Shown: positions 1 to 62,055, counted from the first letter of the whole stretch. The stretch is DNA of 62,055 bases, filler included, from Candidatus Hydrogenedentota bacterium (GCA_040752395.1; 6 parts of 6 records of this genome joined end to end with filler, not necessarily neighbours in it); one strand, 5' to 3'. The notes: generated by a model from the letters alone, not told the origin. Numbers and translations: made by a program.

Positions 1-224
1 GTTATTGCGTTTTTGCGCTCTACACAATATATGAAAAACTAAAGATGATATGAAAAGAGTCACAAGTCGCAAGTCGTGAGTCAAAACAGGACTCGAGACT
101 CAAGACTCAAGACTCAAGACTTTTCAGCAGGCTCCGGGCTTCGGGCTCCAGCCGGCTGTAGTCCGTAGCCTGGAGCCTGTAGCCCGAATTATTAGAGTGA
201 CAGCGTTTTTCAAAGGAGGTAACT
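1..224 (+). repeat. Mosaic intergenic cassette (modules A2-B-C-D-E) ending in the RBS of gltA
   Basis: GCGCTCTACAC, ATGAAAAACTAAAGATGATATG, GACTCAA heptamers, CAGCCGGCTG palindrome, then ATTAGAGTGACAGCGTTTTTCAAAGGAGG-taact-ATG; near-identical modules at 31.6-31.9k, 39.7-39.9k and 50.3-50.6k. Confidence 0.95.
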
Positions 225-1532
225 ATGTCAAACCTAAAAACAAAATTGGCACAAAAGATTGAACCTGTAAGTTCTGAGATGAAAAAACTCGTGAAAGAGC
301 ACGGAGATAAAGTCATCTCTGAAGTTACAGTCTCGCAACTCTACGGCGGTATGCGCGATATTAAATGTCTTATCTGTGAGACGTCGTTCCTTGACCCGAT
401 GGAAGGAATAAGATTTAGAGGTTATAATATACCTCAACTACGAGAAAAACTACCGAGAGCCAAGGACAGCGAAGAACCTCTACCTGAAGGTATTTTCTAT
501 CTTATGCTTACAGGCGAAATACCAACTGATGAAGAGGTTAAAGAAATTACTGAAGACTGGAGAGGGAGAAGTAAACTCCCTGATTATCTTATCAAAATAA
601 TCGATTCTTTGCCCGTTGATATGCACCCAATGACACAATTCTCACTTGCTATACTTGCTCTACAAAAAGATTCTATATTCGCAAAACGTTATTCCCAGGG
701 AATGAAAAAAACAGAATACTGGGACCCGATGTATGAAGATAGTATGAACCTTCTTGCTAAATTGCCAGGGATAGCAGCATATATATATAGAAGAAGTTAT
801 AAAAATAACAAACATATTCCTGCTGACCCGAAACTCGATTGGGCAGCTAACCTTGCTCATATGCTCGGCGTAGAAGATGACACTTTCAAGGAGTTGCTAA
901 GACTCTATCTTGTTCTTCATGCTGACCACGAGAGCGGTAATGTAAGCGCCCATACCACCCATCTTGTCGGTTCTGCTCTCTCTGATGCATATTATTCTCT
1001 ATCAGCTGGTTTAAATGGGCTTGCTGGCCCATTACACGGCCTTGCCAATCAAGAAGTATTAAGATGGATTATGGAGATGCAGAAATTACTTGGTGGTGGG
1101 GTCCCGGCTAAAGATAAACTTACGGAGTTTGTGTGGGATACGTTAAATAAAGGCCAGGTTGTTCCTGGCTACGGTCATGCTGTATTAAGATTTACTGACC
1201 CGCGATATACAGCTTTTCGTGAATTCGGGCTTAAACATACCCCAGATGATGAAATCTTTAAAATCGTTAGCCTTTTATACGAGGTTGTACCTGATGTACT
1301 TAAACAACAGGGTAAGGTAAAAGACCCATGGCCTAATGTTGATGCGCATTCTGGCTGTCTGTTATGGCACTACGGCATAAGAGAGTACGATTTTTATACT
1401 GTATTTTTCGGGATATCCCGTGCTCTCGGTGTACTTGCATGGCTAATCTGGAACAGAGCACTCGGTTCGCCGATTGAACGACCTAAATCACTGACAACAG
1501 CCCTTGTTAAATCTAAACTTGGCATTAGTTAA
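225..1532 (+). CDS. gltA: Citrate (Si)-synthase, eukaryote-like type
   Basis: HADHESGNVSAH, LAGPLHGLANQE, VPGYGHAVLR, WPNVDAHSG motifs. Confidence 0.95.
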   Translation: MSNLKTKLAQKIEPVSSEMKKLVKEHGDKVISEVTVSQLYGGMRDIKCLICETSFLDPMEGIRFRGYNIPQLREKLPRAKDSEEPLPEGIFYLMLTGEIPTDEEVKEITEDWRGRSKLPDYLIKIIDSLPVDMHPMTQFSLAILALQKDSIFAKRYSQGMKKTEYWDPMYEDSMNLLAKLPGIAAYIYRRSYKNNKHIPADPKLDWAANLAHMLGVEDDTFKELLRLYLVLHADHESGNVSAHTTHLVGSALSDAYYSLSAGLNGLAGPLHGLANQEVLRWIMEMQKLLGGGVPAKDKLTEFVWDTLNKGQVVPGYGHAVLRFTDPRYTAFREFGLKHTPDDEIFKIVSLLYEVVPDVLKQQGKVKDPWPNVDAHSGCLLWHYGIREYDFYTVFFGISRALGVLAWLIWNRALGSPIERPKSLTTALVKSKLGIS

Positions 1533-2296
1533 TGAACCAACATCAAGATAGACAGCTCGGGGATGAATGGGTTGATTGGGATGGTGAAATAAGTTCTGAA
1601 ATAATTGACAATCATTCATCCCCGTTGTTATTTTTAAGTTTATCTCTGGTTTGTTTCTTTATTTCTGTATTTTTAGTCTCATTTTTATACTACCTGATCT
1701 CACCCCGTCTCTCTTTGCTTGGACAAATATATCTTTCTTCTGGTAGATTTTTACTCTATCTTATCCTGTTTTTATTTGCTTTCTTTTATTTATTAATCCT
1801 GCTTAAGACAATAAAGAAAATTAAATTACCTGTATTAAATAAATTTGCAGATTTCTTTATTGGATTTTTTTCTCATTACTCACTAAAACTCGGGATACTC
1901 TTTGGAATTAGAAAAGATAAGATTCTTAACTCTTATATTATGTTTAATAATTCTCTTATTGAAAAATTGGATCTAAAAAATCTGACAAAAATTATGATTC
2001 TATTACCACGGTGTCTTTCAAAAAACATAATCGAGGAGATAAAAAAGAGCGCTTCAAAATTTAATTATCCGGTATTTATAGTTCCTGGTGGCGACCTTGC
2101 AAGAGCTAAAATAAAAGAATATAAACCCGATGCTATAATAGCTGTTGCGTGTGAACGTGATTTATATAGCGGCCTAAAAGATACGCCTTCTCATATCCCG
2201 GTATATGCTATACCTAATATCCGACCTGATGGCCCGTGTAAGAACACCTGCATAGATTATAATACATTTGATAAAGTATTGAAGTTATTCAGATAG
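1532..2296 (+). CDS. DUF116 family membrane protein
   Basis: N-terminal hydrophobic helices; LLPRCL, PGG, AVACERDL, GPCKNT motifs. Confidence 0.8.
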   Translation: MNQHQDRQLGDEWVDWDGEISSEIIDNHSSPLLFLSLSLVCFFISVFLVSFLYYLISPRLSLLGQIYLSSGRFLLYLILFLFAFFYLLILLKTIKKIKLPVLNKFADFFIGFFSHYSLKLGILFGIRKDKILNSYIMFNNSLIEKLDLKNLTKIMILLPRCLSKNIIEEIKKSASKFNYPVFIVPGGDLARAKIKEYKPDAIIAVACERDLYSGLKDTPSHIPVYAIPNIRPDGPCKNTCIDYNTFDKVLKLFR

Positions 2297-2545
2297 GTAT
2301 GTTTTTAAATACAAAAATTACAAATGTGGATAAAGTTTCGCTTGGTTTAAATGATTTTATTGTTTTTAACTTAATAAGACCTGATCTTGATACCTCATTG
2401 ATTATCTCCTCTTTAGTAAATGATACCTCGGCAAGTGAACTTTCTGGATGAGCATATTTATACCACACTCTCGTCTTTTGTAGTTATTAGTAATCTCAGT
2501 ATAAATAGTCTTAATCTCTCAATTGTTTTAATTATAAAACTTTTT

Positions 2546-2658
2546 ATCATAAATATACTATTGGGTCTTCAATCCCGGCGTTCTCAAAGCCTTTTATTCT
2601 TAATAAACACGAGTCGCATTTGCCACAAGCTTTATCGGTATTCTTATAGCATGACCAT
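2546..2658 (-). repeat. Displaced 113-bp copy of the queC 3' end (direct repeat of 3555-3667)
   Basis: 111/113 identical to 3555-3667, including the stop codon. Confidence 0.95.
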
Positions 2659-2810
2659 TGGCTACTTTTATGATATAATTACAATAAAAAGTCGAGGTTT
2701 AATAGAGCGCTACAGTAATCACATCGATAAAATAAAGAATAAAAATATTGCAAAGATATAAAAAATATTTATAATATTAAAAAGAATAAAATTTGGTAAT
2801 TTTAGTTATT

Positions 2811-3200
2811 ATGAGAGATAGTGAACAAGTTAAATACTGGCTCAGTTGTGCGGAACAGGATTTAGCTGTTGCAGAACATCTTTTTACCCATGGTTATTAT
2901 ATTTGGTCTCTTTTTATAGGACATCTTGTTATTGAAAAAATGTTAAAGGCATTTTATGTAAAAGATAATTTTAAAATTCCTCCTAAAATCCATAATTTAT
3001 TAATACTGGCAGAATCAACACGTATCAATTTAACTTCTGAACAAAAGAAACTTCTTTTTGAAATTAATGGTTTTAATATTGAAACACGATATCCAGAAGA
3101 AAAAATGACTTTTTATAAAATCTGCGATCAGAAGTTTGCCAATGAATATTTCACAAAAATAAAGGAGTTATATCTATGCCTGAAAGAACAGATGAAATAG
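2811..3200 (+). CDS. HEPN domain protein (putative toxin)
   Basis: W..A..DL..A, HLVIEKMLKA, HNL and RYP motifs; overlaps the downstream nucleotidyltransferase; ATG start chosen at 2811. Confidence 0.85.
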   Translation: MRDSEQVKYWLSCAEQDLAVAEHLFTHGYYIWSLFIGHLVIEKMLKAFYVKDNFKIPPKIHNLLILAESTRINLTSEQKKLLFEINGFNIETRYPEEKMTFYKICDQKFANEYFTKIKELYLCLKEQMK

Positions 3201-3493
3201 TTAATATCGTAAGACGCTATATAAATGAATTAGAAAAGAACAATATACATATCACTGATGCCGTTTTATTCGGTTCTTATACTAACGGCAATCCTCATCA
3301 ATACAGCGATATTGATATAGCACTAGTTTCGGAAAACTTTTGCGGTATAAGATTTCTGGATCGTAAAAATATCGCTGATATAACACTTATAATAGACCAC
3401 CGTATTTCTCCTTTGCCGTTTCGTCCAGAAGAATTTAACGATAATAGTTTGTTTGTTAAGGAAATTTTAACAACAGGCAAGCGGATTCTTTAA
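3176..3493 (+). CDS. Minimal nucleotidyltransferase (MNT, putative antitoxin)
   Basis: LFGSY...SDIDIALV motif, 105 aa. Confidence 0.88.
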   Translation: MPERTDEIVNIVRRYINELEKNNIHITDAVLFGSYTNGNPHQYSDIDIALVSENFCGIRFLDRKNIADITLIIDHRISPLPFRPEEFNDNSLFVKEILTTGKRIL

Positions 3494-3555
3494 AATTATA
3501 AACTATCGATGTAACTACTTTTAGGGAAACCAAAAAAGAGATGGTGTTATTTCAA

Positions 3556-4287
3556 TCATAAATATACTATCGGGTCTTTAATCCCGGCGTTCTCAAAGCC
3601 TTTTATTCTTAATAAACACGAGTCGCATTTGCCACAAGCTTTATCGGTATTCTTATAGCATGACCATGTTAAATGAAATGGTACCTTGAGTTCTACCCCT
3701 TTTAAAACTATCTCTTTTTTATTTAAAAAAATAATCGGTGTTTTTAGAGTGATTTTAGTCTCAGGTTTGGTCCCTGCATTAACTGCATCTTCCATCTTTT
3801 TTATAAATTCGGGTCGTGTATCAGGATAACCTGAACTGTCTTCATAAACAACACCTATATAAATAGAACCAGCGCCTAAAACCTCGGCCCAGCTCGTTGC
3901 TATTGAAATAAAATTACCATTTCTAAACGGCACATAAGTTAGAGGTACTACCATTCTATCCACTTCTGATCTATTAGACCATGTAAGTTTTTGACTTATC
4001 GGTATATCAATATTTCTGTCTATTAAAGCAGAACCACCTATCTTAACTAAATAATCAATATCTACAACTAATCGATTTTTTATATTATAGTAATCCGCTA
4101 TATCATTGAAGGCTTTCAATTCTCTTTCGGCGGTCCTGTGTCTGTATGTGATATGGATTAAATTTACTTTATTATTTTCATTTATAGCTATAGCAGTGGT
4201 AACAGAGGAATCCATACCGCCTGATAAAAGAACAACCGCTTCATTCATAAACCAGCCATCTTCTAATTCACTTCTTGTTACTGCCAT
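3556..4287 (-). CDS. queC: 7-cyano-7-deazaguanine synthase
   Basis: LSGGMDS, TYVPFRN, YPDTRP, TWSCY..CGKCDSC; start is 4287 (SD AGGGGTG) or 4248. Confidence 0.95.
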   Translation of the reverse strand: MAVTRSELEDGWFMNEAVVLLSGGMDSSVTTAIAINENNKVNLIHITYRHRTAERELKAFNDIADYYNIKNRLVVDIDYLVKIGGSALIDRNIDIPISQKLTWSNRSEVDRMVVPLTYVPFRNGNFISIATSWAEVLGAGSIYIGVVYEDSSGYPDTRPEFIKKMEDAVNAGTKPETKITLKTPIIFLNKKEIVLKGVELKVPFHLTWSCYKNTDKACGKCDSCLLRIKGFENAGIKDPIVYL

Positions 4288-4349
4288 CTTTATCACCCCT
4301 GTTTATTTTTCTTATAGTATAAAACTTCAACATTTACAAGAGATTTTTA

Positions 4350-4826
4350 TATTAGCACGTACTCCCTCAGTTTTCAGTGGAGCAGTATATATTGTTTATA
4401 TTATTCTTTCTATATTGTCAGGTTATGGTATAAAATATCTGTTAACTAAAACCAGTAAAAAAATTATTTTAACTCTTCTAATCTCATTAATTATTATACT
4501 TGAATATTTACCCGTACCTTTTGCTTTTATAAATTTAGAATATGATAAGTTTTATAAAAGAATATCAGAAGATAAAGAAGAATATGCGATATGCGAGGTT
4601 CCGATAACAGAATGGCCTGAACCTATCCAGTATTATCAAACAATTCATAAAAGCCCATACTTGCAGGATTAGAATCACTTATAAATAATAAGATAAAATA
4701 CATTATATATCATAAGAAATATTTTCAACTGCGAAGCGGGTCTTTAATCGAAAACCTGTTAGATAATACCCTCAAATTTAATAGTATCTATAAAAGCAAC
4801 GAGATGAAGGTCTATCAATTGTATTA
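4350..4826 (+). pseudogene. Fragment of a YfhO-like membrane glycosyltransferase, frameshifted near 4650
   Basis: Two TM segments, then EYLPVP..AICEVP..YQTIH; continues in another frame as KPILAG..IKYIIYHK..VYQLY*; no convincing start. Confidence 0.55.
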
Positions 4827-4830
4827 ATCT

Positions 4831-5469
4831 TTATTTCACATTAATTATTTTATGTAGCTGAATATTCAGATATATATCTTCTTTTGATTCAAGTATCCAG
4901 CAAGCGAGGTCAAAAGCTGAAAGGATATTATAAGCTGGTGAAAATGATATTTCTACTTTGTGAGCTAATTTATTTTTTCTGATAAAATTTATTGCAAACT
5001 CAAAATCGCTTCTGTTACTGATAACAAATTTTAACTGGTCTCTGAAATGAAGATATTTAAGGTTTTCTTTTAAAAACGATTTACCTTCACCGCTTCCCGG
5101 ACATTTCACATCAACAATCTTTATTACATTCTCCGGTAGTTTTTTTAAACTCAATGAACCATTTGTCTCAAGAAGCACAAAATAATTAAGGTTTAAGAGA
5201 TAATTTATTAATTTCAATGTTTCGGTCTGTAATAAAGGCTCTCCACCTGTTATAAGAACACGTTTAACTTTATACTCTTTTATTTCCTGGTAAATCTCCT
5301 CAAAACCAATTTTTCTTCCTTTTTCAAACCCCTGCGCATAAACGGTATCGCAATAAGAACATTTTAAATTACAGCCGGCAAGCCTTATAATAATAAATGG
5401 TAATCCCTGATAACTCGATTCGCCAAGTATAGAGTAAAATATTTCAGAGATGATTATTTGATTATTCAT
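4831..5469 (-). CDS. queE: 7-carboxy-7-deazaguanine synthase (radical SAM)
   Basis: EIFYSILGE, CNLKCSYCDT, TGGEP, ETNG, QLHK. Confidence 0.92.
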   Translation of the reverse strand: MNNQIIISEIFYSILGESSYQGLPFIIIRLAGCNLKCSYCDTVYAQGFEKGRKIGFEEIYQEIKEYKVKRVLITGGEPLLQTETLKLINYLLNLNYFVLLETNGSLSLKKLPENVIKIVDVKCPGSGEGKSFLKENLKYLHFRDQLKFVISNRSDFEFAINFIRKNKLAHKVEISFSPAYNILSAFDLACWILESKEDIYLNIQLHKIINVK

Positions 5470-5830
5470 AATAGATAGCTTCGCTATCTTCTGTCTCGTT
5501 TACAGAAACATAACAAAGTCTGATTTCTTTAGTTAACCCTTTTTTTATTCTATCAAAGATATATTTAGCTATATTTTCTGATGTTGTTTCGAGTGTATTA
5601 AATGGTTTTATTTCATTTAAGAGTTTATGGTCTATGTCTTTTAATATTCTATCAAGCCTGTTTCTTAATATTCTGAAATCAATTACCATGCCGTCATCAT
5701 TTAATCTCTTTTTTTCGCAACAGACCCGAACGACAAAATTATGTCCGTGCAATTTTTCACAGTTGCCTTTATATTTTTTTAAAAAATGAGCGGCTGAAAA
5801 ATTACGTTTTACCACAACTCTATATGACAT
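5462..5830 (-). CDS. queD: 6-carboxytetrahydropterin synthase
   Basis: FSAAH, CEKLHGHN, DH..LN, TSENIA; start at 5830 after SD AGGAG. Confidence 0.92.
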   Translation of the reverse strand: MSYRVVVKRNFSAAHFLKKYKGNCEKLHGHNFVVRVCCEKKRLNDDGMVIDFRILRNRLDRILKDIDHKLLNEIKPFNTLETTSENIAKYIFDRIKKGLTKEIRLCYVSVNETEDSEAIYYE

Positions 5831-5837
5831 ACTTAAC

Positions 5838-5905
5838 TCCTGTCTTCTGTCTCCTGTCTCCATTTGTGCCTTTGTACCTTTTCTTTCTGTCTTCTATCTT
5901 TCTAC
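5838..5905. repeat. Heptamer/octamer tandem array (TCCTGTC/TTCTGTC, TTGTGCCT)
   Basis: Same units recur near 17.85k, 24.26k and 30.07k. Confidence 0.7.
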
Positions 5906-5908
5906 GTA

Positions 5909-7813
5909 TCATCTCCTCTTTATCGTATCCACTATTTTTGTAATCTCCTCTTTAACTTTGTTTATAAAATTATCTAATTCTGTCCTTGTATTATATAAAT
6001 CTTTCTGGATATCCATCCTGCATAGAACATAGAACTTTATTTTTGGTTCGGTACCCGAGGGCCGTGCTATAACTTTTCCCCGTCTATTATCAAGCTCAAA
6101 AATTACAACGTCTGATTTTGGTAATATTTTACCATCTATATCAACGATTTCGTCTTTTAATAAATCAGCCACTTTTATTACTTTAATACCTGCAATATTC
6201 TCCAATGGTTTCTCACGTAACATTTTCATAAGACTATCCATTTTGTTTTTGCCTTCGATCCCCTCAAATTTATAATTTAATACGCCCTCTTCATAATACC
6301 CGAATTCCTCATAAAGCTCTTTCAGTCTATCTACAAGTGTTTTACCTTTGTTTTTCCAGTAAACAACTAGCTGGGCTATTATAGCAGAAGAGGTTATCGA
6401 ATCTTTATCCCGAATAAAAGTTCCCTGCGAATACCCATAACTCTCTTCTCCACCAAGAACATAATACTTCGAGTATCTCTGATACCACTTTCTTCTGATT
6501 TCTTCTCTTGTTTTTGCCCATTTTATAAAATTTTCTGGATTAATCTTTTCTTTGTTACCGCCATTCTTCATACCAAGAATTTCGTAATCGTTTATCTTTT
6601 CACCTATATACTTGAACCCGGTAAGTGTTTCAACAACTTTTACTCCATACTTAGAAGCTATATCTTTTACAAGGTCTGTTGTCACAATGGTTTTTATAAC
6701 GACATTCTCTCCCTCTAATTTACCAAGCTCTTTATAATGCATCAGAACATAATCGGTCATAAGAGAGAATGTTTTATTTCCGGTTAAAAGAACAATGTTA
6801 TTATCTTTATCTCTGCAAGCTATGCCCACTCTATCAGCATCCGGGTCTGTAGCTATCAACAGGTCAGCTTGATTTTTTTCCATATACTGTAACCCCATAT
6901 TTAAACCTTCTTTTTCCTCCGGGTTTGGACTTCTTGTTGTGGGGAACGAGCCATCAGGGATACTCTGCTCTTTAACAAGATATAACCTCTTCACGCCTAT
7001 CTTTTTTAATACCTCAGGTATAATTCTATATCCTGTACCGTGTAATGGCGTGTATACCACTTTTATTTTACTGATACCCGGTGAAGGTAGATAAGAAACA
7101 TAATCTAAGACCATATCAATAAAAGATTTATCTATCTTTCTGCCAAGCATTATTATCTTCTTTTTTTGTCTTGCTTTTTTAAAATCCGTTACAGAAATTT
7201 TATCAAGTTCAGTTATAGAATTTACCATTTCAATAATCTTTTTATCCCATGGTGGAACAACCTGAGAGCCTGTTTTATCTGAAACTTTGTAACCGTTATA
7301 TTGAGGTGGATTATGGCTCGCTGTAACAATAATACCAGCAGTAGCATTAAGGTATCTTACTGCAAACGAAAGCAAAGGAGTGGGTTTTATATCATCAAAA
7401 ATATAAGTTTTAATATTTTTAGCTGCGAGAACCATAGCAGCATTTTTAGTAAACTCTAAACTTTTATTTCGACAATCATAAGCTATAACAACACCCGGCT
7501 TTTTAACGCCACTTGATTTTATTAAAAATTCACAGAGACCGGCTGTAGCGCGCCTGACTGTATAAATATTCATTCTATTAGTTCCGGGTCCTATTATCCC
7601 ACGCAACCCACCGGTACCAAACTCCATAGCAGTATAAAAACTTTCTATAAGTGTTTTGTAATCTCTTTTTCTAATAAGATTTATTAATTCGTCTTTTACA
7701 GATTTATCATAATCCTTCTTGAGCCATTCGTTAATTTTAAGATAAATATCATTATTTATTAAATTCTTTATTTTTAGTTCTTCAAGAATAGTAAAGGTAT
7801 CTTCGTAAAACAT
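5909..7813 (-). CDS. Phosphoglucomutase/phosphomannomutase
   Basis: FGTGGLRG, TASHNP, DPDADR, GEESYG, RPSGTEPK; true start 7813, the upstream extension is repeat-derived. Confidence 0.93.
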   Translation of the reverse strand: MFYEDTFTILEELKIKNLINNDIYLKINEWLKKDYDKSVKDELINLIRKRDYKTLIESFYTAMEFGTGGLRGIIGPGTNRMNIYTVRRATAGLCEFLIKSSGVKKPGVVIAYDCRNKSLEFTKNAAMVLAAKNIKTYIFDDIKPTPLLSFAVRYLNATAGIIVTASHNPPQYNGYKVSDKTGSQVVPPWDKKIIEMVNSITELDKISVTDFKKARQKKKIIMLGRKIDKSFIDMVLDYVSYLPSPGISKIKVVYTPLHGTGYRIIPEVLKKIGVKRLYLVKEQSIPDGSFPTTRSPNPEEKEGLNMGLQYMEKNQADLLIATDPDADRVGIACRDKDNNIVLLTGNKTFSLMTDYVLMHYKELGKLEGENVVIKTIVTTDLVKDIASKYGVKVVETLTGFKYIGEKINDYEILGMKNGGNKEKINPENFIKWAKTREEIRRKWYQRYSKYYVLGGEESYGYSQGTFIRDKDSITSSAIIAQLVVYWKNKGKTLVDRLKELYEEFGYYEEGVLNYKFEGIEGKNKMDSLMKMLREKPLENIAGIKVIKVADLLKDEIVDIDGKILPKSDVVIFELDNRRGKVIARPSGTEPKIKFYVLCRMDIQKDLYNTRTELDNFINKVKEEITKIVDTIKRR

Positions 7814-7944
7814 AGAATCCTCCTCTGAAAAACATTGTAACTCTAATGATATCAAGTAGAAGCAAGAAGCAAGATAACGGAAGAAGTGAGAGGTATCAGG
7901 ACGGGCTACAGGCTACAGGCTACGGACTACAGCCGGCTGGAGCC
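7814..7944 (-). repeat. Mosaic cassette D-F-E providing the RBS of the phosphomannomutase
   Basis: Minus strand ..GTTACAATGTTTTTCAGAGGAGG-attct-ATG; the contig ends inside module D. Confidence 0.95.
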
Positions 7945-8044
7945 NNNNNNNNNNNNNNNNNNNNNNNNNNNNNNNNNNNNNNNNNNNNTTAATTAATTAA
8001 NNNNNNNNNNNNNNNNNNNNNNNNNNNNNNNNNNNNNNNNNNNN
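7945..8044. other. Artificial contig linker
   Basis: N44-TTAATTAATTAA-N44, stops in all six frames. Confidence 0.98.
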
Positions 8045-8600
8045 AAGAATTTTTATAAGTAATATTACCACAGAATCCAAGTACAAATCCGTTATCAATT
8101 ACTTTAAAAGCTAATTTTTTATCACCTGAGAAACAATGCCAGACCCCATAAAGTTTCGAACCATCAAAATATGATTTTAATATTTCATGCATTCTTTTAT
8201 CTGATTCTCTTGAATGAATTATAATTGGCAGCTCCAGGGATAGTGCCAACTCAATAAATTCTCTAAAAATATTTTCCTGTAGTTTTTTATTATCTACATT
8301 TCTGTAAAAATCAAGTCCGACTTCTCCGATAGCTTTTAATTTAGTGTTATTTTTTTCTTGCTGTATCATCAAAGTGACTTCCTCAGTAAAACTTTTGATA
8401 TTATTAGGATGAATACCCCAGGCAAAATATACAATTTCGAAAAGTTCTGCGATTTTTTTTACTTTAGACAGGGATTCGCGAGAATCAGAAGGGTTTAAAA
8501 TATATTTTACATCGTTCTCTTTTGCCCGCTTTATTACTTCTTCGATATTATTATCAAATCTTATATCATCAAGATGTGCATGTGAATCAACATAATTCAT
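8045..8600 (-). CDS. tatD: TatD family DNase (3' end cut by contig edge)
   Basis: DSHAHL, GIHP, IGEVGLD, IIHSR, HCFSG. Confidence 0.9.
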
Positions 8601-10141
8601 ATTTTAACTTTTTTAAAAAGTATAATACTTTCTTTGAGTTTTTTACCCTTTTTTAATTTACCAAACAAAAGATTGTCTTTCATAGATACGTCTTTAACCT
8701 TTTCTTCAGCTAAACAATCGAGCATCCTTTCAGCTGATTCTGGAATAAAAGGCTGTAGTAAAATAGCGAGTCTTCTTAAGGAATCAACGACTATATATAA
8801 AACAGTTTTCAAACGTTCAATAGCATCTTTCTTATAAAGGTTCCATGGTGCTTGATGGTCTATATATTGATTTAAAAGTTTTATACATTTCCAGATTTCT
8901 TCAAGCGCCTTATTAGTATAAAAATTCTTCATACTATTAAAAACTCTCTCATATAAAATATTCATCTCATCTATTACTATTTTATCATCATCAGTGTAAC
9001 TAAAATTGTCTGAAGGGATAACCCCTTCAAAATATTTATGAACCATACTAATAGACCTTGAGAAAAGGTTCCCAAGGTCATCTGCAAGATCAGAGTTTAA
9101 TCTATTAATAAGGTTTTCTTCTTTAAAATCAGCATCAAGCCCGAATCCCATCTCTCTTAAAAGAAAATATCTAAACGCATCTTTACTATATTTTTCACCC
9201 ATCTCAAGCGGTCTTACCACATTATCAAGGCTCTTGCTCATCTTCGATGTAGCCATCATCCAGTATCCATGAACGTTCAGTTTTTTGTATAAAGGCAGTC
9301 CTGCTGATTTCAACATAATGGGCCAGAACACAGCGTGCGGTTTTAAGATATCCTTTGCGATCAGATGTTCTGCATATCCCCAAAATTTTTTATAATTATC
9401 ACCAGCCGTGCCCAAACCGCTAATGTAATTTATCAAAGCATCAAACCAGACATAAGTGACATAATTTTTATCAAAAGGTAAAGTTATGCCCCAGTTAAGC
9501 CTGCTTTTGGGTCTGGAGATGCATAGATCACCAATAGGCTCTTTTAAGTATGCGAGTATCTCATTTTTATATCGTTCTGGTCTTATAAATTCAGGATTAT
9601 TATTTATATAATCAAGTAGCCAAGGTCTATATTTTTCCATCTTAAAAAAATAGTTTTCTTCTTTTATATATTCGAGTTTGGTCTTATGGTCAGGGCAAAA
9701 ACGCTCTTCGCTGATCATGACCCATTCTTTCTCAGTATAAAACCTTTCACACCCTGTACAATAATAACCCCCAAATTCACTGAAATATATGTCGTTGTTA
9801 TGATATACTCTTTTTAATATATCACAAACAACATTGCTATGATACTCATCTGTGGTACGTATAAAATTATCAAACGTTATCCCCATCTCAAGCCATGTCT
9901 CTTTGAAAATAGAAGCTATCCTGTCAACGTAATCTTTAGGATTAACATTCTCTTTTGCTGCTGTTCTTTGTATTTTATCGCCGTGTTCATCAGTACCTGT
10001 AAGAAAAAATACCTCGTAATCATTTAATCTATAAAATCTTGCGAGTGTATCAGCTAAGATTGTAGTGTAAGCATGACCGAGATGTGGTGTAGCGTTAACA
10101 TAATATATCGGGGTTGTAATATAAAATATCCTCTCAGACAT
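8597..10141 (-). CDS. metG: Methionine--tRNA ligase (short form)
   Basis: TTPIYYVN..HLGH, YVWFDAL, KMSKS. Confidence 0.96.
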   Translation of the reverse strand: MSERIFYITTPIYYVNATPHLGHAYTTILADTLARFYRLNDYEVFFLTGTDEHGDKIQRTAAKENVNPKDYVDRIASIFKETWLEMGITFDNFIRTTDEYHSNVVCDILKRVYHNNDIYFSEFGGYYCTGCERFYTEKEWVMISEERFCPDHKTKLEYIKEENYFFKMEKYRPWLLDYINNNPEFIRPERYKNEILAYLKEPIGDLCISRPKSRLNWGITLPFDKNYVTYVWFDALINYISGLGTAGDNYKKFWGYAEHLIAKDILKPHAVFWPIMLKSAGLPLYKKLNVHGYWMMATSKMSKSLDNVVRPLEMGEKYSKDAFRYFLLREMGFGLDADFKEENLINRLNSDLADDLGNLFSRSISMVHKYFEGVIPSDNFSYTDDDKIVIDEMNILYERVFNSMKNFYTNKALEEIWKCIKLLNQYIDHQAPWNLYKKDAIERLKTVLYIVVDSLRRLAILLQPFIPESAERMLDCLAEEKVKDVSMKDNLLFGKLKKGKKLKESIILFKKVKI

Positions 10142-10266
10142 ACTACTCCTCTGAAAAACGCTGTAACTCTAATAATATCAAGTAGAGGCAAGAAGCAAGA
10201 TAACGCAAGAACGCAATAACCCAATAACCCAATAGTGTAGAGCGCAAAAGCGCTCATGTTGATTCC
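10142..10266 (-). repeat. Mosaic cassette A1-octamers-F-E providing the RBS of metG
   Basis: ATGAGCGCTTTTGCGCTCTACAC..TTATTAGAGTTACAGCGTTTTTCAGAGGAG-tagt-ATG. Confidence 0.95.
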
Positions 10267-10278
10267 TATGAAAAAATA

Positions 10279-11013
10279 CTAAGTAAGAATGGTTTGAGCA
10301 GTTTGCTGGTCTGCTGATTGTTTCTCTGGTATCTCCTCGTCTCTGCCTTCCCTGCGTATCTCAGCCTGGAGTTCTGGAGATAATTCATACATAAGGCAGC
10401 ACATCAGCCTGCCACAGAGTCCTGATATTTTAAGCGGGTTCAGGCTCAAATTTTGTTCTTTAGCTGCTCTTATTGATACCGGGCAAAACTCTCTTAAATT
10501 TTCAGCACAGCATAACCTCACACCGCAACATCCCAGTCCGCGAAGCATTTTTGCCTCATCACGAACACCTATCTGTCTTAATTCTATTCTTCGTTTAAAT
10601 ACCTTAGCAAGGTCTTTAACAAGTTCCCTGAAATCAACTCTATTATCAGCTCTAAAATAAAAGACATATTTACATCTATCAAAGAGCACTTCGCAGGTTA
10701 CAGGTTTCATTGGAAGCTTGTGTTCTTCTATCTTTTCCCTGAAAACTTTGAGTGCTTTTATAGCCTCTGCCTTGTTCTGTTTCCATTGTTCTATATCTTT
10801 ATCAGAAGCTTTTCTTATGATTTTTTTAGTAGGTTTAAGCGGCATTTCATCTTCTCTATTATAGATTTTAGGGTCAACCACCACATATCCGAGTTCCTGG
10901 CCGCGTTCTGTCTCTACAAGCACTCTATCGCCCCTTTTTAAAACATCCTCTTCTACCTGGAAATAATATATCTTTCCTGCTTTTTTAAATTGTACACCTA
11001 CTATCTCAATCAC
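10279..11013 (-). CDS. ricT: PSP1/YaaT (RicT) family protein
   Basis: RVDFRELVKDLA, RQIGVRDE, KISGLCGRLMCCL. Confidence 0.9.
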   Translation of the reverse strand: MIEIVGVQFKKAGKIYYFQVEEDVLKRGDRVLVETERGQELGYVVVDPKIYNREDEMPLKPTKKIIRKASDKDIEQWKQNKAEAIKALKVFREKIEEHKLPMKPVTCEVLFDRCKYVFYFRADNRVDFRELVKDLAKVFKRRIELRQIGVRDEAKMLRGLGCCGVRLCCAENLREFCPVSIRAAKEQNLSLNPLKISGLCGRLMCCLMYELSPELQAEIRREGRDEEIPEKQSADQQTAQTILT

Positions 11014-11984
11014 ACCATAACCTCCCTCATACGCATAAGTGCTTCTGGTAAAATAATATCTGCATTCAAATCTCGTGACAATCCTTCTCTTAAATTTATT
11101 ATCTCTTTTAAAACAAATTTTTCTTTTAATGGTGAATTCAACTTTTGTAAAGAGTTATCATACAATTTATCAGTCAATTTTTTTATAAATAAATCTATAA
11201 ATAATATATAGATATCCTTGAATGATATACCATCAGTAGCATCTATTTTTTCGTCTTCTTTATCTTCTTTTATCGCTCTCTTAATTTCAGTAATAATAAA
11301 ATTAAATATCTCACTTTTTTTATTACTGAAAAACAACTCTTCGAAATTTTTATACACATCACAAAACTTAGAATCTAATAAAAACCTAGCTATTTTTACA
11401 CTGCCCCTTGAATAAGGAAGCACGCCGTCAATATCCGCTGGAGGATAGTCTGTACTTAATATTTTTTTCAGTGTTATATCATCAAGTCTTTTGAATGTTA
11501 CCGGGATGCATCGCGAAGCTATTGTAGGGAATAGTTTTTCTTTATTCTGCGCTATAAGAATAAAGATGGTAGAATTCGAGGGTTCCTCGAGTGTCTTTAA
11601 AAAGGCGTTTGCACTCTCTTCATTAAAGGATTCAGGATACAATATAAAAACTTTTTTTTTTGCTTCTATTGGATAAAGAAACGATTCTTTGATAATTACC
11701 TCCTTCATATACTTTATAGATAAGACAGTCTTCTTATCTTTTTTAAAAGTTCTTACATCAAAATAAATATCCTTCATTATATTTCTACAAGTTGTACATT
11801 CGAGACAGGGCTTTATTAATGCTTCACAATTTATGCCCATAGCAAAATATCTGGAAGCAGTAAGCCTGCCAACCCCCGCTAACCCAAGAAAAAGATATGC
11901 ATGATGAAAATTTTCGTTCTCAATAATTCTATCAAGATACGCTAATACCTCGTCCTGTCCTATTAAAAACTCTTCTTTTTTCAC
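11010..11984 (-). CDS. holB: DNA polymerase III delta' subunit
   Basis: HAYLF.G, Cys4 zinc module, ANAFLKTLEEP, TIASRC; tmk-yaaR-holB-yaaT context. Confidence 0.88.
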   Translation of the reverse strand: MKKEEFLIGQDEVLAYLDRIIENENFHHAYLFLGLAGVGRLTASRYFAMGINCEALIKPCLECTTCRNIMKDIYFDVRTFKKDKKTVLSIKYMKEVIIKESFLYPIEAKKKVFILYPESFNEESANAFLKTLEEPSNSTIFILIAQNKEKLFPTIASRCIPVTFKRLDDITLKKILSTDYPPADIDGVLPYSRGSVKIARFLLDSKFCDVYKNFEELFFSNKKSEIFNFIITEIKRAIKEDKEDEKIDATDGISFKDIYILFIDLFIKKLTDKLYDNSLQKLNSPLKEKFVLKEIINLREGLSRDLNADIILPEALMRMREVMV

Positions 11985-12499
11985 TCTTCTTTCCCCTCAA
12001 GTATAACTATATCAAGTAATAAACCCCTTATATCATCGACTTTCGATAAAATATTTAGATTATTTTTTTCTTTTTTTACTAATTCGTCTGCGAGTTCCTC
12101 TAACTTTTCGTTTATATCTTCTGCGATAAGATATATCTTCTCATTTTCGACAAATCTTCTATGCTTCTTCTCAACGACTCTATATAAATCAGGGATTACT
12201 TTTCTCAAAAACTCCTGTATTAAAGCCTTATACCTCGCAAATACTGATAAACTACCTGTTTTAGGCAGCACTTTTCCAATCTCGTCTATCTCTCTGATAA
12301 GTTTCTCAAGCTCATACTTTGATACTGTAGTTGAATAATTTTTAACTATCTCTTCAAAACTTGATGTCTCCTCAATATCCGAAACCCTTGTATCAGCATC
12401 AGCAGATTTTAACACTCTTGCTTTTTCTAAATCTTTACCGCCACCGCTCTTTAATGAACCTGTCCCGGGTGCTGAGCTCTCTGCTTTAGTAACCTTCAT
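11981..12499 (-). CDS. YaaR/DUF327 family protein
   Basis: C-terminal IRGLLLD, YK.LI..FL; conserved position between tmk and holB. Confidence 0.8.
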   Translation of the reverse strand: MKVTKAESSAPGTGSLKSGGGKDLEKARVLKSADADTRVSDIEETSSFEEIVKNYSTTVSKYELEKLIREIDEIGKVLPKTGSLSVFARYKALIQEFLRKVIPDLYRVVEKKHRRFVENEKIYLIAEDINEKLEELADELVKKEKNNLNILSKVDDIRGLLLDIVILEGKEE

Positions 12500-13158
12500 A
12501 CCTTAAATCCTCTCTCTATTAACATAAGCTTTACAAAATCTAATACCTTTTCAAAAATTTTATCCTCATCATCATTAACATAAATATACTTAACTCTATC
12601 CGGTTCTTTCTGCTGTATCTTTTTATATCCTTCTCTCACTCTTCTGTGAAAACTTATACCCATCTCCTCAATTCTGTCAGGTGTACCGGCTGATTCATCC
12701 TTGGCTAAAGCTATGGCCTTTTTTAACCCTCTTTCAGCCTCTATATCAAGAACCAGGGTAATATCAGGAAGACAACCATTAACAGCAATTTTATTCAGGG
12801 TTTCGATAAGTTCTAAATCAAGTTGTCTGCCGTAACCCTGATACGCAGTAGATGAATCCATAAACCTATCACAGATAACAATAGTTCCTCGCATAAGCGC
12901 GGGTTTAATCATTTCTTCAATGTGTTGTGCTCTACAAGCAGCATATAATAAAAGCTCTGTTGTAGAGATCATTTCTTTATTTTTAGGGTCAAGCAATAAC
13001 CCTCTTATTTTATCTCCGATTAAACTGCCACCAGGTTCACGGGTATACAAAACCTCATTTCCCCTGTCCCGTAAATATTGAACAAGTCTCGAAGACTGGG
13101 TTGTTTTACCACTGCCCTCAGGCCCCTCAAAAGTTATGAAAATCCCTCTCTTCTTCAT
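12496..13158 (-). CDS. tmk: Thymidylate kinase
   Basis: FEGPEGSGKTTQ, TREPGG, CDRF..S..AYQG. Confidence 0.95.
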   Translation of the reverse strand: MKKRGIFITFEGPEGSGKTTQSSRLVQYLRDRGNEVLYTREPGGSLIGDKIRGLLLDPKNKEMISTTELLLYAACRAQHIEEMIKPALMRGTIVICDRFMDSSTAYQGYGRQLDLELIETLNKIAVNGCLPDITLVLDIEAERGLKKAIALAKDESAGTPDRIEEMGISFHRRVREGYKKIQQKEPDRVKYIYVNDDEDKIFEKVLDFVKLMLIERGFKV

Positions 13159-13678
13159 AATTAATAAACTCCTTTTCTAAAAATTGTAAAGCTGTTATTT
13201 CTTTTCTCATTATATACCGTTTAGTTTTATACCTGCTGTTTTTCCAGAAAGCTACACCCTCTTCATTCTCACTGAATACATCTACTTCTATATATTTCAC
13301 GTTCTTTAACTTGAACCACTCTTCTATCCTCTCTAATAACTCTTTCCCGATTTTAAGTTTTCGATAATTATCATCAACATATAATTCAGCAATGAGACCA
13401 TAATTATATTGTTTCAGCGGTTGGGGACATTGTTTCAGCCCACCAAGAATATAGCCGATGCATTTTTCTTTATCTTTTGCCACAAAAGCACCTGTTGTAT
13501 CTTTATGTAGCAATGTATTTAAATAATTTCTGTAATAGGAACATGCATTCTCATCAAGCTCAAGTTTAGCATCAATCCTGGAATGATGTTTTACGAACTC
13601 TAACCATAAATCTATTATATTTTCTATATCAGCAAGCGATGCCTGCCCTATTTTAATATTATCTTCTCTCCCATTCAT
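13127..13678 (-). CDS. GNAT family acetyltransferase
   Basis: LYV...YR..KIGKELL acetyl-CoA motif, N..GVAFW. Confidence 0.85.
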   Translation of the reverse strand: MNGREDNIKIGQASLADIENIIDLWLEFVKHHSRIDAKLELDENACSYYRNYLNTLLHKDTTGAFVAKDKEKCIGYILGGLKQCPQPLKQYNYGLIAELYVDDNYRKLKIGKELLERIEEWFKLKNVKYIEVDVFSENEEGVAFWKNSRYKTKRYIMRKEITALQFLEKEFINYEEERDFHNF

Positions 13679-13696
13679 ATACTTGCTCTAATTTCG

Positions 13697-14275
13697 CTAA
13701 TAAGCGCTCAATGGTAAAATAAATTCATTAAATTTACCGGGTTTATAGTCTTGTTTATATGAGCTCTCAGGACTTCGTTGAATCCTTATTGCGAAGACAT
13801 CTGATTCCATAGCCTCGGTTATATCGCTGTCACTATCTCCAAAGAAACAAATAAACCTGTGTTTTTTTAAAACATCAGATTTATATTCTGAATTATCTGT
13901 AAAATATATCTCATCAGTCAGCCACTCCCAGTATTTCTTTATTTTATCAGTATTTATATCGGGCCTTGCTGTGATTATTACAGAATCTATCCCGAATGCC
14001 CTGGCTAAAATTGCTATACTTACTGTAACCTTCTTTATATTGCCATTTTCAATATCACCATTTACCATTTCCCAATATTTGGGAGAAAATTTTTTGATTT
14101 TAAATTTATATGCAAGTTTATCAGCTTTGACAAATGCGGGCGAAGAAAATATCAAAGTATCATCCATATCAAACCCTATCTTTACATCAAGCACAACATT
14201 TGTTAAAACGATTATTGCATATACAAGAACCAGTATTAAAAAAACAACAAATTTTTTCTTAATAGCCATTGGCAA
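13697..14275 (-). CDS. HAD superfamily class B acid phosphatase-like protein
   Basis: N-terminal TM; FDMDDT, ITAR, FGDSDSD, R...SSY. Confidence 0.75.
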   Translation of the reverse strand: MPMAIKKKFVVFLILVLVYAIIVLTNVVLDVKIGFDMDDTLIFSSPAFVKADKLAYKFKIKKFSPKYWEMVNGDIENGNIKKVTVSIAILARAFGIDSVIITARPDINTDKIKKYWEWLTDEIYFTDNSEYKSDVLKKHRFICFFGDSDSDITEAMESDVFAIRIQRSPESSYKQDYKPGKFNEFILPLSAY

Positions 14276-14345
14276 CCCTGTAATTCATCAATTATAGGTG
14301 AATAAGAAATAAAAAGTAAGAAGTGAGAAGTATCAGATTTCTTTC

Positions 14346-15032
14346 TTATTTACATTGTGTAACATCGCATACTATGCAGGGGACATTTCTTCCTGGATAC
14401 CCTAATTTTTTACGCACCTCCATTATTTTTTCTACGTCTTCTTTAGATAAATAATTTATCTGTCCTATATTCATAGCATAATAATAGATACGTGCAAAAT
14501 GTTCAACTGTTTCAAGTCGATAATATGCTTGTTTTAAATCTTCTCCGAATGTTAAAACACCATGGTTCTGTAACAACATCGCATCGCATTTAGGAACAAG
14601 TTCTTTTATCGAGTCAGGGACCTCAGTTGTAGAAGGAGTTGCATACGGTGCTTTTGGTATAGCTCCTAAGGTGGCTATAACCTCGGGTAAAACGCATTTT
14701 GATAGATCAAACTCTGATACGGCAAATGCTGTTGAATACTGTGGATGAGCATGAACAACTGCTTTAATATCTTCCCTGATGTTATATGCTACAAGATGCA
14801 TTTTTATCTCAGAAGATGGTTTTTTTGCGCCGTTAAAAACATTGCCATTCAAATCCATTAAAACAATATCATCTATATTTAACTCGCCTTTACAAACTCC
14901 TTGTGGCGTAGCTAAAACCCTGTTTTTTTCAACCCTTATACTTATATTCCCATCAAAAGCTACAACTAAACCATTCTCATACATCCGCTTCCCTATCTCA
15001 ACTATCTCTTTCCTTGCTCTAAATAATTCCAT
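14346..15032 (-). CDS. Class II aldolase/adducin family protein (FucA-like)
   Basis: GNIS, PSSE..MH, HAHP, LLQNHG; true start 15032. Confidence 0.88.
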   Translation of the reverse strand: MELFRARKEIVEIGKRMYENGLVVAFDGNISIRVEKNRVLATPQGVCKGELNIDDIVLMDLNGNVFNGAKKPSSEIKMHLVAYNIREDIKAVVHAHPQYSTAFAVSEFDLSKCVLPEVIATLGAIPKAPYATPSTTEVPDSIKELVPKCDAMLLQNHGVLTFGEDLKQAYYRLETVEHFARIYYYAMNIGQINYLSKEDVEKIMEVRKKLGYPGRNVPCIVCDVTQCK

Positions 15033-15195
15033 CTTATCTCCTCTGAAAAACATTGTAACTCTAATAATATCAAATAGAAGCAAGAGGCAAGATAAACAAA
15101 CATCTGGTTTTTCATACCTTGTGTAGAGCGCAAAAACGCAAGAACCCAATAACCCAATAGTGTAGAGCGCAAATTGTGCTCACGGCGATTCCTTT
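15033..15195 (-). repeat. Mosaic cassette A1-octamers-A2-B'-F-E providing the RBS of the aldolase
   Basis: Shared modules; ..TTTTTCAGAGGAG-ataag-ATG. Confidence 0.95.
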
Positions 15196-15201
15196 CTGTT
15201 T

Positions 15202-15232
15202 ACTATATACAATGTAATAAGAATTTATTCAA
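15202..15232 (-). promoter_or_regulatory. Putative sigma70 promoter upstream of the cassette and aldolase
   Basis: TTGAAT-17-TATATA, or -19-TATAGT. Confidence 0.45.
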
Positions 15233-15289
15233 GAATTATTTAAACAATTACGATAAATTTATTGATAAGAGGTATCTGGAGGTATTATT

Positions 15290-15805
15290 ATGAATAAGAT
15301 ATATAGAATATTATTAGCGTGTATATTAATCATCGGTTTTTCTTCAACGCTCTTTGCTAAAAATATCTTTAGTGATTTAAAAAAATTGATAACAAAAAAG
15401 AGACAAGAGATCATCCAGACAAAGACAATATGGTTCACACTATATCTAACAAACAACAAAACTATTGAGTGCCTTGATACAAAATCACCTTATAACCCGA
15501 GCAGTATAAAAGTTTTAACTGATTATGAATCTGTTTCAAAGATACAATTAAAATATATTAAATATATTGATTTTTCTAAAACCAATAAAAATATTCTCGA
15601 GAACGAATGGGCTAATGCTGAGAACGATATAATACATCTTATTAATAGCGATATAATGTCAGGAACCATAACTGGCTTTGCAGGCGATTCCTGTAAAATA
15701 GAAACACCCTATGGCACTCATAATGTATTATTGAACGGCGTTGATTATATCATCATCGCAAAAAGAGAAGAACTCCCAAAGAAAGAAGAAAAAAAACAAG
15801 AATAA
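15290..15805 (+). CDS. Hypothetical secreted protein
   Basis: SD GGAGG, signal-peptide-like N-terminus, 171 aa. Confidence 0.7.
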   Translation: MNKIYRILLACILIIGFSSTLFAKNIFSDLKKLITKKRQEIIQTKTIWFTLYLTNNKTIECLDTKSPYNPSSIKVLTDYESVSKIQLKYIKYIDFSKTNKNILENEWANAENDIIHLINSDIMSGTITGFAGDSCKIETPYGTHNVLLNGVDYIIIAKREELPKKEEKKQE

Positions 15806-15974
15806 GTCATAACTTCCAGTTTTTGAATTACTGGATATATTTTAATGACTATAGTTAAGCAGAAAATACAAGATAAAAATTCATAAAAAAGTGAATTTAA
15901 GAGTGTTATTTATGTCTAATATTTTTTTATTGTTTGTGGGGAACATACACAAAGTATCAAAAATTAATTTTTTG

Positions 15975-16074
15975 NNNNNNNNNNNNNNNNNNNNNNNNNN
16001 NNNNNNNNNNNNNNNNNNTTAATTAATTAANNNNNNNNNNNNNNNNNNNNNNNNNNNNNNNNNNNNNNNNNNNN
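15975..16074. other. Artificial contig linker
   Basis: N44-TTAATTAATTAA-N44. Confidence 0.98.
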
Positions 16075-16257
16075 TTACGGTCTGTTTGTTTGTTTCGCAC
16101 GCTATACGTGCTTTGTCAGGTGGCTTCAACTTTACAGATTACTCCATAAGTTGCACCTCAAACTAAATCGTTTACAGACTTTTACGATTACTGACACCTT
16201 GTAGTCAGTTAGATTTCAAAGAGCTTATCTTGGCACGCTTGAATCTTTCAATCTATG

Positions 16258-16908
16258 TCAAAAATATCTGAAATAATCTTTTAAATCAGTAAATTTTAAT
16301 TTTTCAACAGATTTAAGTTTTGAAAAATCATAATATTTGATCTTCATTCTTTCAACTGTAATGATATTCATAACATTAGAAATAGCTTCATCTAAATTGT
16401 CATTTATAACAAAATAATCGTAATGAGGTAAAGATATAATTTCTTTTTTAGCATTCTCGAGCCTCCGCGCAATAACATCACAAGAGTCTGTTTTCCGTTT
16501 CTTTAACCTCTGCTCAAGTTTCTTAAATGATGGCGGAAGAATAAAAATCAATACTGAATTATCACGATACAATCTTCTAATATTCATACCACCCTGTACA
16601 TCGATATCAAGTAAAATATCAATACCATTTTTAATGGTTTTATTAATATATTCACGCGGTGAACCATAATAATTTCCATGTACCTCAGCCCATTCAACAA
16701 ATTTTTTAGTTATAATCATCTTTTCGAACTTCTCTCTTGTTACAAACCAATAAGATTCTCCATTGATCTCATCCTGTCTTTTTGGTCTTGAGGTATAAGA
16801 AACAGAAAATTTTAAATTTTTGTCACTTTTTAATACTTCCTTACATATAGTGGTCTTCCCTGCTCCGCTTGGAGCTGAGAAAACAAAAAGGATACCCTTT
16901 CTTTTCAT
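16258..16908 (-). CDS. gmk: Guanylate kinase
   Basis: SAPSGAGKTT, SYTSR..R..E, HGNYYG, DIDVQG. Confidence 0.95.
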   Translation of the reverse strand: MKRKGILFVFSAPSGAGKTTICKEVLKSDKNLKFSVSYTSRPKRQDEINGESYWFVTREKFEKMIITKKFVEWAEVHGNYYGSPREYINKTIKNGIDILLDIDVQGGMNIRRLYRDNSVLIFILPPSFKKLEQRLKKRKTDSCDVIARRLENAKKEIISLPHYDYFVINDNLDEAISNVMNIITVERMKIKYYDFSKLKSVEKLKFTDLKDYFRYF

Positions 16909-16952
16909 ACTTTATCATCCCTTCATTTTACAAACTACAAACAATAAACGGG

Positions 16953-17825
16953 TCATTCAATATTCTGTGCCTGCTCCCTTATCTGCTCAACAATCTTTTT
17001 GGCATTAACACCTATCCGTATAATCTCTGCATCAACAGATTTAGAATTAATCGTATTAAATTCTCTGACAAGTTCCTGTATAATAAAATTTAATTTTCTT
17101 CCCTCGGTCTGTTTGGACTCAATCATTTCAAATATCACGCTTAAATGTGATTTAAGTCTCACTATCTCTTCCTTGATATCGCATTTTTCTACATAAAATA
17201 AAATCTCCTGCGCTAATCTTTGCTCCTCAACAGCTCCATCTAATCGGGATTTCCTGATTTTTTCCATTAATTTTTCCCTTACTTTTTCTTCCATAGAAAA
17301 AGTAAGCGCTTCAACCCTGTCAACTAAAGATATGAGTTCCTCAGTCATATTCTTAATGTCTCTTTCAAGCTTCGCTCCTTCTTCAGTTCTCATTCTATTT
17401 AGCTCATTAAATGCTTTGTTTAATGCTTCAAACAATGAATCTTTATCTGCTGATATTTCAGGTTCTTCAAATTTTGATATAGAAATAATATTTATCAAAT
17501 CATTTATACTAAACTCCCCTTTGATACCAAACTCGTTTTTTAATTGAAGCACAGCATTATAATATACCTTTGCAAGATTAACGTTAATTACGCTTTCAGA
17601 TGGTAGCGCCCCATTTGGTATAAATTTGATGTAAACTATTATCCTTCCCCGACTAATATTCTCGCTTATAAATTTTTTTATCTCGTTTTCATATTTAAAC
17701 AAACATTCCGGAGCGTTTATATTTATATCTAAGGAACGGGAATTTAAACTTCTCACTTCAACACTTATCCTTCCATTAGCGGTTTTTGTTTCATAACCAC
17801 CGTATCCAGTCATTGATAAAAACAT
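16953..17825 (-). CDS. YicC/YloC family endoribonuclease
   Basis: SMTGYG, GRKLNF..QE..RE.NT, IREQAQNIE; lies next to gmk. Confidence 0.92.
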   Translation of the reverse strand: MFLSMTGYGGYETKTANGRISVEVRSLNSRSLDININAPECLFKYENEIKKFISENISRGRIIVYIKFIPNGALPSESVINVNLAKVYYNAVLQLKNEFGIKGEFSINDLINIISISKFEEPEISADKDSLFEALNKAFNELNRMRTEEGAKLERDIKNMTEELISLVDRVEALTFSMEEKVREKLMEKIRKSRLDGAVEEQRLAQEILFYVEKCDIKEEIVRLKSHLSVIFEMIESKQTEGRKLNFIIQELVREFNTINSKSVDAEIIRIGVNAKKIVEQIREQAQNIE

Positions 17826-17914
17826 TTTAAATCTCCATCTTTTGTGTCTTCTGTCTCCTGTCTTCTATCTTTTACACTTCTTTCATTATCTCGCTTCTTG
17901 CTTCTTTTGTTATC

Positions 17915-19636
17915 TTACTCCGACACGGTATCCAAAATATCCCTGTATTTATCTTTTAAAAAATCTCTACCTTTAAGAATAAAATTTGAATGAGCTTGAA
18001 ATATAGCATCTGTCTCACATAAAAATTTACGCGTTATAAATCTTTTTCTCTCGGATTTAACAGCCTGAAGCAGAAGTAGATATAATGTATAAAGCCTTAC
18101 TGCCATCTCAACAAGCCGTGAAGCCACAAGTGAATTATAATCATTATCATTTTTGTTTTTCAAATAATCTATGCACCTGTTGAGTATATTTCTTAAATTC
18201 TTAAGCTCTGATTTTTCATCCTGCAGATAAGCCGGGATATTCATTTTATCAAATCTATCAAACTCTTTTTCAAGAACCCGCGTCATTACACCGCCAAACG
18301 CGCCGATAACCTGAAGTTGAGACGTGCCCTCGTATATATTCGTTATTCTCACATCGCGATATAATCTCTGTACAGCAAACTCTTTCATAAAACCTGTGCC
18401 GCCATGAACCTGGATCGCATCAGAACAAACTTTATTCGCCATTTCAGTAGAGAAATATTTTGTCATAGGAGTGAGAACACCTGAAAGAGCATTTATCTCT
18501 TTAATTAAAGGTCTCATATCTTTATCTTGAGTTTTTTCAAAAAGCCGTTCATAACCTTTTTCTAAATCAACAAATCTTGAGGTTTCATATAATAACGCAC
18601 GAGTAGCTTCAATATTAACAGCCATATTGCATAGCATATCATAAACAGCTGGGAATTCTATAATGGCTCTTTTAAACTGCTCACGTTCGCGTGCATACTT
18701 CAAAGCTGCCCTGTACGCAGCCTCAGCTATGCCAAGAGCCTGAGCCGATACAGCCATCCGAGCAGCATTCATTAATGCCATAACATATTTTATTAACCCC
18801 ATCTTGCGTTTACCAATAAGATAAGCAGGTGTCCCATTATATTGTATCTCACAAGTGGGTGAACCATGAATACCAAGTTTGTTTTCAATCCTTCTAATCC
18901 TTACTGTGTCATCCCGTTCATATATAAACATAGATAAGCCTCTGCCATCAGTTGTCCCCGGCTCAGAACGCGCAAGTATTAACGCAATATCAGCATAGCC
19001 GTTTGTAATAAACCGTTTAACCCCATATATCCGCCACATCCCAATTTTTTCATCGTATTCAGCACGTGTCTGAACCGCCTGTAAATCACTACCAGCATCA
19101 GGCTCTGTTAATATCATTGCACCAGTAACCTCACCACTTGCAAATCGAGGTAAATATCTTCGCTTTATCTCATCATCCGCGAACTCGTTTATTGTCTCAG
19201 CTATATCCTGAAGCCCAAAAAGATTCATAATACTTGCGTCAGCTCTCGAGACTATCTCTATAGCCGCAGAATAAATAGGTGCGGGAAAATTAAGACCACC
19301 ATATTCTCGCGGCAACGTAAATCCCATAACATCTGCTTGAGATAAAAGTTTTAACCCTACTTTGGTCCCATAAGCATACTCAACCCTGCCATCATAATAA
19401 TGGGCTCCCTCCTCATCAACAGATTCTGCAAACGGCGCTATTACACAACCAGCTATCTCTCCAACTATATCTAAAACTCTCTCGTAACTATCACGAGCAT
19501 CTTTTTCATTTAATGGTGCAAAATCGTATTTTTTAACCTGTTCAAAATTTTCTTCACGCCATTTTATACTCTCGCTTATATCAAGATTATCAATAACAAA
19601 CTTTATATCAGGATTATCCTTGTAGAAATTAGCCAT
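17915..19636 (-). CDS. Acyl-CoA dehydrogenase
   Basis: LTEPDAGSD, K.FITNG, REQF, QVHGGTG, IYEGT; start at 19636 after SD GAGGAG. Confidence 0.92.
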   Translation of the reverse strand: MANFYKDNPDIKFVIDNLDISESIKWREENFEQVKKYDFAPLNEKDARDSYERVLDIVGEIAGCVIAPFAESVDEEGAHYYDGRVEYAYGTKVGLKLLSQADVMGFTLPREYGGLNFPAPIYSAAIEIVSRADASIMNLFGLQDIAETINEFADDEIKRRYLPRFASGEVTGAMILTEPDAGSDLQAVQTRAEYDEKIGMWRIYGVKRFITNGYADIALILARSEPGTTDGRGLSMFIYERDDTVRIRRIENKLGIHGSPTCEIQYNGTPAYLIGKRKMGLIKYVMALMNAARMAVSAQALGIAEAAYRAALKYAREREQFKRAIIEFPAVYDMLCNMAVNIEATRALLYETSRFVDLEKGYERLFEKTQDKDMRPLIKEINALSGVLTPMTKYFSTEMANKVCSDAIQVHGGTGFMKEFAVQRLYRDVRITNIYEGTSQLQVIGAFGGVMTRVLEKEFDRFDKMNIPAYLQDEKSELKNLRNILNRCIDYLKNKNDNDYNSLVASRLVEMAVRLYTLYLLLLQAVKSERKRFITRKFLCETDAIFQAHSNFILKGRDFLKDKYRDILDTVSE

Positions 19637-19749
19637 TAATAACTCCTCGCATGTGTCCACTCAGTCTGCAAACCTCATAGGTCTGCCCATACAACGGCTT
19701 TCCGTTATCTTGCTTCTTGTCTCTTGCATCTTGCTTCTTAAAAGTTCCC

Positions 19750-20769
19750 CTATCTGCTCTCTTCTTTGTAGATTTTAATCAGCTTTGGCACTATCTCATT
19801 AAGATCACCTATGATACCATAATGAGCAATAGAAAATATCGACGCGTTCGGGTCTTTGTTTATAGCTATGATTTTGCCTGATTCTGACATACCAGCTCTA
19901 TGCTGTACCGCACCAGAAATACCAACAGCTATATAGACCCTCGGCCTTACAGTGGTACCTGTCTGACCAACCTGCCGCTCTCTTTCAATAAACCCTGCAT
20001 CAACCGCAGCCCTACTACCCGCTACTTCACCACCAAGTGTATGGGCTAAATCAAAGATTATTTTAAAATTCTCTTTGCTTCCAACACCCATCCCACCACT
20101 AACAATAATACCAGCATTCTTAAGATTAACTTTTTTAGGTTTCTGCTCCCTTTTTAATATCTCAATTATAAAATCTTCTTTTGGTAGCTCTACTTTTACT
20201 TCTATGATTTCACCTCCGCGTTCCGTATCTTTTAGTGGCATCTTCATTACACCCTCTCGAACAGTAGCCATCTGCGGAAAATTCATAGGATTAACAATCG
20301 TTGCAATTATATTACCACCAAATGCAGGCCTTATCTGATATAATAAATCAGTATAAACTTTATTCTCGATTTTATCTTCATAATCGCCTATCTGTAAATC
20401 AGTGCAATCCGCGGTTAAACCTGCACGCAAGTTTGAAGCAATCCGTGGGGCAAGGTCGCGACCAATTATTGTGGCACCATATAAAACTATCTCAGGCTTA
20501 TACTCTTTTATTATCTTAATAGCAGCACGTGCATAAGGTAGAGTCATATAAACTTCTAATTCCGGTCTGTCAAGTACATAAACTTTATCACAACCATACT
20601 GGATTAACTCTAAAACAAGATTATCTATTTTATGTCCAAATATAAAAGAACATAACTTACTCCCTAACTTATTCGCAAGCTCTTTACCCTTACCAAGAAG
20701 TTCTATGCTCACCTCTTTAATTTTATTATTTTCCTGTTCTGCAAAAACCCAAACGTCCGAATGCCTCAT
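19750..20769 (-). CDS. etfA: Electron transfer flavoprotein alpha subunit
   Basis: GLTADCT, RPAFGG, QVGQTG, GISGAVQH. Confidence 0.93.
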   Translation of the reverse strand: MRHSDVWVFAEQENNKIKEVSIELLGKGKELANKLGSKLCSFIFGHKIDNLVLELIQYGCDKVYVLDRPELEVYMTLPYARAAIKIIKEYKPEIVLYGATIIGRDLAPRIASNLRAGLTADCTDLQIGDYEDKIENKVYTDLLYQIRPAFGGNIIATIVNPMNFPQMATVREGVMKMPLKDTERGGEIIEVKVELPKEDFIIEILKREQKPKKVNLKNAGIIVSGGMGVGSKENFKIIFDLAHTLGGEVAGSRAAVDAGFIERERQVGQTGTTVRPRVYIAVGISGAVQHRAGMSESGKIIAINKDPNASIFSIAHYGIIGDLNEIVPKLIKIYKEESR

Positions 20770-20887
20770 TATAAAATCTCCGTAACTAACTGGTCTTCAG
20801 TAGAGTTCTTAGTATTTCCTCAGTCTTCAGTTGGATTCCGTAATCTTGCTTGTTGCTTCTTAATCCCACCTATAACCGGGACATCAC

Positions 20888-21787
20888 CTATCCAAATGTA
20901 TGATCTGCTATCAACTCTTTTATAAAACTTCTCATCGCTTCATCAGTTGGCTCGATTCTTTTGAATTCGCCACCTTTTAATATTATATAATCTATCTTTT
21001 TCACTTTTGTTGGTGACCCACAAAGACCTATCATATCCTCATTCGCCTCAATATCCTCTGCTGTCAATACAGGAATAAGTAACCCTTTTTCCAAAAGAAA
21101 CTCTTTTAATCTCTCCTCATCCTGATGCTCCTGACCCCATATAGAGAACGCTTTATCTGTCTCAAACAAGGAAAAAGCACGTTTATACTTCATTATTCTT
21201 TTAGCTGACGGTGGCCGCGGTATATTTGCTTCGTTTACAACAGTAATTAAAACAGGTAACGGTACTTTTAATTTTTCACGACCACCTTCAATCAATCGCT
21301 CAACTATAACTTTATTATCATTTATCTCTTCTAAATTTATAGCATACGATACCTGTGATATCCTTAATTTTTCAGCGGTCTGTGGTCCTACCTGAGCAGT
21401 ATCGCCATCTATAGCCTGTCTTCCGCAAAATATTATGTCAAAATTCGGTACCTTTGATTTTATTGCACACATTAAAGCATATGAAGTAGCAAGGGTATCA
21501 GCACCTGCAAACTTTTTATCAGAGATAAGATAAACTTTATCCGCACCACGATATAACGCTTCCCTTAACACCTCATCTGCAAAAGGCGGTCCCATAGTAA
21601 AAACAGTTATTTCGCCACCATATCGCTCTTTCGTCTGAAGCGCCATCTCAAGAGCATTTAAATCTTCAGGATTGTAGATTGCAGGTAAAGCCGATCTATT
21701 CACAGTGCCATCTTCTTTCATCGCCTGGGCTGTTATATTTTTTGTATCAGGTACCTGTTTTACTAAAACAACGATGTTTAACCCCAT
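20888..21787 (-). CDS. etfB: Electron transfer flavoprotein beta subunit
   Basis: KQVPD, GADTLAT, GRQAIDGDTAQVG. Confidence 0.93.
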   Translation of the reverse strand: MGLNIVVLVKQVPDTKNITAQAMKEDGTVNRSALPAIYNPEDLNALEMALQTKERYGGEITVFTMGPPFADEVLREALYRGADKVYLISDKKFAGADTLATSYALMCAIKSKVPNFDIIFCGRQAIDGDTAQVGPQTAEKLRISQVSYAINLEEINDNKVIVERLIEGGREKLKVPLPVLITVVNEANIPRPPSAKRIMKYKRAFSLFETDKAFSIWGQEHQDEERLKEFLLEKGLLIPVLTAEDIEANEDMIGLCGSPTKVKKIDYIILKGGEFKRIEPTDEAMRSFIKELIADHTFG

Positions 21788-21829
21788 AACCGTAATCCTT
21801 TTTCTATAAATATTATTTAAATTTTATAT

Positions 21830-22090
21830 TTAATTAATTTTTATTAAAAAAGTCAAGTCTTTTCTTTTTTCTTCAAAACAGCCCTGGTCCACTGCCTCGT
21901 GCAACGCGGTGTAATTCTCCTCGGTACGTTCATTTATATCAGCACCGTGTCGGATCATCAAGATTTCCAGATCATCTCGATTCTGGCTGTATGCAAGATA
22001 CCACGGACTGAATCCTCTCTTGTCTTTAAAAAGCTGCCAATTCTTTCTTAATTCAATACCCAAACAATGATGCCCCATAATATCTCCCAT
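21830..22090 (-). pseudogene. Ankyrin-repeat fragment
   Basis: HGADIN..TALHEAV ankyrin consensus, under two repeats, overlaps the end of the PHP gene. Confidence 0.55.
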
Positions 22091-22670
22091 ACTTAATCTC
22101 TCTTATAAAATCATCCTCACTCCTTACCCTGCTTTTTATCGCTGTAACATATCTCCCAACCTTATCAAGTGAATGTGCATCGCTACCACCGGTTATCTTA
22201 AAACCATTTTTTAAGGCATACTCATAAGCTTTTAGATTCGCTTCGTCTGATGCATTTGTATTTAAAACCTCTATCGCTGAAAACTTATCTTTTATCTGCT
22301 CGAATTTATCAAGTTTGGTTTCAAAATTCATTCTAAAAGGATGCGGCAAAATAAATAAACAACCCTCGTTCCCATTTAATATATCATTCACTGAATTTAC
22401 TAAATATTGTCCTGTATAATGATACTCCCTGTTCAATCCAAAACATATAATATCACCTATCTCTGTCCAGAACTCAATACCAGTGATAATTAAAAAATCA
22501 CATTTTTTTGAGATGTAATCAGCTTTGTCCTTGATAGAATTATTATTATGGTCTGTTATGCAAATACCATCAAGTCCTGCTGAAACAGCCTTTTTTACAA
22601 TATCCTCCAGTCTTAGACCACTACAATCAGAAAATTCACTATGAATATGCGTATCAATTAATGTCCACAT
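22053..22670 (-). CDS. PHP domain phosphoesterase
   Basis: DTHIHS, ITDHN, HPFR, GSDAH. Confidence 0.88.
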   Translation of the reverse strand: MWTLIDTHIHSEFSDCSGLRLEDIVKKAVSAGLDGICITDHNNNSIKDKADYISKKCDFLIITGIEFWTEIGDIICFGLNREYHYTGQYLVNSVNDILNGNEGCLFILPHPFRMNFETKLDKFEQIKDKFSAIEVLNTNASDEANLKAYEYALKNGFKITGGSDAHSLDKVGRYVTAIKSRVRSEDDFIREIKYGRYYGASLFGY

Positions 22671-22987
22671 ATTTTTTCAATCAGCACAGCCATTCTTCCA
22701 CCACATATATCACCATCGCGCTGATTTAAATCGTCATTGAGTGAAACTTCAAAAATTTTAAATGTTTCCTCTGTACTAAGCATTCTTATTGCTTCGGTTT
22801 TAACAACGTTCTCTCCACAACCTCCACCAATAGTCCCTGATACTATACCACCGTAAGTAACAATCATTCTCGCTCCAGGAACCTGCGGTGCTGAACCAGA
22901 AATAGCTATCACAGTACACAATAGAGCATCCTCACCCTTCTCGATGATGTTATTCAGCTCTCTATAAAAATATACTGAATTCTTCAT
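22658..22987 (-). CDS. XdhC/CoxI N-terminal domain protein
   Basis: GSAPQ.PGA.M, GTIGGGC.E, ICGG.M. Confidence 0.88.
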   Translation of the reverse strand: MKNSVYFYRELNNIIEKGEDALLCTVIAISGSAPQVPGARMIVTYGGIVSGTIGGGCGENVVKTEAIRMLSTEETFKIFEVSLNDDLNQRDGDICGGRMAVLIEKICGH

Positions 22988-23745
22988 ACACTCCTCAATC
23001 TTTTTAAATATCCTTCTCCTTTATTTAATCTGCAACTAATCTCTGAGATAATCGAGAGCGCTATCTCTTCTGGTGAAAAACCACCTATAGGAAGCCCTAT
23101 GGGTGAATTGACTCTTGATATCCTCTCTTCACTGATACCATTCTCCCGCATTTTATTCATAACAACCATGGTTCTACGTTTGCTGCCTATCATCCCTATA
23201 TAGCTTACATCCTTATCTATGACTCTTTCAAGACAACAAGCATCATAACTATGACCCCTTGTTATAATAACTATTCCTGTATCTACATCATACCTAAGTC
23301 CATCTAATGCTTCATCGAACTCTTTCACGATAATATCAGTAGCATCAGGGAATCTATCTCTATTAGCAAAATCTGCTCTGTCATCAATAACAATGGCTTC
23401 ATAACCAAGAATACCAGCAAATTTAACAAGCGGGACCGCTATATGACCCGCACCTAAAATAATAAGTCTGAATGCGGGCCTGAACCTCTCTATAAAAATA
23501 TTATAAATTTTATCGTTTATTTGAAATGTTCTATATAAAGTATCAGATTTCATCTCTGAAATAATAACTTTTATCTTTTCATTTATTTCTGTCCTCTGTA
23601 TTCTGTCCCATAATATCTTTTTCTCGTATATGATGAATTTATAAATATTATTTGCATCCCATAAATTAATTACAAAAAAACTTTTACGTGATTTTATTAA
23701 ATCATCTATGTAATTATAAAATCCTCTAAACTCGTCTCTTCTCAT
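22984..23745 (-). CDS. XdhC Rossmann (C-terminal) domain protein
   Basis: GAGHIA, DDR, TRGH..D, YIGMIGS, PIGL.IG..PEEIA.SI. Confidence 0.88.
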   Translation of the reverse strand: MRRDEFRGFYNYIDDLIKSRKSFFVINLWDANNIYKFIIYEKKILWDRIQRTEINEKIKVIISEMKSDTLYRTFQINDKIYNIFIERFRPAFRLIILGAGHIAVPLVKFAGILGYEAIVIDDRADFANRDRFPDATDIIVKEFDEALDGLRYDVDTGIVIITRGHSYDACCLERVIDKDVSYIGMIGSKRRTMVVMNKMRENGISEERISRVNSPIGLPIGGFSPEEIALSIISEISCRLNKGEGYLKRLRSV

Positions 23746-23762
23746 AAAAATAACTTGCAAAA

Positions 23763-23791
23763 ATTTTATTTATTGGCTATCTTTACGTCAA
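23763..23791 (-). promoter_or_regulatory. Putative sigma70 promoter of the xdhC-PHP unit
   Basis: TTGACG-17-TAAAAT. Confidence 0.65.
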
Positions 23792-23797
23792 GCAATC

Positions 23798-23979
23798 ATT
23801 GAAGATTGAAAGATTGAAAGATTCAAATTTTTTCTGATACTTCTCACTTCTTACTTCGTGAAATTATTAGAGTTACAGCGTTCTTCGAAGGAGTCAACAT
23901 GAGCGCTTTTGCGCTCTACACAACGTATGAAAAACTAGATGTTTGTTTATCTTGCTTCTTGCTTCCACTTGATATTATT
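23798..23979 (+). repeat. Mosaic cassette with tandem E-A-B'-F-E order, cut by contig end
   Basis: ATTGAAAG array, E module with GAAGGAG-tcaac-ATG (23899) reading into module A, then a second E start. Confidence 0.9.
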
Positions 23980-24079
23980 NNNNNNNNNNNNNNNNNNNNN
24001 NNNNNNNNNNNNNNNNNNNNNNNTTAATTAATTAANNNNNNNNNNNNNNNNNNNNNNNNNNNNNNNNNNNNNNNNNNNN
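23980..24079. other. Artificial contig linker
   Basis: N44-TTAATTAATTAA-N44. Confidence 0.98.
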
Positions 24080-24285
24080 AACGAAAGAAGCAAGAGGCAA
24101 GAAGCAAGATAACGGAAAGAAAGATAACGAAAGAAGCAAGAGGCAAGAAGCAAGATAACGGAAGAAGTGAGAGGTGTCAGGACAGGCTACAGGCTACGGA
24201 CTACAGCCGACTGGAGCCCCCTATGACCCATCCCCTAATATCCTTTGTGCCTTTCCCTCCTGTCTTCTGTCTCCTGTCTTCTTGT
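24080..24285 (-). repeat. Mosaic cassette D-F-F plus TCCTGTC array
   Basis: GCAAGAA/GCAAGAG heptamers, GGCTACA heptamers; F-F junction shared with 42.8k. Confidence 0.9.
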
Positions 24286-24308
24286 AAAATATGGGATGTG
24301 TCCCTAAT

Positions 24309-24953
24309 TTAAAAATTTAAATACTTTATCTGATAAGCGATATATTTTATATATTCCTGGAGTATAATTAACGGAAGATCGTCTTTTTCGAGTAAATTAG
24401 TTATTAATTTTTCAGTCTCCTCATAGGTATAATAAAATTTTATATCTTTATTTTTTTTAAATATTTTTTTTATGCAAAAATCTATTCTCTTTGTATGATA
24501 TGCGTCCGACACTATTAACACTGAACTAACCGGCTTGTTTTCTATCTCTTTATGTAATAATATCACATCCTTAAATGTACTTTCAGACCCGCATAATATT
24601 TTGTATTTATCATTAGAGAACTTTATTCGTTTAAAGACTTCCTTGATAATAAACTCTTCATTAGCAACAAAACCAAATATTTTTTCAAATTCTTTTTCAG
24701 TGTTTGAAACTGCTGTAGCAGTACACCACATCTGGTTGCCGTATCCCTCATTAAAAAGTTTCAAAGCGTATGGGAGTCTATAATATGGATGGCCGCCGGG
24801 AACAAAAATCACATCAGCTTTTTGTGTTTGTTTATCAAGTATTAAAAATTTACCCAAAATTATGCTTAATTCAAATCTATAATAAAACGAGACTCCAAAA
24901 ATAACTACAACAAACAAAAGGAATATAATCCATTTTTTTAAGCTCTCTTGCAA
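24309..24953 (-). CDS. YdcF/DUF218 family protein
   Basis: N-terminal TM; ADVI.V.GG, R...A..L, ST..D, VSD.YH..R, EY.K. Confidence 0.8.
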   Translation of the reverse strand: MQESLKKWIIFLLFVVVIFGVSFYYRFELSIILGKFLILDKQTQKADVIFVPGGHPYYRLPYALKLFNEGYGNQMWCTATAVSNTEKEFEKIFGFVANEEFIIKEVFKRIKFSNDKYKILCGSESTFKDVILLHKEIENKPVSSVLIVSDAYHTKRIDFCIKKIFKKNKDIKFYYTYEETEKLITNLLEKDDLPLIILQEYIKYIAYQIKYLNF

Positions 24954-27304
24954 ATCCTGTCTCCTTTGTATTTTTCAAACTCTTCAAATGAATCTAAGTA
25001 TTTTAAACTATATCTGCCCCCAACCCTATGGATAGCTACTATCTGTTCATCTTCTCTGAAATAATAAATTCTATCGTCCTCTGCATTTTCTCTAAAAAAA
25101 TCTATACCGCGTTTGAGAGCATTAAAGAATTCAATATTTTCATGCTTAACATCAGAACCTATAACAAAATTAAGAGTTGTGTTATTAATATTTTCAAGTA
25201 TTTTTATGAAATAACGATACCCATCCTCAAGAGAGAACATTCTTTCAATATACAACCCTTTTAATCGCCATTTATTAATAGCAGTAATACTTATCTCTTC
25301 TACCGCGGCAGGATCATAGATATTTGTTAATAATATGACCTGATTTAACACTTTTTCTTTTGGCGTAGGCTCTATCGTCAAACTATGCTTTACCCTATAT
25401 TTCTCAAGTTCTGAAACAACCATCTTCATTTCGTCAAGAAGAGCCTTCTCCTCAAAAGAGATAACCTTTATCTTCCAGGAATCATTATATAAATCATTGT
25501 AAACCAGATAAGCACATAAATCTATAATTGAGACAAATCTGCCAAGACAGGTGCTCTTATCCTTTTTAAGTAATGATTCTGTTTTTATTCCCTGGTGTAG
25601 TTCCCATTTATTCTCAGAAGTAAGATATAAGGTATAATTTGTCCCATTAAACGAATATTTTTTTAGTTCGTTTATAGGTAAAATTCTATTTTTTTCTTCT
25701 CTGTAATACATTTCAAAAATATTAATAATGCTATTCAAATCATCTTTTTTAATGTTTATTTCCTTTTGTTTTTTTAAAAAATTATCCAGAGTTTTTAACA
25801 TAAAATTTGATACCCTTATCTCAAAATCTTTTAATTTTGTATAAGACCAGTTCCCGAAATTTCTGGTTTCGTAAACAATGGTCCTTTGCACTTTCCAATC
25901 CTCTATATATTTTTTAATGATGTGGGTTCTGTATTCATCAATGGTTCTATTCTGAAAAACTTTTAATAAAAAACACCTGTCAATAAGTTCCTTGAGTTCT
26001 TCGTTTTTTTTATCTGTTGCATATTTTCTCACCACAGTGGTTATAAGAAAATATGGGTCGGTTAATCCAGGCTCAGTTATAGAATTAAAGATGTTGTTTT
26101 TTAAGACGTTACATAACGGCATAGATTCCCCTGGGTTTTCAAAATAGTTTAATAACAGAGCTATTTTAAGCACTGATTTAAATGGTGATGAGAGCCCCTT
26201 TAATATCTGCCATAAAGAAGCGCCTACGAATTCACTTTTGGGCAACTCTAAAATATTCCCCAAATCAATAAATTTAGCTAAACTTAAATTATTAAACCAA
26301 TACCTGTATTCGTCATCTGTATAATTAGAAGGTATTATACACCAGAACGGTATCTTTCCTGCAATAAATGTCATTGTTCTGTAAAACTCTTCTTTTAAAA
26401 GATACCCCTGGGCCGAACCCGAACTCTCGCTATCCATTAACCCAAAAACAGCCTCTCTCACATCTCTCTCTTTCATAACAAAACAATTTATCTCAAGGTT
26501 ATGCTTCTGTCTGAGTATCTCTTTTAAATGCTCTGTTTTTAATCTTACAATCTCTAAATATTCTTCATCAACTATTACCCATACGTCTAAATCAGAATAA
26601 GGGGTCTGCGCCACGCTCCCTGCACTACCCATAAAATAGATTCCTTTTATGCCTTTATCAGTAATATCAGGGATTCCCGTCTCAGAAAAATTTTTTATAA
26701 AACTTATATCTTCATTTGTATATTCGTAGTTTTCAATACCAATATCGGTTAAGCCTTTTACATAACCAGGAAGGTTTTTTTGATTTAAAGAGATTAATAA
26801 GTGAAGATACGAAACTAAAAAGGATTTATCAATTTGATAGAAGTTGTATATACGATATTTTTTTATATTATTATATCGAAGATATGCCCCCAGGTTTTTA
26901 TTGAATATCTCAAAATAATCTTTATCCTCAGTACCTATCCCCCTGTTTCTCATAATATAATTTATTCTCTCTTTTAGATAATTAATTTTTACCGGTTTCT
27001 TTATATATTCAAGTATATTCAATGAATCCTTTAATCCGTAATAATCATCCATAGGATATGCGCTTATTAAAATAACAGCGATCTCTTTATTAAATTCTCT
27101 TATTTTTTTGAGAACCTCGATCCCGGATAAATCAGGTAACCCTATATCAAGAAATATTAAATTCGGTTTAAATAAAAATGTTTTTCTCAAAGCATCCTCA
27201 CCACTATGAGCATCTATAAAATCGATCTCACCGATATCTGATAAACTCTGTTTATATAAAAGATGAGTCTGGGCAATATCATCAACTATTAGAATTTTAT
27301 ACAT
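24938..27304 (-). CDS. Receiver (REC) domain fused to a class I adenylate cyclase
   Basis: N-terminal ILIVDD..LDIGLP..ISA..KKP; core YFMGSAGSVAQTPYSDLDVW, LLKEEFYRT, GASLWQ..K...PFKS.LK, DPY. Confidence 0.85.
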   Translation of the reverse strand: MYKILIVDDIAQTHLLYKQSLSDIGEIDFIDAHSGEDALRKTFLFKPNLIFLDIGLPDLSGIEVLKKIREFNKEIAVILISAYPMDDYYGLKDSLNILEYIKKPVKINYLKERINYIMRNRGIGTEDKDYFEIFNKNLGAYLRYNNIKKYRIYNFYQIDKSFLVSYLHLLISLNQKNLPGYVKGLTDIGIENYEYTNEDISFIKNFSETGIPDITDKGIKGIYFMGSAGSVAQTPYSDLDVWVIVDEEYLEIVRLKTEHLKEILRQKHNLEINCFVMKERDVREAVFGLMDSESSGSAQGYLLKEEFYRTMTFIAGKIPFWCIIPSNYTDDEYRYWFNNLSLAKFIDLGNILELPKSEFVGASLWQILKGLSSPFKSVLKIALLLNYFENPGESMPLCNVLKNNIFNSITEPGLTDPYFLITTVVRKYATDKKNEELKELIDRCFLLKVFQNRTIDEYRTHIIKKYIEDWKVQRTIVYETRNFGNWSYTKLKDFEIRVSNFMLKTLDNFLKKQKEINIKKDDLNSIINIFEMYYREEKNRILPINELKKYSFNGTNYTLYLTSENKWELHQGIKTESLLKKDKSTCLGRFVSIIDLCAYLVYNDLYNDSWKIKVISFEEKALLDEMKMVVSELEKYRVKHSLTIEPTPKEKVLNQVILLTNIYDPAAVEEISITAINKWRLKGLYIERMFSLEDGYRYFIKILENINNTTLNFVIGSDVKHENIEFFNALKRGIDFFRENAEDDRIYYFREDEQIVAIHRVGGRYSLKYLDSFEEFEKYKGDRICKRA

Positions 27305-27313
27305 ATCTCTCCG

Positions 27314-27497
27314 AATTCCCTCACGTTGTTACTTTCCGAGGTGGCGACGGGAATTCTCTCCTTGTTTAAGCCTCCTCGCTTAAACTGCGTCGAGCCGGCT
27401 TCTGCCAGAAAATATTCACAGGATATTTTCTACATCCTTGTAAGGCAGAAGCTTCAATTCCCTCACGTTGTTACTTTCCGAGCGGGCGACGGGAATT
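27314..27497 (-). repeat. 42-bp direct repeats (27314-27355 and 27456-27497) containing the tRNA-Gly 3' end, flanking a 100-bp structured spacer
   Basis: 40/42 identical; internal inverted repeats GCTTCTGCC/GGCAGAAGC, AGAAAATAT/ATATTTTCT, GTTTAAGC/GCTTAAAC. Confidence 0.9.
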
Positions 27498-27551
27498 GAA
27501 CCCATACAGCCGGCTTGGAAGGCCGGGACTCTACCATTGAGCTACGCCCGC
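27481..27551 (-). tRNA. tRNA-Gly (TCC)
   Basis: GCGGGCG/CGCCCGC acceptor stem, CCGGC-CTTCCAA-GCCGG anticodon arm, GGGTTCAATTCCC T arm; CCA not encoded. Confidence 0.95.
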
Positions 27552-27564
27552 TAAAAACTATAAT

Positions 27565-27593
27565 CATATAACACAATAATCAATGAACGTCAA
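27565..27593 (-). promoter_or_regulatory. Putative promoter of tRNA-Gly
   Basis: TTGACG-17-TATATG with an extended -10 TG. Confidence 0.6.
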
Positions 27594-27730
27594 TCTTTGC
27601 AGCAAAGATAACCAATATGTCCGTGACCTACAACGTTTTTCCGTTATCTTGCTTCTATTTCAATCCCCACTTCTCCTTCACCTATAACTGATAGGATACC
27701 CTTATCTTCTATCTTTTATGTAGTGCTGGA

Positions 27731-28384
27731 CTATGGCATAATTACCGGATTATAATACCTCCTACCGCCACGAGTATTTTCCAGCTCCTGGACCAGTTTA
27801 TAAACATACTCGGGCTCTTTTATAAAATCTATATATTCTGTATTTACAACAAGAAGCGGTGTCTCGTCATACCTTAAAAAAAAATCATTATAAACCTTAC
27901 AAACTTTTTCTAAATAATCTCTTGAAACTAATTTAGCTGTATCAATATTTTTAATTTTATCGTAAAGTTTTTCAGCTCCGCAATATAAATAAACAACCAC
28001 ATCTGGCTTTACATTTTCTTTTTGAATTAAATTGAATAGCTGGCGGTATAAACAGAATTCCTGTTCAGAAAGATTAATACTTGCGAAAAGGAAATCTTTT
28101 AAAATCATAAAATCAGAGATGATGAAATCAGTAAACAGATCAAGATAGAGTTCATTTTTTAATTGATTATATCTTGACAGCAAAAAAAAGATTTGTGTCT
28201 GAAATGCGTATAAACTTTTGTTCTCATAAAATTTTAAGAGAAAGGGGTTATCGTAACTTTTTTCTAAAATCTGTTTCCCTCTATATCTCTCGGCTATCAA
28301 CTTAACTAAATCCGATTTACCAACCCCTATCGGCCCTTCCACGACAATGTAATTATGAGTTATTCTGTCGGCATTAATTTCCAT
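27731..28384 (-). CDS. Deoxynucleoside kinase family protein
   Basis: VEGPIGVGKS, NPFL..FY, FQTQIFFLLSR, PD.VVYL; follows folK. Confidence 0.85.
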   Translation of the reverse strand: MEINADRITHNYIVVEGPIGVGKSDLVKLIAERYRGKQILEKSYDNPFLLKFYENKSLYAFQTQIFFLLSRYNQLKNELYLDLFTDFIISDFMILKDFLFASINLSEQEFCLYRQLFNLIQKENVKPDVVVYLYCGAEKLYDKIKNIDTAKLVSRDYLEKVCKVYNDFFLRYDETPLLVVNTEYIDFIKEPEYVYKLVQELENTRGGRRYYNPVIMP

Positions 28385-28902
28385 CCAGCAACCCTCTTTA
28401 AAATTTCAATTTTTTTTACACGTTGTCCTCTGAAATCCCTCTCTCTTAAAAGTTCCTTGATAGTTTTTTTAGAGCGTGGGTCAATAAAATTACCCCATCC
28501 TATATCGAAGAGTGGTTTTAACACAAATAATCTTTTTCTAAATTTTTTATGTGGGATTTTTAAATTATCTGTGTCTATAACTAAATCACCACAGAAAATT
28601 ATGTCAATGTCAATCAGCCTTGGTAATATCTCATTTTGTTTTCTTTTTCTACCAAAATATTCTTCTATTTCTAAAAGTTCTTTTGAAAATTTTATAATAT
28701 CTCTCTTTCTTCCCGGTATTTCAAAAACACAAACTACGTTATAATAATAAGGATGCTCATTTACTTCAACAGGTTTTGTCTCATATATATCAGATATTGA
28801 GATAAGTTTATAATTCTTATCAATTATTCTTTTTACAGCAGTTATAATATTAGCTCTTCTATCACCGAGATTCGAACCAATGGATAATACTACTCTCTTC
28901 AT
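28360..28902 (-). CDS. folK: HPPK (folate biosynthesis)
   Basis: SIGSNLGDR, YET.P, PR.IDIDI, IPH...R.FVL.PL. Confidence 0.92.
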   Translation of the reverse strand: MKRVVLSIGSNLGDRRANIITAVKRIIDKNYKLISISDIYETKPVEVNEHPYYYNVVCVFEIPGRKRDIIKFSKELLEIEEYFGRKRKQNEILPRLIDIDIIFCGDLVIDTDNLKIPHKKFRKRLFVLKPLFDIGWGNFIDPRSKKTIKELLRERDFRGQRVKKIEILKRVAGWKLMPTE

Positions 28903-30059
28903 TTAATCTTTTTAATCCTCTGCAATGCTTCTTTCAATTCTTGCTCTTTAACGGTCAATGCAACTCGAAAATATCCCTCACCATATCGTCCAAAACCTAT
29001 GCCAGGTGTAACAACAACACCTGTTTCTTCAAGAACCCTCATAGCAAATGTCTTTGAATCTATATCTCCTGGAACTTTTACCCAGATATAAAAAGTAGTA
29101 TCAGTATCAAAATATCTGAATCCTAATTCATCCAAACCCTGCTTGAATAATTTTCTTCTTTTTGTAAAAGTTTGCCGGATCTTTTTAACAGATTGCTTGC
29201 TGGAACCTAAAGCAGTAATAGCAGCTTCCTGAACAGCTTGAAATACACCAGAATCAACATTTGTTTTTACTTTCCCTAATCCTGAAATAATATCAGCGTT
29301 ACCACAAACAAACCCGATCCGCCAGCCTGTCATATTATATGTTTTCGATAACGAATGAAACTCAACCCCAACATCTCTGGCTTCTCTGGCATTTAAAAAG
29401 CTTGGCGGCGGTTCGTTATCATAAATTTCAGAATATGCCGTATCAGCACAGATAATCACGTTGTAATCTTTAGCAAATCTTACAACATCGTTATAAAATC
29501 TTAAATCAGCTTTAGCGCCGGTTGGATTATTAGGATAATTAATAAAAAATAGTTTCGCTCTTTTAGCGATATCTGTTGGTATCGAACTTAAATCAGGTAG
29601 AAAATTATTTTTTTCTAAAAGAGGGACTGTATAAGATTCGCCATCAGTAAAGACTGTCCCTATATGATAAACCGGATATGCTGGGTCAGGCTCTAAAACA
29701 ATGTCACCCGGATTAACAAATGCAATGTGTATATGAGCTATACCTTCTTTAGAACCTATAAGAGATAAAATTTCTCGCTGTGGGTCTAAATCCACATTAA
29801 ATCTTCGCTTATACCATAAAGCAACTGCCTTACGATAGATTTCCATCCCCTCATATGATGGATAATGATGATGTTCTGGGTTTCTTATGGCTTTAGCCAT
29901 AGACTTGATAATATGTTCGGGTGTAGCGCCATCAGGATCACCTATTCCGAGACTGATAATATCTTTGCCTTTTTTCTTTACACTTTCTTTTAAAGCATCG
30001 ATCTCAGCAAAAAGATACGGTGGAAGCTTTTGTAATCTTTTACTTATCTCTATCTGCAT
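28899..30059 (-). CDS. dapL: LL-diaminopimelate aminotransferase
   Basis: LPPYLFA, GSKEG, NYPNNPTG, SLSKTYNMTGWRIG, KTNVDSG. Confidence 0.85.
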   Translation of the reverse strand: MQIEISKRLQKLPPYLFAEIDALKESVKKKGKDIISLGIGDPDGATPEHIIKSMAKAIRNPEHHHYPSYEGMEIYRKAVALWYKRRFNVDLDPQREILSLIGSKEGIAHIHIAFVNPGDIVLEPDPAYPVYHIGTVFTDGESYTVPLLEKNNFLPDLSSIPTDIAKRAKLFFINYPNNPTGAKADLRFYNDVVRFAKDYNVIICADTAYSEIYDNEPPPSFLNAREARDVGVEFHSLSKTYNMTGWRIGFVCGNADIISGLGKVKTNVDSGVFQAVQEAAITALGSSKQSVKKIRQTFTKRRKLFKQGLDELGFRYFDTDTTFYIWVKVPGDIDSKTFAMRVLEETGVVVTPGIGFGRYGEGYFRVALTVKEQELKEALQRIKKIK

Positions 30060-30166
30060 ACTTTTTGTCTCCTGTCTCTCTCAAAAAACAGGCTTCAGAA
30101 CTGGTTTTTCATACTTTGTGCAGTACTAAAGTGCTAATGGCAACCCCTTCGAAAAAATTCCTACTT

Positions 30167-30760
30167 CTACTTTATCTTCATTACTTTAAGAATGGTTTTA
30201 CCAAATTTTTCAGCAGATTGTGGACCATTAGCCGTTATAATCTTTCCATCAACCACAACCGCATCCTCCTGCCATATTGCCCCCTTCTCAATAAGTATCT
30301 TTTTACAAGTAGAATAACCAGTAGCTTTTCTGCCTTTTAAAACACCTGCTTTAGCTAATATCCCGGGAGCAAGGCATATCGCACCTAAAACCTTTTTTTG
30401 AGCCACAACGTCTTTTGCTATTTGATGACAAACAGAATTATCCCAGTAATCTTTTGAACCGATGCCTCCTACAAAAATAACCACTGCATAATCTTTCACT
30501 TTTACGTCTCTCAGTAATATATCTGGTTTAACTTTCATACCAAGCATACCTTTTGCAGTTTCTAAAGAACTTGATGCTACAGTGACTTTTACCCCTTTTC
30601 CTTCTAATAATTTTCTTGGCTGCGAATATTCTTCATCACGAAAATCATTTTTTGCTATAACCATTAAAGCTTTTACTTTAGTATCAACAGCTATACTATA
30701 AGAAAAAAAACTACAGCAAAAAAGAAAACCAACCGAAATAAAAACTAATTTTTTTAACAT
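30167..30760 (-). CDS. DJ-1/PfpI family protein with a signal-peptide-like N-terminus
   Basis: FRDEEY, FVGG.G, AICLAP, ITANGP. Confidence 0.88.
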   Translation of the reverse strand: MLKKLVFISVGFLFCCSFFSYSIAVDTKVKALMVIAKNDFRDEEYSQPRKLLEGKGVKVTVASSSLETAKGMLGMKVKPDILLRDVKVKDYAVVIFVGGIGSKDYWDNSVCHQIAKDVVAQKKVLGAICLAPGILAKAGVLKGRKATGYSTCKKILIEKGAIWQEDAVVVDGKIITANGPQSAEKFGKTILKVMKIK

Positions 30761-30828
30761 CGAGTGATCCCTCCTAAAAAATTAAAAAAATTTGCTAACT
30801 TTTTAAAAAACTAATATATATTTCTAAT

Positions 30829-31536
30829 TTATTTTAATCTGCCAACAGGCATAAGATATAAAGGTTCTTCATTATCAGGCAACTTTAATATCTTTTTTAT
30901 TTCCTCGTCATAAAATGCACCGATCGCAACTGTGCCGAGATTTAATGAGACTGCTTGTAAATATACATTCTCTGACGAATGCCCAACCTCAATATGAACA
31001 TATCTCATCCCCCGCTCCCCATACCTTTTAGTAGTTCGTTCATATATAGCTGTAAATATTAAAACAAAAGCCCCTTTTCTAACCCAGCTCTGACCAAGAC
31101 AAGCTTTACACAGTTCTTGACGTTTGTCACCATCAATAACTTTTATAAGTTTATGACCCAAAGAAACATATTTATATATACCTCTGTTTAAATCTTTTAC
31201 GTTTCCTGCTGCAACATAAATCTCAAGAGGATAAGTTGCACCTGCTGAAGGCGCTGCTCGTAAACCACGCCTTTTATCTGTTATCCCACCAGCTGACCAT
31301 AATATCTGTGAGAGAACAGAAAGTGTAAGTGCTTCATCTTTATAATCTCTTATTGACCTTCGATTTTGTATGGCTTCCTCTATTGATACATCGCTTGTAT
31401 ACCGTGGCTGTGGAAGATTTATATATATAGGGTTAGCATCTGTCTCAGCTCTATTTTTTGATGTTTGAAACACTATTAAAATAAATAAAAATAAACTACA
31501 AACCAAAAAACACGCTAATAATACTTTTCTTTGCAT
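30829..31536 (-). CDS. SagB/ThcOx family nitroreductase
   Basis: RRSIR, PSAGATYPLE, YGERG.RY, GAF.D; N-terminal TM. Confidence 0.88.
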   Translation of the reverse strand: MQRKVLLACFLVCSLFLFILIVFQTSKNRAETDANPIYINLPQPRYTSDVSIEEAIQNRRSIRDYKDEALTLSVLSQILWSAGGITDKRRGLRAAPSAGATYPLEIYVAAGNVKDLNRGIYKYVSLGHKLIKVIDGDKRQELCKACLGQSWVRKGAFVLIFTAIYERTTKRYGERGMRYVHIEVGHSSENVYLQAVSLNLGTVAIGAFYDEEIKKILKLPDNEEPLYLMPVGRLK

Positions 31537-31572
31537 AATTTAAAATTGTACCCCATCAGTTTTCAGCCTACT

Positions 31573-31975
31573 ACGGGTCTTGTGACCCTCACTACTTCGA
31601 AAAACTTCGCAACTCTAATAATTCGGGGTACAGACTACGGGCTACGGACTACAGCCGGCTGGAGCCAAAAGCCCAAAGCCTGCTGAAAAGTCTTGAGTCT
31701 TGAGTCTTGAGTCCCGAGTCCTGTTTTGACTCACGACTTGCGACTCACGACTCTTTTCATATCATCTTTAGTTTTTCATGCTTTGTGTAGAGCGCAAAAA
31801 CGCAAAAACGCAATAACCCAAGAACCCAATAACACAACAGTGTAGAGCGCAACCCGCGCTTATGTTGACTCTTCTTGAAAAAGTTCTGAGTTCGGAGCTC
31901 GGAGCTCGGCTCTATTATTACGAACTCCTAACTCCTATCTTTTTCATACTTTGTGCCTTTGTGCCTCTTTCGTTG
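31573..31975 (-). repeat. Long mosaic cassette (H-B..E'-A1-octamers-A2-B-C-D-E) capped by a 23-nt GTAG REP
   Basis: Shared modules; REP 31573-31595 is identical to 36221-36243. Confidence 0.93.
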
Positions 31976-31983
31976 TCTTAGAT

Positions 31984-32083
31984 NNNNNNNNNNNNNNNNN
32001 NNNNNNNNNNNNNNNNNNNNNNNNNNNTTAATTAATTAANNNNNNNNNNNNNNNNNNNNNNNNNNNNNNNNNNNNNNNNNNNN
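31984..32083. other. Artificial contig linker
   Basis: N44-TTAATTAATTAA-N44. Confidence 0.98.
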
Positions 32084-32184
32084 GCGAGCACTCGATGGCC
32101 GTTGTCAAGTTCAACTCTAAACATCGCATTGGGTAATAATTCTGTAACTTTTCCTTCAGCCTGTATCCCTTTCTCTTTAGGCAT
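32084..32184 (-). CDS. infA: Translation initiation factor IF-1 (5' part, cut by contig edge)
   Basis: Manual translation [33 protein letters not shown]; absent from the ORF track. Confidence 0.92.
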
Positions 32185-32355
32185 ACCCTATAATACTCCT
32201 CTGAAAAACTTTGTAACTATAATAATATCAAGTAGAAGCAAGATATTCGGTTATCGGTTTTAGCTTCGGTGTTAGGTGTTAGGTTTACCGATAACCTAAA
32301 ACCTATAACCGAACATCGAAAACCAAACACCGGACATCTGACTCCTGGACCCTGT
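32185..32355 (-). repeat. Inverted heptamer array (TTAGGTG/AACCTAA) plus module E in the infA leader
   Basis: ..ATAGTTACAAAGTTTTTCAGAGGAG-11nt-ATG. Confidence 0.88.
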
Positions 32356-32385
32356 TACCCTCTAATCAATAAATTTTAATCTTTT

Positions 32386-32414
32386 ATTATCATAATTTTA
32401 AAATTATATGTCAA
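32386..32414 (-). promoter_or_regulatory. Putative sigma70 promoter of infA
   Basis: TTGACA-17-GATAAT. Confidence 0.65.
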
Positions 32415-32469
32415 GATTTTATTAAAAAATTTTTTCTCACTCTCAATTTCCAATCTTCAATTTACAATT

Positions 32470-32489
32470 CGACATTCGAAAGAATGTCG
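32470..32489 (-). terminator. Hairpin downstream of tRNA-Arg (possible terminator)
   Basis: CGACATTC-N4-GAATGTCG perfect 8-bp stem; no clear U tract. Confidence 0.4.
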
Positions 32490-32565
32490 CTAAACATCCC
32501 TGTATGCTTTCCCTCCCATAAGGTCAGCCGAAAATTGCTTGTTCAAATCCTTCTAATTAAACATC

Positions 32566-32637
32566 CGCCTCTGGGAGGATTTGAACCCCCAAAGTCGGTT
32601 CCGAAGACCGACGTGATATCCGTTTCACTACAGAGGC
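32566..32637 (-). tRNA. tRNA-Arg (TCG)
   Basis: GCCTCTG/CAGAGGC acceptor stem, TCGGT-CTTCGGA-ACCGA anticodon arm, GGGGGTTCAAATCCTCC T arm; CCA not encoded. Confidence 0.92.
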
Positions 32638-32673
32638 ACAAAGTCCAATGCCCACTCTCTAAAAACAAGTGGG

Positions 32674-33321
32674 CTACTTAGTAATATAAATATTTATAAA
32701 TTTTATGACTTTCTCTATCTCAAAATCAAGAAGCTCAGATTGATTAAAATGGTTGTCTAAAACAACAAATGGTATACCGAGTTTATATAATTCGTCGTGG
32801 TCATCTTTAGCATAAGTGGATTCCATCTCTTCTCTGCTCACTAAATGATCATCAGTGCCAGCAGCAAGAGCTTGTTTATGACGTCTTACATTCCGCTCCC
32901 AGCAAATATCAAATGGACAGAAAATATAAATAATAAATGATGAGTCTTTTATATTTTCATCAAAATTCTTTTGAATAGAACGTACCATATCGGGTCGAGA
33001 AAACTCTAAAAATATTACCCTCCCGTTTTTCCTCTCTTTTTTAATATCGTCATTAACCATTTTTAAAAGTTCATCCCATATCTCTTTATTAGTCACAAGC
33101 CAGCCGCCATCCGTGGTTTTTTTAGAATATCTTCGCTTCTTACCCTGTTTTTCAGCTTCATCATCAGAAACAAAACAGCTATGTAGTTTTGGGAAGTCAT
33201 CGATGCGTATGACATCTTGAGCTATACCCTCTTTAATAAGACGCTCCTTTATTCTTCGATAAACCTCGGATTTACCGCAACCAGGGATCCCAAGAAGAAA
33301 TATCTGAAATGGCAGTTGCAT
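32674..33321 (-). CDS. P-loop kinase-fold protein of unknown substrate
   Basis: LLGIPGCGKS Walker A, IDD, ERNVRR lid-like motif; start 33321 after a truncated module E. Confidence 0.7.
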   Translation of the reverse strand: MQLPFQIFLLGIPGCGKSEVYRRIKERLIKEGIAQDVIRIDDFPKLHSCFVSDDEAEKQGKKRRYSKKTTDGGWLVTNKEIWDELLKMVNDDIKKERKNGRVIFLEFSRPDMVRSIQKNFDENIKDSSFIIYIFCPFDICWERNVRRHKQALAAGTDDHLVSREEMESTYAKDDHDELYKLGIPFVVLDNHFNQSELLDFEIEKVIKFINIYITK

Positions 33322-33348
33322 ATAGTACTCCTCTGAAAAACTTCGCAT
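33322..33348 (-). repeat. Minimal module E forming the whole intergenic gap and RBS
   Basis: TGCGAAGTTTTTCAGAGGAG-tactat-ATG. Confidence 0.85.
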
Positions 33349-34329
33349 TTATCCTACTTCTCTTATGATACCATTAAGATAATCTGTTTCATCTTTTAAT
33401 ATTTGCATACTCTTAACAAGTTCTTCACGTTCTCTTACTGCTGTCTCAACAACTATCAATTCCACCCCTTTTTCTTTCAATTTTTTTATTAAGTTAATTA
33501 AATTTTCTCGTTTCAAGGGTCCTTGTTGATAATGGAGCGGTGGATGAAATTTTGTTGTCTCAGGTATAAAATCATTAAGATGCACCTCTCCCTTTAATAC
33601 CTCGGCTGGTATCTTATCAATAACGCTTTCTGGTGGTATGGGGAGTTCTTCTGTTTCTTTAGCAAATGTAAACCAATGTCCGATATCAAAACAATACATT
33701 ATATTTAACCCCTTTTTTTGAAGTTTTAAAACAATCGGGATTGTTTCTTCGGGATGTAAATGAATTATATCAAAACGCGTATTGTTTTCTATATGTAAAA
33801 GAATATTTTTATTTTTGGTATATTTTGCAAGTGTTATTAAACTTTTTATCAAACTTTTATCAACCATCTTTCTATACATTCCTACTGCCTGATAAAATGG
33901 TACTTTACCTGGATGCATATTAACATAGATACAGCCGAGTTTACTTGCGACATCTATATATCTCTTCAGCAATTTAACAGCGAATCTTCTATCAGACTCC
34001 TGAAACGCGCAGATACTCTCAGCCACATAAGTGTAGGGCAGATGCAGAGAAAGCGTAATGTTATTTTCAGAAGCAGCATTTTTAGCGTTTATTATTTCTT
34101 CATCTGTCATCTCAAGGTACGGATTCGGGATGCCTCCATCAAGCTCCACATGATTAAGCCCTATCTCTTTTGCAACTTTTATCTGATATGGTATATCTCT
34201 TTTTGATTTAATCTGTATCATTGCATCCATATCAGGTACATCTAATTCGCCTTTTTCAAACCTGTTTTTGTTTTCTTTATCAAGGTACGGATACTCAAGC
34301 AAATTAGTAAAATCTCTACCAAGCCTCAT
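33349..34329 (-). CDS. Sugar-phosphate isomerase/epimerase / AP-endonuclease-2 TIM-barrel protein
   Basis: SLHLP, MHPG, IENN, FDIGH, VHLND, VET metal ligands; true start 34329. Confidence 0.78.
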   Translation of the reverse strand: MRLGRDFTNLLEYPYLDKENKNRFEKGELDVPDMDAMIQIKSKRDIPYQIKVAKEIGLNHVELDGGIPNPYLEMTDEEIINAKNAASENNITLSLHLPYTYVAESICAFQESDRRFAVKLLKRYIDVASKLGCIYVNMHPGKVPFYQAVGMYRKMVDKSLIKSLITLAKYTKNKNILLHIENNTRFDIIHLHPEETIPIVLKLQKKGLNIMYCFDIGHWFTFAKETEELPIPPESVIDKIPAEVLKGEVHLNDFIPETTKFHPPLHYQQGPLKRENLINLIKKLKEKGVELIVVETAVREREELVKSMQILKDETDYLNGIIREVG

Positions 34330-34616
34330 ATAATCTCCTCTGAAAAACATTGTAACTCTAATGATATCAAGTAGAAGCAAGAAGCAAGAGGCAAGAAGCA
34401 AGATAACGGAAGAAGTGAGAGGTGTCAGGACAGGCTACAGGCTACGGACTACAGCCGGCTGGAGCCCGAAGCCCGGAGCCTGAAGCCAACATATCATCTT
34501 TAGTTTTTCATACGTTGTGTAGAGCGCAAAAACCCAAAAACGCAATAACCCAAGAACCCAAGAACCCAATAACACAATAGTGTAGAGCGCAACCCGCGCT
34601 CATGAGTACTCCTCTA
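34330..34616 (-). repeat. Mosaic cassette SD-A1-octamers-A2-B-D-F-E
   Basis: Fills almost the whole intergenic gap; begins AGAGGAG-tactc-ATG and ends AGAGGAG-attat-ATG. Confidence 0.95.
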
Positions 34617-34620
34617 TAAT

Positions 34621-35994
34621 TTATGGCATTTTTATCTTAAGATATTCAAGTCCAAGCTCAAAAGCCTGTTTTTTATCCTCTTCCTCTAATGTTTGCTGTT
34701 TTGAAAAATTGTACATCTTATTTAAAATATCCATAAACTCCTTTATGCATACTAATAATGGTATATCAGTCCTTCTTATTTTACATTCTCCTGCTGTCGG
34801 ATGACCACCACCTGTTATCTGTTCACAGTCATTGAATCGTTTTTGCAGTCTTGTTGCAAGATTATTACAAATTTTTCCTACATGAACTTTGTCAGTCAGT
34901 GCCCTCATTGAAAAATGGATATTTTTATTTTTCTCAAGATTTACCATAACAAGCACAGCATCCTCACAATTATATCTTTTTGCAAGTTCATTAAGTTTAA
35001 CTGATCCAAGCATGGGGATAAGTGGGATCTGATTGCCAATGTAAAGAAATATTTTAACCAGGCCAAAATCGCCAACAGGTGCTGTCGAATCAACTAATAC
35101 CTTTGCCTTCTCCCAATCGCTTCTATAAAAATTCCAGATTTTCAAAGCTGTCTTTTTATCAGGGAGTATATCTATAAAATTTTTTAGAGTGCTAATTTTT
35201 TTTACTTTAGAAATATTTTTTCTCATATTGTTTAAGATATTAGACGTAAAAAACGGTTGATTTAGATTTTGCAAAGATTTATCTCTGTCATTATAAAAGA
35301 ACTGAAAACCACCGCCGCATAGAGCATGCAGAAATTCTGTTATTTGAGATAAAGTGCATGTAATCCCATCTTGCTTAATATCGAACCAGGTATCGCCCCT
35401 GGTCTTTCTAAAAAGCCCGGCAAAATTGGGTTTCACTTCATCTACAAAAGGTTGTACAAATTCAGCTGCAAAATCTCTAACTGGATCAATAGTCCAATCT
35501 CCCTTTAACCCTATTAAATTTAAGAAATCATCATAGTCTTCACGCATTCCCAGACCTGTTAATATCATATGTACAAGATGCGAGCAGGAACATTGTATCT
35601 GGGGATGAAATACCAGACACTTTTTAGGCATCCCCTGAATAAAATGATGGTCTATTATAATAATGTCTTTTATTATCTCGGTATATGTATCGAACCTCTC
35701 CTGGGTACCTTTATCAGTCACTATTAAAGCATCAAATGGTCTTTTTGTTTTTGCAACCGCTTCTTCTACTCTGAAACGTTCAAGTTCATAAGTTTCAGGT
35801 AAATAAATCTCATAATCTATATCCAATTTTTTAAAAATTTTTGTCATCAAAACCGCAGAGGTTATGCCATCAGGGTCATCATGAGAATAATAAAGCACCC
35901 TTCTTCCCTCCAGAGAACGAAACTTTATTATAGCCTCTCTAAAAATTCCTTGACCATATTTTAATTCTCCTAATATATGTTCGTTATATGACAT
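34621..35994 (-). CDS. DHH/DHHA1 family phosphoesterase
   Basis: HDDPDG, TDKG, IDHH, FSMR, GGGHPTAG. Confidence 0.8.
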   Translation of the reverse strand: MSYNEHILGELKYGQGIFREAIIKFRSLEGRRVLYYSHDDPDGITSAVLMTKIFKKLDIDYEIYLPETYELERFRVEEAVAKTKRPFDALIVTDKGTQERFDTYTEIIKDIIIIDHHFIQGMPKKCLVFHPQIQCSCSHLVHMILTGLGMREDYDDFLNLIGLKGDWTIDPVRDFAAEFVQPFVDEVKPNFAGLFRKTRGDTWFDIKQDGITCTLSQITEFLHALCGGGFQFFYNDRDKSLQNLNQPFFTSNILNNMRKNISKVKKISTLKNFIDILPDKKTALKIWNFYRSDWEKAKVLVDSTAPVGDFGLVKIFLYIGNQIPLIPMLGSVKLNELAKRYNCEDAVLVMVNLEKNKNIHFSMRALTDKVHVGKICNNLATRLQKRFNDCEQITGGGHPTAGECKIRRTDIPLLVCIKEFMDILNKMYNFSKQQTLEEEDKKQAFELGLEYLKIKMP

Positions 35995-36067
35995 TCTAAA
36001 CTCCGCTTCAGACTTTTCGCTTTCTAAGTTTTAGCCTGTTATTTGAAAACTTTTTAAAAAGCGTTAT

Positions 36068-36096
36068 TGTATATATAATTCTGATATTAATGTCAA
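36068..36096 (-). promoter_or_regulatory. Putative promoter of the DHH/TIM-barrel/kinase unit
   Basis: TTGACA-17-TATACA, or -19-TACAAT. Confidence 0.5.
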
Positions 36097-36109
36097 TTAA
36101 ATTATAAAA

Positions 36110-36308
36110 GGCACAGAGGCACAAAGCAGGCTACAGACTACGGGCTACTGGCTCCAGCCGGCTGGAGCCTGAAGCCTGGAGCAGGGAGACTGAAAAGCCC
36201 GAAGTCTGAAGGTCTAAAAAACGGGTCTTGTGACCCTCACTACATTAATATATTATTATTATTGAAATTACAAAAAATAAAAAATGTAGTGAGCATCTTT
36301 AGATGCGA
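36110..36308. repeat. Modules H and D plus a divergent pair of GTAG REP-like hairpins (36221-36243 and 36286-36308)
   Basis: GGCTCCAGCCGGCTGGAGCC perfect palindrome; GTAGTGA-stem5-loop4-stem5. Confidence 0.85.
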
Positions 36309-36335
36309 TGACCGGGTTTTCCAGAGACCTCTACA

Positions 36336-36971
36336 ATGAAATTACTTAAAAAAGGTAGTGCTACAAAATCAGATGTTTATATATCAACATTAAACAATAA
36401 AATTGTTATTATTAAATCCTTTAAAAATAAATACTGGTTTATAAAATATACTTATGGCTGGCTTGTGTTAAACAGAGAATATAAAATATTAAAGAGACTT
36501 AAAAATATTCAGGGTATCCCTGAAATTATAGATTTTAATGATTTTCAATTACTCGAGACTTATATCCCGGGTAAATCTTTCGCTACATTGTATATAGAAA
36601 AAAAGAGTCTCCCGGCTTCTGTCTTTAATATTATCTATAAAATAGTAGACGAGATACATAAGCGCCGTATCGTCCATCTTGACTTACGTCTGTCCAGCAA
36701 TTATCTACTTGGTGATGACGGCCTACCTTATATATTAGACTTTAATACCTGTTTATATATACCTCATCTGCCGATAATAGGTAACTTAATCTTAAACCTT
36801 TTAAAAAAGATTGATTATTCAGGTATAATCAAAATGAAATACGAGTTCTGCCCGGATGCCATAACAGAAAAAGAGAAGATACTATTTCAGAGAATAAGCA
36901 GATTCAGGTTATTATGGTTATTTACGCCGAGAGGCACGGATGTTGTGGAGAAAAAAGAATGTTGCCATTAA
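36336..36971 (+). CDS. RIO/Kdo-like protein kinase fold protein
   Basis: IIKSF, REY..L, VHLDL...N, ILDF. Confidence 0.72.
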   Translation: MKLLKKGSATKSDVYISTLNNKIVIIKSFKNKYWFIKYTYGWLVLNREYKILKRLKNIQGIPEIIDFNDFQLLETYIPGKSFATLYIEKKSLPASVFNIIYKIVDEIHKRRIVHLDLRLSSNYLLGDDGLPYILDFNTCLYIPHLPIIGNLILNLLKKIDYSGIIKMKYEFCPDAITEKEKILFQRISRFRLLWLFTPRGTDVVEKKECCH

Positions 36972-37648
36972 AAGATACCATCCCTCATAAAAAATATCCT
37001 GTAATAAATATATCAATAATTATCATTAATACTTTATTTTTTCTTTATGAATTATTATTACCCGAGGGAAAAATAGAAAGATTCTTCTTTCAGTATGGTG
37101 TGGTCCCTTTATTTTATGCTTATCCTGAAGTTATAGCCAAAATAGGGTGGGATAATCTATCAATCTCATTGTTGACATCTATCTTTTTACATGGTGGCTG
37201 GTTACATTTTTTGGGTAATATGTGGTTTCTATGGATATTCGGGGATAATGTTGAGGATTTCTTCGGTCATCTGGGTTATTTATTATTTTATTTACTTTGC
37301 GGTATAATAGCTTCGGTGTTTCATATACTTCTTAATCTCACAAGTACTATACCTACTATAGGTGCAAGTGGTGCTATAGCCGGTGTAATGGGTTCATACT
37401 TTCTATTGTATCCACGTTCACGCATAATTACCCTGATACCATTTTTTGTATTCTGGGACATAATCGAGTTACCTGCTTTCTTATTTCTTGGTTTATGGTT
37501 TATTATGCAATTTTTCTATGGTACTATTTCAATCGGTTCTGATGCAATAAGCATAGCGTTCTGGGCGCATATTGGTGGTTTTATTGCTGGTTTTATCATA
37601 ACAAAAACCAGACTTAAAAAATATAAAAAAAGATACCATTCAAAATGA
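36959..37648 (+). CDS. Rhomboid intramembrane serine protease
   Basis: FLHGG..H..GNM, GASGAI, AHIGG. Confidence 0.92.
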   Translation: MLPLKDTIPHKKYPVINISIIIINTLFFLYELLLPEGKIERFFFQYGVVPLFYAYPEVIAKIGWDNLSISLLTSIFLHGGWLHFLGNMWFLWIFGDNVEDFFGHLGYLLFYLLCGIIASVFHILLNLTSTIPTIGASGAIAGVMGSYFLLYPRSRIITLIPFFVFWDIIELPAFLFLGLWFIMQFFYGTISIGSDAISIAFWAHIGGFIAGFIITKTRLKKYKKRYHSK

Positions 37649-38502
37649 GCAATAATCTATATATCTCTCGTAGAAGATTTATCAAAAATTTATTCAAAAT
37701 AGGGGTTTTTGCAGGGCTTTCAGTAACCGCTGTAGTCTATCCCATTAAAATAGAACCATTCTGGATTAAAATAAAAAAGATTTATCTTGGTAATATTTTT
37801 AAGATTAAATTCGTATTCATAAGTGATTTCCATTACAGTGATGTTGTATCTGAAGAATATCTTTCTTCTGTCTTTAATCTTATTATAAAAGAATCACCTG
37901 AATTTGTGCTTATAGGAGGAGATTATATCACAGGTGCAAACTCAAGGTATATTAATAATCTTACTCCCATAATGACTCCGCTTTGCAGAAAGATTAAGAC
38001 TTACGGCATCTTAGGTAATCATGATTATGAAATATTTACTTATTTTAAAAATCGCCATCTCGATGACGTACATATAAAGATATCAAAGGCCTTACTTAAC
38101 TCTGGAATGGATTTACTTATAAACGATAATAGAACACTTGTTTTTAATAACAACAAACTCACAATTGCAGGTGTTGATGATTTATGGGCAGGTAGAACTG
38201 ATATAAAAAAGGCGCTATCGAATACCCAAAATAATAATTTCAAGATACTCCTGTCTCATAACCCTGATATTATTCCCAGCCTGAACTCTTTCGATGATCT
38301 ACTTGTTTTATGCGGTCATACCCATGGTGGACAGGTTTACATACCCTTTATCGGATCTCCATTCGCACCTGTAAAGCATAAAGAATATATTTATGGTTTG
38401 AAGCAAAAAGATAATTTAAAAATCTACACGACCTCAGGTGTTGGTTATTTATGGCCTGGTAGATTCCTGGTCCGACCTGAAGTTACCATCTTCTATGTTT
38501 AG
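37645..38502 (+). CDS. Metallophosphoesterase (YkuE-like) with a Tat-like signal
   Basis: SRRRFIK; SDFH, GGD, GNHD, SHNPD, GHTHGGQ. Confidence 0.9.
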   Translation: MSNNLYISRRRFIKNLFKIGVFAGLSVTAVVYPIKIEPFWIKIKKIYLGNIFKIKFVFISDFHYSDVVSEEYLSSVFNLIIKESPEFVLIGGDYITGANSRYINNLTPIMTPLCRKIKTYGILGNHDYEIFTYFKNRHLDDVHIKISKALLNSGMDLLINDNRTLVFNNNKLTIAGVDDLWAGRTDIKKALSNTQNNNFKILLSHNPDIIPSLNSFDDLLVLCGHTHGGQVYIPFIGSPFAPVKHKEYIYGLKQKDNLKIYTTSGVGYLWPGRFLVRPEVTIFYV

Positions 38503-38509
38503 CCCGGCT

Positions 38510-38605
38510 CTCTCCTCTGAAAAACATTGTAACTATAATAATATCAAGTAGAAGCAAGATAAACAAACATCTGGTTTTTCATACTTTGTGCCTCTGTGCC
38601 TCTTT
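38510..38605 (-). repeat. Orphan mosaic cassette H-B'-F-E downstream of recA
   Basis: Complete E with GAGGAG but no ATG; faces a convergent gene end. Confidence 0.9.
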
Positions 38606-38716
38606 TCCTCTCCTTTAAAGTGTCTCATCTTAATGGGGAGCAGTATATATCATTCTCAAAGGGTTTAACAAATTTTCTTATGTTGCAGAAACTGTGCTAT
38701 CAAAAACCAATAGCTT

Positions 38717-39730
38717 TTATTCATTTGCTTCTTCTTTTGCTTTAAGATATTCTTCTCTTATCTTTTTTTCCATCTCATCTCGCAACTTTGTATCTTGCTT
38801 TAGATAATCTCTTGCCTGTTCCCTGCCCTGGCCTAATTTTGTATTTCCGTAGGTAAACCATGTCCCGGATCTCTGTATCATACCTGATTCTAATCCCAGA
38901 TCCAATATACATCCTTCTTTTGATATGCCCTCATTAAACATAATGTCAAAAAACGCTTCAGTAAAAGGTGGAGCTACTTTATTTTTTACAATCTTAACCT
39001 TGACTGTATTACCAACAGCTTCTTTATTTTTCTCAAGAGTTTCCTTTTTTCTTATTTCCATTCGCACGCTTGCATAAAATTTGAGTGCTCTACCGCCGGG
39101 TGTAGTTTCTGGGTTTCCAAACATTATACCTATTTTCTCTCGTATCTGGTTTATAAAAATAGCGCAGCAATTAGAGCGAGAGATAACAGCTGTGAGTTTT
39201 CGTAGAGCTTGGGACATAAGTCGGGCCTGGAGTCCTACATGCTGGTCACCCATCTCGCCCTCGATCTCGGCTCGCGGTACTAAAGCAGCGACAGAATCGA
39301 TTATTATAACATCAACCGCAGCGCTTCGAACCAGCATCTCAGCTATCTCAAGCGCCTGTTCCCCGGAATCTGGTTGACTAACAAGTAAGCTATCTACATC
39401 AACCCCTATCTTTCTTGCATAAATAGGGTCTAATGCATGTTCAGCATCTATAAATGCGGCAACGCCCCCAAGCTTCTGTGCAGAAGCTGCTATTGTTAAG
39501 GCAAGAGTAGTTTTACCGCTTGCTTCTGGCCCGAATATCTCTAATGCTCTGCCTCTTGGAACACCACCAATACCAAGTGCTATATCAAGGGTTAATGCGC
39601 CTGTAGGTATAGCCTCTATCTTTACAACCTCTTTTTTACCAAGCTGCATTATCGAACCTTTACCAAAGCGTTTTTCTATCTCTGATAATGCGAGCTGCAC
39701 AGCTTTCTTCTTCTCATCTTTTTCAAGCAT
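38717..39730 (-). CDS. recA: Recombinase RecA
   Basis: [37 protein letters not shown]. Confidence 0.98.
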
Positions 39731-39970
39731 AATAAAACCTCCTCTGAAAAACGCTGTAACTCTAATAATTCGGGGTACAGGCTACGGGCTACGGACTACA
39801 GCCGGCTGGAGCCCGAAGCCCGGAACCTGCTGAAAAGTCTTGAGTCTCGAGTCTCGAGTCCTGTTTTGACTCACGACTTGCGACTCACGACTCTTTTCAT
39901 ATCATCTCCTCTGAAAAACTTTGTAACTATAATAATATCAGCTAGAAAGTTAAAAGTTAAAAGTAAGGGA
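39731..39970 (-). repeat. Mosaic cassette E-B-C-D-E providing the RBS of recA
   Basis: Two E modules (about 39905-39945 and 39731-39775); GAGGAGG-ttttatt-ATG. Confidence 0.95.
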
Positions 39971-39981
39971 AAAAACCTGTT

Positions 39982-40081
39982 NNNNNNNNNNNNNNNNNNN
40001 NNNNNNNNNNNNNNNNNNNNNNNNNTTAATTAATTAANNNNNNNNNNNNNNNNNNNNNNNNNNNNNNNNNNNNNNNNNNNN
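39982..40081. other. Artificial contig linker
   Basis: N44-TTAATTAATTAA-N44. Confidence 0.98.
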
Positions 40082-40200
40082 CATATCTTATATTCACTGA
40101 CAAACTTGAAGAAATATTTAAAGAAATGAATTATAAAGAGAGAGACGTAAGTTTAACACACACTGATACTTGCGCTCAAGCAGTAGTTGTGTTTATTTAG
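40082..40200 (+). CDS. acpS: Holo-ACP synthase, 3' end only
   Basis: Manual translation ..DVSLTHTDTCAQAVVVFI* matches the AcpS C-terminal motif; acpS-nnr adjacency is common. Confidence 0.7.
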
Positions 40201-40309
40201 AAGCAAGAGGCACAAAGGCACAAAGGATGAAAAACCAGTTGTTTGTTTATCTTGCTTCTTGCTTCTACTTGATATCATTAGAGTTACAATGTTTTTCAGA
40301 GGAGTGAAT
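40201..40309 (+). repeat. Mosaic cassette H-B'-F-E providing the RBS of nnr
   Basis: Fills the whole acpS-nnr gap; ..TTTTTCAGAGGAG-tgaat-ATG. Confidence 0.95.
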
Positions 40310-41839
40310 ATGAAAATAGTAAATCAAGAACAGATGAAAGAGATTGATAGAAAAACCATAGAAGAGATTAAGATACCCTCTCTTATCTTAATGGAGAATG
40401 CTGCAAATAATACTGTTCTTGCTGCTGAAGAAATGCTTGGAAATCTTAATAGAAAAAAAATAGGTATTTTTTGCGGCACTGGGAATAACGGCGGAGATGG
40501 TATGGCTGTTAGTAGAATCCTTTTAACAAGAAAAGCTGAGCCCTATATCTATATAATTGGTGATATTGATAAAATAACAGATGATGCTAAAATCCAGTTT
40601 GAAATAATTAAAAATTTAGAAATCCCTTTTGTAAATATCAAAGACAAAGCAGATCTAATAAAATCAAAAAATAACTGGGATTTGGTTATTGACGCGATAC
40701 TCGGCACAGGAAGTAAAGGCGAGTTGAGGGGGATATACAGGGATACAGTAATATGGCTAAATTCTTTAAATAAACCGATACTTTCCATTGATATCCCGAC
40801 AGGTGTTGAACCTGATACTGGTAAAGTTTATACTGATGCTATTCGTGCTACACGAACAATAACTTTTGGGCTGCCAAAAATAGGCAATGTATTTTATCCA
40901 GGAACAGTCTTTACAGGTGCGCTTAATGTTGTTGATATTGGTTTTCCTTCCAAGTTTTTACAGGATGAAAATATTAAACTTAATCTTTTATTATTAGAGG
41001 AGGTAAGAAATCTATTACCATCATATCCTGAAAATATTTCAAAAGATAATCGAGGTCGCACCTTGATTATTGGTGGTGGCCAAGGTATGGCAGGCGCTGT
41101 GGTTCTTGCAGCACAAGCAGCTTTAAAAATAGGTGCAGGTGTTGTATATACCTATACCGGAAAAGGATCGCATAAAATAGTTGCTAATAATTCTATCGAG
41201 AGTGTTAATTTTGAATGTGAAGAAGATTATTTAACAAATAAGGATGTGGAAAAGATTAAGGGAATAGCTGTACGATGTAAATCAGTTGCCATAGGACCCG
41301 GGCTCTCGCTTGAACCACAGACAAAGAATGCTTTTTTTAGAATACTTAAAGAGGTTAAAACAAAATTTGTTATAGATGCTGATGGGATTAATATTTTGAA
41401 AGATAATATTGAGATTTTAAATGAGATACCCTATTCTATTTTAACGCCACATTTAAAAGAATTTGCGCGATTGACTGATATAAACGAAAAAGAGATATTA
41501 ACCAATGCTCTTTCTATCGGTGAAGAGTTTGCTAAAAAGTGGAATATTATACTTCTTTTAAAAGGATTCAGGTCTATTATATTTTTACCTGATACTCAGA
41601 AGTTTATTTTACCTGTGGGAAACATCTCTCTTGCAACAGCAGGCAGTGGGGATGTATTGACTGGTATTATCTGCGGGTTACTTGCTATGACAGAAAACCC
41701 GATGAAATCAGCTCTTGCAGGTTCTTTTATTCATGGTTTTATCGGTGATATGTTAAAAGCAGAGATCGGAGATACAGGTGCAACAAGTATTGACATTTTA
41801 AAGAACATCCCGCTTGCCATAAAGAAGATAAAAGTATGA
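40310..41839 (+). CDS. nnr: Bifunctional NAD(P)H-hydrate epimerase/dehydratase
   Basis: LMENA, GNNGGDG, DIPTG, IGPG, DADG, TPH..E, ATAGSGDVL. Confidence 0.92.
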   Translation: MKIVNQEQMKEIDRKTIEEIKIPSLILMENAANNTVLAAEEMLGNLNRKKIGIFCGTGNNGGDGMAVSRILLTRKAEPYIYIIGDIDKITDDAKIQFEIIKNLEIPFVNIKDKADLIKSKNNWDLVIDAILGTGSKGELRGIYRDTVIWLNSLNKPILSIDIPTGVEPDTGKVYTDAIRATRTITFGLPKIGNVFYPGTVFTGALNVVDIGFPSKFLQDENIKLNLLLLEEVRNLLPSYPENISKDNRGRTLIIGGGQGMAGAVVLAAQAALKIGAGVVYTYTGKGSHKIVANNSIESVNFECEEDYLTNKDVEKIKGIAVRCKSVAIGPGLSLEPQTKNAFFRILKEVKTKFVIDADGINILKDNIEILNEIPYSILTPHLKEFARLTDINEKEILTNALSIGEEFAKKWNIILLLKGFRSIIFLPDTQKFILPVGNISLATAGSGDVLTGIICGLLAMTENPMKSALAGSFIHGFIGDMLKAEIGDTGATSIDILKNIPLAIKKIKV

Positions 41840-42777
41840 AGAATATAACAACCGAGCTTATTAAAGAGATTAAATACTGGAAAGATAAGAGGAATGCGGT
41901 TATTCTCGCACACAATTATCAGCGACAGGAGGTTCAGGAGATATCTGATTTCTGTGGTGATTCCTTGGCGCTCGCATTTAAAGCAAGAGAAGCAGATAAA
42001 GGTGTAATTGTTTTATGCGGCGTACATTTTATGGCTGAAGCCGCAGCTATATTAAATCCTGACAAAACCGTACTATTACCTGAACTTGAAGCAGGCTGCC
42101 CGCTTGCTAATATGGCTCCTGTTGAGAAAGTAAAAGAATGGAAAAAAAGATATCCTGATGCAAAAATGATCGCGTACATAAATACGCTGGCAGATGTTAA
42201 AGCGTTATCTGATATTGTATGCACATCATCTAATGCGTGTAAAATAGTTAATTCTTTAGGAAGAGATGAGCAGATATTATTTGTTCCTGATAAAAATCTC
42301 GGCCATTGGGTCTCAAAACAGACCGGTAGAGATTTGATTTTATATAATGGTTATTGCATAACACATTATTTTTTAACCCGTGAGGAAGTATCTATCACAA
42401 AAAATAGATACAAAAAGGCAAAATTTGTAGCACATCCAGAATGCAGACCCGAAGTTCTTGAACTTGCAGATTATGTCGGAAGTACAAGCCAGATTATTGA
42501 ATATTGTACAAAAACAGATTTTAAAGAATATATAATAGGTACTGAGGAAGGGGTAGTAAACACTTTAATAAAGTGGAATCCAGAAAAGCGGTTTTATTTA
42601 GGTTCAAAATTTTTAGTCTGTCTTAATATGAAAATAATAACGTTAAAGAGTATCCTTGATAGTTTAATAGAGATGAGATACAGGATTACAGTTGAAAAAA
42701 ATATAGAAGAAAAGTCAAAGCGTGCTTTAGATAAAATGTTAGAGATAAGCAAAGCCGTTCCTCAACCTCAACCTTAA
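41836..42777 (+). CDS. nadA: Quinolinate synthase
   Basis: AHNYQ, CGVHFMAE, AGCPLA, CTSSN, AHPEC, C.NMK. Confidence 0.95.
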   Translation: MKNITTELIKEIKYWKDKRNAVILAHNYQRQEVQEISDFCGDSLALAFKAREADKGVIVLCGVHFMAEAAAILNPDKTVLLPELEAGCPLANMAPVEKVKEWKKRYPDAKMIAYINTLADVKALSDIVCTSSNACKIVNSLGRDEQILFVPDKNLGHWVSKQTGRDLILYNGYCITHYFLTREEVSITKNRYKKAKFVAHPECRPEVLELADYVGSTSQIIEYCTKTDFKEYIIGTEEGVVNTLIKWNPEKRFYLGSKFLVCLNMKIITLKSILDSLIEMRYRITVEKNIEEKSKRALDKMLEISKAVPQPQP

Positions 42778-42887
42778 CCTTTACCTTTTCTTTCTTTTCC
42801 GTTATCTTGCTTCTTGCTTCTTGCTTCTTTCGTTATCTTTCTTTTCCGTTATCTTGCTTCTTGCTTCTTGCTTCTTTCGTTATCTTA
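42762..42887 (+). repeat. CCTCAA/CCTTAA array and duplicated F module between nadA and nadB
   Basis: TTCCGTTATCTTGCTTCTTGCTTCTTGCTTCTTTCGTTATCTT present twice. Confidence 0.88.
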
Positions 42888-42913
42888 TATAGGATGTGGA
42901 CAGGAATACTATT

Positions 42914-44530
42914 ATGAGGATAGAAGAGTTAAGAGTAGATTATTTAGTGCTCGGGAGCGGTATAGCCGGATTAACATTCGCTTTAAAGGTTGCTTCTAAA
43001 GGGAGATGCCTTATAGTAACCAAGAAAGAGGATAAAGAAGCTAATACAAACTATGCACAGGGCGGTATAGCCTGTGTGATAGATCCTGAGGATACTTTTG
43101 CAAGTCATATAGGGGATACTATGAAAGCAGGTGGTGGTTTGTGTAAACGCGAGGCTGTTGAAATACTTGTTAAAGAGGGGCCAGAGAGAGTTAAAGAGCT
43201 GGTAGATATGGGTGCAGAATTTGAAACATATAAAGATAGAGATGGTAGAAAGTTATTACGATTAAGTCGAGAAGGTGGCCACTCGGCACGTAGAATAGTT
43301 TTCTCTAAAGATACAACAGGCCAGGAAATAGAACGGATACTTTTGGAAGAAATTTATGATAAAAATGTCGAGATACTTGAGAATCATCCTGTAATAAAAT
43401 TAATCTCTGATAGGAACCAGATTTATGGTGCCTGGCTATTTAACAAACGTCAGGGCAAACTGTTAAAAGTCATATCAGGGTGTATAATGCTTGCAACTGG
43501 TGGTGCAGGCAGATTGTTTCTATATACTACAAACCCTGCGGTTGCAACAGGTGAGGGTTTGATTTTAGCATATAAAGCAGGTGCTATACTTAAAAATCTT
43601 GAGTTCATACAGTTTCATCCCACAGCATTGTATCGATCCGAGTCTAAATTTACAGATGAGCGAGTTTTTCTTATTACTGAAGCTGTAAGGGGTGAGGGTG
43701 GAATATTAAAAAATTCTAAAAACCAGACATTTATGGATTTTCATCCGTTAAAAAATCTTGCACCCAGAGATATTGTCGCAAGAGAGATTGATAAACAGAT
43801 TAAAGAAACAGGTCATCCCTGCGTATATCTTGATATCTCGCATCTTGATAAAAGATTTATTATAGAAAGATTCCCTAATATTTATAAAACCTGTCTTGAA
43901 ATAGGGATTGATATAACAAAAGAAGCAATCCCTGTTATACCAGCAGCTCATTATTTCTGTGGTGGTGTAGAGACAGATTTATGGGGTCGAACCAATATAA
44001 GAGGGTTATATGCCTCAGGTGAGGTTGCTTATACGGGTGTCCATGGCGCTAACCGTCTTGCAAGCAATTCTCTCTTAGAAGCCCTGGTATTCAGTCATCG
44101 CGCAGCACTTGATGCTATTAATACCCAATTTGAAGTTAATACTAAAAGCGAAATATATAATGACATATCAGAGATACCAAAGGGTGTTCATATTTGTGGT
44201 CTGTGGTCACACTATCAAATGATCATAAAAAAAACTATGTTGGAAAACGTATCTATTGTGAGGAACGATAAAGACCTGCAGCAAGCATTAAAAAAAGTTA
44301 AAGATTTTGGCTCTTCAATAAAAGAACTATACAATAATTCATTTTTACAGGTTGATGGATTAGAGACACTTGGCATAGCTTTACTCAGTGAACTGGTCAT
44401 AAAATCTGCATTATTAAGAAAAGAGAGCAGGGGTGTACATTATAATATTGATTATCCGTCTCTTTCAAAAAAACTTTATGAAACCTGTATAGATTTAAAT
44501 CATCCTGATGGTTACATAAATGAGATTTAA
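42914..44530 (+). CDS. nadB: L-aspartate oxidase
   Basis: GSGIAGL, AQGGIA, EGGHS, QFHPT, HGANRLASNSL, ESRG.H. Confidence 0.95.
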   Translation: MRIEELRVDYLVLGSGIAGLTFALKVASKGRCLIVTKKEDKEANTNYAQGGIACVIDPEDTFASHIGDTMKAGGGLCKREAVEILVKEGPERVKELVDMGAEFETYKDRDGRKLLRLSREGGHSARRIVFSKDTTGQEIERILLEEIYDKNVEILENHPVIKLISDRNQIYGAWLFNKRQGKLLKVISGCIMLATGGAGRLFLYTTNPAVATGEGLILAYKAGAILKNLEFIQFHPTALYRSESKFTDERVFLITEAVRGEGGILKNSKNQTFMDFHPLKNLAPRDIVAREIDKQIKETGHPCVYLDISHLDKRFIIERFPNIYKTCLEIGIDITKEAIPVIPAAHYFCGGVETDLWGRTNIRGLYASGEVAYTGVHGANRLASNSLLEALVFSHRAALDAINTQFEVNTKSEIYNDISEIPKGVHICGLWSHYQMIIKKTMLENVSIVRNDKDLQQALKKVKDFGSSIKELYNNSFLQVDGLETLGIALLSELVIKSALLRKESRGVHYNIDYPSLSKKLYETCIDLNHPDGYINEI

Positions 44531-45428
44531 ATTTATTTATATTTTGCTTATCTCAACATCGAGGTTTTACCATTTTGGGAAAACCGCCTGTCTTTGGCAG
44601 TGGATTCGAGCGTTGTGGCTGTTTATATTTTTTATTTGTTATGCTAATATCTCGTTTGCAGATGGTACTTATTATGATTCTACACCTTTAACAGTTTATA
44701 CAAGACTTAAAGAGAGAAAGTATCATTCTGAGCAGGACCCGCTTTATAAAACAGCTATGGTCTGGATGCCGACAGCTTTAACCGTAGGTAGTGAGGAGAA
44801 TAAACTTGGATTTGATGTAGGTGGTCAGTATTTATGGGGTAATTTAATAAAAAAGACCAGGTTCGGGAGAGATGATCTAACACCGCTTGATATCTGGTAT
44901 ATTTTTGCTGATGCTAAATACAGTTTTTTCCCTGAGGGAGAGCATAATCCTATGCTTGCTTGCGGATATACTGTAGGATATTCTATTGGCAAGGTAAAGC
45001 CCACGCTTATTGAAGCATTACAGAAGCCTGATGTTGATGGTGAGGTTTTAACCAATACTTATATTGTATTTACAAAACGCTGGGATGAGAAACGGACTTT
45101 TGGTACACATCTTGGTTATAATCACGGCGATATGAACAGGTTAATAGCTGCTTTAAATGAAGACATTTATATTGATGAAGGTGGTGCGATATTTTTGGGG
45201 GTGACAAAGCAATTTAAAAAAGGAAGACAGCTAAAATTTGAGTGGATCATACCTGTGGGTGAGGATGAAACGCCCATAGTTATGAACACATTTTTAAGTG
45301 GTCTCTTTGGGTTCAGGCTTTCTTTTTTGAAATATGATACAGGTTATGCGATAGCAGCAGGAGGCGGATTTCGGTTACCTTTCTGGCCAAGAATCTCAGC
45401 TGGGTGGGGAACACCAGAAACAAAATGA
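44520..45428 (+). CDS. Hypothetical exported protein, possibly an outer-membrane beta-barrel
   Basis: Signal-like segment ending ISFA, alternating aromatic/Gly beta-strand pattern; start uncertain. Confidence 0.55.
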   Translation: MRFKFIYILLISTSRFYHFGKTACLWQWIRALWLFIFFICYANISFADGTYYDSTPLTVYTRLKERKYHSEQDPLYKTAMVWMPTALTVGSEENKLGFDVGGQYLWGNLIKKTRFGRDDLTPLDIWYIFADAKYSFFPEGEHNPMLACGYTVGYSIGKVKPTLIEALQKPDVDGEVLTNTYIVFTKRWDEKRTFGTHLGYNHGDMNRLIAALNEDIYIDEGGAIFLGVTKQFKKGRQLKFEWIIPVGEDETPIVMNTFLSGLFGFRLSFLKYDTGYAIAAGGGFRLPFWPRISAGWGTPETK

Positions 45429-48241
45429 GATTTATAAAAATTACTGGTGCAAGAGAGCATAATTTAAAAAATATTAATCTGACGTTACCACGGGATAAAT
45501 TTATTGTTATCACAGGTTTATCAGGCAGCGGAAAATCAAGCCTTGCTTTTGATACAATCTATGCAGAGGGTCAGAGAAGATATGTAGAATCTTTATCTAC
45601 GTATGCCCGGCAGTTTATTGGAATAATGGAAAAGCCTGATGTAGATTTAATTGAGGGTCTATCTCCTGCGATAAGCATAGAACAGAAAACTACAAGTAAG
45701 AATCCGCGTTCCACCGTCGGCACAATAACAGAGATTTATGATTACTTAAGACTACTTTATGCGAGAACAGGCACACCATACTGCTATAAATGTGGGCGTG
45801 AGATAAAACGGCAGAGTGCTACACAGATTATAGATGCTGTTTTTAAACTGCCGGAAAACTCTTTAATAATGATATTATCTCCTGTTGTCCGTGGCAAGAA
45901 GGGTGAACATAGAAAAATTATAGAGAAACTTTTAAAAGATGGTTTTGTAAAAGTAAGAATTGATCAAGAAATAAAACGCATCGATGAAGAACCAGTGCAA
46001 CTTGATAAAAATAAACCCCATACAATCGAGGTAGTTATCGATAGAATAAAACTTAAACACGCTGATAATACTCGTAAAAGGTTAGCTGATTCGATTGAGA
46101 CCGGATTACGATATGGTGATGGGTTAATCATTATTGAGAGTGATGGAAAGTCCGAAGTTTATAGTGAGAAGCTTGCATGCACCGAATGTGGCATCAGTAT
46201 CGAAGAAATGTCGCCAAGAATGTTCTCATTTAATAGTCCGTACGGTGCCTGCCCATCGTGTACAGGACTTGGTACCAAACTTGAGGTTGATACAACAAAA
46301 TTTCTAAGAGACCCGCGTAGAACAATAGCAAATGGCGCTCTCATTGATACGATGGGGATAGATTCATTTGTAAGATATTATGTCTATTCGCTTAGCCGAA
46401 TTATCGGTTTCAGTCTTGATATCCCATTTATGCATTTACAGGAAGATATAAAAAAATTAATATTTTATGGCTGTAATAAAGGACCGATAAGAATAAACCG
46501 GGGAAAAGAAATAACAGAATACTATATACCTTTTGATTATGAGGGTCTTGTAGGACTTATTGAACGCAGATATAGATACTCTGAATCAGAATATGCCAGG
46601 GATAGATATCTTGAGACGTTTATGCGTGTGAAGTTGTGTAAGGAGTGCGCCGGGAAAAGACTAAGAAAAGAGAGTCTCGCTGTTAAATTAAATAATAAAT
46701 CTATAATAGATATATCAGATATGACGGTTATAGAATTAAAGGAATTTTTTGGAACCATAGAGTTTGATAACTCAAAAAAAATTATCGCAAAACCGATACT
46801 AAAAGAGATAAACGAGAGATTACAATTTTTGATGAATGTCGGACTTGATTATCTGACATTATCAAGGACCGCTTCAACTCTTTCAGGTGGTGAATCCCAG
46901 CGTATTCGGCTTGCTACACAAATCGGCTCAGCTCTTATGGGCGTTTTATACATACTTGATGAGCCAACCATAGGTTTACATCCAAGAGATACAAAAAAAC
47001 TGCTCGATACTTTAATGAGATTACGAGATTTAGGTAACACCCTGATAATTATTGAGCATGATAAAGACACTATCGAGGCCGCAGATTTTGTTGTGGATTT
47101 AGGGCCCGGAGCAGGTATCTCGGGAGGTGAAGTGGTATATGCAGGCAATGTTTCGGCACTTAAAACTTGTGAAAAATCTTTAACAGGTCAATATCTTTCG
47201 GGCATTAAAAAAATCGAGGTTCCGGAAATAAGACGGAAATTTCAGGGGATGACGGTTAATCTTTATGGCGCTAGAACAAATAATTTAAAAAACATAACTG
47301 TTGAGTTCCCACTGGGTCTGTTTATTTGTATAACAGGGGTTTCAGGTTCGGGTAAAAGTTCTTTGATTAATGATACGCTTTACCCTGCTTTGATTAATAA
47401 ATTGAATGGGAATAAACAGAAGAGCGAATTGTATGATGATGTTACAGGTATAGAGTATATTGACAAAATTATTAATATCGATCAATCGCCGATAGGAAGG
47501 ACTCCTCGCTCGAATCCAGCTACATATACTAAAGTTTTTAACTATATCCGTGAATTGTTTTCGCGACTGCCTGATTCCAGAGCACGCGGGTATCAGCCCG
47601 GAAGATTCAGTTTCAATGTTAAAGGTGGTAGATGTGAAGCCTGTGCCGGTGACGGCATAATAAAGATTGAGATGCATTTTTTACCAGATGTATACATCCC
47701 CTGTGAAGTCTGCAGGAGTAAACGCTACAACCTGGAAACACTTGAGATAAGATACAGAGATAAAAATATTTATGATATCCTTCAAATGACAGTAGATGAA
47801 GCATTAGAATTTTTTAAAAACATACCACAGATAAAAAATAAAATGAAAACTCTCTCAGAGGTTGGACTTGGATATATAACACTCGGACATCCTGCCCCTG
47901 CACTCTCCGGTGGTGAGGCACAACGTGTAAAATTAGCAGCTGAGCTTTCTAAAAGACCCACAGGAAAAACAATCTATCTACTCGACGAACCTACTACTGG
48001 TTTACATTTTGATGATGTAAAGAATCTTTTAAGGGTGTTACATAAATTAGTTGATTATGGCAGCACAGTTATTGTTATAGAACACAATCTTGAGGTAATA
48101 AAAACAGCTGACTGGCTTATAGATCTGGGGCCTGGTGGCGGTGTAAATGGTGGCAGAGTCATTGCCGCGGGTCCACCCGAAATCGTTGCCTGTAATTTAG
48201 CATCAGAGACAGGTAAATTCCTGAAAAAAAGTCTTGTGTAA
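45425..48241 (+). CDS. uvrA: Excinuclease ABC subunit A
   Basis: GAREHNLKN, two Walker A motifs, LSGGE, zinc fingers; ATG overlaps the upstream stop. Confidence 0.98.
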   Translation: MRFIKITGAREHNLKNINLTLPRDKFIVITGLSGSGKSSLAFDTIYAEGQRRYVESLSTYARQFIGIMEKPDVDLIEGLSPAISIEQKTTSKNPRSTVGTITEIYDYLRLLYARTGTPYCYKCGREIKRQSATQIIDAVFKLPENSLIMILSPVVRGKKGEHRKIIEKLLKDGFVKVRIDQEIKRIDEEPVQLDKNKPHTIEVVIDRIKLKHADNTRKRLADSIETGLRYGDGLIIIESDGKSEVYSEKLACTECGISIEEMSPRMFSFNSPYGACPSCTGLGTKLEVDTTKFLRDPRRTIANGALIDTMGIDSFVRYYVYSLSRIIGFSLDIPFMHLQEDIKKLIFYGCNKGPIRINRGKEITEYYIPFDYEGLVGLIERRYRYSESEYARDRYLETFMRVKLCKECAGKRLRKESLAVKLNNKSIIDISDMTVIELKEFFGTIEFDNSKKIIAKPILKEINERLQFLMNVGLDYLTLSRTASTLSGGESQRIRLATQIGSALMGVLYILDEPTIGLHPRDTKKLLDTLMRLRDLGNTLIIIEHDKDTIEAADFVVDLGPGAGISGGEVVYAGNVSALKTCEKSLTGQYLSGIKKIEVPEIRRKFQGMTVNLYGARTNNLKNITVEFPLGLFICITGVSGSGKSSLINDTLYPALINKLNGNKQKSELYDDVTGIEYIDKIINIDQSPIGRTPRSNPATYTKVFNYIRELFSRLPDSRARGYQPGRFSFNVKGGRCEACAGDGIIKIEMHFLPDVYIPCEVCRSKRYNLETLEIRYRDKNIYDILQMTVDEALEFFKNIPQIKNKMKTLSEVGLGYITLGHPAPALSGGEAQRVKLAAELSKRPTGKTIYLLDEPTTGLHFDDVKNLLRVLHKLVDYGSTVIVIEHNLEVIKTADWLIDLGPGGGVNGGRVIAAGPPEIVACNLASETGKFLKKSLV

Positions 48242-48308
48242 CAACAGTAGACTATGGGTATCACATGTTAGACTTAAAAGAAGAAAATGGCCAGAGGCAA
48301 AATTGTAT

Positions 48309-49031
48309 ATGAATGAAAAGAAGATTAATATCAGCGTTTTTTTCCCTGCTTATAATGATGAGGGCACCATCGCAAGTCTAATAGTTAAATCTATCTTAAC
48401 TTTGAATAGTTGCGATAAAGTTGATAAATATGAGATAATTGTTGTTGATGATGCAAGCCCGGATAATTTAAACAATATTGTGGATTTCTTTTGTAAGATG
48501 TATCCTGATACCGTTCGTCTTGTAAGACACTCTGAAAACAGAGGCTATGGCGGAGCTTTGATATCAGGTTTTAAACAGGCTCGATATGACCATGTATTTT
48601 ATACAGATGGCGACGGACAATATGATGTCTGCGAAATGAAACTGCTCATTGATAAAGCTTTTGAATATGATTTAGTTAATGGTTATAAAATAAAAAGACA
48701 CGACCCGATTCATAGAATTATCATTGGCTATCTTTATAACTTATTTGTGAAAATAGTTTTTAACATAAAATTAAGAGATGTGGATTGCGATTTCAGATTA
48801 CTTAAGAAAAGTATCTTTGATAAGATAGAGTTACATTACACAAGTGGTGTTATCTGTGTTGAACTGATAAAAAAGATAGAGATGAGTGGTTTTAAGATTG
48901 CAGAAGTCCCGGTTCATCATTATTTTCGTGCACTCGGACATTCACAATTCTTTAATTTTACGAGATTATTTAAAGTATTTATAACCTTAATTAAATTATG
49001 GTTCGAAATTTTTATAGATAAAACGAGATGA
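48309..49031 (+). CDS. GT2 glycosyltransferase (ArnC/Dol-P-Man synthase-like)
   Basis: PAYND, VDDAS.D, N.GYG.A, TDGDGQY, DVDCDFR. Confidence 0.9.
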   Translation: MNEKKINISVFFPAYNDEGTIASLIVKSILTLNSCDKVDKYEIIVVDDASPDNLNNIVDFFCKMYPDTVRLVRHSENRGYGGALISGFKQARYDHVFYTDGDGQYDVCEMKLLIDKAFEYDLVNGYKIKRHDPIHRIIIGYLYNLFVKIVFNIKLRDVDCDFRLLKKSIFDKIELHYTSGVICVELIKKIEMSGFKIAEVPVHHYFRALGHSQFFNFTRLFKVFITLIKLWFEIFIDKTR

Positions 49032-50276
49032 TGAATGCTGGACTAATATCCCATAGAGTAAGATTATCCCGTATAATTTTGAACCATAAATTAAAGATAA
49101 TGGACCATACATAATTATATCTATACCTTGACCCGTATATTCCATCCCGAGAAGCATAAGTGAAATGACATAAAATACAGCTAAATATTTTGAGCGTTTC
49201 TCTAAGATATACGGCAATAAAACAAGATAGGGGATTAATAAAAAGAGGAAGTGTAACTCAGTAACAAAATGCGAGATAAGAAGCATACCTGTTATAGTCA
49301 AACCAAATTCTAATTTTATATCCTGCTCTTTTCTTTTAATACAAATAAAAGCAATTATAAAAACAATAAAAGCAGAGAATAAGGTCTGAATTACTCCGAG
49401 CATTCTTTGTGTTGTTTGGAGAATGACATTCGGGAACGGCCTATCAGAGACGAGCCTTGCTATGAAACTACCAAACGAATGATTCCCCCACCAGGAAGAA
49501 AACCCAAAGCTCCCAATGTGATTATATAACATTTTGAATTGATTTACGATAGTTTCAGACGGCAGATATAAAAGTGGTAATAAAATTAATATTATAATCG
49601 TAACAAAACTTGTTATAACTATTAAAAATCGTCTTCTTAGAATAAAATATACAATGAATATTAAAGGCGTTAACAGAAATAAAAAATTTATACCCAAAAA
49701 TATGCCGGCTAAAATATCCCTTTTATAATATGCAAAATACAGGATCGCTATAAAACAGAGCAGGATAATAGTATCAAAATGGCCGAGCTCGAATACCCTG
49801 AGTATGGAGTTATAATTTGTGAAAATGAGGATAGCTATTGTTAAAGCGATAGGATCTTTTAAGTTTAAAAAATTGATTAACCATATAGCAGATACAAAAA
49901 TAAGTATCAGCTGAATGCATAACCATAAAGTTGAGCCTATTTTATAAGGAAGAAAAGTCAGCGGAATCATAATACTATATAGCACAGGAAACTTATGAAG
50001 AAAGAAACCCTCGTCTTTATATGGTGGCCGGGTAATATATGAAGCATCCCCGAGAAATAACTTTTGTTTATCATTGTCAGTATAATCAATGCCTTTACGA
50101 ATAAGATAAGCAGGGAATAAAAGCTGCTGAAAATCAAAATATTCATAAGCTCGAAGCCCGGCAATCCCAATCTGTGCAGTTCTGTAAAAGAATTTAAAAA
50201 ACGCAAAACATAAAAGAATAATGATTAAAAATTTTAATGCAAAATCTTTTTTATTATAAGTATCAATATTATCCAT
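48996..50276 (-). CDS. Multi-TM GT-C fold glycosyltransferase (GT87/DUF2029-like)
   Basis: DF near the N-terminus, about 10 TM segments, G..D, AG..LG, N.S and H.L motifs. Confidence 0.65.
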   Translation of the reverse strand: MDNIDTYNKKDFALKFLIIILLCFAFFKFFYRTAQIGIAGLRAYEYFDFQQLLFPAYLIRKGIDYTDNDKQKLFLGDASYITRPPYKDEGFFLHKFPVLYSIMIPLTFLPYKIGSTLWLCIQLILIFVSAIWLINFLNLKDPIALTIAILIFTNYNSILRVFELGHFDTIILLCFIAILYFAYYKRDILAGIFLGINFLFLLTPLIFIVYFILRRRFLIVITSFVTIIILILLPLLYLPSETIVNQFKMLYNHIGSFGFSSWWGNHSFGSFIARLVSDRPFPNVILQTTQRMLGVIQTLFSAFIVFIIAFICIKRKEQDIKLEFGLTITGMLLISHFVTELHFLFLLIPYLVLLPYILEKRSKYLAVFYVISLMLLGMEYTGQGIDIIMYGPLSLIYGSKLYGIILLYGILVQHSSSRFIYKNFEP

Positions 50277-50600
50277 TTGTATCCTCCCTCGAAAAACATT
50301 GTAACTCTAATAATATCAAGTAGAAGCAAGAGGCAAGAGGCAAGAAGCAAGATAACGGAAGAAGTGAGAGGTGTCAGGACAGGCTACAGACTACAGCCAG
50401 CTGGAGCCAAAAGCCCAAAGCCTGCTGAAAAGTCTTGAGTCTCGAGTCCTGTTTTGACTCACGACTTGCGACTTGTGACTCTTTTCATATCATCTTTAGT
50501 TTTTCATCCTTTGTGTAGAGCGCAAAAACACAATAACGCAATAACGCAATAACCCAATAACCCAATAGTGTAGAGCACAATCCGCGCTCATGACAACTCA
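50277..50600 (-). repeat. Most complete mosaic cassette A1-octamers-A2-B-C-D-F-E
   Basis: All main modules in order; ends TTTTTCGAGGGAGG-atacaa-ATG. Confidence 0.95.
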
Positions 50601-50614
50601 TTTATAAAATATAA

Positions 50615-51145
50615 TTATGTAACTATAGTTAAATAAATAATTAAGAATATAAGTAAGAAACTGAAAGGGATTCTACTCTCACCAGTTGCAAATGAGAAAA
50701 AATAAGTACCAAACCCGGCAAACAATATGGTTTTAAGTCTCTGGCCGGAATTAATAGGATAAAAAGATAATATTCTGTTTAATATTACAAGACAAAGAGA
50801 TGAGCAGGGTATAGATATAAAAATTATCGATAAAAGATTTAAATACATTAATTTATTGAGGTAAGGCAAAAGACTGATAAATGGTTTAGAAATAAAGTAT
50901 AATGGGACAAGAAAAATAATGCTGCCATGTGAATGACCACAATAAAATCCGCCTTTATAAAAAGAGACCTCGCAATAACCATATAAATCAGGCCGTTGTA
51001 GAACAAATGAATGATTATCAACGATAGAAATAGATAGATCAAGCAGATTAAACCAGCCACCATTTATCTGAGCAGGTCTTATAAAAAATAAAAATATTAG
51101 ATATGAAAAAAGAAAGATCGTAATATCAACTCTTAGATGTTTCAT
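50615..51145 (-). CDS. Membrane protein, probably a truncated GT-C N-terminal part
   Basis: TM helices, SIVD..SF..Y..FY..H..G pattern; short for the family. Confidence 0.5.
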   Translation of the reverse strand: MKHLRVDITIFLFSYLIFLFFIRPAQINGGWFNLLDLSISIVDNHSFVLQRPDLYGYCEVSFYKGGFYCGHSHGSIIFLVPLYFISKPFISLLPYLNKLMYLNLLSIIFISIPCSSLCLVILNRILSFYPINSGQRLKTILFAGFGTYFFSFATGESRIPFSFLLIFLIIYLTIVT

Positions 51146-52244
51146 AGAAACTCTTTATAGATTTAATAATATAATTTAATTCAAGTTCACTTAGAAATGG
51201 GCTTATTGGTAGTGATACGATATTATTTACCACAGCCTCTGTTACTTTTAAAGAAGATATAATTTTATATCTATTTTTAAATGGGGGCTGTTTATGGAGC
51301 GGTAGAGGATAATGGATAAATACCTGTATCTTCTTACTTTTCATATATTCAATGAATTTATCACGGTCTTTTACTCTGGCTACAAGGAGATGATACACAG
51401 GTTTACAGGAAGAGATGTAATCTAAAAAATCAATGTAATCTTTTAATGAGGTTCTATATCTATTTGCGATTTTTATCCTTAATTTATTCAGGTAATTAAG
51501 TTTCTTTAATTTAACCCGAAGTATCGCGGCCTGCAATTCATCGAGTCTTGAGTTTTGGCCTGTAATAGTTGAATAGTATCTATCAGGTTGACCATAATTC
51601 CGTAATAATTTTAGTCTTTCCATAAATCTTTTGTCATTGGTTAGTATCATACCGCCATCACCATAACACCCTAAATTTTTTGTGGGATAAAAACTAAAAG
51701 ATGCAGCTTTTGAGATTTGACCCGGATATATACCATCTCTTTTTGAGCCATGAGCCTGGGCAGCATCTTCTATTACAGGGATATTATAGCCATCTGCTAT
51801 CTCAATTATTTTTCTCATATCAGCCATAGCACCGTATAAATGCACAGGAATAATCGCTTTTGTTTTTTTAGTAATTAATTTTTTTAATTCAATTGGATTC
51901 ATTAACAGGTCATTCTCATTTACATCACAAAAAACAGGTGTTGCACCAGCATTAAGTATAGCCATACCAGTGGGTATAGCTGTATTTGCAGGTGTTATAA
52001 CCTCGTCTTTTGCTTTAACCCCAAGCGCTTTTAGACATAATTCAAGGCCATCTGTACAGTTGGCTACCCCAATGCCGTATTTTACTTTATGAAACGAACT
52101 GAATTCTTCCTCAAATTTTTGCAATTCATAACCAAGTATATAGTTTCCTTTTTTAAGTACTTTTTTAATACAATTATTAATATCTTTTTTGAAAAAATTA
52201 TATTCTCTAATAAGGTTAGTAAAAGTTATCATATAGTAATTCAT
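51126..52244 (-). CDS. DegT/DnrJ/EryC1/StrS aminotransferase
   Basis: FEEEF, PVHLYG, EDAAQAHG, SFYPTKNLG..GDGG, NSRLDELQAA; start may be 52232. Confidence 0.93.
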   Translation of the reverse strand: MNYYMITFTNLIREYNFFKKDINNCIKKVLKKGNYILGYELQKFEEEFSSFHKVKYGIGVANCTDGLELCLKALGVKAKDEVITPANTAIPTGMAILNAGATPVFCDVNENDLLMNPIELKKLITKKTKAIIPVHLYGAMADMRKIIEIADGYNIPVIEDAAQAHGSKRDGIYPGQISKAASFSFYPTKNLGCYGDGGMILTNDKRFMERLKLLRNYGQPDRYYSTITGQNSRLDELQAAILRVKLKKLNYLNKLRIKIANRYRTSLKDYIDFLDYISSCKPVYHLLVARVKDRDKFIEYMKSKKIQVFIHYPLPLHKQPPFKNRYKIISSLKVTEAVVNNIVSLPISPFLSELELNYIIKSIKSFYETSKS

Positions 52245-52875
52245 CAGTCTTCTGTTAGTTTTCGGTTATCCAAAAGATGAAGGATGAAGTGCTGAAGAAC
52301 GTTTATCAGCGCTTCAGCCATTAGCACTTCAGCACTGGTGTCTTTCTTGCTTCTTGCCTCTTAATTCCACCCATAACTGATGGGATACATAATATAAGCA
52401 TTAAATTTTAAATAATTGCAAGTTGAAATATTTTGCAATTCAGACATTAGACTTCAGACTCCTGGACATCAGACTTTTTTGTGTAATCTCTGGCAATTCC
52501 ATTAAGTCTGGTGTTTGATCTCTATGGTCTTGTGTCACACAATAACCACTTTTATTTTTTGTAATTTCAATATAATCAATATAATGTAAAAAGGGTCACA
52601 AGAGCCATTCTTTAGACTTTAGAGATGTTAAAAAACATATCGAATTAAAAAATGGCGTTGAAACACATATAAGAAAAATGAGGAAAGGACTGACTTTGTA
52701 ATGGCTTTATTTGATACGGAATATATTAATAGATCATTATAAAAGAGTTAAGTTGTATGTTCCCAATTATTAAATTTAATATTATACAAATTTTCACATA
52801 CAACAGTTACTTTTAACCTCACAAAAGTGCGGTTATAATATTTACCAGTCGTTCCATTATAATTGCAAGTTAATA

Positions 52876-52905
52876 TTGACTCTCAAATTAAAAGATGATT
52901 ATATT
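52876..52905 (+). promoter_or_regulatory. Putative promoter, possibly giving a leaderless mRNA
   Basis: TTGACT-18-TATATT ending 5 nt before ATG 52911; no SD. Confidence 0.5.
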
Positions 52906-52910
52906 AAGCT

Positions 52911-53906
52911 ATGAATAAAATGAAACAATTCTGGTATAAAAAGAATGTTCTTGTAACAGGCGGAGCAGGGTTTATAGGTAGTAACCTTTGTATTGAGCTT
53001 GTTCGACTTGGAGCAAAAGTTACAGTTGTAGATTCACTTTTGCCTGATTATGGCGGGAATTTGTTTAACTTAAAGCCTGTTATTAATAAAATTCATCTAA
53101 ATATAGCTGATATTCGGGATAAATATAGTCTGATTTATCTTGTAAAAAATAAAGACTTTATTTTTAATCTCGCAGGTCAGGTAAGTCATATCGATAGTAT
53201 GACCGATCCTGTAACAGACCTTGAAATAAATTGTACAAGTCAGCTTGTTTTATTAGAAACAGTAAGAAAAATAAACCAGCAAGTCAAAATAATATATGCA
53301 AGCACAAGACAATTATATGGTAAACCACTCTTTCTACCTGTTAGTGAAACACACCCCAATTATCCAGTTGATATTAACGGAATCAATATGCTTGCCGCTG
53401 AACAGTATCATATGCTTTATAATGATATTTACGGGATAAAATGTGTTTCAATCAGGATGACAAATACGTATGGACCAAGACAATTGATGAAACACAGTCG
53501 TCAGGGGTTTGTGCCGTCTTTTATTAGATTAGCATTAGAGTCCAAAGAGATTTGTATTTATGAACCGGGGACTCAAAAACGGGATTTTAATTATGTATCT
53601 GATGCTGTTAGTGCCTTGCTATTAGCAGGCAGTCTTGAAAAATCCTATGGCAAAATTTATAATCTCGGTCATCATAAGTATTATTCTCTAATAGAATTTA
53701 CAGAATTATTAATTAAAATACTTGGTAAAGGTAAGTATAGAATAGTTAAATGGCCCAGGGGTAGAAAGAAGATAGACATAGGTGATTATTATGGAGATTA
53801 TTCACGGATAAAGAGAGAGTTGGGATGGGAGCCGAAAGTTTCGCTTGAACAAGGGTTGAGACGAACAGTTGCGTTTTACAGGAAATATAAAAAATATTAC
53901 TGGTGA
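52911..53906 (+). CDS. NAD-dependent epimerase/dehydratase
   Basis: TGGAGFIG, LAGQ.SH, R.TN.YGP, RDF.YV.D; the YxxxK position reads NGINM. Confidence 0.9.
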   Translation: MNKMKQFWYKKNVLVTGGAGFIGSNLCIELVRLGAKVTVVDSLLPDYGGNLFNLKPVINKIHLNIADIRDKYSLIYLVKNKDFIFNLAGQVSHIDSMTDPVTDLEINCTSQLVLLETVRKINQQVKIIYASTRQLYGKPLFLPVSETHPNYPVDINGINMLAAEQYHMLYNDIYGIKCVSIRMTNTYGPRQLMKHSRQGFVPSFIRLALESKEICIYEPGTQKRDFNYVSDAVSALLLAGSLEKSYGKIYNLGHHKYYSLIEFTELLIKILGKGKYRIVKWPRGRKKIDIGDYYGDYSRIKRELGWEPKVSLEQGLRRTVAFYRKYKKYYW

Positions 53907-54042
53907 AGTTGATAAATGGCAAAATCAAATGATTAATTAGGAAGAGAAGAGACAGAGGGAGTACAAAACAGAAAATTATTTGACAAATATCGGGTTTTTG
54001 CATATCGTTAGAGTATTAAAAATAATACGGCGAAAAATTAAA

Positions 54043-54465
54043 ATGGGTAAAATAAATGTAAGAATAGAGTTAATTAATTATCAGGATATGATTGCGTTTA
54101 ATCTGGGAATAAAAAAAGAAAATGAAATACGTAAATTTATTGTTAACGATGCTTTAGTTGATTCTGGTGCAACAATGCTAATGGTTCCTCAAAAAATAGT
54201 TAAACAACTTGGGCTTCAAAGAAGAGAAAGTATTCTGGTAAAAGATGCTAATGGTGGTTCTATAAATAGAGATATCTACGGTGATATATGGCTAAAAATA
54301 TTGAATAATGAGGGCGTTTTTGAATGCATAGAGATACCTGATAATGTCCCTCTATTAGTGGGACAAATTCCGCTTGAAAGATTTGATCTTGTTGTAGATT
54401 GCACAAACCAGAAATTAGTAGTAAACCCCAACCACCCCGAAGGACCAACTTTATTAGCATATTAG
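54043..54465 (+). CDS. Clan AA (retropepsin-like) aspartyl protease
   Basis: ALVDSGA, ANG, LVGQ.PLE..DL. Confidence 0.82.
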   Translation: MGKINVRIELINYQDMIAFNLGIKKENEIRKFIVNDALVDSGATMLMVPQKIVKQLGLQRRESILVKDANGGSINRDIYGDIWLKILNNEGVFECIEIPDNVPLLVGQIPLERFDLVVDCTNQKLVVNPNHPEGPTLLAY

Positions 54466-54526
54466 TATACTGATCTCCTGAAACGTGAGACACAGAAAAA
54501 GGCAAGGTAATTATATTCTATGAATA

Positions 54527-54613
54527 TTAGTGAGGGACTTCAGTCCCGTAAAATAATTCATTGATAGTTTTATAATTAAAGAACCAAAAGACGCACCTAA
54601 AGGTGCTCACTAC
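54527..54613. repeat. Convergent pair of GTAG REP-like hairpins (REPIN-like doublet)
   Basis: TTAGTGA-GGGAC-TTCA-GTCCC-GT (+) and GTAGTGA-GCACC-TTTA-GGTGC-GT (-) around a 41-bp AT-rich spacer. Confidence 0.8.
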
Positions 54614-54771
54614 AATTTTTTCACACCTTCTGATTGGATACAGCTGCCTTAACATTTTCTTGCTATTTTTTAATTATCATTATATTTTCAATTTTTACAT
54701 ATTTTTTATGAATTTCTATCTTGTATTTTCTGCTTAACTATATAAGTTTAGGCTAAAAAGGTTATAATATA

Positions 54772-55536
54772 ATGAATAATAAAGAGAATAACTTAATGCT
54801 TAAAAATGAATATAAAATAATGTATGATGCCGAAAATACACATTGGTGGTATATTGGATTAAGGTATTGGTTAAAAAAAGTATTATCAAAATTTATTAAT
54901 AAAAACTCGATTATCCTTGATGCAGGTTGCGGAACTGGAGCCAATATGTATTTATGTAAATCATTATCTTATGATCTTTATGGAGTTGATTTATCTGAAG
55001 AAGCACTAAAATTAACTCAGAATCGCGGGATTGAAAAAAAAAGATTATGTTGTGCCTCTGTTGATAAACTACCATTTAAATCAGAATGTTTCGACTCTGT
55101 GATTAGCATGGATGTATTATGTATTCTTGATGAAAAACAAGAAAAGTCAACATTGTTAGAGTTTATAAGAGTATTAAAAAAAGAGGGGATTCTAATCTTA
55201 AATTTACCTGCTTTTAGTTGGTTAGAGGGCGAACATGATCAGGCGGTTTCCACTAAACATCGATATATAATTAATGATATTAAAGATAAATTAGAATCAC
55301 TACAATTTAAAATAATCCGTTCAGAATATCGCTACCTCTTATTCCTTCCAGTATTATTTATAGTAAGATTAATCAGGTTTAAAAAGAAGGATAAAACAAG
55401 AGCCAGGTCTGATCTAACAGTTAATTGTAGAATAATAAATTTCTTTTTCAAAATTATTGTCTATTTAGATGAATTTATAGGCAACAATATATCTCGGCCA
55501 TTTGGAACGTCGGTTAGCATTGTTGCTCAAAAATAA
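54772..55536 (+). CDS. Class I SAM-dependent methyltransferase
   Basis: HWWY, LDAGCGTG, GVD.S, LPF...FD, PAF.WL..HD. Confidence 0.88.
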   Translation: MNNKENNLMLKNEYKIMYDAENTHWWYIGLRYWLKKVLSKFINKNSIILDAGCGTGANMYLCKSLSYDLYGVDLSEEALKLTQNRGIEKKRLCCASVDKLPFKSECFDSVISMDVLCILDEKQEKSTLLEFIRVLKKEGILILNLPAFSWLEGEHDQAVSTKHRYIINDIKDKLESLQFKIIRSEYRYLLFLPVLFIVRLIRFKKKDKTRARSDLTVNCRIINFFFKIIVYLDEFIGNNISRPFGTSVSIVAQK

Positions 55537-55639
55537 ATTTTTGTGTTGTTTTTCGCTTATTAACAATAAATTATACCAGATCAAATTTCTTGAAAGTTTT
55601 AGGAATGGCTATTATAAGCTTATACGGATATTCTGTCAT

Positions 55640-55799
55640 AAGATGATATGTTGGCTTCAGGCTCCGGGCTTTTGTCTCCAGCCGGCTGTAGTCCGTAGCC
55701 TGTCCTGACACCTCTCACTTCTTCCGTTATCTTGCTTCTTGCCTCTTGCCTCTTGCTTCTACTTGATATTATTAGAGTTACAATGTTTTTCAGAGGAGG
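55640..55799 (+). repeat. Orphan mosaic cassette B-D-F-E abutting the res stop codon
   Basis: ..TTTTTCAGAGGAGG immediately followed by TTA, the stop codon of the convergent gene. Confidence 0.93.
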
Positions 55800-58700
55800 T
55801 TAATCAAGGGTTGCAAATAGTCTTTCCGGCCAATCTGTCTCCAAGAATAAAACATTCTGGTTTATATATTCATCTTTTGAAGGGGGAGATGTCCTTCCTT
55901 CTATCAACTTCTCGTATGGGGTTTTGGAAAGTATAAAAGATTCTAAAACTACATTTTCCTTGCCGAGTTTTCGTTCTAATTGCTTAAGGTCATCTTTAAG
56001 TTTTATTTTCTCCTGATCTAACTCTTTTTCATGCTCTAATCCTTTTGGGTCAATGAAGACCATTCTCTGATTTTTGTTATCTTTAATCCACATGATAAAA
56101 TCAGGATAAAAACCACTCAGATTGAAGAACCCTACACCGGACCCTGGGTAATTTCTTAAAAGATATATCTCAATACCTGAAAATTTATCCTTATTCCTTT
56201 TTAAGTAATCCCTTAAATCTGAAACAAATTCTTTCTCGCTTTCTACAAGACCTGCAGGGGATATCTTATCTATTTTCTTACTTTGCAGTAAAACGGGTAT
56301 ATATAGATGTTTGTCGAAATAAATCCGGGGTAATGTTTTAGTATCTTCTTTGATAAGTTTATTTAAGTCTTTTGCCAACTTTTTGATTTCTTCAATAAGT
56401 TTTTTTTCTCTTTTATCAATCTGAAGGGTGTAACTGTACTTATCTCCTGGTTTTTCAAAAGCAAAAAGCGTCAATTGTTTCCCCACGGTATCGTAGCGCA
56501 AGTTTTCTGTCTCAAAATGCTTTGCATATTTTCTATAGAACAGGTCGATATATTTTTTAACAACCAGAATGGCGATATCTTCTAATCGTAGGACATCATC
56601 TTGAGTGTTTACTTCCAGAATCTCATGCAATGCCAAAATTTTATATCTATCCGATAAAAGCAAATCCTTTAATCTCTCTCTTTCCAAAACCAAATTCCAA
56701 TATCCTTTTACAATTCTAAAATCGCAAATCTCTTCCCACATTTTCTCCCAGTCAAATAAATCTATTATATCTTCTGTCATCCGCATCTCTTGGACTTCTG
56801 TTCTAATTTGCTCTATCTTGATGCCTTCTTCTTTTCTTTCTTTAGCTAGATATGTTGATATTTTTGGTAAAAGGTCTATCGTGAGATAAATTCTGTCATC
56901 AAGTTCTAATCTTAGAATTTCCTCTTCTTCAAATCTCTTTTTCTCGTCTTTTGTGAGTGTCAAAAGACTTTTCCACTTTTTCTCATGTTGCGGTGTGACC
57001 GGTATTTCAATTGGTTCAAATTCTACCTCTTCTTTACTAATCGCTTCTAAAAACTTGCTCAGATAATCGGCCTTAATACTGTAAATATTGAGCATCTCTA
57101 AAAATTGAACCAAACTTTTGTCCTCACTCCTCTTAAGGGACATTCCTTTGCCTTTCAGTCTCACTCCTCTTCCAAATAACTGAATAATCTGCGGGCCCTG
57201 TCCTCTGCCTATGTTTAGCAGTCCCATGGAAGACACCCGCCAGGTGTCCCATCCTTCGATGAACTTCTTTGAACCGATTAGAATATTCACAGGTGAACCT
57301 TCCCCTTTAATGGTATCAAAAAGAGAACCAGATACTGCATCTTGGGAAACTGTTATTCCTTTTTTCTCTAATTGTTTCTTAAACCCAGAAACATCACCGA
57401 TATTTATAACTCCAAAATAGTCATTCTCTCCTATTTTTAAGCCAAATTCTCCCTCTGCGTTCTTTAGCTCATATATACCAAAAACCCCTTTTCCTGCAAA
57501 AATTTTCTTATATAGATCATCAAATTCAACTCTTCTTTTCTTGAGGTATTCAAATTTATTCTTAAACACCTCTTCATTATTTTCGTCTTTGAGTCCAGTA
57601 TTGCCATTTAAAATCTCTTCTGCCTTTTTATGAACCCATGTGATATCCTGCATTACGCTTCTTATAAATTCCACAATCTGAATAACATCTGATCCCTCTT
57701 CTTTGCCAGTAACTGTTGTGCCAACAAAAATCCAAAGAGGCTTTTCAAGGTTATGGTCTTTTGCCAGATGTTGATTCTCTTCATATACCAAAAGTTGTTC
57801 ATAAAAAGATAGAAGATTGGCTACGAACATTGTCTCTTGAAAGTTGCGCTCGCTTATCTTTGCCTGTTTAACATTGAGAACTGAGAAATCTTTGCCATAG
57901 CCGTCCAGATAAAAGTATTTATATGAATAATCAAAGACAATTGATTTGGCATACTCCTCAAGGGTCTCCTTGTTTCTTTCACTCAAAATTTGTCCAAAGG
58001 TAGCGCTGTATTCAAATACAAATCCATCTTGAGCAAGTTTATTCCTTAATTTTGCCCATTTTTGCTCCTCTGATCTTTTTCCTTTATGCCCCTCATCTAC
58101 AAAAACAAGATTCCTTCCTTCAAATACTCCAACCGGGAGAGTTACACCACCGCCCTTTTTCTCCTCTACAAATTTCGTCATTTCTATAACCAGAACTTGT
58201 TTTTCATCTCTGAACGTACCGTGGCTGCTCAATCCGCCTTCATAAAGTTTGCAAGAGAGCCCGCTTTTCTGTAATTCCTCAAAGTGCTGTTTTGAAAGCC
58301 CTTCATTTGGAGTAATTAAAATGATATTATCTGGAGAAAATAATTTGTAGTGGAAGAATTGGTGGTAGTTTATATGTGTAATCAGAGTCTTTCCAGAACC
58401 TGTCGCCATCCAGAAGGCAATCTTCTTCAAATTGTCTTCATTGAATTTTTCTATAAGGTCAATATCTTGCTCTTGCTTGTAGGTTTCCAAAAATTCGTTT
58501 AGTTCATACAAAAATTCAATCTTTCTATTTTTTAGATTATCCAGAACAATCTCTGTCCAAAGCACTGCCAGGTATTGAAAATATTTCAAGGAAACAGGTT
58601 CACGTTTATAGTTAATCTTCTTCACATAACTTTGAATATTCTCATCGTATCTAAGGAGAATCTCCTCTGAAAGAATATCTTTTCGTAGCCCTTCAAAAGA

Positions 58701-58850
58701 TGAACGAAGGATATTTACAAAATAACTTCTTCCATCGCTATCGACAGTAATCGGTGCGTCTTTAAGTTTTTCCTGTAAATCTTTGAAATCACTCACTCCA
58801 AAGAGTGAAAGCAAATATTTATTTAAGACAAGATATTTTTCTATATTCAT
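55800..58850 (-). CDS. Type III restriction enzyme Res subunit
   Basis: MATGSGKT, DEGH, SAT, EGWD, Q..GRG.R helicase motifs; C-terminal FYPDF..IDPKG nuclease. Confidence 0.9.
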   Translation of the reverse strand: MNIEKYLVLNKYLLSLFGVSDFKDLQEKLKDAPITVDSDGRSYFVNILRSSFEGLRKDILSEEILLRYDENIQSYVKKINYKREPVSLKYFQYLAVLWTEIVLDNLKNRKIEFLYELNEFLETYKQEQDIDLIEKFNEDNLKKIAFWMATGSGKTLITHINYHQFFHYKLFSPDNIILITPNEGLSKQHFEELQKSGLSCKLYEGGLSSHGTFRDEKQVLVIEMTKFVEEKKGGGVTLPVGVFEGRNLVFVDEGHKGKRSEEQKWAKLRNKLAQDGFVFEYSATFGQILSERNKETLEEYAKSIVFDYSYKYFYLDGYGKDFSVLNVKQAKISERNFQETMFVANLLSFYEQLLVYEENQHLAKDHNLEKPLWIFVGTTVTGKEEGSDVIQIVEFIRSVMQDITWVHKKAEEILNGNTGLKDENNEEVFKNKFEYLKKRRVEFDDLYKKIFAGKGVFGIYELKNAEGEFGLKIGENDYFGVINIGDVSGFKKQLEKKGITVSQDAVSGSLFDTIKGEGSPVNILIGSKKFIEGWDTWRVSSMGLLNIGRGQGPQIIQLFGRGVRLKGKGMSLKRSEDKSLVQFLEMLNIYSIKADYLSKFLEAISKEEVEFEPIEIPVTPQHEKKWKSLLTLTKDEKKRFEEEEILRLELDDRIYLTIDLLPKISTYLAKERKEEGIKIEQIRTEVQEMRMTEDIIDLFDWEKMWEEICDFRIVKGYWNLVLERERLKDLLLSDRYKILALHEILEVNTQDDVLRLEDIAILVVKKYIDLFYRKYAKHFETENLRYDTVGKQLTLFAFEKPGDKYSYTLQIDKREKKLIEEIKKLAKDLNKLIKEDTKTLPRIYFDKHLYIPVLLQSKKIDKISPAGLVESEKEFVSDLRDYLKRNKDKFSGIEIYLLRNYPGSGVGFFNLSGFYPDFIMWIKDNKNQRMVFIDPKGLEHEKELDQEKIKLKDDLKQLERKLGKENVVLESFILSKTPYEKLIEGRTSPPSKDEYINQNVLFLETDWPERLFATLD

Positions 58851-58853
58851 GGT

Positions 58854-61800
58854 TTACCCCATTAATCTCTTAAATTCACCCTCAATATATCGAATTTCTA
58901 CCGGATGTTCTCTCAATTTTGGAGTCAAGATACTTTGTCCATTTACATAGACAATATGCGGTCTCCAAGGTTCAAGTTCTTCAATGATAAATTCTTTATC
59001 CTTCTTAAAATCATTTTCAGTCCATTTATCCTCATGTTCCCGCCAGACAATAGCTATATTTTTTCCCTCTTTTTCACCAAGGATAAACAAGTATTTTCTT
59101 CCGTTGTCTCTCACCTTTACCTTTTTGACCTTTAATCCTAAAAGATAGTTAAATGTCTCTGGTATATCCACAACTATCTCCTGTGGCTCGCCCACCTCTT
59201 CAAGATTGACTTTTAGTTTATAAGAGAAAGGTTTTTTGAGATGTTCAATATTCAGTAAATATGGATTTTCTCTGGTTTCGTAATCGATGAAGTACTTAAG
59301 GAGATAATCATCACCAAATTTTAATTCTGCCTGTTTGTTTGGAGTAAGTTCAATGTTATCCAGCGTGTCTTCGTATTGTTCTAAGATTTGGTATTTGAAA
59401 AATCCACCTGCCGTTTTTTCATTGTATTTTTCTTTTACATCTTTTTCTTTTGATATACCTGATTTATCATAAGCCAAAACCTTTTTCATCCTTGGTAAAA
59501 CCACAGTCCAGAAATGCTCGCCCATTTCTACACCAAGCCATTTTCTCTTGAGTTTATGTGCTACTGCGATAGTTGTGCCAGAACCAAGGAAGAAGTCCAT
59601 AACTACATTGCCTTCGTTAGAAGTAGATTCTATTACACGCTTTAACAGGATTTCAGAGTTTTCGGTAGGGAAGTTCCATTGCCTTGCGTAACCCTCTAAA
59701 TCAGTCCAATTATTATGTGATATATTCTTAATAGGAGGTACCCAATATTTAATGGTATTCCCTTCTTTCTTAAGAAAATTTAATTTCATTTCTGTTTTAA
59801 TCCAAAATTCTTCGAGTGTTTTACCTATACTTTCAAATTCTTCGGCATATATTTCATAATTCCTAATTGCCTTTAAGCTTTCCTCTTTTTTCCACATCCA
59901 ACTACATCCTTCTTCTGGCACAACACCAAGCAGTTCATATCTATTTTCAGTCCTATCATAAAAAGTTTTGAAGTCTTTCCAATAAGATTCTCTCTTTTCT
60001 GGAGTTATCCCCTTTTTTAGATTTTCAAAAATAGAAAAAGGATATTTGGAATACCAAAAGAGGTTATCGTAAATTTGGCTAAAATTTTGCGGCCTTGCTG
60101 GAGGTGCGTAAAGATAGAATGCGGTTTTTGTTTTTCCTACCATTATTTCATTCCTAAAATTCTCTTCACCAAAAATCTCATTCATCAAAAGTCTGACAAA
60201 CATATTCCCATTATAATCGCATCTGACAAAAATGCTTCCTCTGTCATTGAGAAGAGACTTTGCAAGCCATAATCTATTCTCTAAACAACTTACCCATGTA
60301 GAATCCTTATATTTCACATTGTAAAGATAATCTGCATCCTGTTCTTTGTTAAACGGTGGGTCAATATAAATCGTTTGTACTTTTTCTTTATACTTGCCCA
60401 AAAGCAAATTCAAAGCCTGATAGTTTTCGCTTTTTATAAGCAAGCCATCTAAAAGCTCATCTAAATCTGCATTCTCAGTGAGTTTCTCAAGCAGTCGTTC
60501 CTTGAATTCTTGACTAAAGTATCTGGTATCAATCGGTAGTTTTTTCTTTTTCAGTTCTTCTTTTGTTTTTGATGCCTCAAATCCTAACTCTTTCCATTCT
60601 TTATTCTGTTCTTTGTTATTCCAGATTTCATCATGAAACTCTTCTGGCACTCGGTCAGTAGTAATCACATATTCAGTCTTTAATACAAACTTCTTTTTCT
60701 CCCATAACCTCTTCTGGAAATCCTCAATCTGTGAAAGAAAATCAATTATATCTTCTCCAATCTCCCGAACTATTTTAGCACGTGTGATATGTTTGTCCAA
60801 AAATCTCTCTTTTCCCAATGTCTCGATTGATAAGACTTCTGCCTTGATAAAATAATCCAATTGTTCGGACAGAAATTTCTTGAGGTTTTTGTGAATGAAG
60901 TAGTCTTTAGTGTTTTTGGTGGTAAATCTATTGAGTTGATATAGCAAAAGAGGTTTTTCATTTTTGTATTCCTTACCTAATCGTGCTTTCAATTCAATAT
61001 CCTTAACGTCCTTTAAAACTTCCTCATAAGACCTCTGGTTGATTTTCTCCTGTTTAGAAGTATTGCTACCGCCCTCTACCTGATAACTTTTAACCTCTCT
61101 CTCGCTCAACTCTCTGTATTGAAAGTGGATAATCAGAGTTTTGTTATCCCCCTCACACTTGCCATCTCCTACAAGGGGAGAGGGAATTTCTTCTACCGGA
61201 TTCTCATCATCAAAAATAAAAAACCTTTCCTTTGTGGCTTTCTTTGACCCTAATTCTTCTTTTGCAGAAACAATGCGAAAGATTATTTTGTAATCATTGG
61301 CTTTGAATGTATAATCCCGGAAAAGAAGCCCAGTTTTTGTGTAGTATTGCTCACTGTTTGCCCAGTAAAGTTTAACTTCTTCGCCATTATATGGAATGGC
61401 ATATTTATGCCCTTTAATTGAATAGCGATACTGAGGAAAAAAATCGCCTTCTTCATAAAATCGAGAGAAGAAGCTATAAAGATCATTGAATACCTGGAGC
61501 TTGATTTCATCAATAGTTTCGGCTTCATCTTTTTGTGCTTTTAGAGAGAGATAATCTCTGCCAAGAGGCGTATCTTTAAACTGTTCTTTAAGTTCATCGG
61601 TCGGAGTAAAAGCCTCTGTTCCTAAACTCTGAATGATCTTCTCCTTTGCCTCCTTAAATTTCTGACTAATATTGATTAGCCTTTCATCCTTATGTTTTGC
61701 GAAAGCAGATTCGACCTTATGGACAAGGTCTTCTTCAATAAACTTTCTAATCTGGTCTCGTTTATAGTTTAAAATCCGATAAATCCCGAAATCCAAATCC

Positions 61801-61859
61801 GATGTCTCAAACTGGAAAAGCCCTTTTACTAAGTCTTGAAATTTTTCAATAGTATCCAT
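58854..61859 (-). CDS. Type III N6-adenine methyltransferase Mod subunit (long form)
   Basis: DLDFGIYRI N-terminus, IYIDPPFN before DFFLGSGTT (beta class), GGFFKY; directly upstream of res. Confidence 0.9.
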   Translation of the reverse strand: MDTIEKFQDLVKGLFQFETSDLDFGIYRILNYKRDQIRKFIEEDLVHKVESAFAKHKDERLINISQKFKEAKEKIIQSLGTEAFTPTDELKEQFKDTPLGRDYLSLKAQKDEAETIDEIKLQVFNDLYSFFSRFYEEGDFFPQYRYSIKGHKYAIPYNGEEVKLYWANSEQYYTKTGLLFRDYTFKANDYKIIFRIVSAKEELGSKKATKERFFIFDDENPVEEIPSPLVGDGKCEGDNKTLIIHFQYRELSEREVKSYQVEGGSNTSKQEKINQRSYEEVLKDVKDIELKARLGKEYKNEKPLLLYQLNRFTTKNTKDYFIHKNLKKFLSEQLDYFIKAEVLSIETLGKERFLDKHITRAKIVREIGEDIIDFLSQIEDFQKRLWEKKKFVLKTEYVITTDRVPEEFHDEIWNNKEQNKEWKELGFEASKTKEELKKKKLPIDTRYFSQEFKERLLEKLTENADLDELLDGLLIKSENYQALNLLLGKYKEKVQTIYIDPPFNKEQDADYLYNVKYKDSTWVSCLENRLWLAKSLLNDRGSIFVRCDYNGNMFVRLLMNEIFGEENFRNEIMVGKTKTAFYLYAPPARPQNFSQIYDNLFWYSKYPFSIFENLKKGITPEKRESYWKDFKTFYDRTENRYELLGVVPEEGCSWMWKKEESLKAIRNYEIYAEEFESIGKTLEEFWIKTEMKLNFLKKEGNTIKYWVPPIKNISHNNWTDLEGYARQWNFPTENSEILLKRVIESTSNEGNVVMDFFLGSGTTIAVAHKLKRKWLGVEMGEHFWTVVLPRMKKVLAYDKSGISKEKDVKEKYNEKTAGGFFKYQILEQYEDTLDNIELTPNKQAELKFGDDYLLKYFIDYETRENPYLLNIEHLKKPFSYKLKVNLEEVGEPQEIVVDIPETFNYLLGLKVKKVKVRDNGRKYLFILGEKEGKNIAIVWREHEDKWTENDFKKDKEFIIEELEPWRPHIVYVNGQSILTPKLREHPVEIRYIEGEFKRLMG

Positions 61860-61879
61860 AATTACCTCACTTATTTACT

Positions 61880-61990
61880 TCACCTTTTTCTCGTAGCAGA
61901 AGGTTCCATATTTTGCAAGACCCTTTCTAGAGACTCTTCACTTATCCACGTATCTATTACATCTTTTTTAAACCGCCACTGACCAGCGAT
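61880..61990 (-). pseudogene. Excisionase-like (HTH_17) C-terminal remnant
   Basis: Manual translation IAGQWRFKKDVIDTWISEE..*; preceded in frame by TAA, no start. Confidence 0.6.
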
Positions 61991-62055
61991 TTATTTATGA
62001 AAACGCCTAAGTCTGAAAGCTTTTTCAAAAGATTTTGCGTCAAGAAACTTCTTTC

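Follow-up and report, generated by a model that had tools for sequence, protein, structure and literature searches.

The sequence-only reading of this DNA had proposed that about 17 of its intergenic regions are built from a single kit of parts, and the question is what kind of repeat these regions represent and what they may be doing at the junctions between genes. The window analyzed here is the whole stretch of 62,055 nucleotides (34% GC), in which six contigs are joined by N spacers and intergenic DNA makes up 7436 of 61,611 bases (12%). The best named matches of its RecA protein are from Bacillota (66-72%), and the source organism is unrelated to Neisseria, a genus that will matter below for comparison.

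An ordered kit of intergenic modules

Kit modules were present at all 17 of the proposed sites and, in part, at six more (5831-5908, 19699, 20838, 27640, 30060-30166, and 52270-52400). Sixteen cassettes were parsed, 15 from the window and one, L002, from a separate assembly. A full copy reads T', h, A, octamer array (o), A, B1, B2, C, linker (l), D, g, y, F, x, e, and T. Module h consists of a start-like ATG and a GC hairpin, C and D are heptamer-armed hairpins, F is made of heptamers, and T ends in the letters GAGGAG, where the homology between copies stops, before the spacer and the ATG. This order is kept by 110 of the 112 co-occurring module pairs, the two pairs seen in both orders being internal duplications (A-o-A and y-F-y), whereas 2000 within-cassette shuffles gave on average 81 conflicting pairs and never fewer than 62; the copies are close kin and counts over them are not independent. 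The terminal-module pattern (22 positions, 20 of them specified) had 11 matches with at most two mismatches, against none in 100 shuffles. Moreover, 12-mers common to at least three loci cover 36.6% of the intergenic bases against 3.25% of the coding bases, and all the period-7 (21/21) and period-8 (5/5) arrays are intergenic. The proposal of a single non-coding family with a fixed module order, and with a fixed polarity, is thus supported.

The fullest copy (50277..50614, minus strand) is T'-h-A-o5-A-B1-B2-C-l-D-g-y-F4-x-e-T and precedes a GT87 glycosyltransferase gene. The cassette at 34330..34620 (minus), T'-h-A-o6-A-B1-B2-D-g-y-F4-x-e-T, begins 17 nt past the stop codon of the upstream gene. 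The junction of ricT (PSP1) and metG holds T'-h-A-o4-y-F2-x-e-T (10142..10278, minus; module map and Pfam), and h-A-o3-A-B1-B3-F2-x-e-T lies ahead of a class II aldolase gene (15033..15185, minus). At 31537..31983 (minus) two cassettes stand in tandem, H2-B1-K hairpin-T' followed by h-A-o5-A-B1-B2-C-l-D-e-T, where a TAGTGAG hairpin interrupts the last T, 50 nt ahead of a nitroreductase gene.

Seven of the 12 contig ends fall within cassettes. At 1..224 (plus) the contig start cuts A-B1-B2-C-l-D-e-T, with 6 nt between the end of its T and the citrate synthase ATG at 225 (module map and Pfam). Contig ends also cut D-g-y-F2-x-e-T before a phosphoglucomutase-family gene (7814..7944, minus), an octamer array and e-T fused directly to h-A-B1-B3-F2-x (23798..23979, plus), an H-like unit and GACAGRA heptamers followed by D-g-y-F3-y-y-F3-y (24080..24290, minus), and x-e-T fused to B2'-C-l-D-e-T ahead of recA (39731..39981, minus; module map and Pfam).

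The sequence H2-B1-B3-F-x-e-T lies downstream of recA (38503..38611, minus), and H2-B1-B3-F2-x-e-T, preceded by an antisense F unit, lies ahead of nnr (40201..40309, plus). A heptamer hairpin, X, opens X-F-x-e-T, with an ATG 11 nt past T (32186..32335, minus), and B2-D-g-y-F4-x-e-T is found downstream of a methyltransferase gene (55639..55799, plus; module map and Pfam). A solo T module constitutes the whole of a 27-nt operon junction (33322..33348, minus). There is no T in H2 followed by the D hairpin in the only case of flipped orientation (36108..36215, plus), nor in the 2.1 copies of a 47-nt unit (y-F3-y) in the nadA/nadB junction (42789..42886, plus). There is also a second architecture, in which y-F is joined to a module Z and runs antisense to the flanking genes: a y-F-Z unit antisense to etfB/etfA (20838..20887, plus), another at 27640..27700 (plus), and a further heptamer-armed hairpin followed by an F-Z unit (52270..52400, plus). 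A y-F heptamer array at 19699..19739 (plus) is likewise antisense to the flanking minus-strand genes.

Unit number varies as proposed (F from two to four units, octamers from three to six), and cassettes range from about 25 to about 330 bp. The ends h-A and e-T are fixed around these variable tandem modules; some copies lack C, some D, and some g-y-F-x, B2 alternates with B3, and h-A-o-A with H. The suggestion that copies skip modules at short shared words holds in that the words are module borders with alternative neighbors, but not in that clean microhomology deletions were seen; from these alternative neighbors the cassettes may be called recombining. The L002 cassette has the same modules, identical, at another gene and without C, a form shared by two loci of the window. 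Near-identical copies coexist with decayed ones, indicating a range of ages: before an aminotransferase gene (30060..30166, minus) there are a T-like word, H/B1, a second T-like word, and heptamers, and a degenerate junction before a PTPS gene (5831..5908, minus) retains a T-like word, octamers, an H-like unit, and GACAGRA heptamers.

The terminal module, its left-edge counterpart and the hairpins

The postulated position as leaders or operon-junction spacers is borne out, since the cassettes stand before unrelated housekeeping genes. There are 15 T modules, of which 11 end 4-11 nt before a start codon; downstream of ten of these, an ORF no shorter than 215 aa opens after 4-8 nt, and downstream of the eleventh an ORF truncated by a contig end opens after 11 nt. 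Two others, at 38503..38611, with 9 nt between T and the stop codon, and at 55639..55799, where T abuts the stop codon of a type III res gene, face a convergent gene and thus can serve no ribosome-binding site. The genes led by cassettes encode citrate synthase, PGM, MetRS, an aldolase, a kinase, a TIM-barrel enzyme, RecA, Nnr, and a GT87 protein, which have no common functional theme, and the e-T end is near-identical before them. In predicted accessibility of the Shine-Dalgarno sequence, the starts of nine genes led by cassettes and of 24 other genes did not differ (p about 0.6). Just upstream of the cassette at 32186..32335, a site at 32414-32386 resembles a promoter (11 of 12 matches); the recurrent promoter-like match inside cassettes (g-y) is a weak one (9/12).

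Reading frames that start at the internal ATGs differ from copy to copy (23-67 codons in differing frames from the ATG of h, 3-37 codons from that of B1), and no conservation was found when these frames were compared across copies, indicating that the cassette is non-coding. ORF callers had over-extended the starts of six cassette-led genes here.

Five of the six h-type left ends carry a decayed T-like word, T', with two to four mismatches out of 13 and at a constant offset, 5 nt before the ATG; up to four mismatches to the T word occur in 3.2% of random 32-nt windows. With T' at the left edge and T at the right, hairpin-first cassettes are bracketed by direct repeats of about 13 nt. The sequence-only reading had denied terminal inverted repeats and it was right in this, because the sole inverted pair is an 8-nt repeat joining B1 and T, internal to the cassette; a denial of terminal repeats of any kind would not stand, given T'...T. 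Hairpins C, D, K, and X fold with predicted energies of -19 to -43 kcal/mol (z mostly -2 to -6), module h also folds as a hairpin, and inverted arrays of 7-nt units with loops of 4-16 nt form C, D, K, X, and the 52270 hairpin.

Comparison with known repeats and search for a mobilizer

By position and design, the cassettes may be likened most closely to REP2 of Neisseria, the contact-regulated element, described as a 120-150 bp leader repeat with about 26 copies per genome that carries a promoter, ribosome-binding site, and ATG and marks a co-regulated gene set (PMC3184786). The same source presents REP2 and the IR sequences of Borrelia plasmids as dispersed repeats without terminal inverted repeats, with internal stem-loops, located directly upstream of unrelated ORFs whose ribosome-binding site they include, and reads them as copied 5' UTRs (PMC3184786). 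Our cassettes similarly lie directly upstream of ORFs with T in the Shine-Dalgarno position (11/15), lack terminal inverted repeats, and have internal stem-loops (h, C, and D). Unlike REP2, they stop before the spacer and the ATG, are modular (25-330 bp) with heptamer and octamer arrays, and are found in front of housekeeping genes at about 20 places within 62 kb.

BOX elements of Streptococcus pneumoniae and S. suis, as reported in PMC3049150, have fixed end modules around a variable number of inner tandem modules, with alternative end modules in S. suis; their RNA folds, they are co-transcribed with their neighbors, and their length varies with array size. They also possess terminal inverted repeats, target duplications, and a proposed IS mobilizer, and are over-represented between convergent genes without being anchored to gene starts (PMC3049150). 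The fixed ends around variable tandem modules thus make an analogy of design only, since the cassettes have T'...T direct repeats instead of terminal inverted repeats and are anchored to gene starts.

Cyanobacterial STRR sequences, like the TAACTGA repeats of Beggiatoaceae, are single direct tandem arrays of one 7-nt unit and stay within intergenic DNA. The TAACTGA repeats of Beggiatoaceae are described as intergenic tandem 7-nt units lying mostly a few nucleotides upstream of the start codons of unrelated genes, with translational regulation proposed (PMC4679880). The heptamer arrays of the cassettes share the intergenic location, but they comprise several unit types, include inverted arrays that form hairpins, and are parts of a bigger, ordered cassette whose other modules are unique. 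REP/BIME and REPIN-RAYT systems are described as intergenic mosaics that combine palindromic units with fixed linker motifs (PMC2817692, PMC3116915); the cassettes are intergenic mosaics too, but their module maps lack short GC-rich palindromic units in alternating orientation, their polarity towards genes is strict, and the window has no RAYT gene. Mycobacterial MIRUs, according to PMC3184786, also occupy inter-cistronic operon spacers and are co-transcribed with the flanking genes, but they contain small ORFs overlapping neighbor genes and tetranucleotide direct repeats, whereas the inner reading frames of the cassettes are unconserved.

A Pfam scan of 57 ORFs of the window revealed no transposase, in agreement with the earlier claim, and no RAYT, reverse transcriptase, four-helix-bundle, or PF05635 (23S rRNA IVS-type) gene, the last being absent also between the hairpin arms; the three large spacers contain no ORF of at least 35 aa resembling PF05635, RAYT, or transposase. 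A MITE was discarded given the lack of terminal inverted repeats and of a transposase in the window. Rfam searches placed the modules in no family: at the gathering threshold they yielded only two tRNAs and a piece of a group II intron, and at E up to 1, over 14.5 kb with 11 cassette sites, the modules had no match beyond two chance-level rows.

Origin of the cassettes and what they may mean

We consider that the cassettes form a lineage-specific, polar, non-coding family of mosaics that act as 5' leaders or inter-cistronic spacers supplying the ribosome-binding site of unrelated housekeeping genes, a reading to which we give about an even chance. It draws on the module order, the position of T, the unrelated genes led, the left-edge T', the folding potential, and the non-coding frames, as well as on the L002 copy, the decayed copies beside near-identical ones, and the promoter-like site upstream of one cassette. 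Counted against it are the two T modules at stop codons, the null result on Shine-Dalgarno accessibility, the antisense y-F units, and the weak internal promoter match. From this evidence we infer that the cassettes are transcribed, that T is used in translation, and that the family has spread. Each cassette would be oriented sense to the next gene and, with its AU-rich e-T end, would place a Shine-Dalgarno sequence 4-11 nt ahead of that gene's start codon, making it a portable leader and ribosome-site cassette similar to REP2, whose inner modules may be dispensable. Slippage within the arrays of 7- and 8-nt units, together with joining at module borders, could account for variation in these modules, as with boxB in BOX. 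New copies would most likely be made by copy-and-paste where there already is a ribosome-binding site; this older site would stay on as the decaying left-edge T' while the cassette's own T takes over.

Among the alternatives, an unlikely one is that the regions are nests of separate selfish mini-elements, with C, D, K, and X as ORF-less heptamer-armed hairpin cassettes inserted in an ordinary leader and mobilized or processed in trans, for instance by RNase III. Several unrelated heptamer hairpins do occur in the window, C and D come and go as units between near-identical copies (1-224 versus L002), D is flipped once, and C-heptamer arrays appear in 24 viral contigs, three of them intergenic and directly before a start codon. 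However, comparing junctions that have C with those that lack it does not give a clean insertion, the searches of the 57 ORFs and three large spacers yielded no PF05635, RAYT, or transposase gene, and the unique modules and the anchoring to ribosome-binding sites would be left unexplained.

Somewhat less probable is a shared cis-regulatory leader maintained by selection and not by spread as a repeat, where some protein or small RNA acting as a global post-transcriptional regulator would bind the common motifs of e-T, F, or the arrays. The near-identity of e-T across unrelated genes, the identity of the L002 modules, and the regulation proposed for the TAACTGA repeats would fit this proposal, but the genes lack a functional theme and differ widely in module content, two copies sit at 3' ends, and some are decayed; besides, non-coding identity over 100-300 nt at many loci argues for common descent and not for convergence.

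Tentatively, and with a low expectation of being correct, the cassette may be seen as an integrative, non-coding element for which the ribosome-binding site itself serves as the attachment site: it would swap the Shine-Dalgarno sequence of a gene for its T, and the displaced site, made up of T', the 5 nt, and the start-like ATG, would stay at its left edge. Further rounds would give rise to nested and tandem cassettes, and hundreds of genes would acquire a common leader. Genomic islands that target tRNA genes and restore the tRNA 3' end offer a parallel. If this were true, such a DNA-encoded common leader would be a bacterial counterpart of the spliced leader, controllable by one factor.

That the mosaics are largely an assembly artefact, with chimeric short-read joins and collapsed arrays of one uniform repeat, is very improbable, for although cassettes lie at so many contig ends and the repeats exceed typical assembly k-mers, at least 12 cassettes are contig-internal with unique genes on either side, their polarity towards genes is consistent, and the form without C is found at two loci of the window as well as in the independent L002 assembly.

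Leader repeats have so far been described from Neisseria and from Borrelia plasmids, numbering a few dozen copies, with their origin and spread left open (PMC3184786); the type found here is rare but not unprecedented. In practical terms, the cassettes break short-read assemblies and cause ORF callers to over-extend gene starts. Through its heptamer-armed hairpins the family is connected to bacterial repeats of a kind that is widespread and still poorly explained, and the T'...T bracketing offers a concrete, testable idea of how leader repeats multiply. Should the rest of the genome resemble the window, one parts kit would account for a third of the organism's intergenic DNA, perhaps hundreds of its housekeeping genes would be translated from a copied ribosome-binding site, and this would be by far the densest case of leader repeats.

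Module composition and order of the cassettes

Kit modules are present at all 17 of the intergenic sites that the sequence-only reading had assigned to one parts kit, and parts of the kit were also found at six extra places (5831-5908, 19699, 20838, 27640, 30060-30166, and 52270-52400). The comparison of the window with itself yielded 19 repeated stretches, 2433 nt in total, all located within or adjoining spacers. The 12-mers common to three or more loci account for 36.6% of the intergenic bases versus 3.25% of the coding bases, and at least 12 bases of such shared 12-mers occur in 26 of the 36 spacers of at least 15 nt. All the period-7 arrays (21/21) and all the period-8 arrays (5/5) are intergenic, intergenic DNA accounting for 7436 of 61,611 bases.

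The fullest copy, found on the minus strand at 50277-50614, reads T'-h-A-o5-A-B1-B2-C-l-D-g-y-F4-x-e-T, where T is the end module at the gene-proximal side, T' a decayed T, h an ATG plus a GC hairpin, o a set of octamers, F a set of heptamers, and C and D heptamer-armed hairpins. In other cassettes H octamers replace h-A-o-A, or B3 replaces B2; module C is optional, and D leads to e either directly or via g-y-F-x. The number of units varies as well, as had been proposed, from 2 to 4 in F and from 3 to 6 in the octamers.

The proposal of a fixed module grammar was tested on 16 cassettes parsed into strings of modules, of which 15 are in the window and one is from L002, a contig of a separate assembly that carries kit modules. 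Both orders were seen for only two of the 112 co-occurring module pairs, and these two exceptions are the internal duplications A-o-A and y-F-y. When modules were shuffled within each cassette (2000 trials), the conflicting pairs averaged 81, with a minimum of 62, and thus the grammar is real, since the observed conflicts are far fewer than in any order shuffle. It applies to the T-type cassette and not to the parts in all their uses, because y-F is also used antisense: at 19699, 20838, and 27640 it lies on the strand opposite to its neighbouring genes, and it is also found in the divergent spacer at 52340. Module Z, which belongs to a second architecture, is joined to y-F and follows it at 20838-20887, 27640-27700, and 52340-52400. 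The small stem of Z is CCTAT...ATAGG in one copy versus CCCAT...ATGGG in another, a two-sided change that keeps the pairing. The presence of decayed copies indicates that older and younger members coexist in the family.

End module, gene starts, and predicted RNA

The end module T (GTTTTTCAGAGGAG) occurs 15 times at up to one mismatch, and the 22-position end-module pattern, allowing up to two mismatches, gave 11 matches in the window versus none in 100 shuffles. Ten T copies end 4-8 nt 5' of the start codon of ORFs of 215-634 codons. Another copy ends 11 nt upstream of an ORF truncated by a contig end, and a 50-nt insertion, which is another small hairpin, separates one copy from its gene. 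For two internal copies, the next module (h or B2/C) is opened by a start-like ATG 5 nt after T, and two copies point at the stop codon of a gene convergent with them, where no role as a ribosome-binding site is possible. The homology between copies ends directly after GAGGAG, and the spacers to the ATG are all different. Six cassette-led genes had been over-extended into the cassette by the ORF caller. A distinctive accessibility of the Shine-Dalgarno sequence in cassette-led genes was not found, and the predicted values showed no difference between nine cassette-led and 24 other gene starts.

The earlier statement that the cassettes have no terminal inverted repeats stands, none having been found, and terminal direct repeats are present, five of the six h-starting cassettes having T'...T repeats at their ends. 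The T-like word at their left edge shows 2-4 mismatches to the 13-nt T and has a constant offset, its end being 5 nt upstream of the h ATG; up to four mismatches to T are reached anywhere in only 3.2% of random 32-nt windows. With this word on the left and T on the right, the cassette is therefore bracketed by direct repeats, the decay of the left T' affecting mainly its GGAG, and the T on the right being intact. In addition, B1 (TGAAAAAC) and T (GTTTTTCA) constitute an exact 8-nt inverted pair in three of the four copies tested, and D is quasi-palindromic, with distinguishable arms, and at 36110 it has the reverse orientation relative to H.

Long imperfect hairpins are predicted for modules C and D and for three other heptamer-armed modules, with folding energies of -19 to -43 kcal/mol and z-scores mostly between -2 and -6. 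A nest of independent hairpin elements is an unlikely explanation of the cassettes, given that no four-helix-bundle gene was found in the window. In 6/6 standard copies of D, the predicted stability of the sense RNA exceeds that of the antisense by 6-10 kcal/mol, a bias that counts as one observation because the copies are closely related. Variants in the left arm of D weaken its stem with no compensation, and the D copies comprise 3-4 near-identical types. We regard as quite improbable that the cassettes are leaders kept by selection for regulation, and as very improbable indeed that they are an assembly artefact.

The frames that start at internal ATGs (23-67 codons from h and 3-37 codons from B1) are not conserved, and thus, a coding reading was rejected and the cassettes are considered non-coding. 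A reading as integron attC sites was considered as well, and inspection by eye showed no core-site motifs. Transcription signals were taken as consensus matches only. The cassette at 32186-32335 has a candidate promoter with 11/12 matches immediately upstream, the cassette at 36108 has an upstream candidate with 9/12 matches, and the g-y module shows a recurrent 9/12 promoter match in three copies. A canonical promoter within e-T was rejected by eye, its hexamers being spaced 10-11 nt, and a promoter picked by hand 5' of the cassette at 15033 reached 8/12 only and was unlisted by the promoter scan.

Genomic setting and occurrence outside the window

The six contigs (1-7944, 8045-15974, 16075-23979, 24080-31983, 32084-39981, and 40082-62055, joined by N spacers) have a GC content of 34% and encode ordinary housekeeping proteins, including citrate synthase, a PGM-family enzyme, TatD, MetRS, RicT/PSP1, a class II aldolase, ETF subunits, RecA, Nnr, NadA, NadB, and UvrA. 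There is also a HEPN/MNT-type pair (2793-3493) and a type III restriction-modification pair (res, mod; 55800-61859), where a cassette abuts the res stop codon. RecA is at most 78% identical to any member of a large protein set, indicating that there is no close sequenced relative in that set; its best named matches, 66-72% identical, are from Bacillota and Clostridia.

A piece of a group II intron (domain 1-4, Rfam RF02003, 70 bits) is located at a contig start (16070-16203, minus strand), and therefore the genome probably holds an intron-encoded reverse transcriptase outside the window. A direct repeat of ~46 nt (27305-27365 and 27445-27500, copies ~125 nt apart) comprises the 3' end of a tRNA (27481-27551) and ~30 nt downstream of it, and may be the scar of an element integrated at the tRNA. 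A plus-strand block of three genes (36336-38502) inside a minus-strand stretch is flanked by inverted H-bearing cassettes (36108, plus; 38587, minus) and could be an inversion between cassettes. The word TAGTGAG with a directly adjoining 5-6 bp GC-rich hairpin has five intergenic copies (31575-31600, 36223-36242, 36287-36310, 54528-54550, and 54593-54612); two of these hairpins are listed as terminator-like, and a T module is split by one copy. For the bare word, 10 occurrences were counted versus 5.7 expected.

Among the matches listed in a T-pattern scan of 185,579 species genomes, L002 was the one true match, and a second match was attributed to chance. L002 is a 2.2-kb contig with A-B1-B2-D-e-T before an unrelated gene, and its variant letters are those of the copy at 1-224, without C. 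The MAG that contains it is unrelated to the window organism (RecA 68% and MetRS 44% identical), and its other contigs contain no kit motifs, these being confined to L002. The scan of metagenome contigs gave two matches, both due to chance, and there was no match for the T, D-core, A-B1, and D-arm patterns in viral contigs and none in phage records. The search for an Rfam match found no family on the cassettes even at E up to 1, this relaxed search covering 14.5 kb with 11 cassette sites.

Single arrays also occur outside this organism. Arrays of the C heptamer were found in 24 viral contigs; 18 of them represent one phage locus, with the array directly after an ATG, and in three the array is intergenic and directly before a start codon. 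The latter (L024, L025, and L035) are unrelated viral contigs of 51-57% GC, and the arrays of L035 form an inverted pair. The sole match in plasmid records was an array of the module A octamer in Vibrio parahaemolyticus CP099927.1 (locus L037, 1490-1630), intergenic between a hypothetical gene and clpX and followed by a second octamer array.

Relation to known repeats and proposed role

The cyanobacterial STRR and the small dispersed repeats of Nostoc are known repeats that can be compared with the cassettes. Neisseria REP2 and Borrelia IR sequences have been reported as leader or ribosome-site repeats (PMC3184786), a role like the one proposed for the cassettes as polar leaders with a ribosome site. 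The modular build is that of BOX elements (PMC3049150), and in Beggiatoaceae heptamer arrays are located just upstream of start codons (PMC4679880). The cassettes are a member of none of these groups (REP2, Borrelia IR, BOX, Beggiatoaceae heptamers, STRR, and Nostoc repeats). Their ends are direct and not inverted repeats, they have neither REP units nor a known mobiliser, and they lack a conserved ORF, in contrast to MIRUs (PMC3184786). The cassettes are a real, undescribed repeat family of an already known kind.

The best-supported interpretation is that of a polar leader and ribosome-site cassette. The T'...T bracketing, together with the tandem and nested copies, is consistent with a spread by insertion at existing ribosome-binding sites, and so is the 17-nt left edge at 34604-34620, which looks like 'stop-SD-ATG'. 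As a leader cassette, the non-coding repeat would become part of the mRNA of the downstream gene and would provide its Shine-Dalgarno sequence, and slippage and the joining of module borders would account for the changes in the dispensable inner modules.
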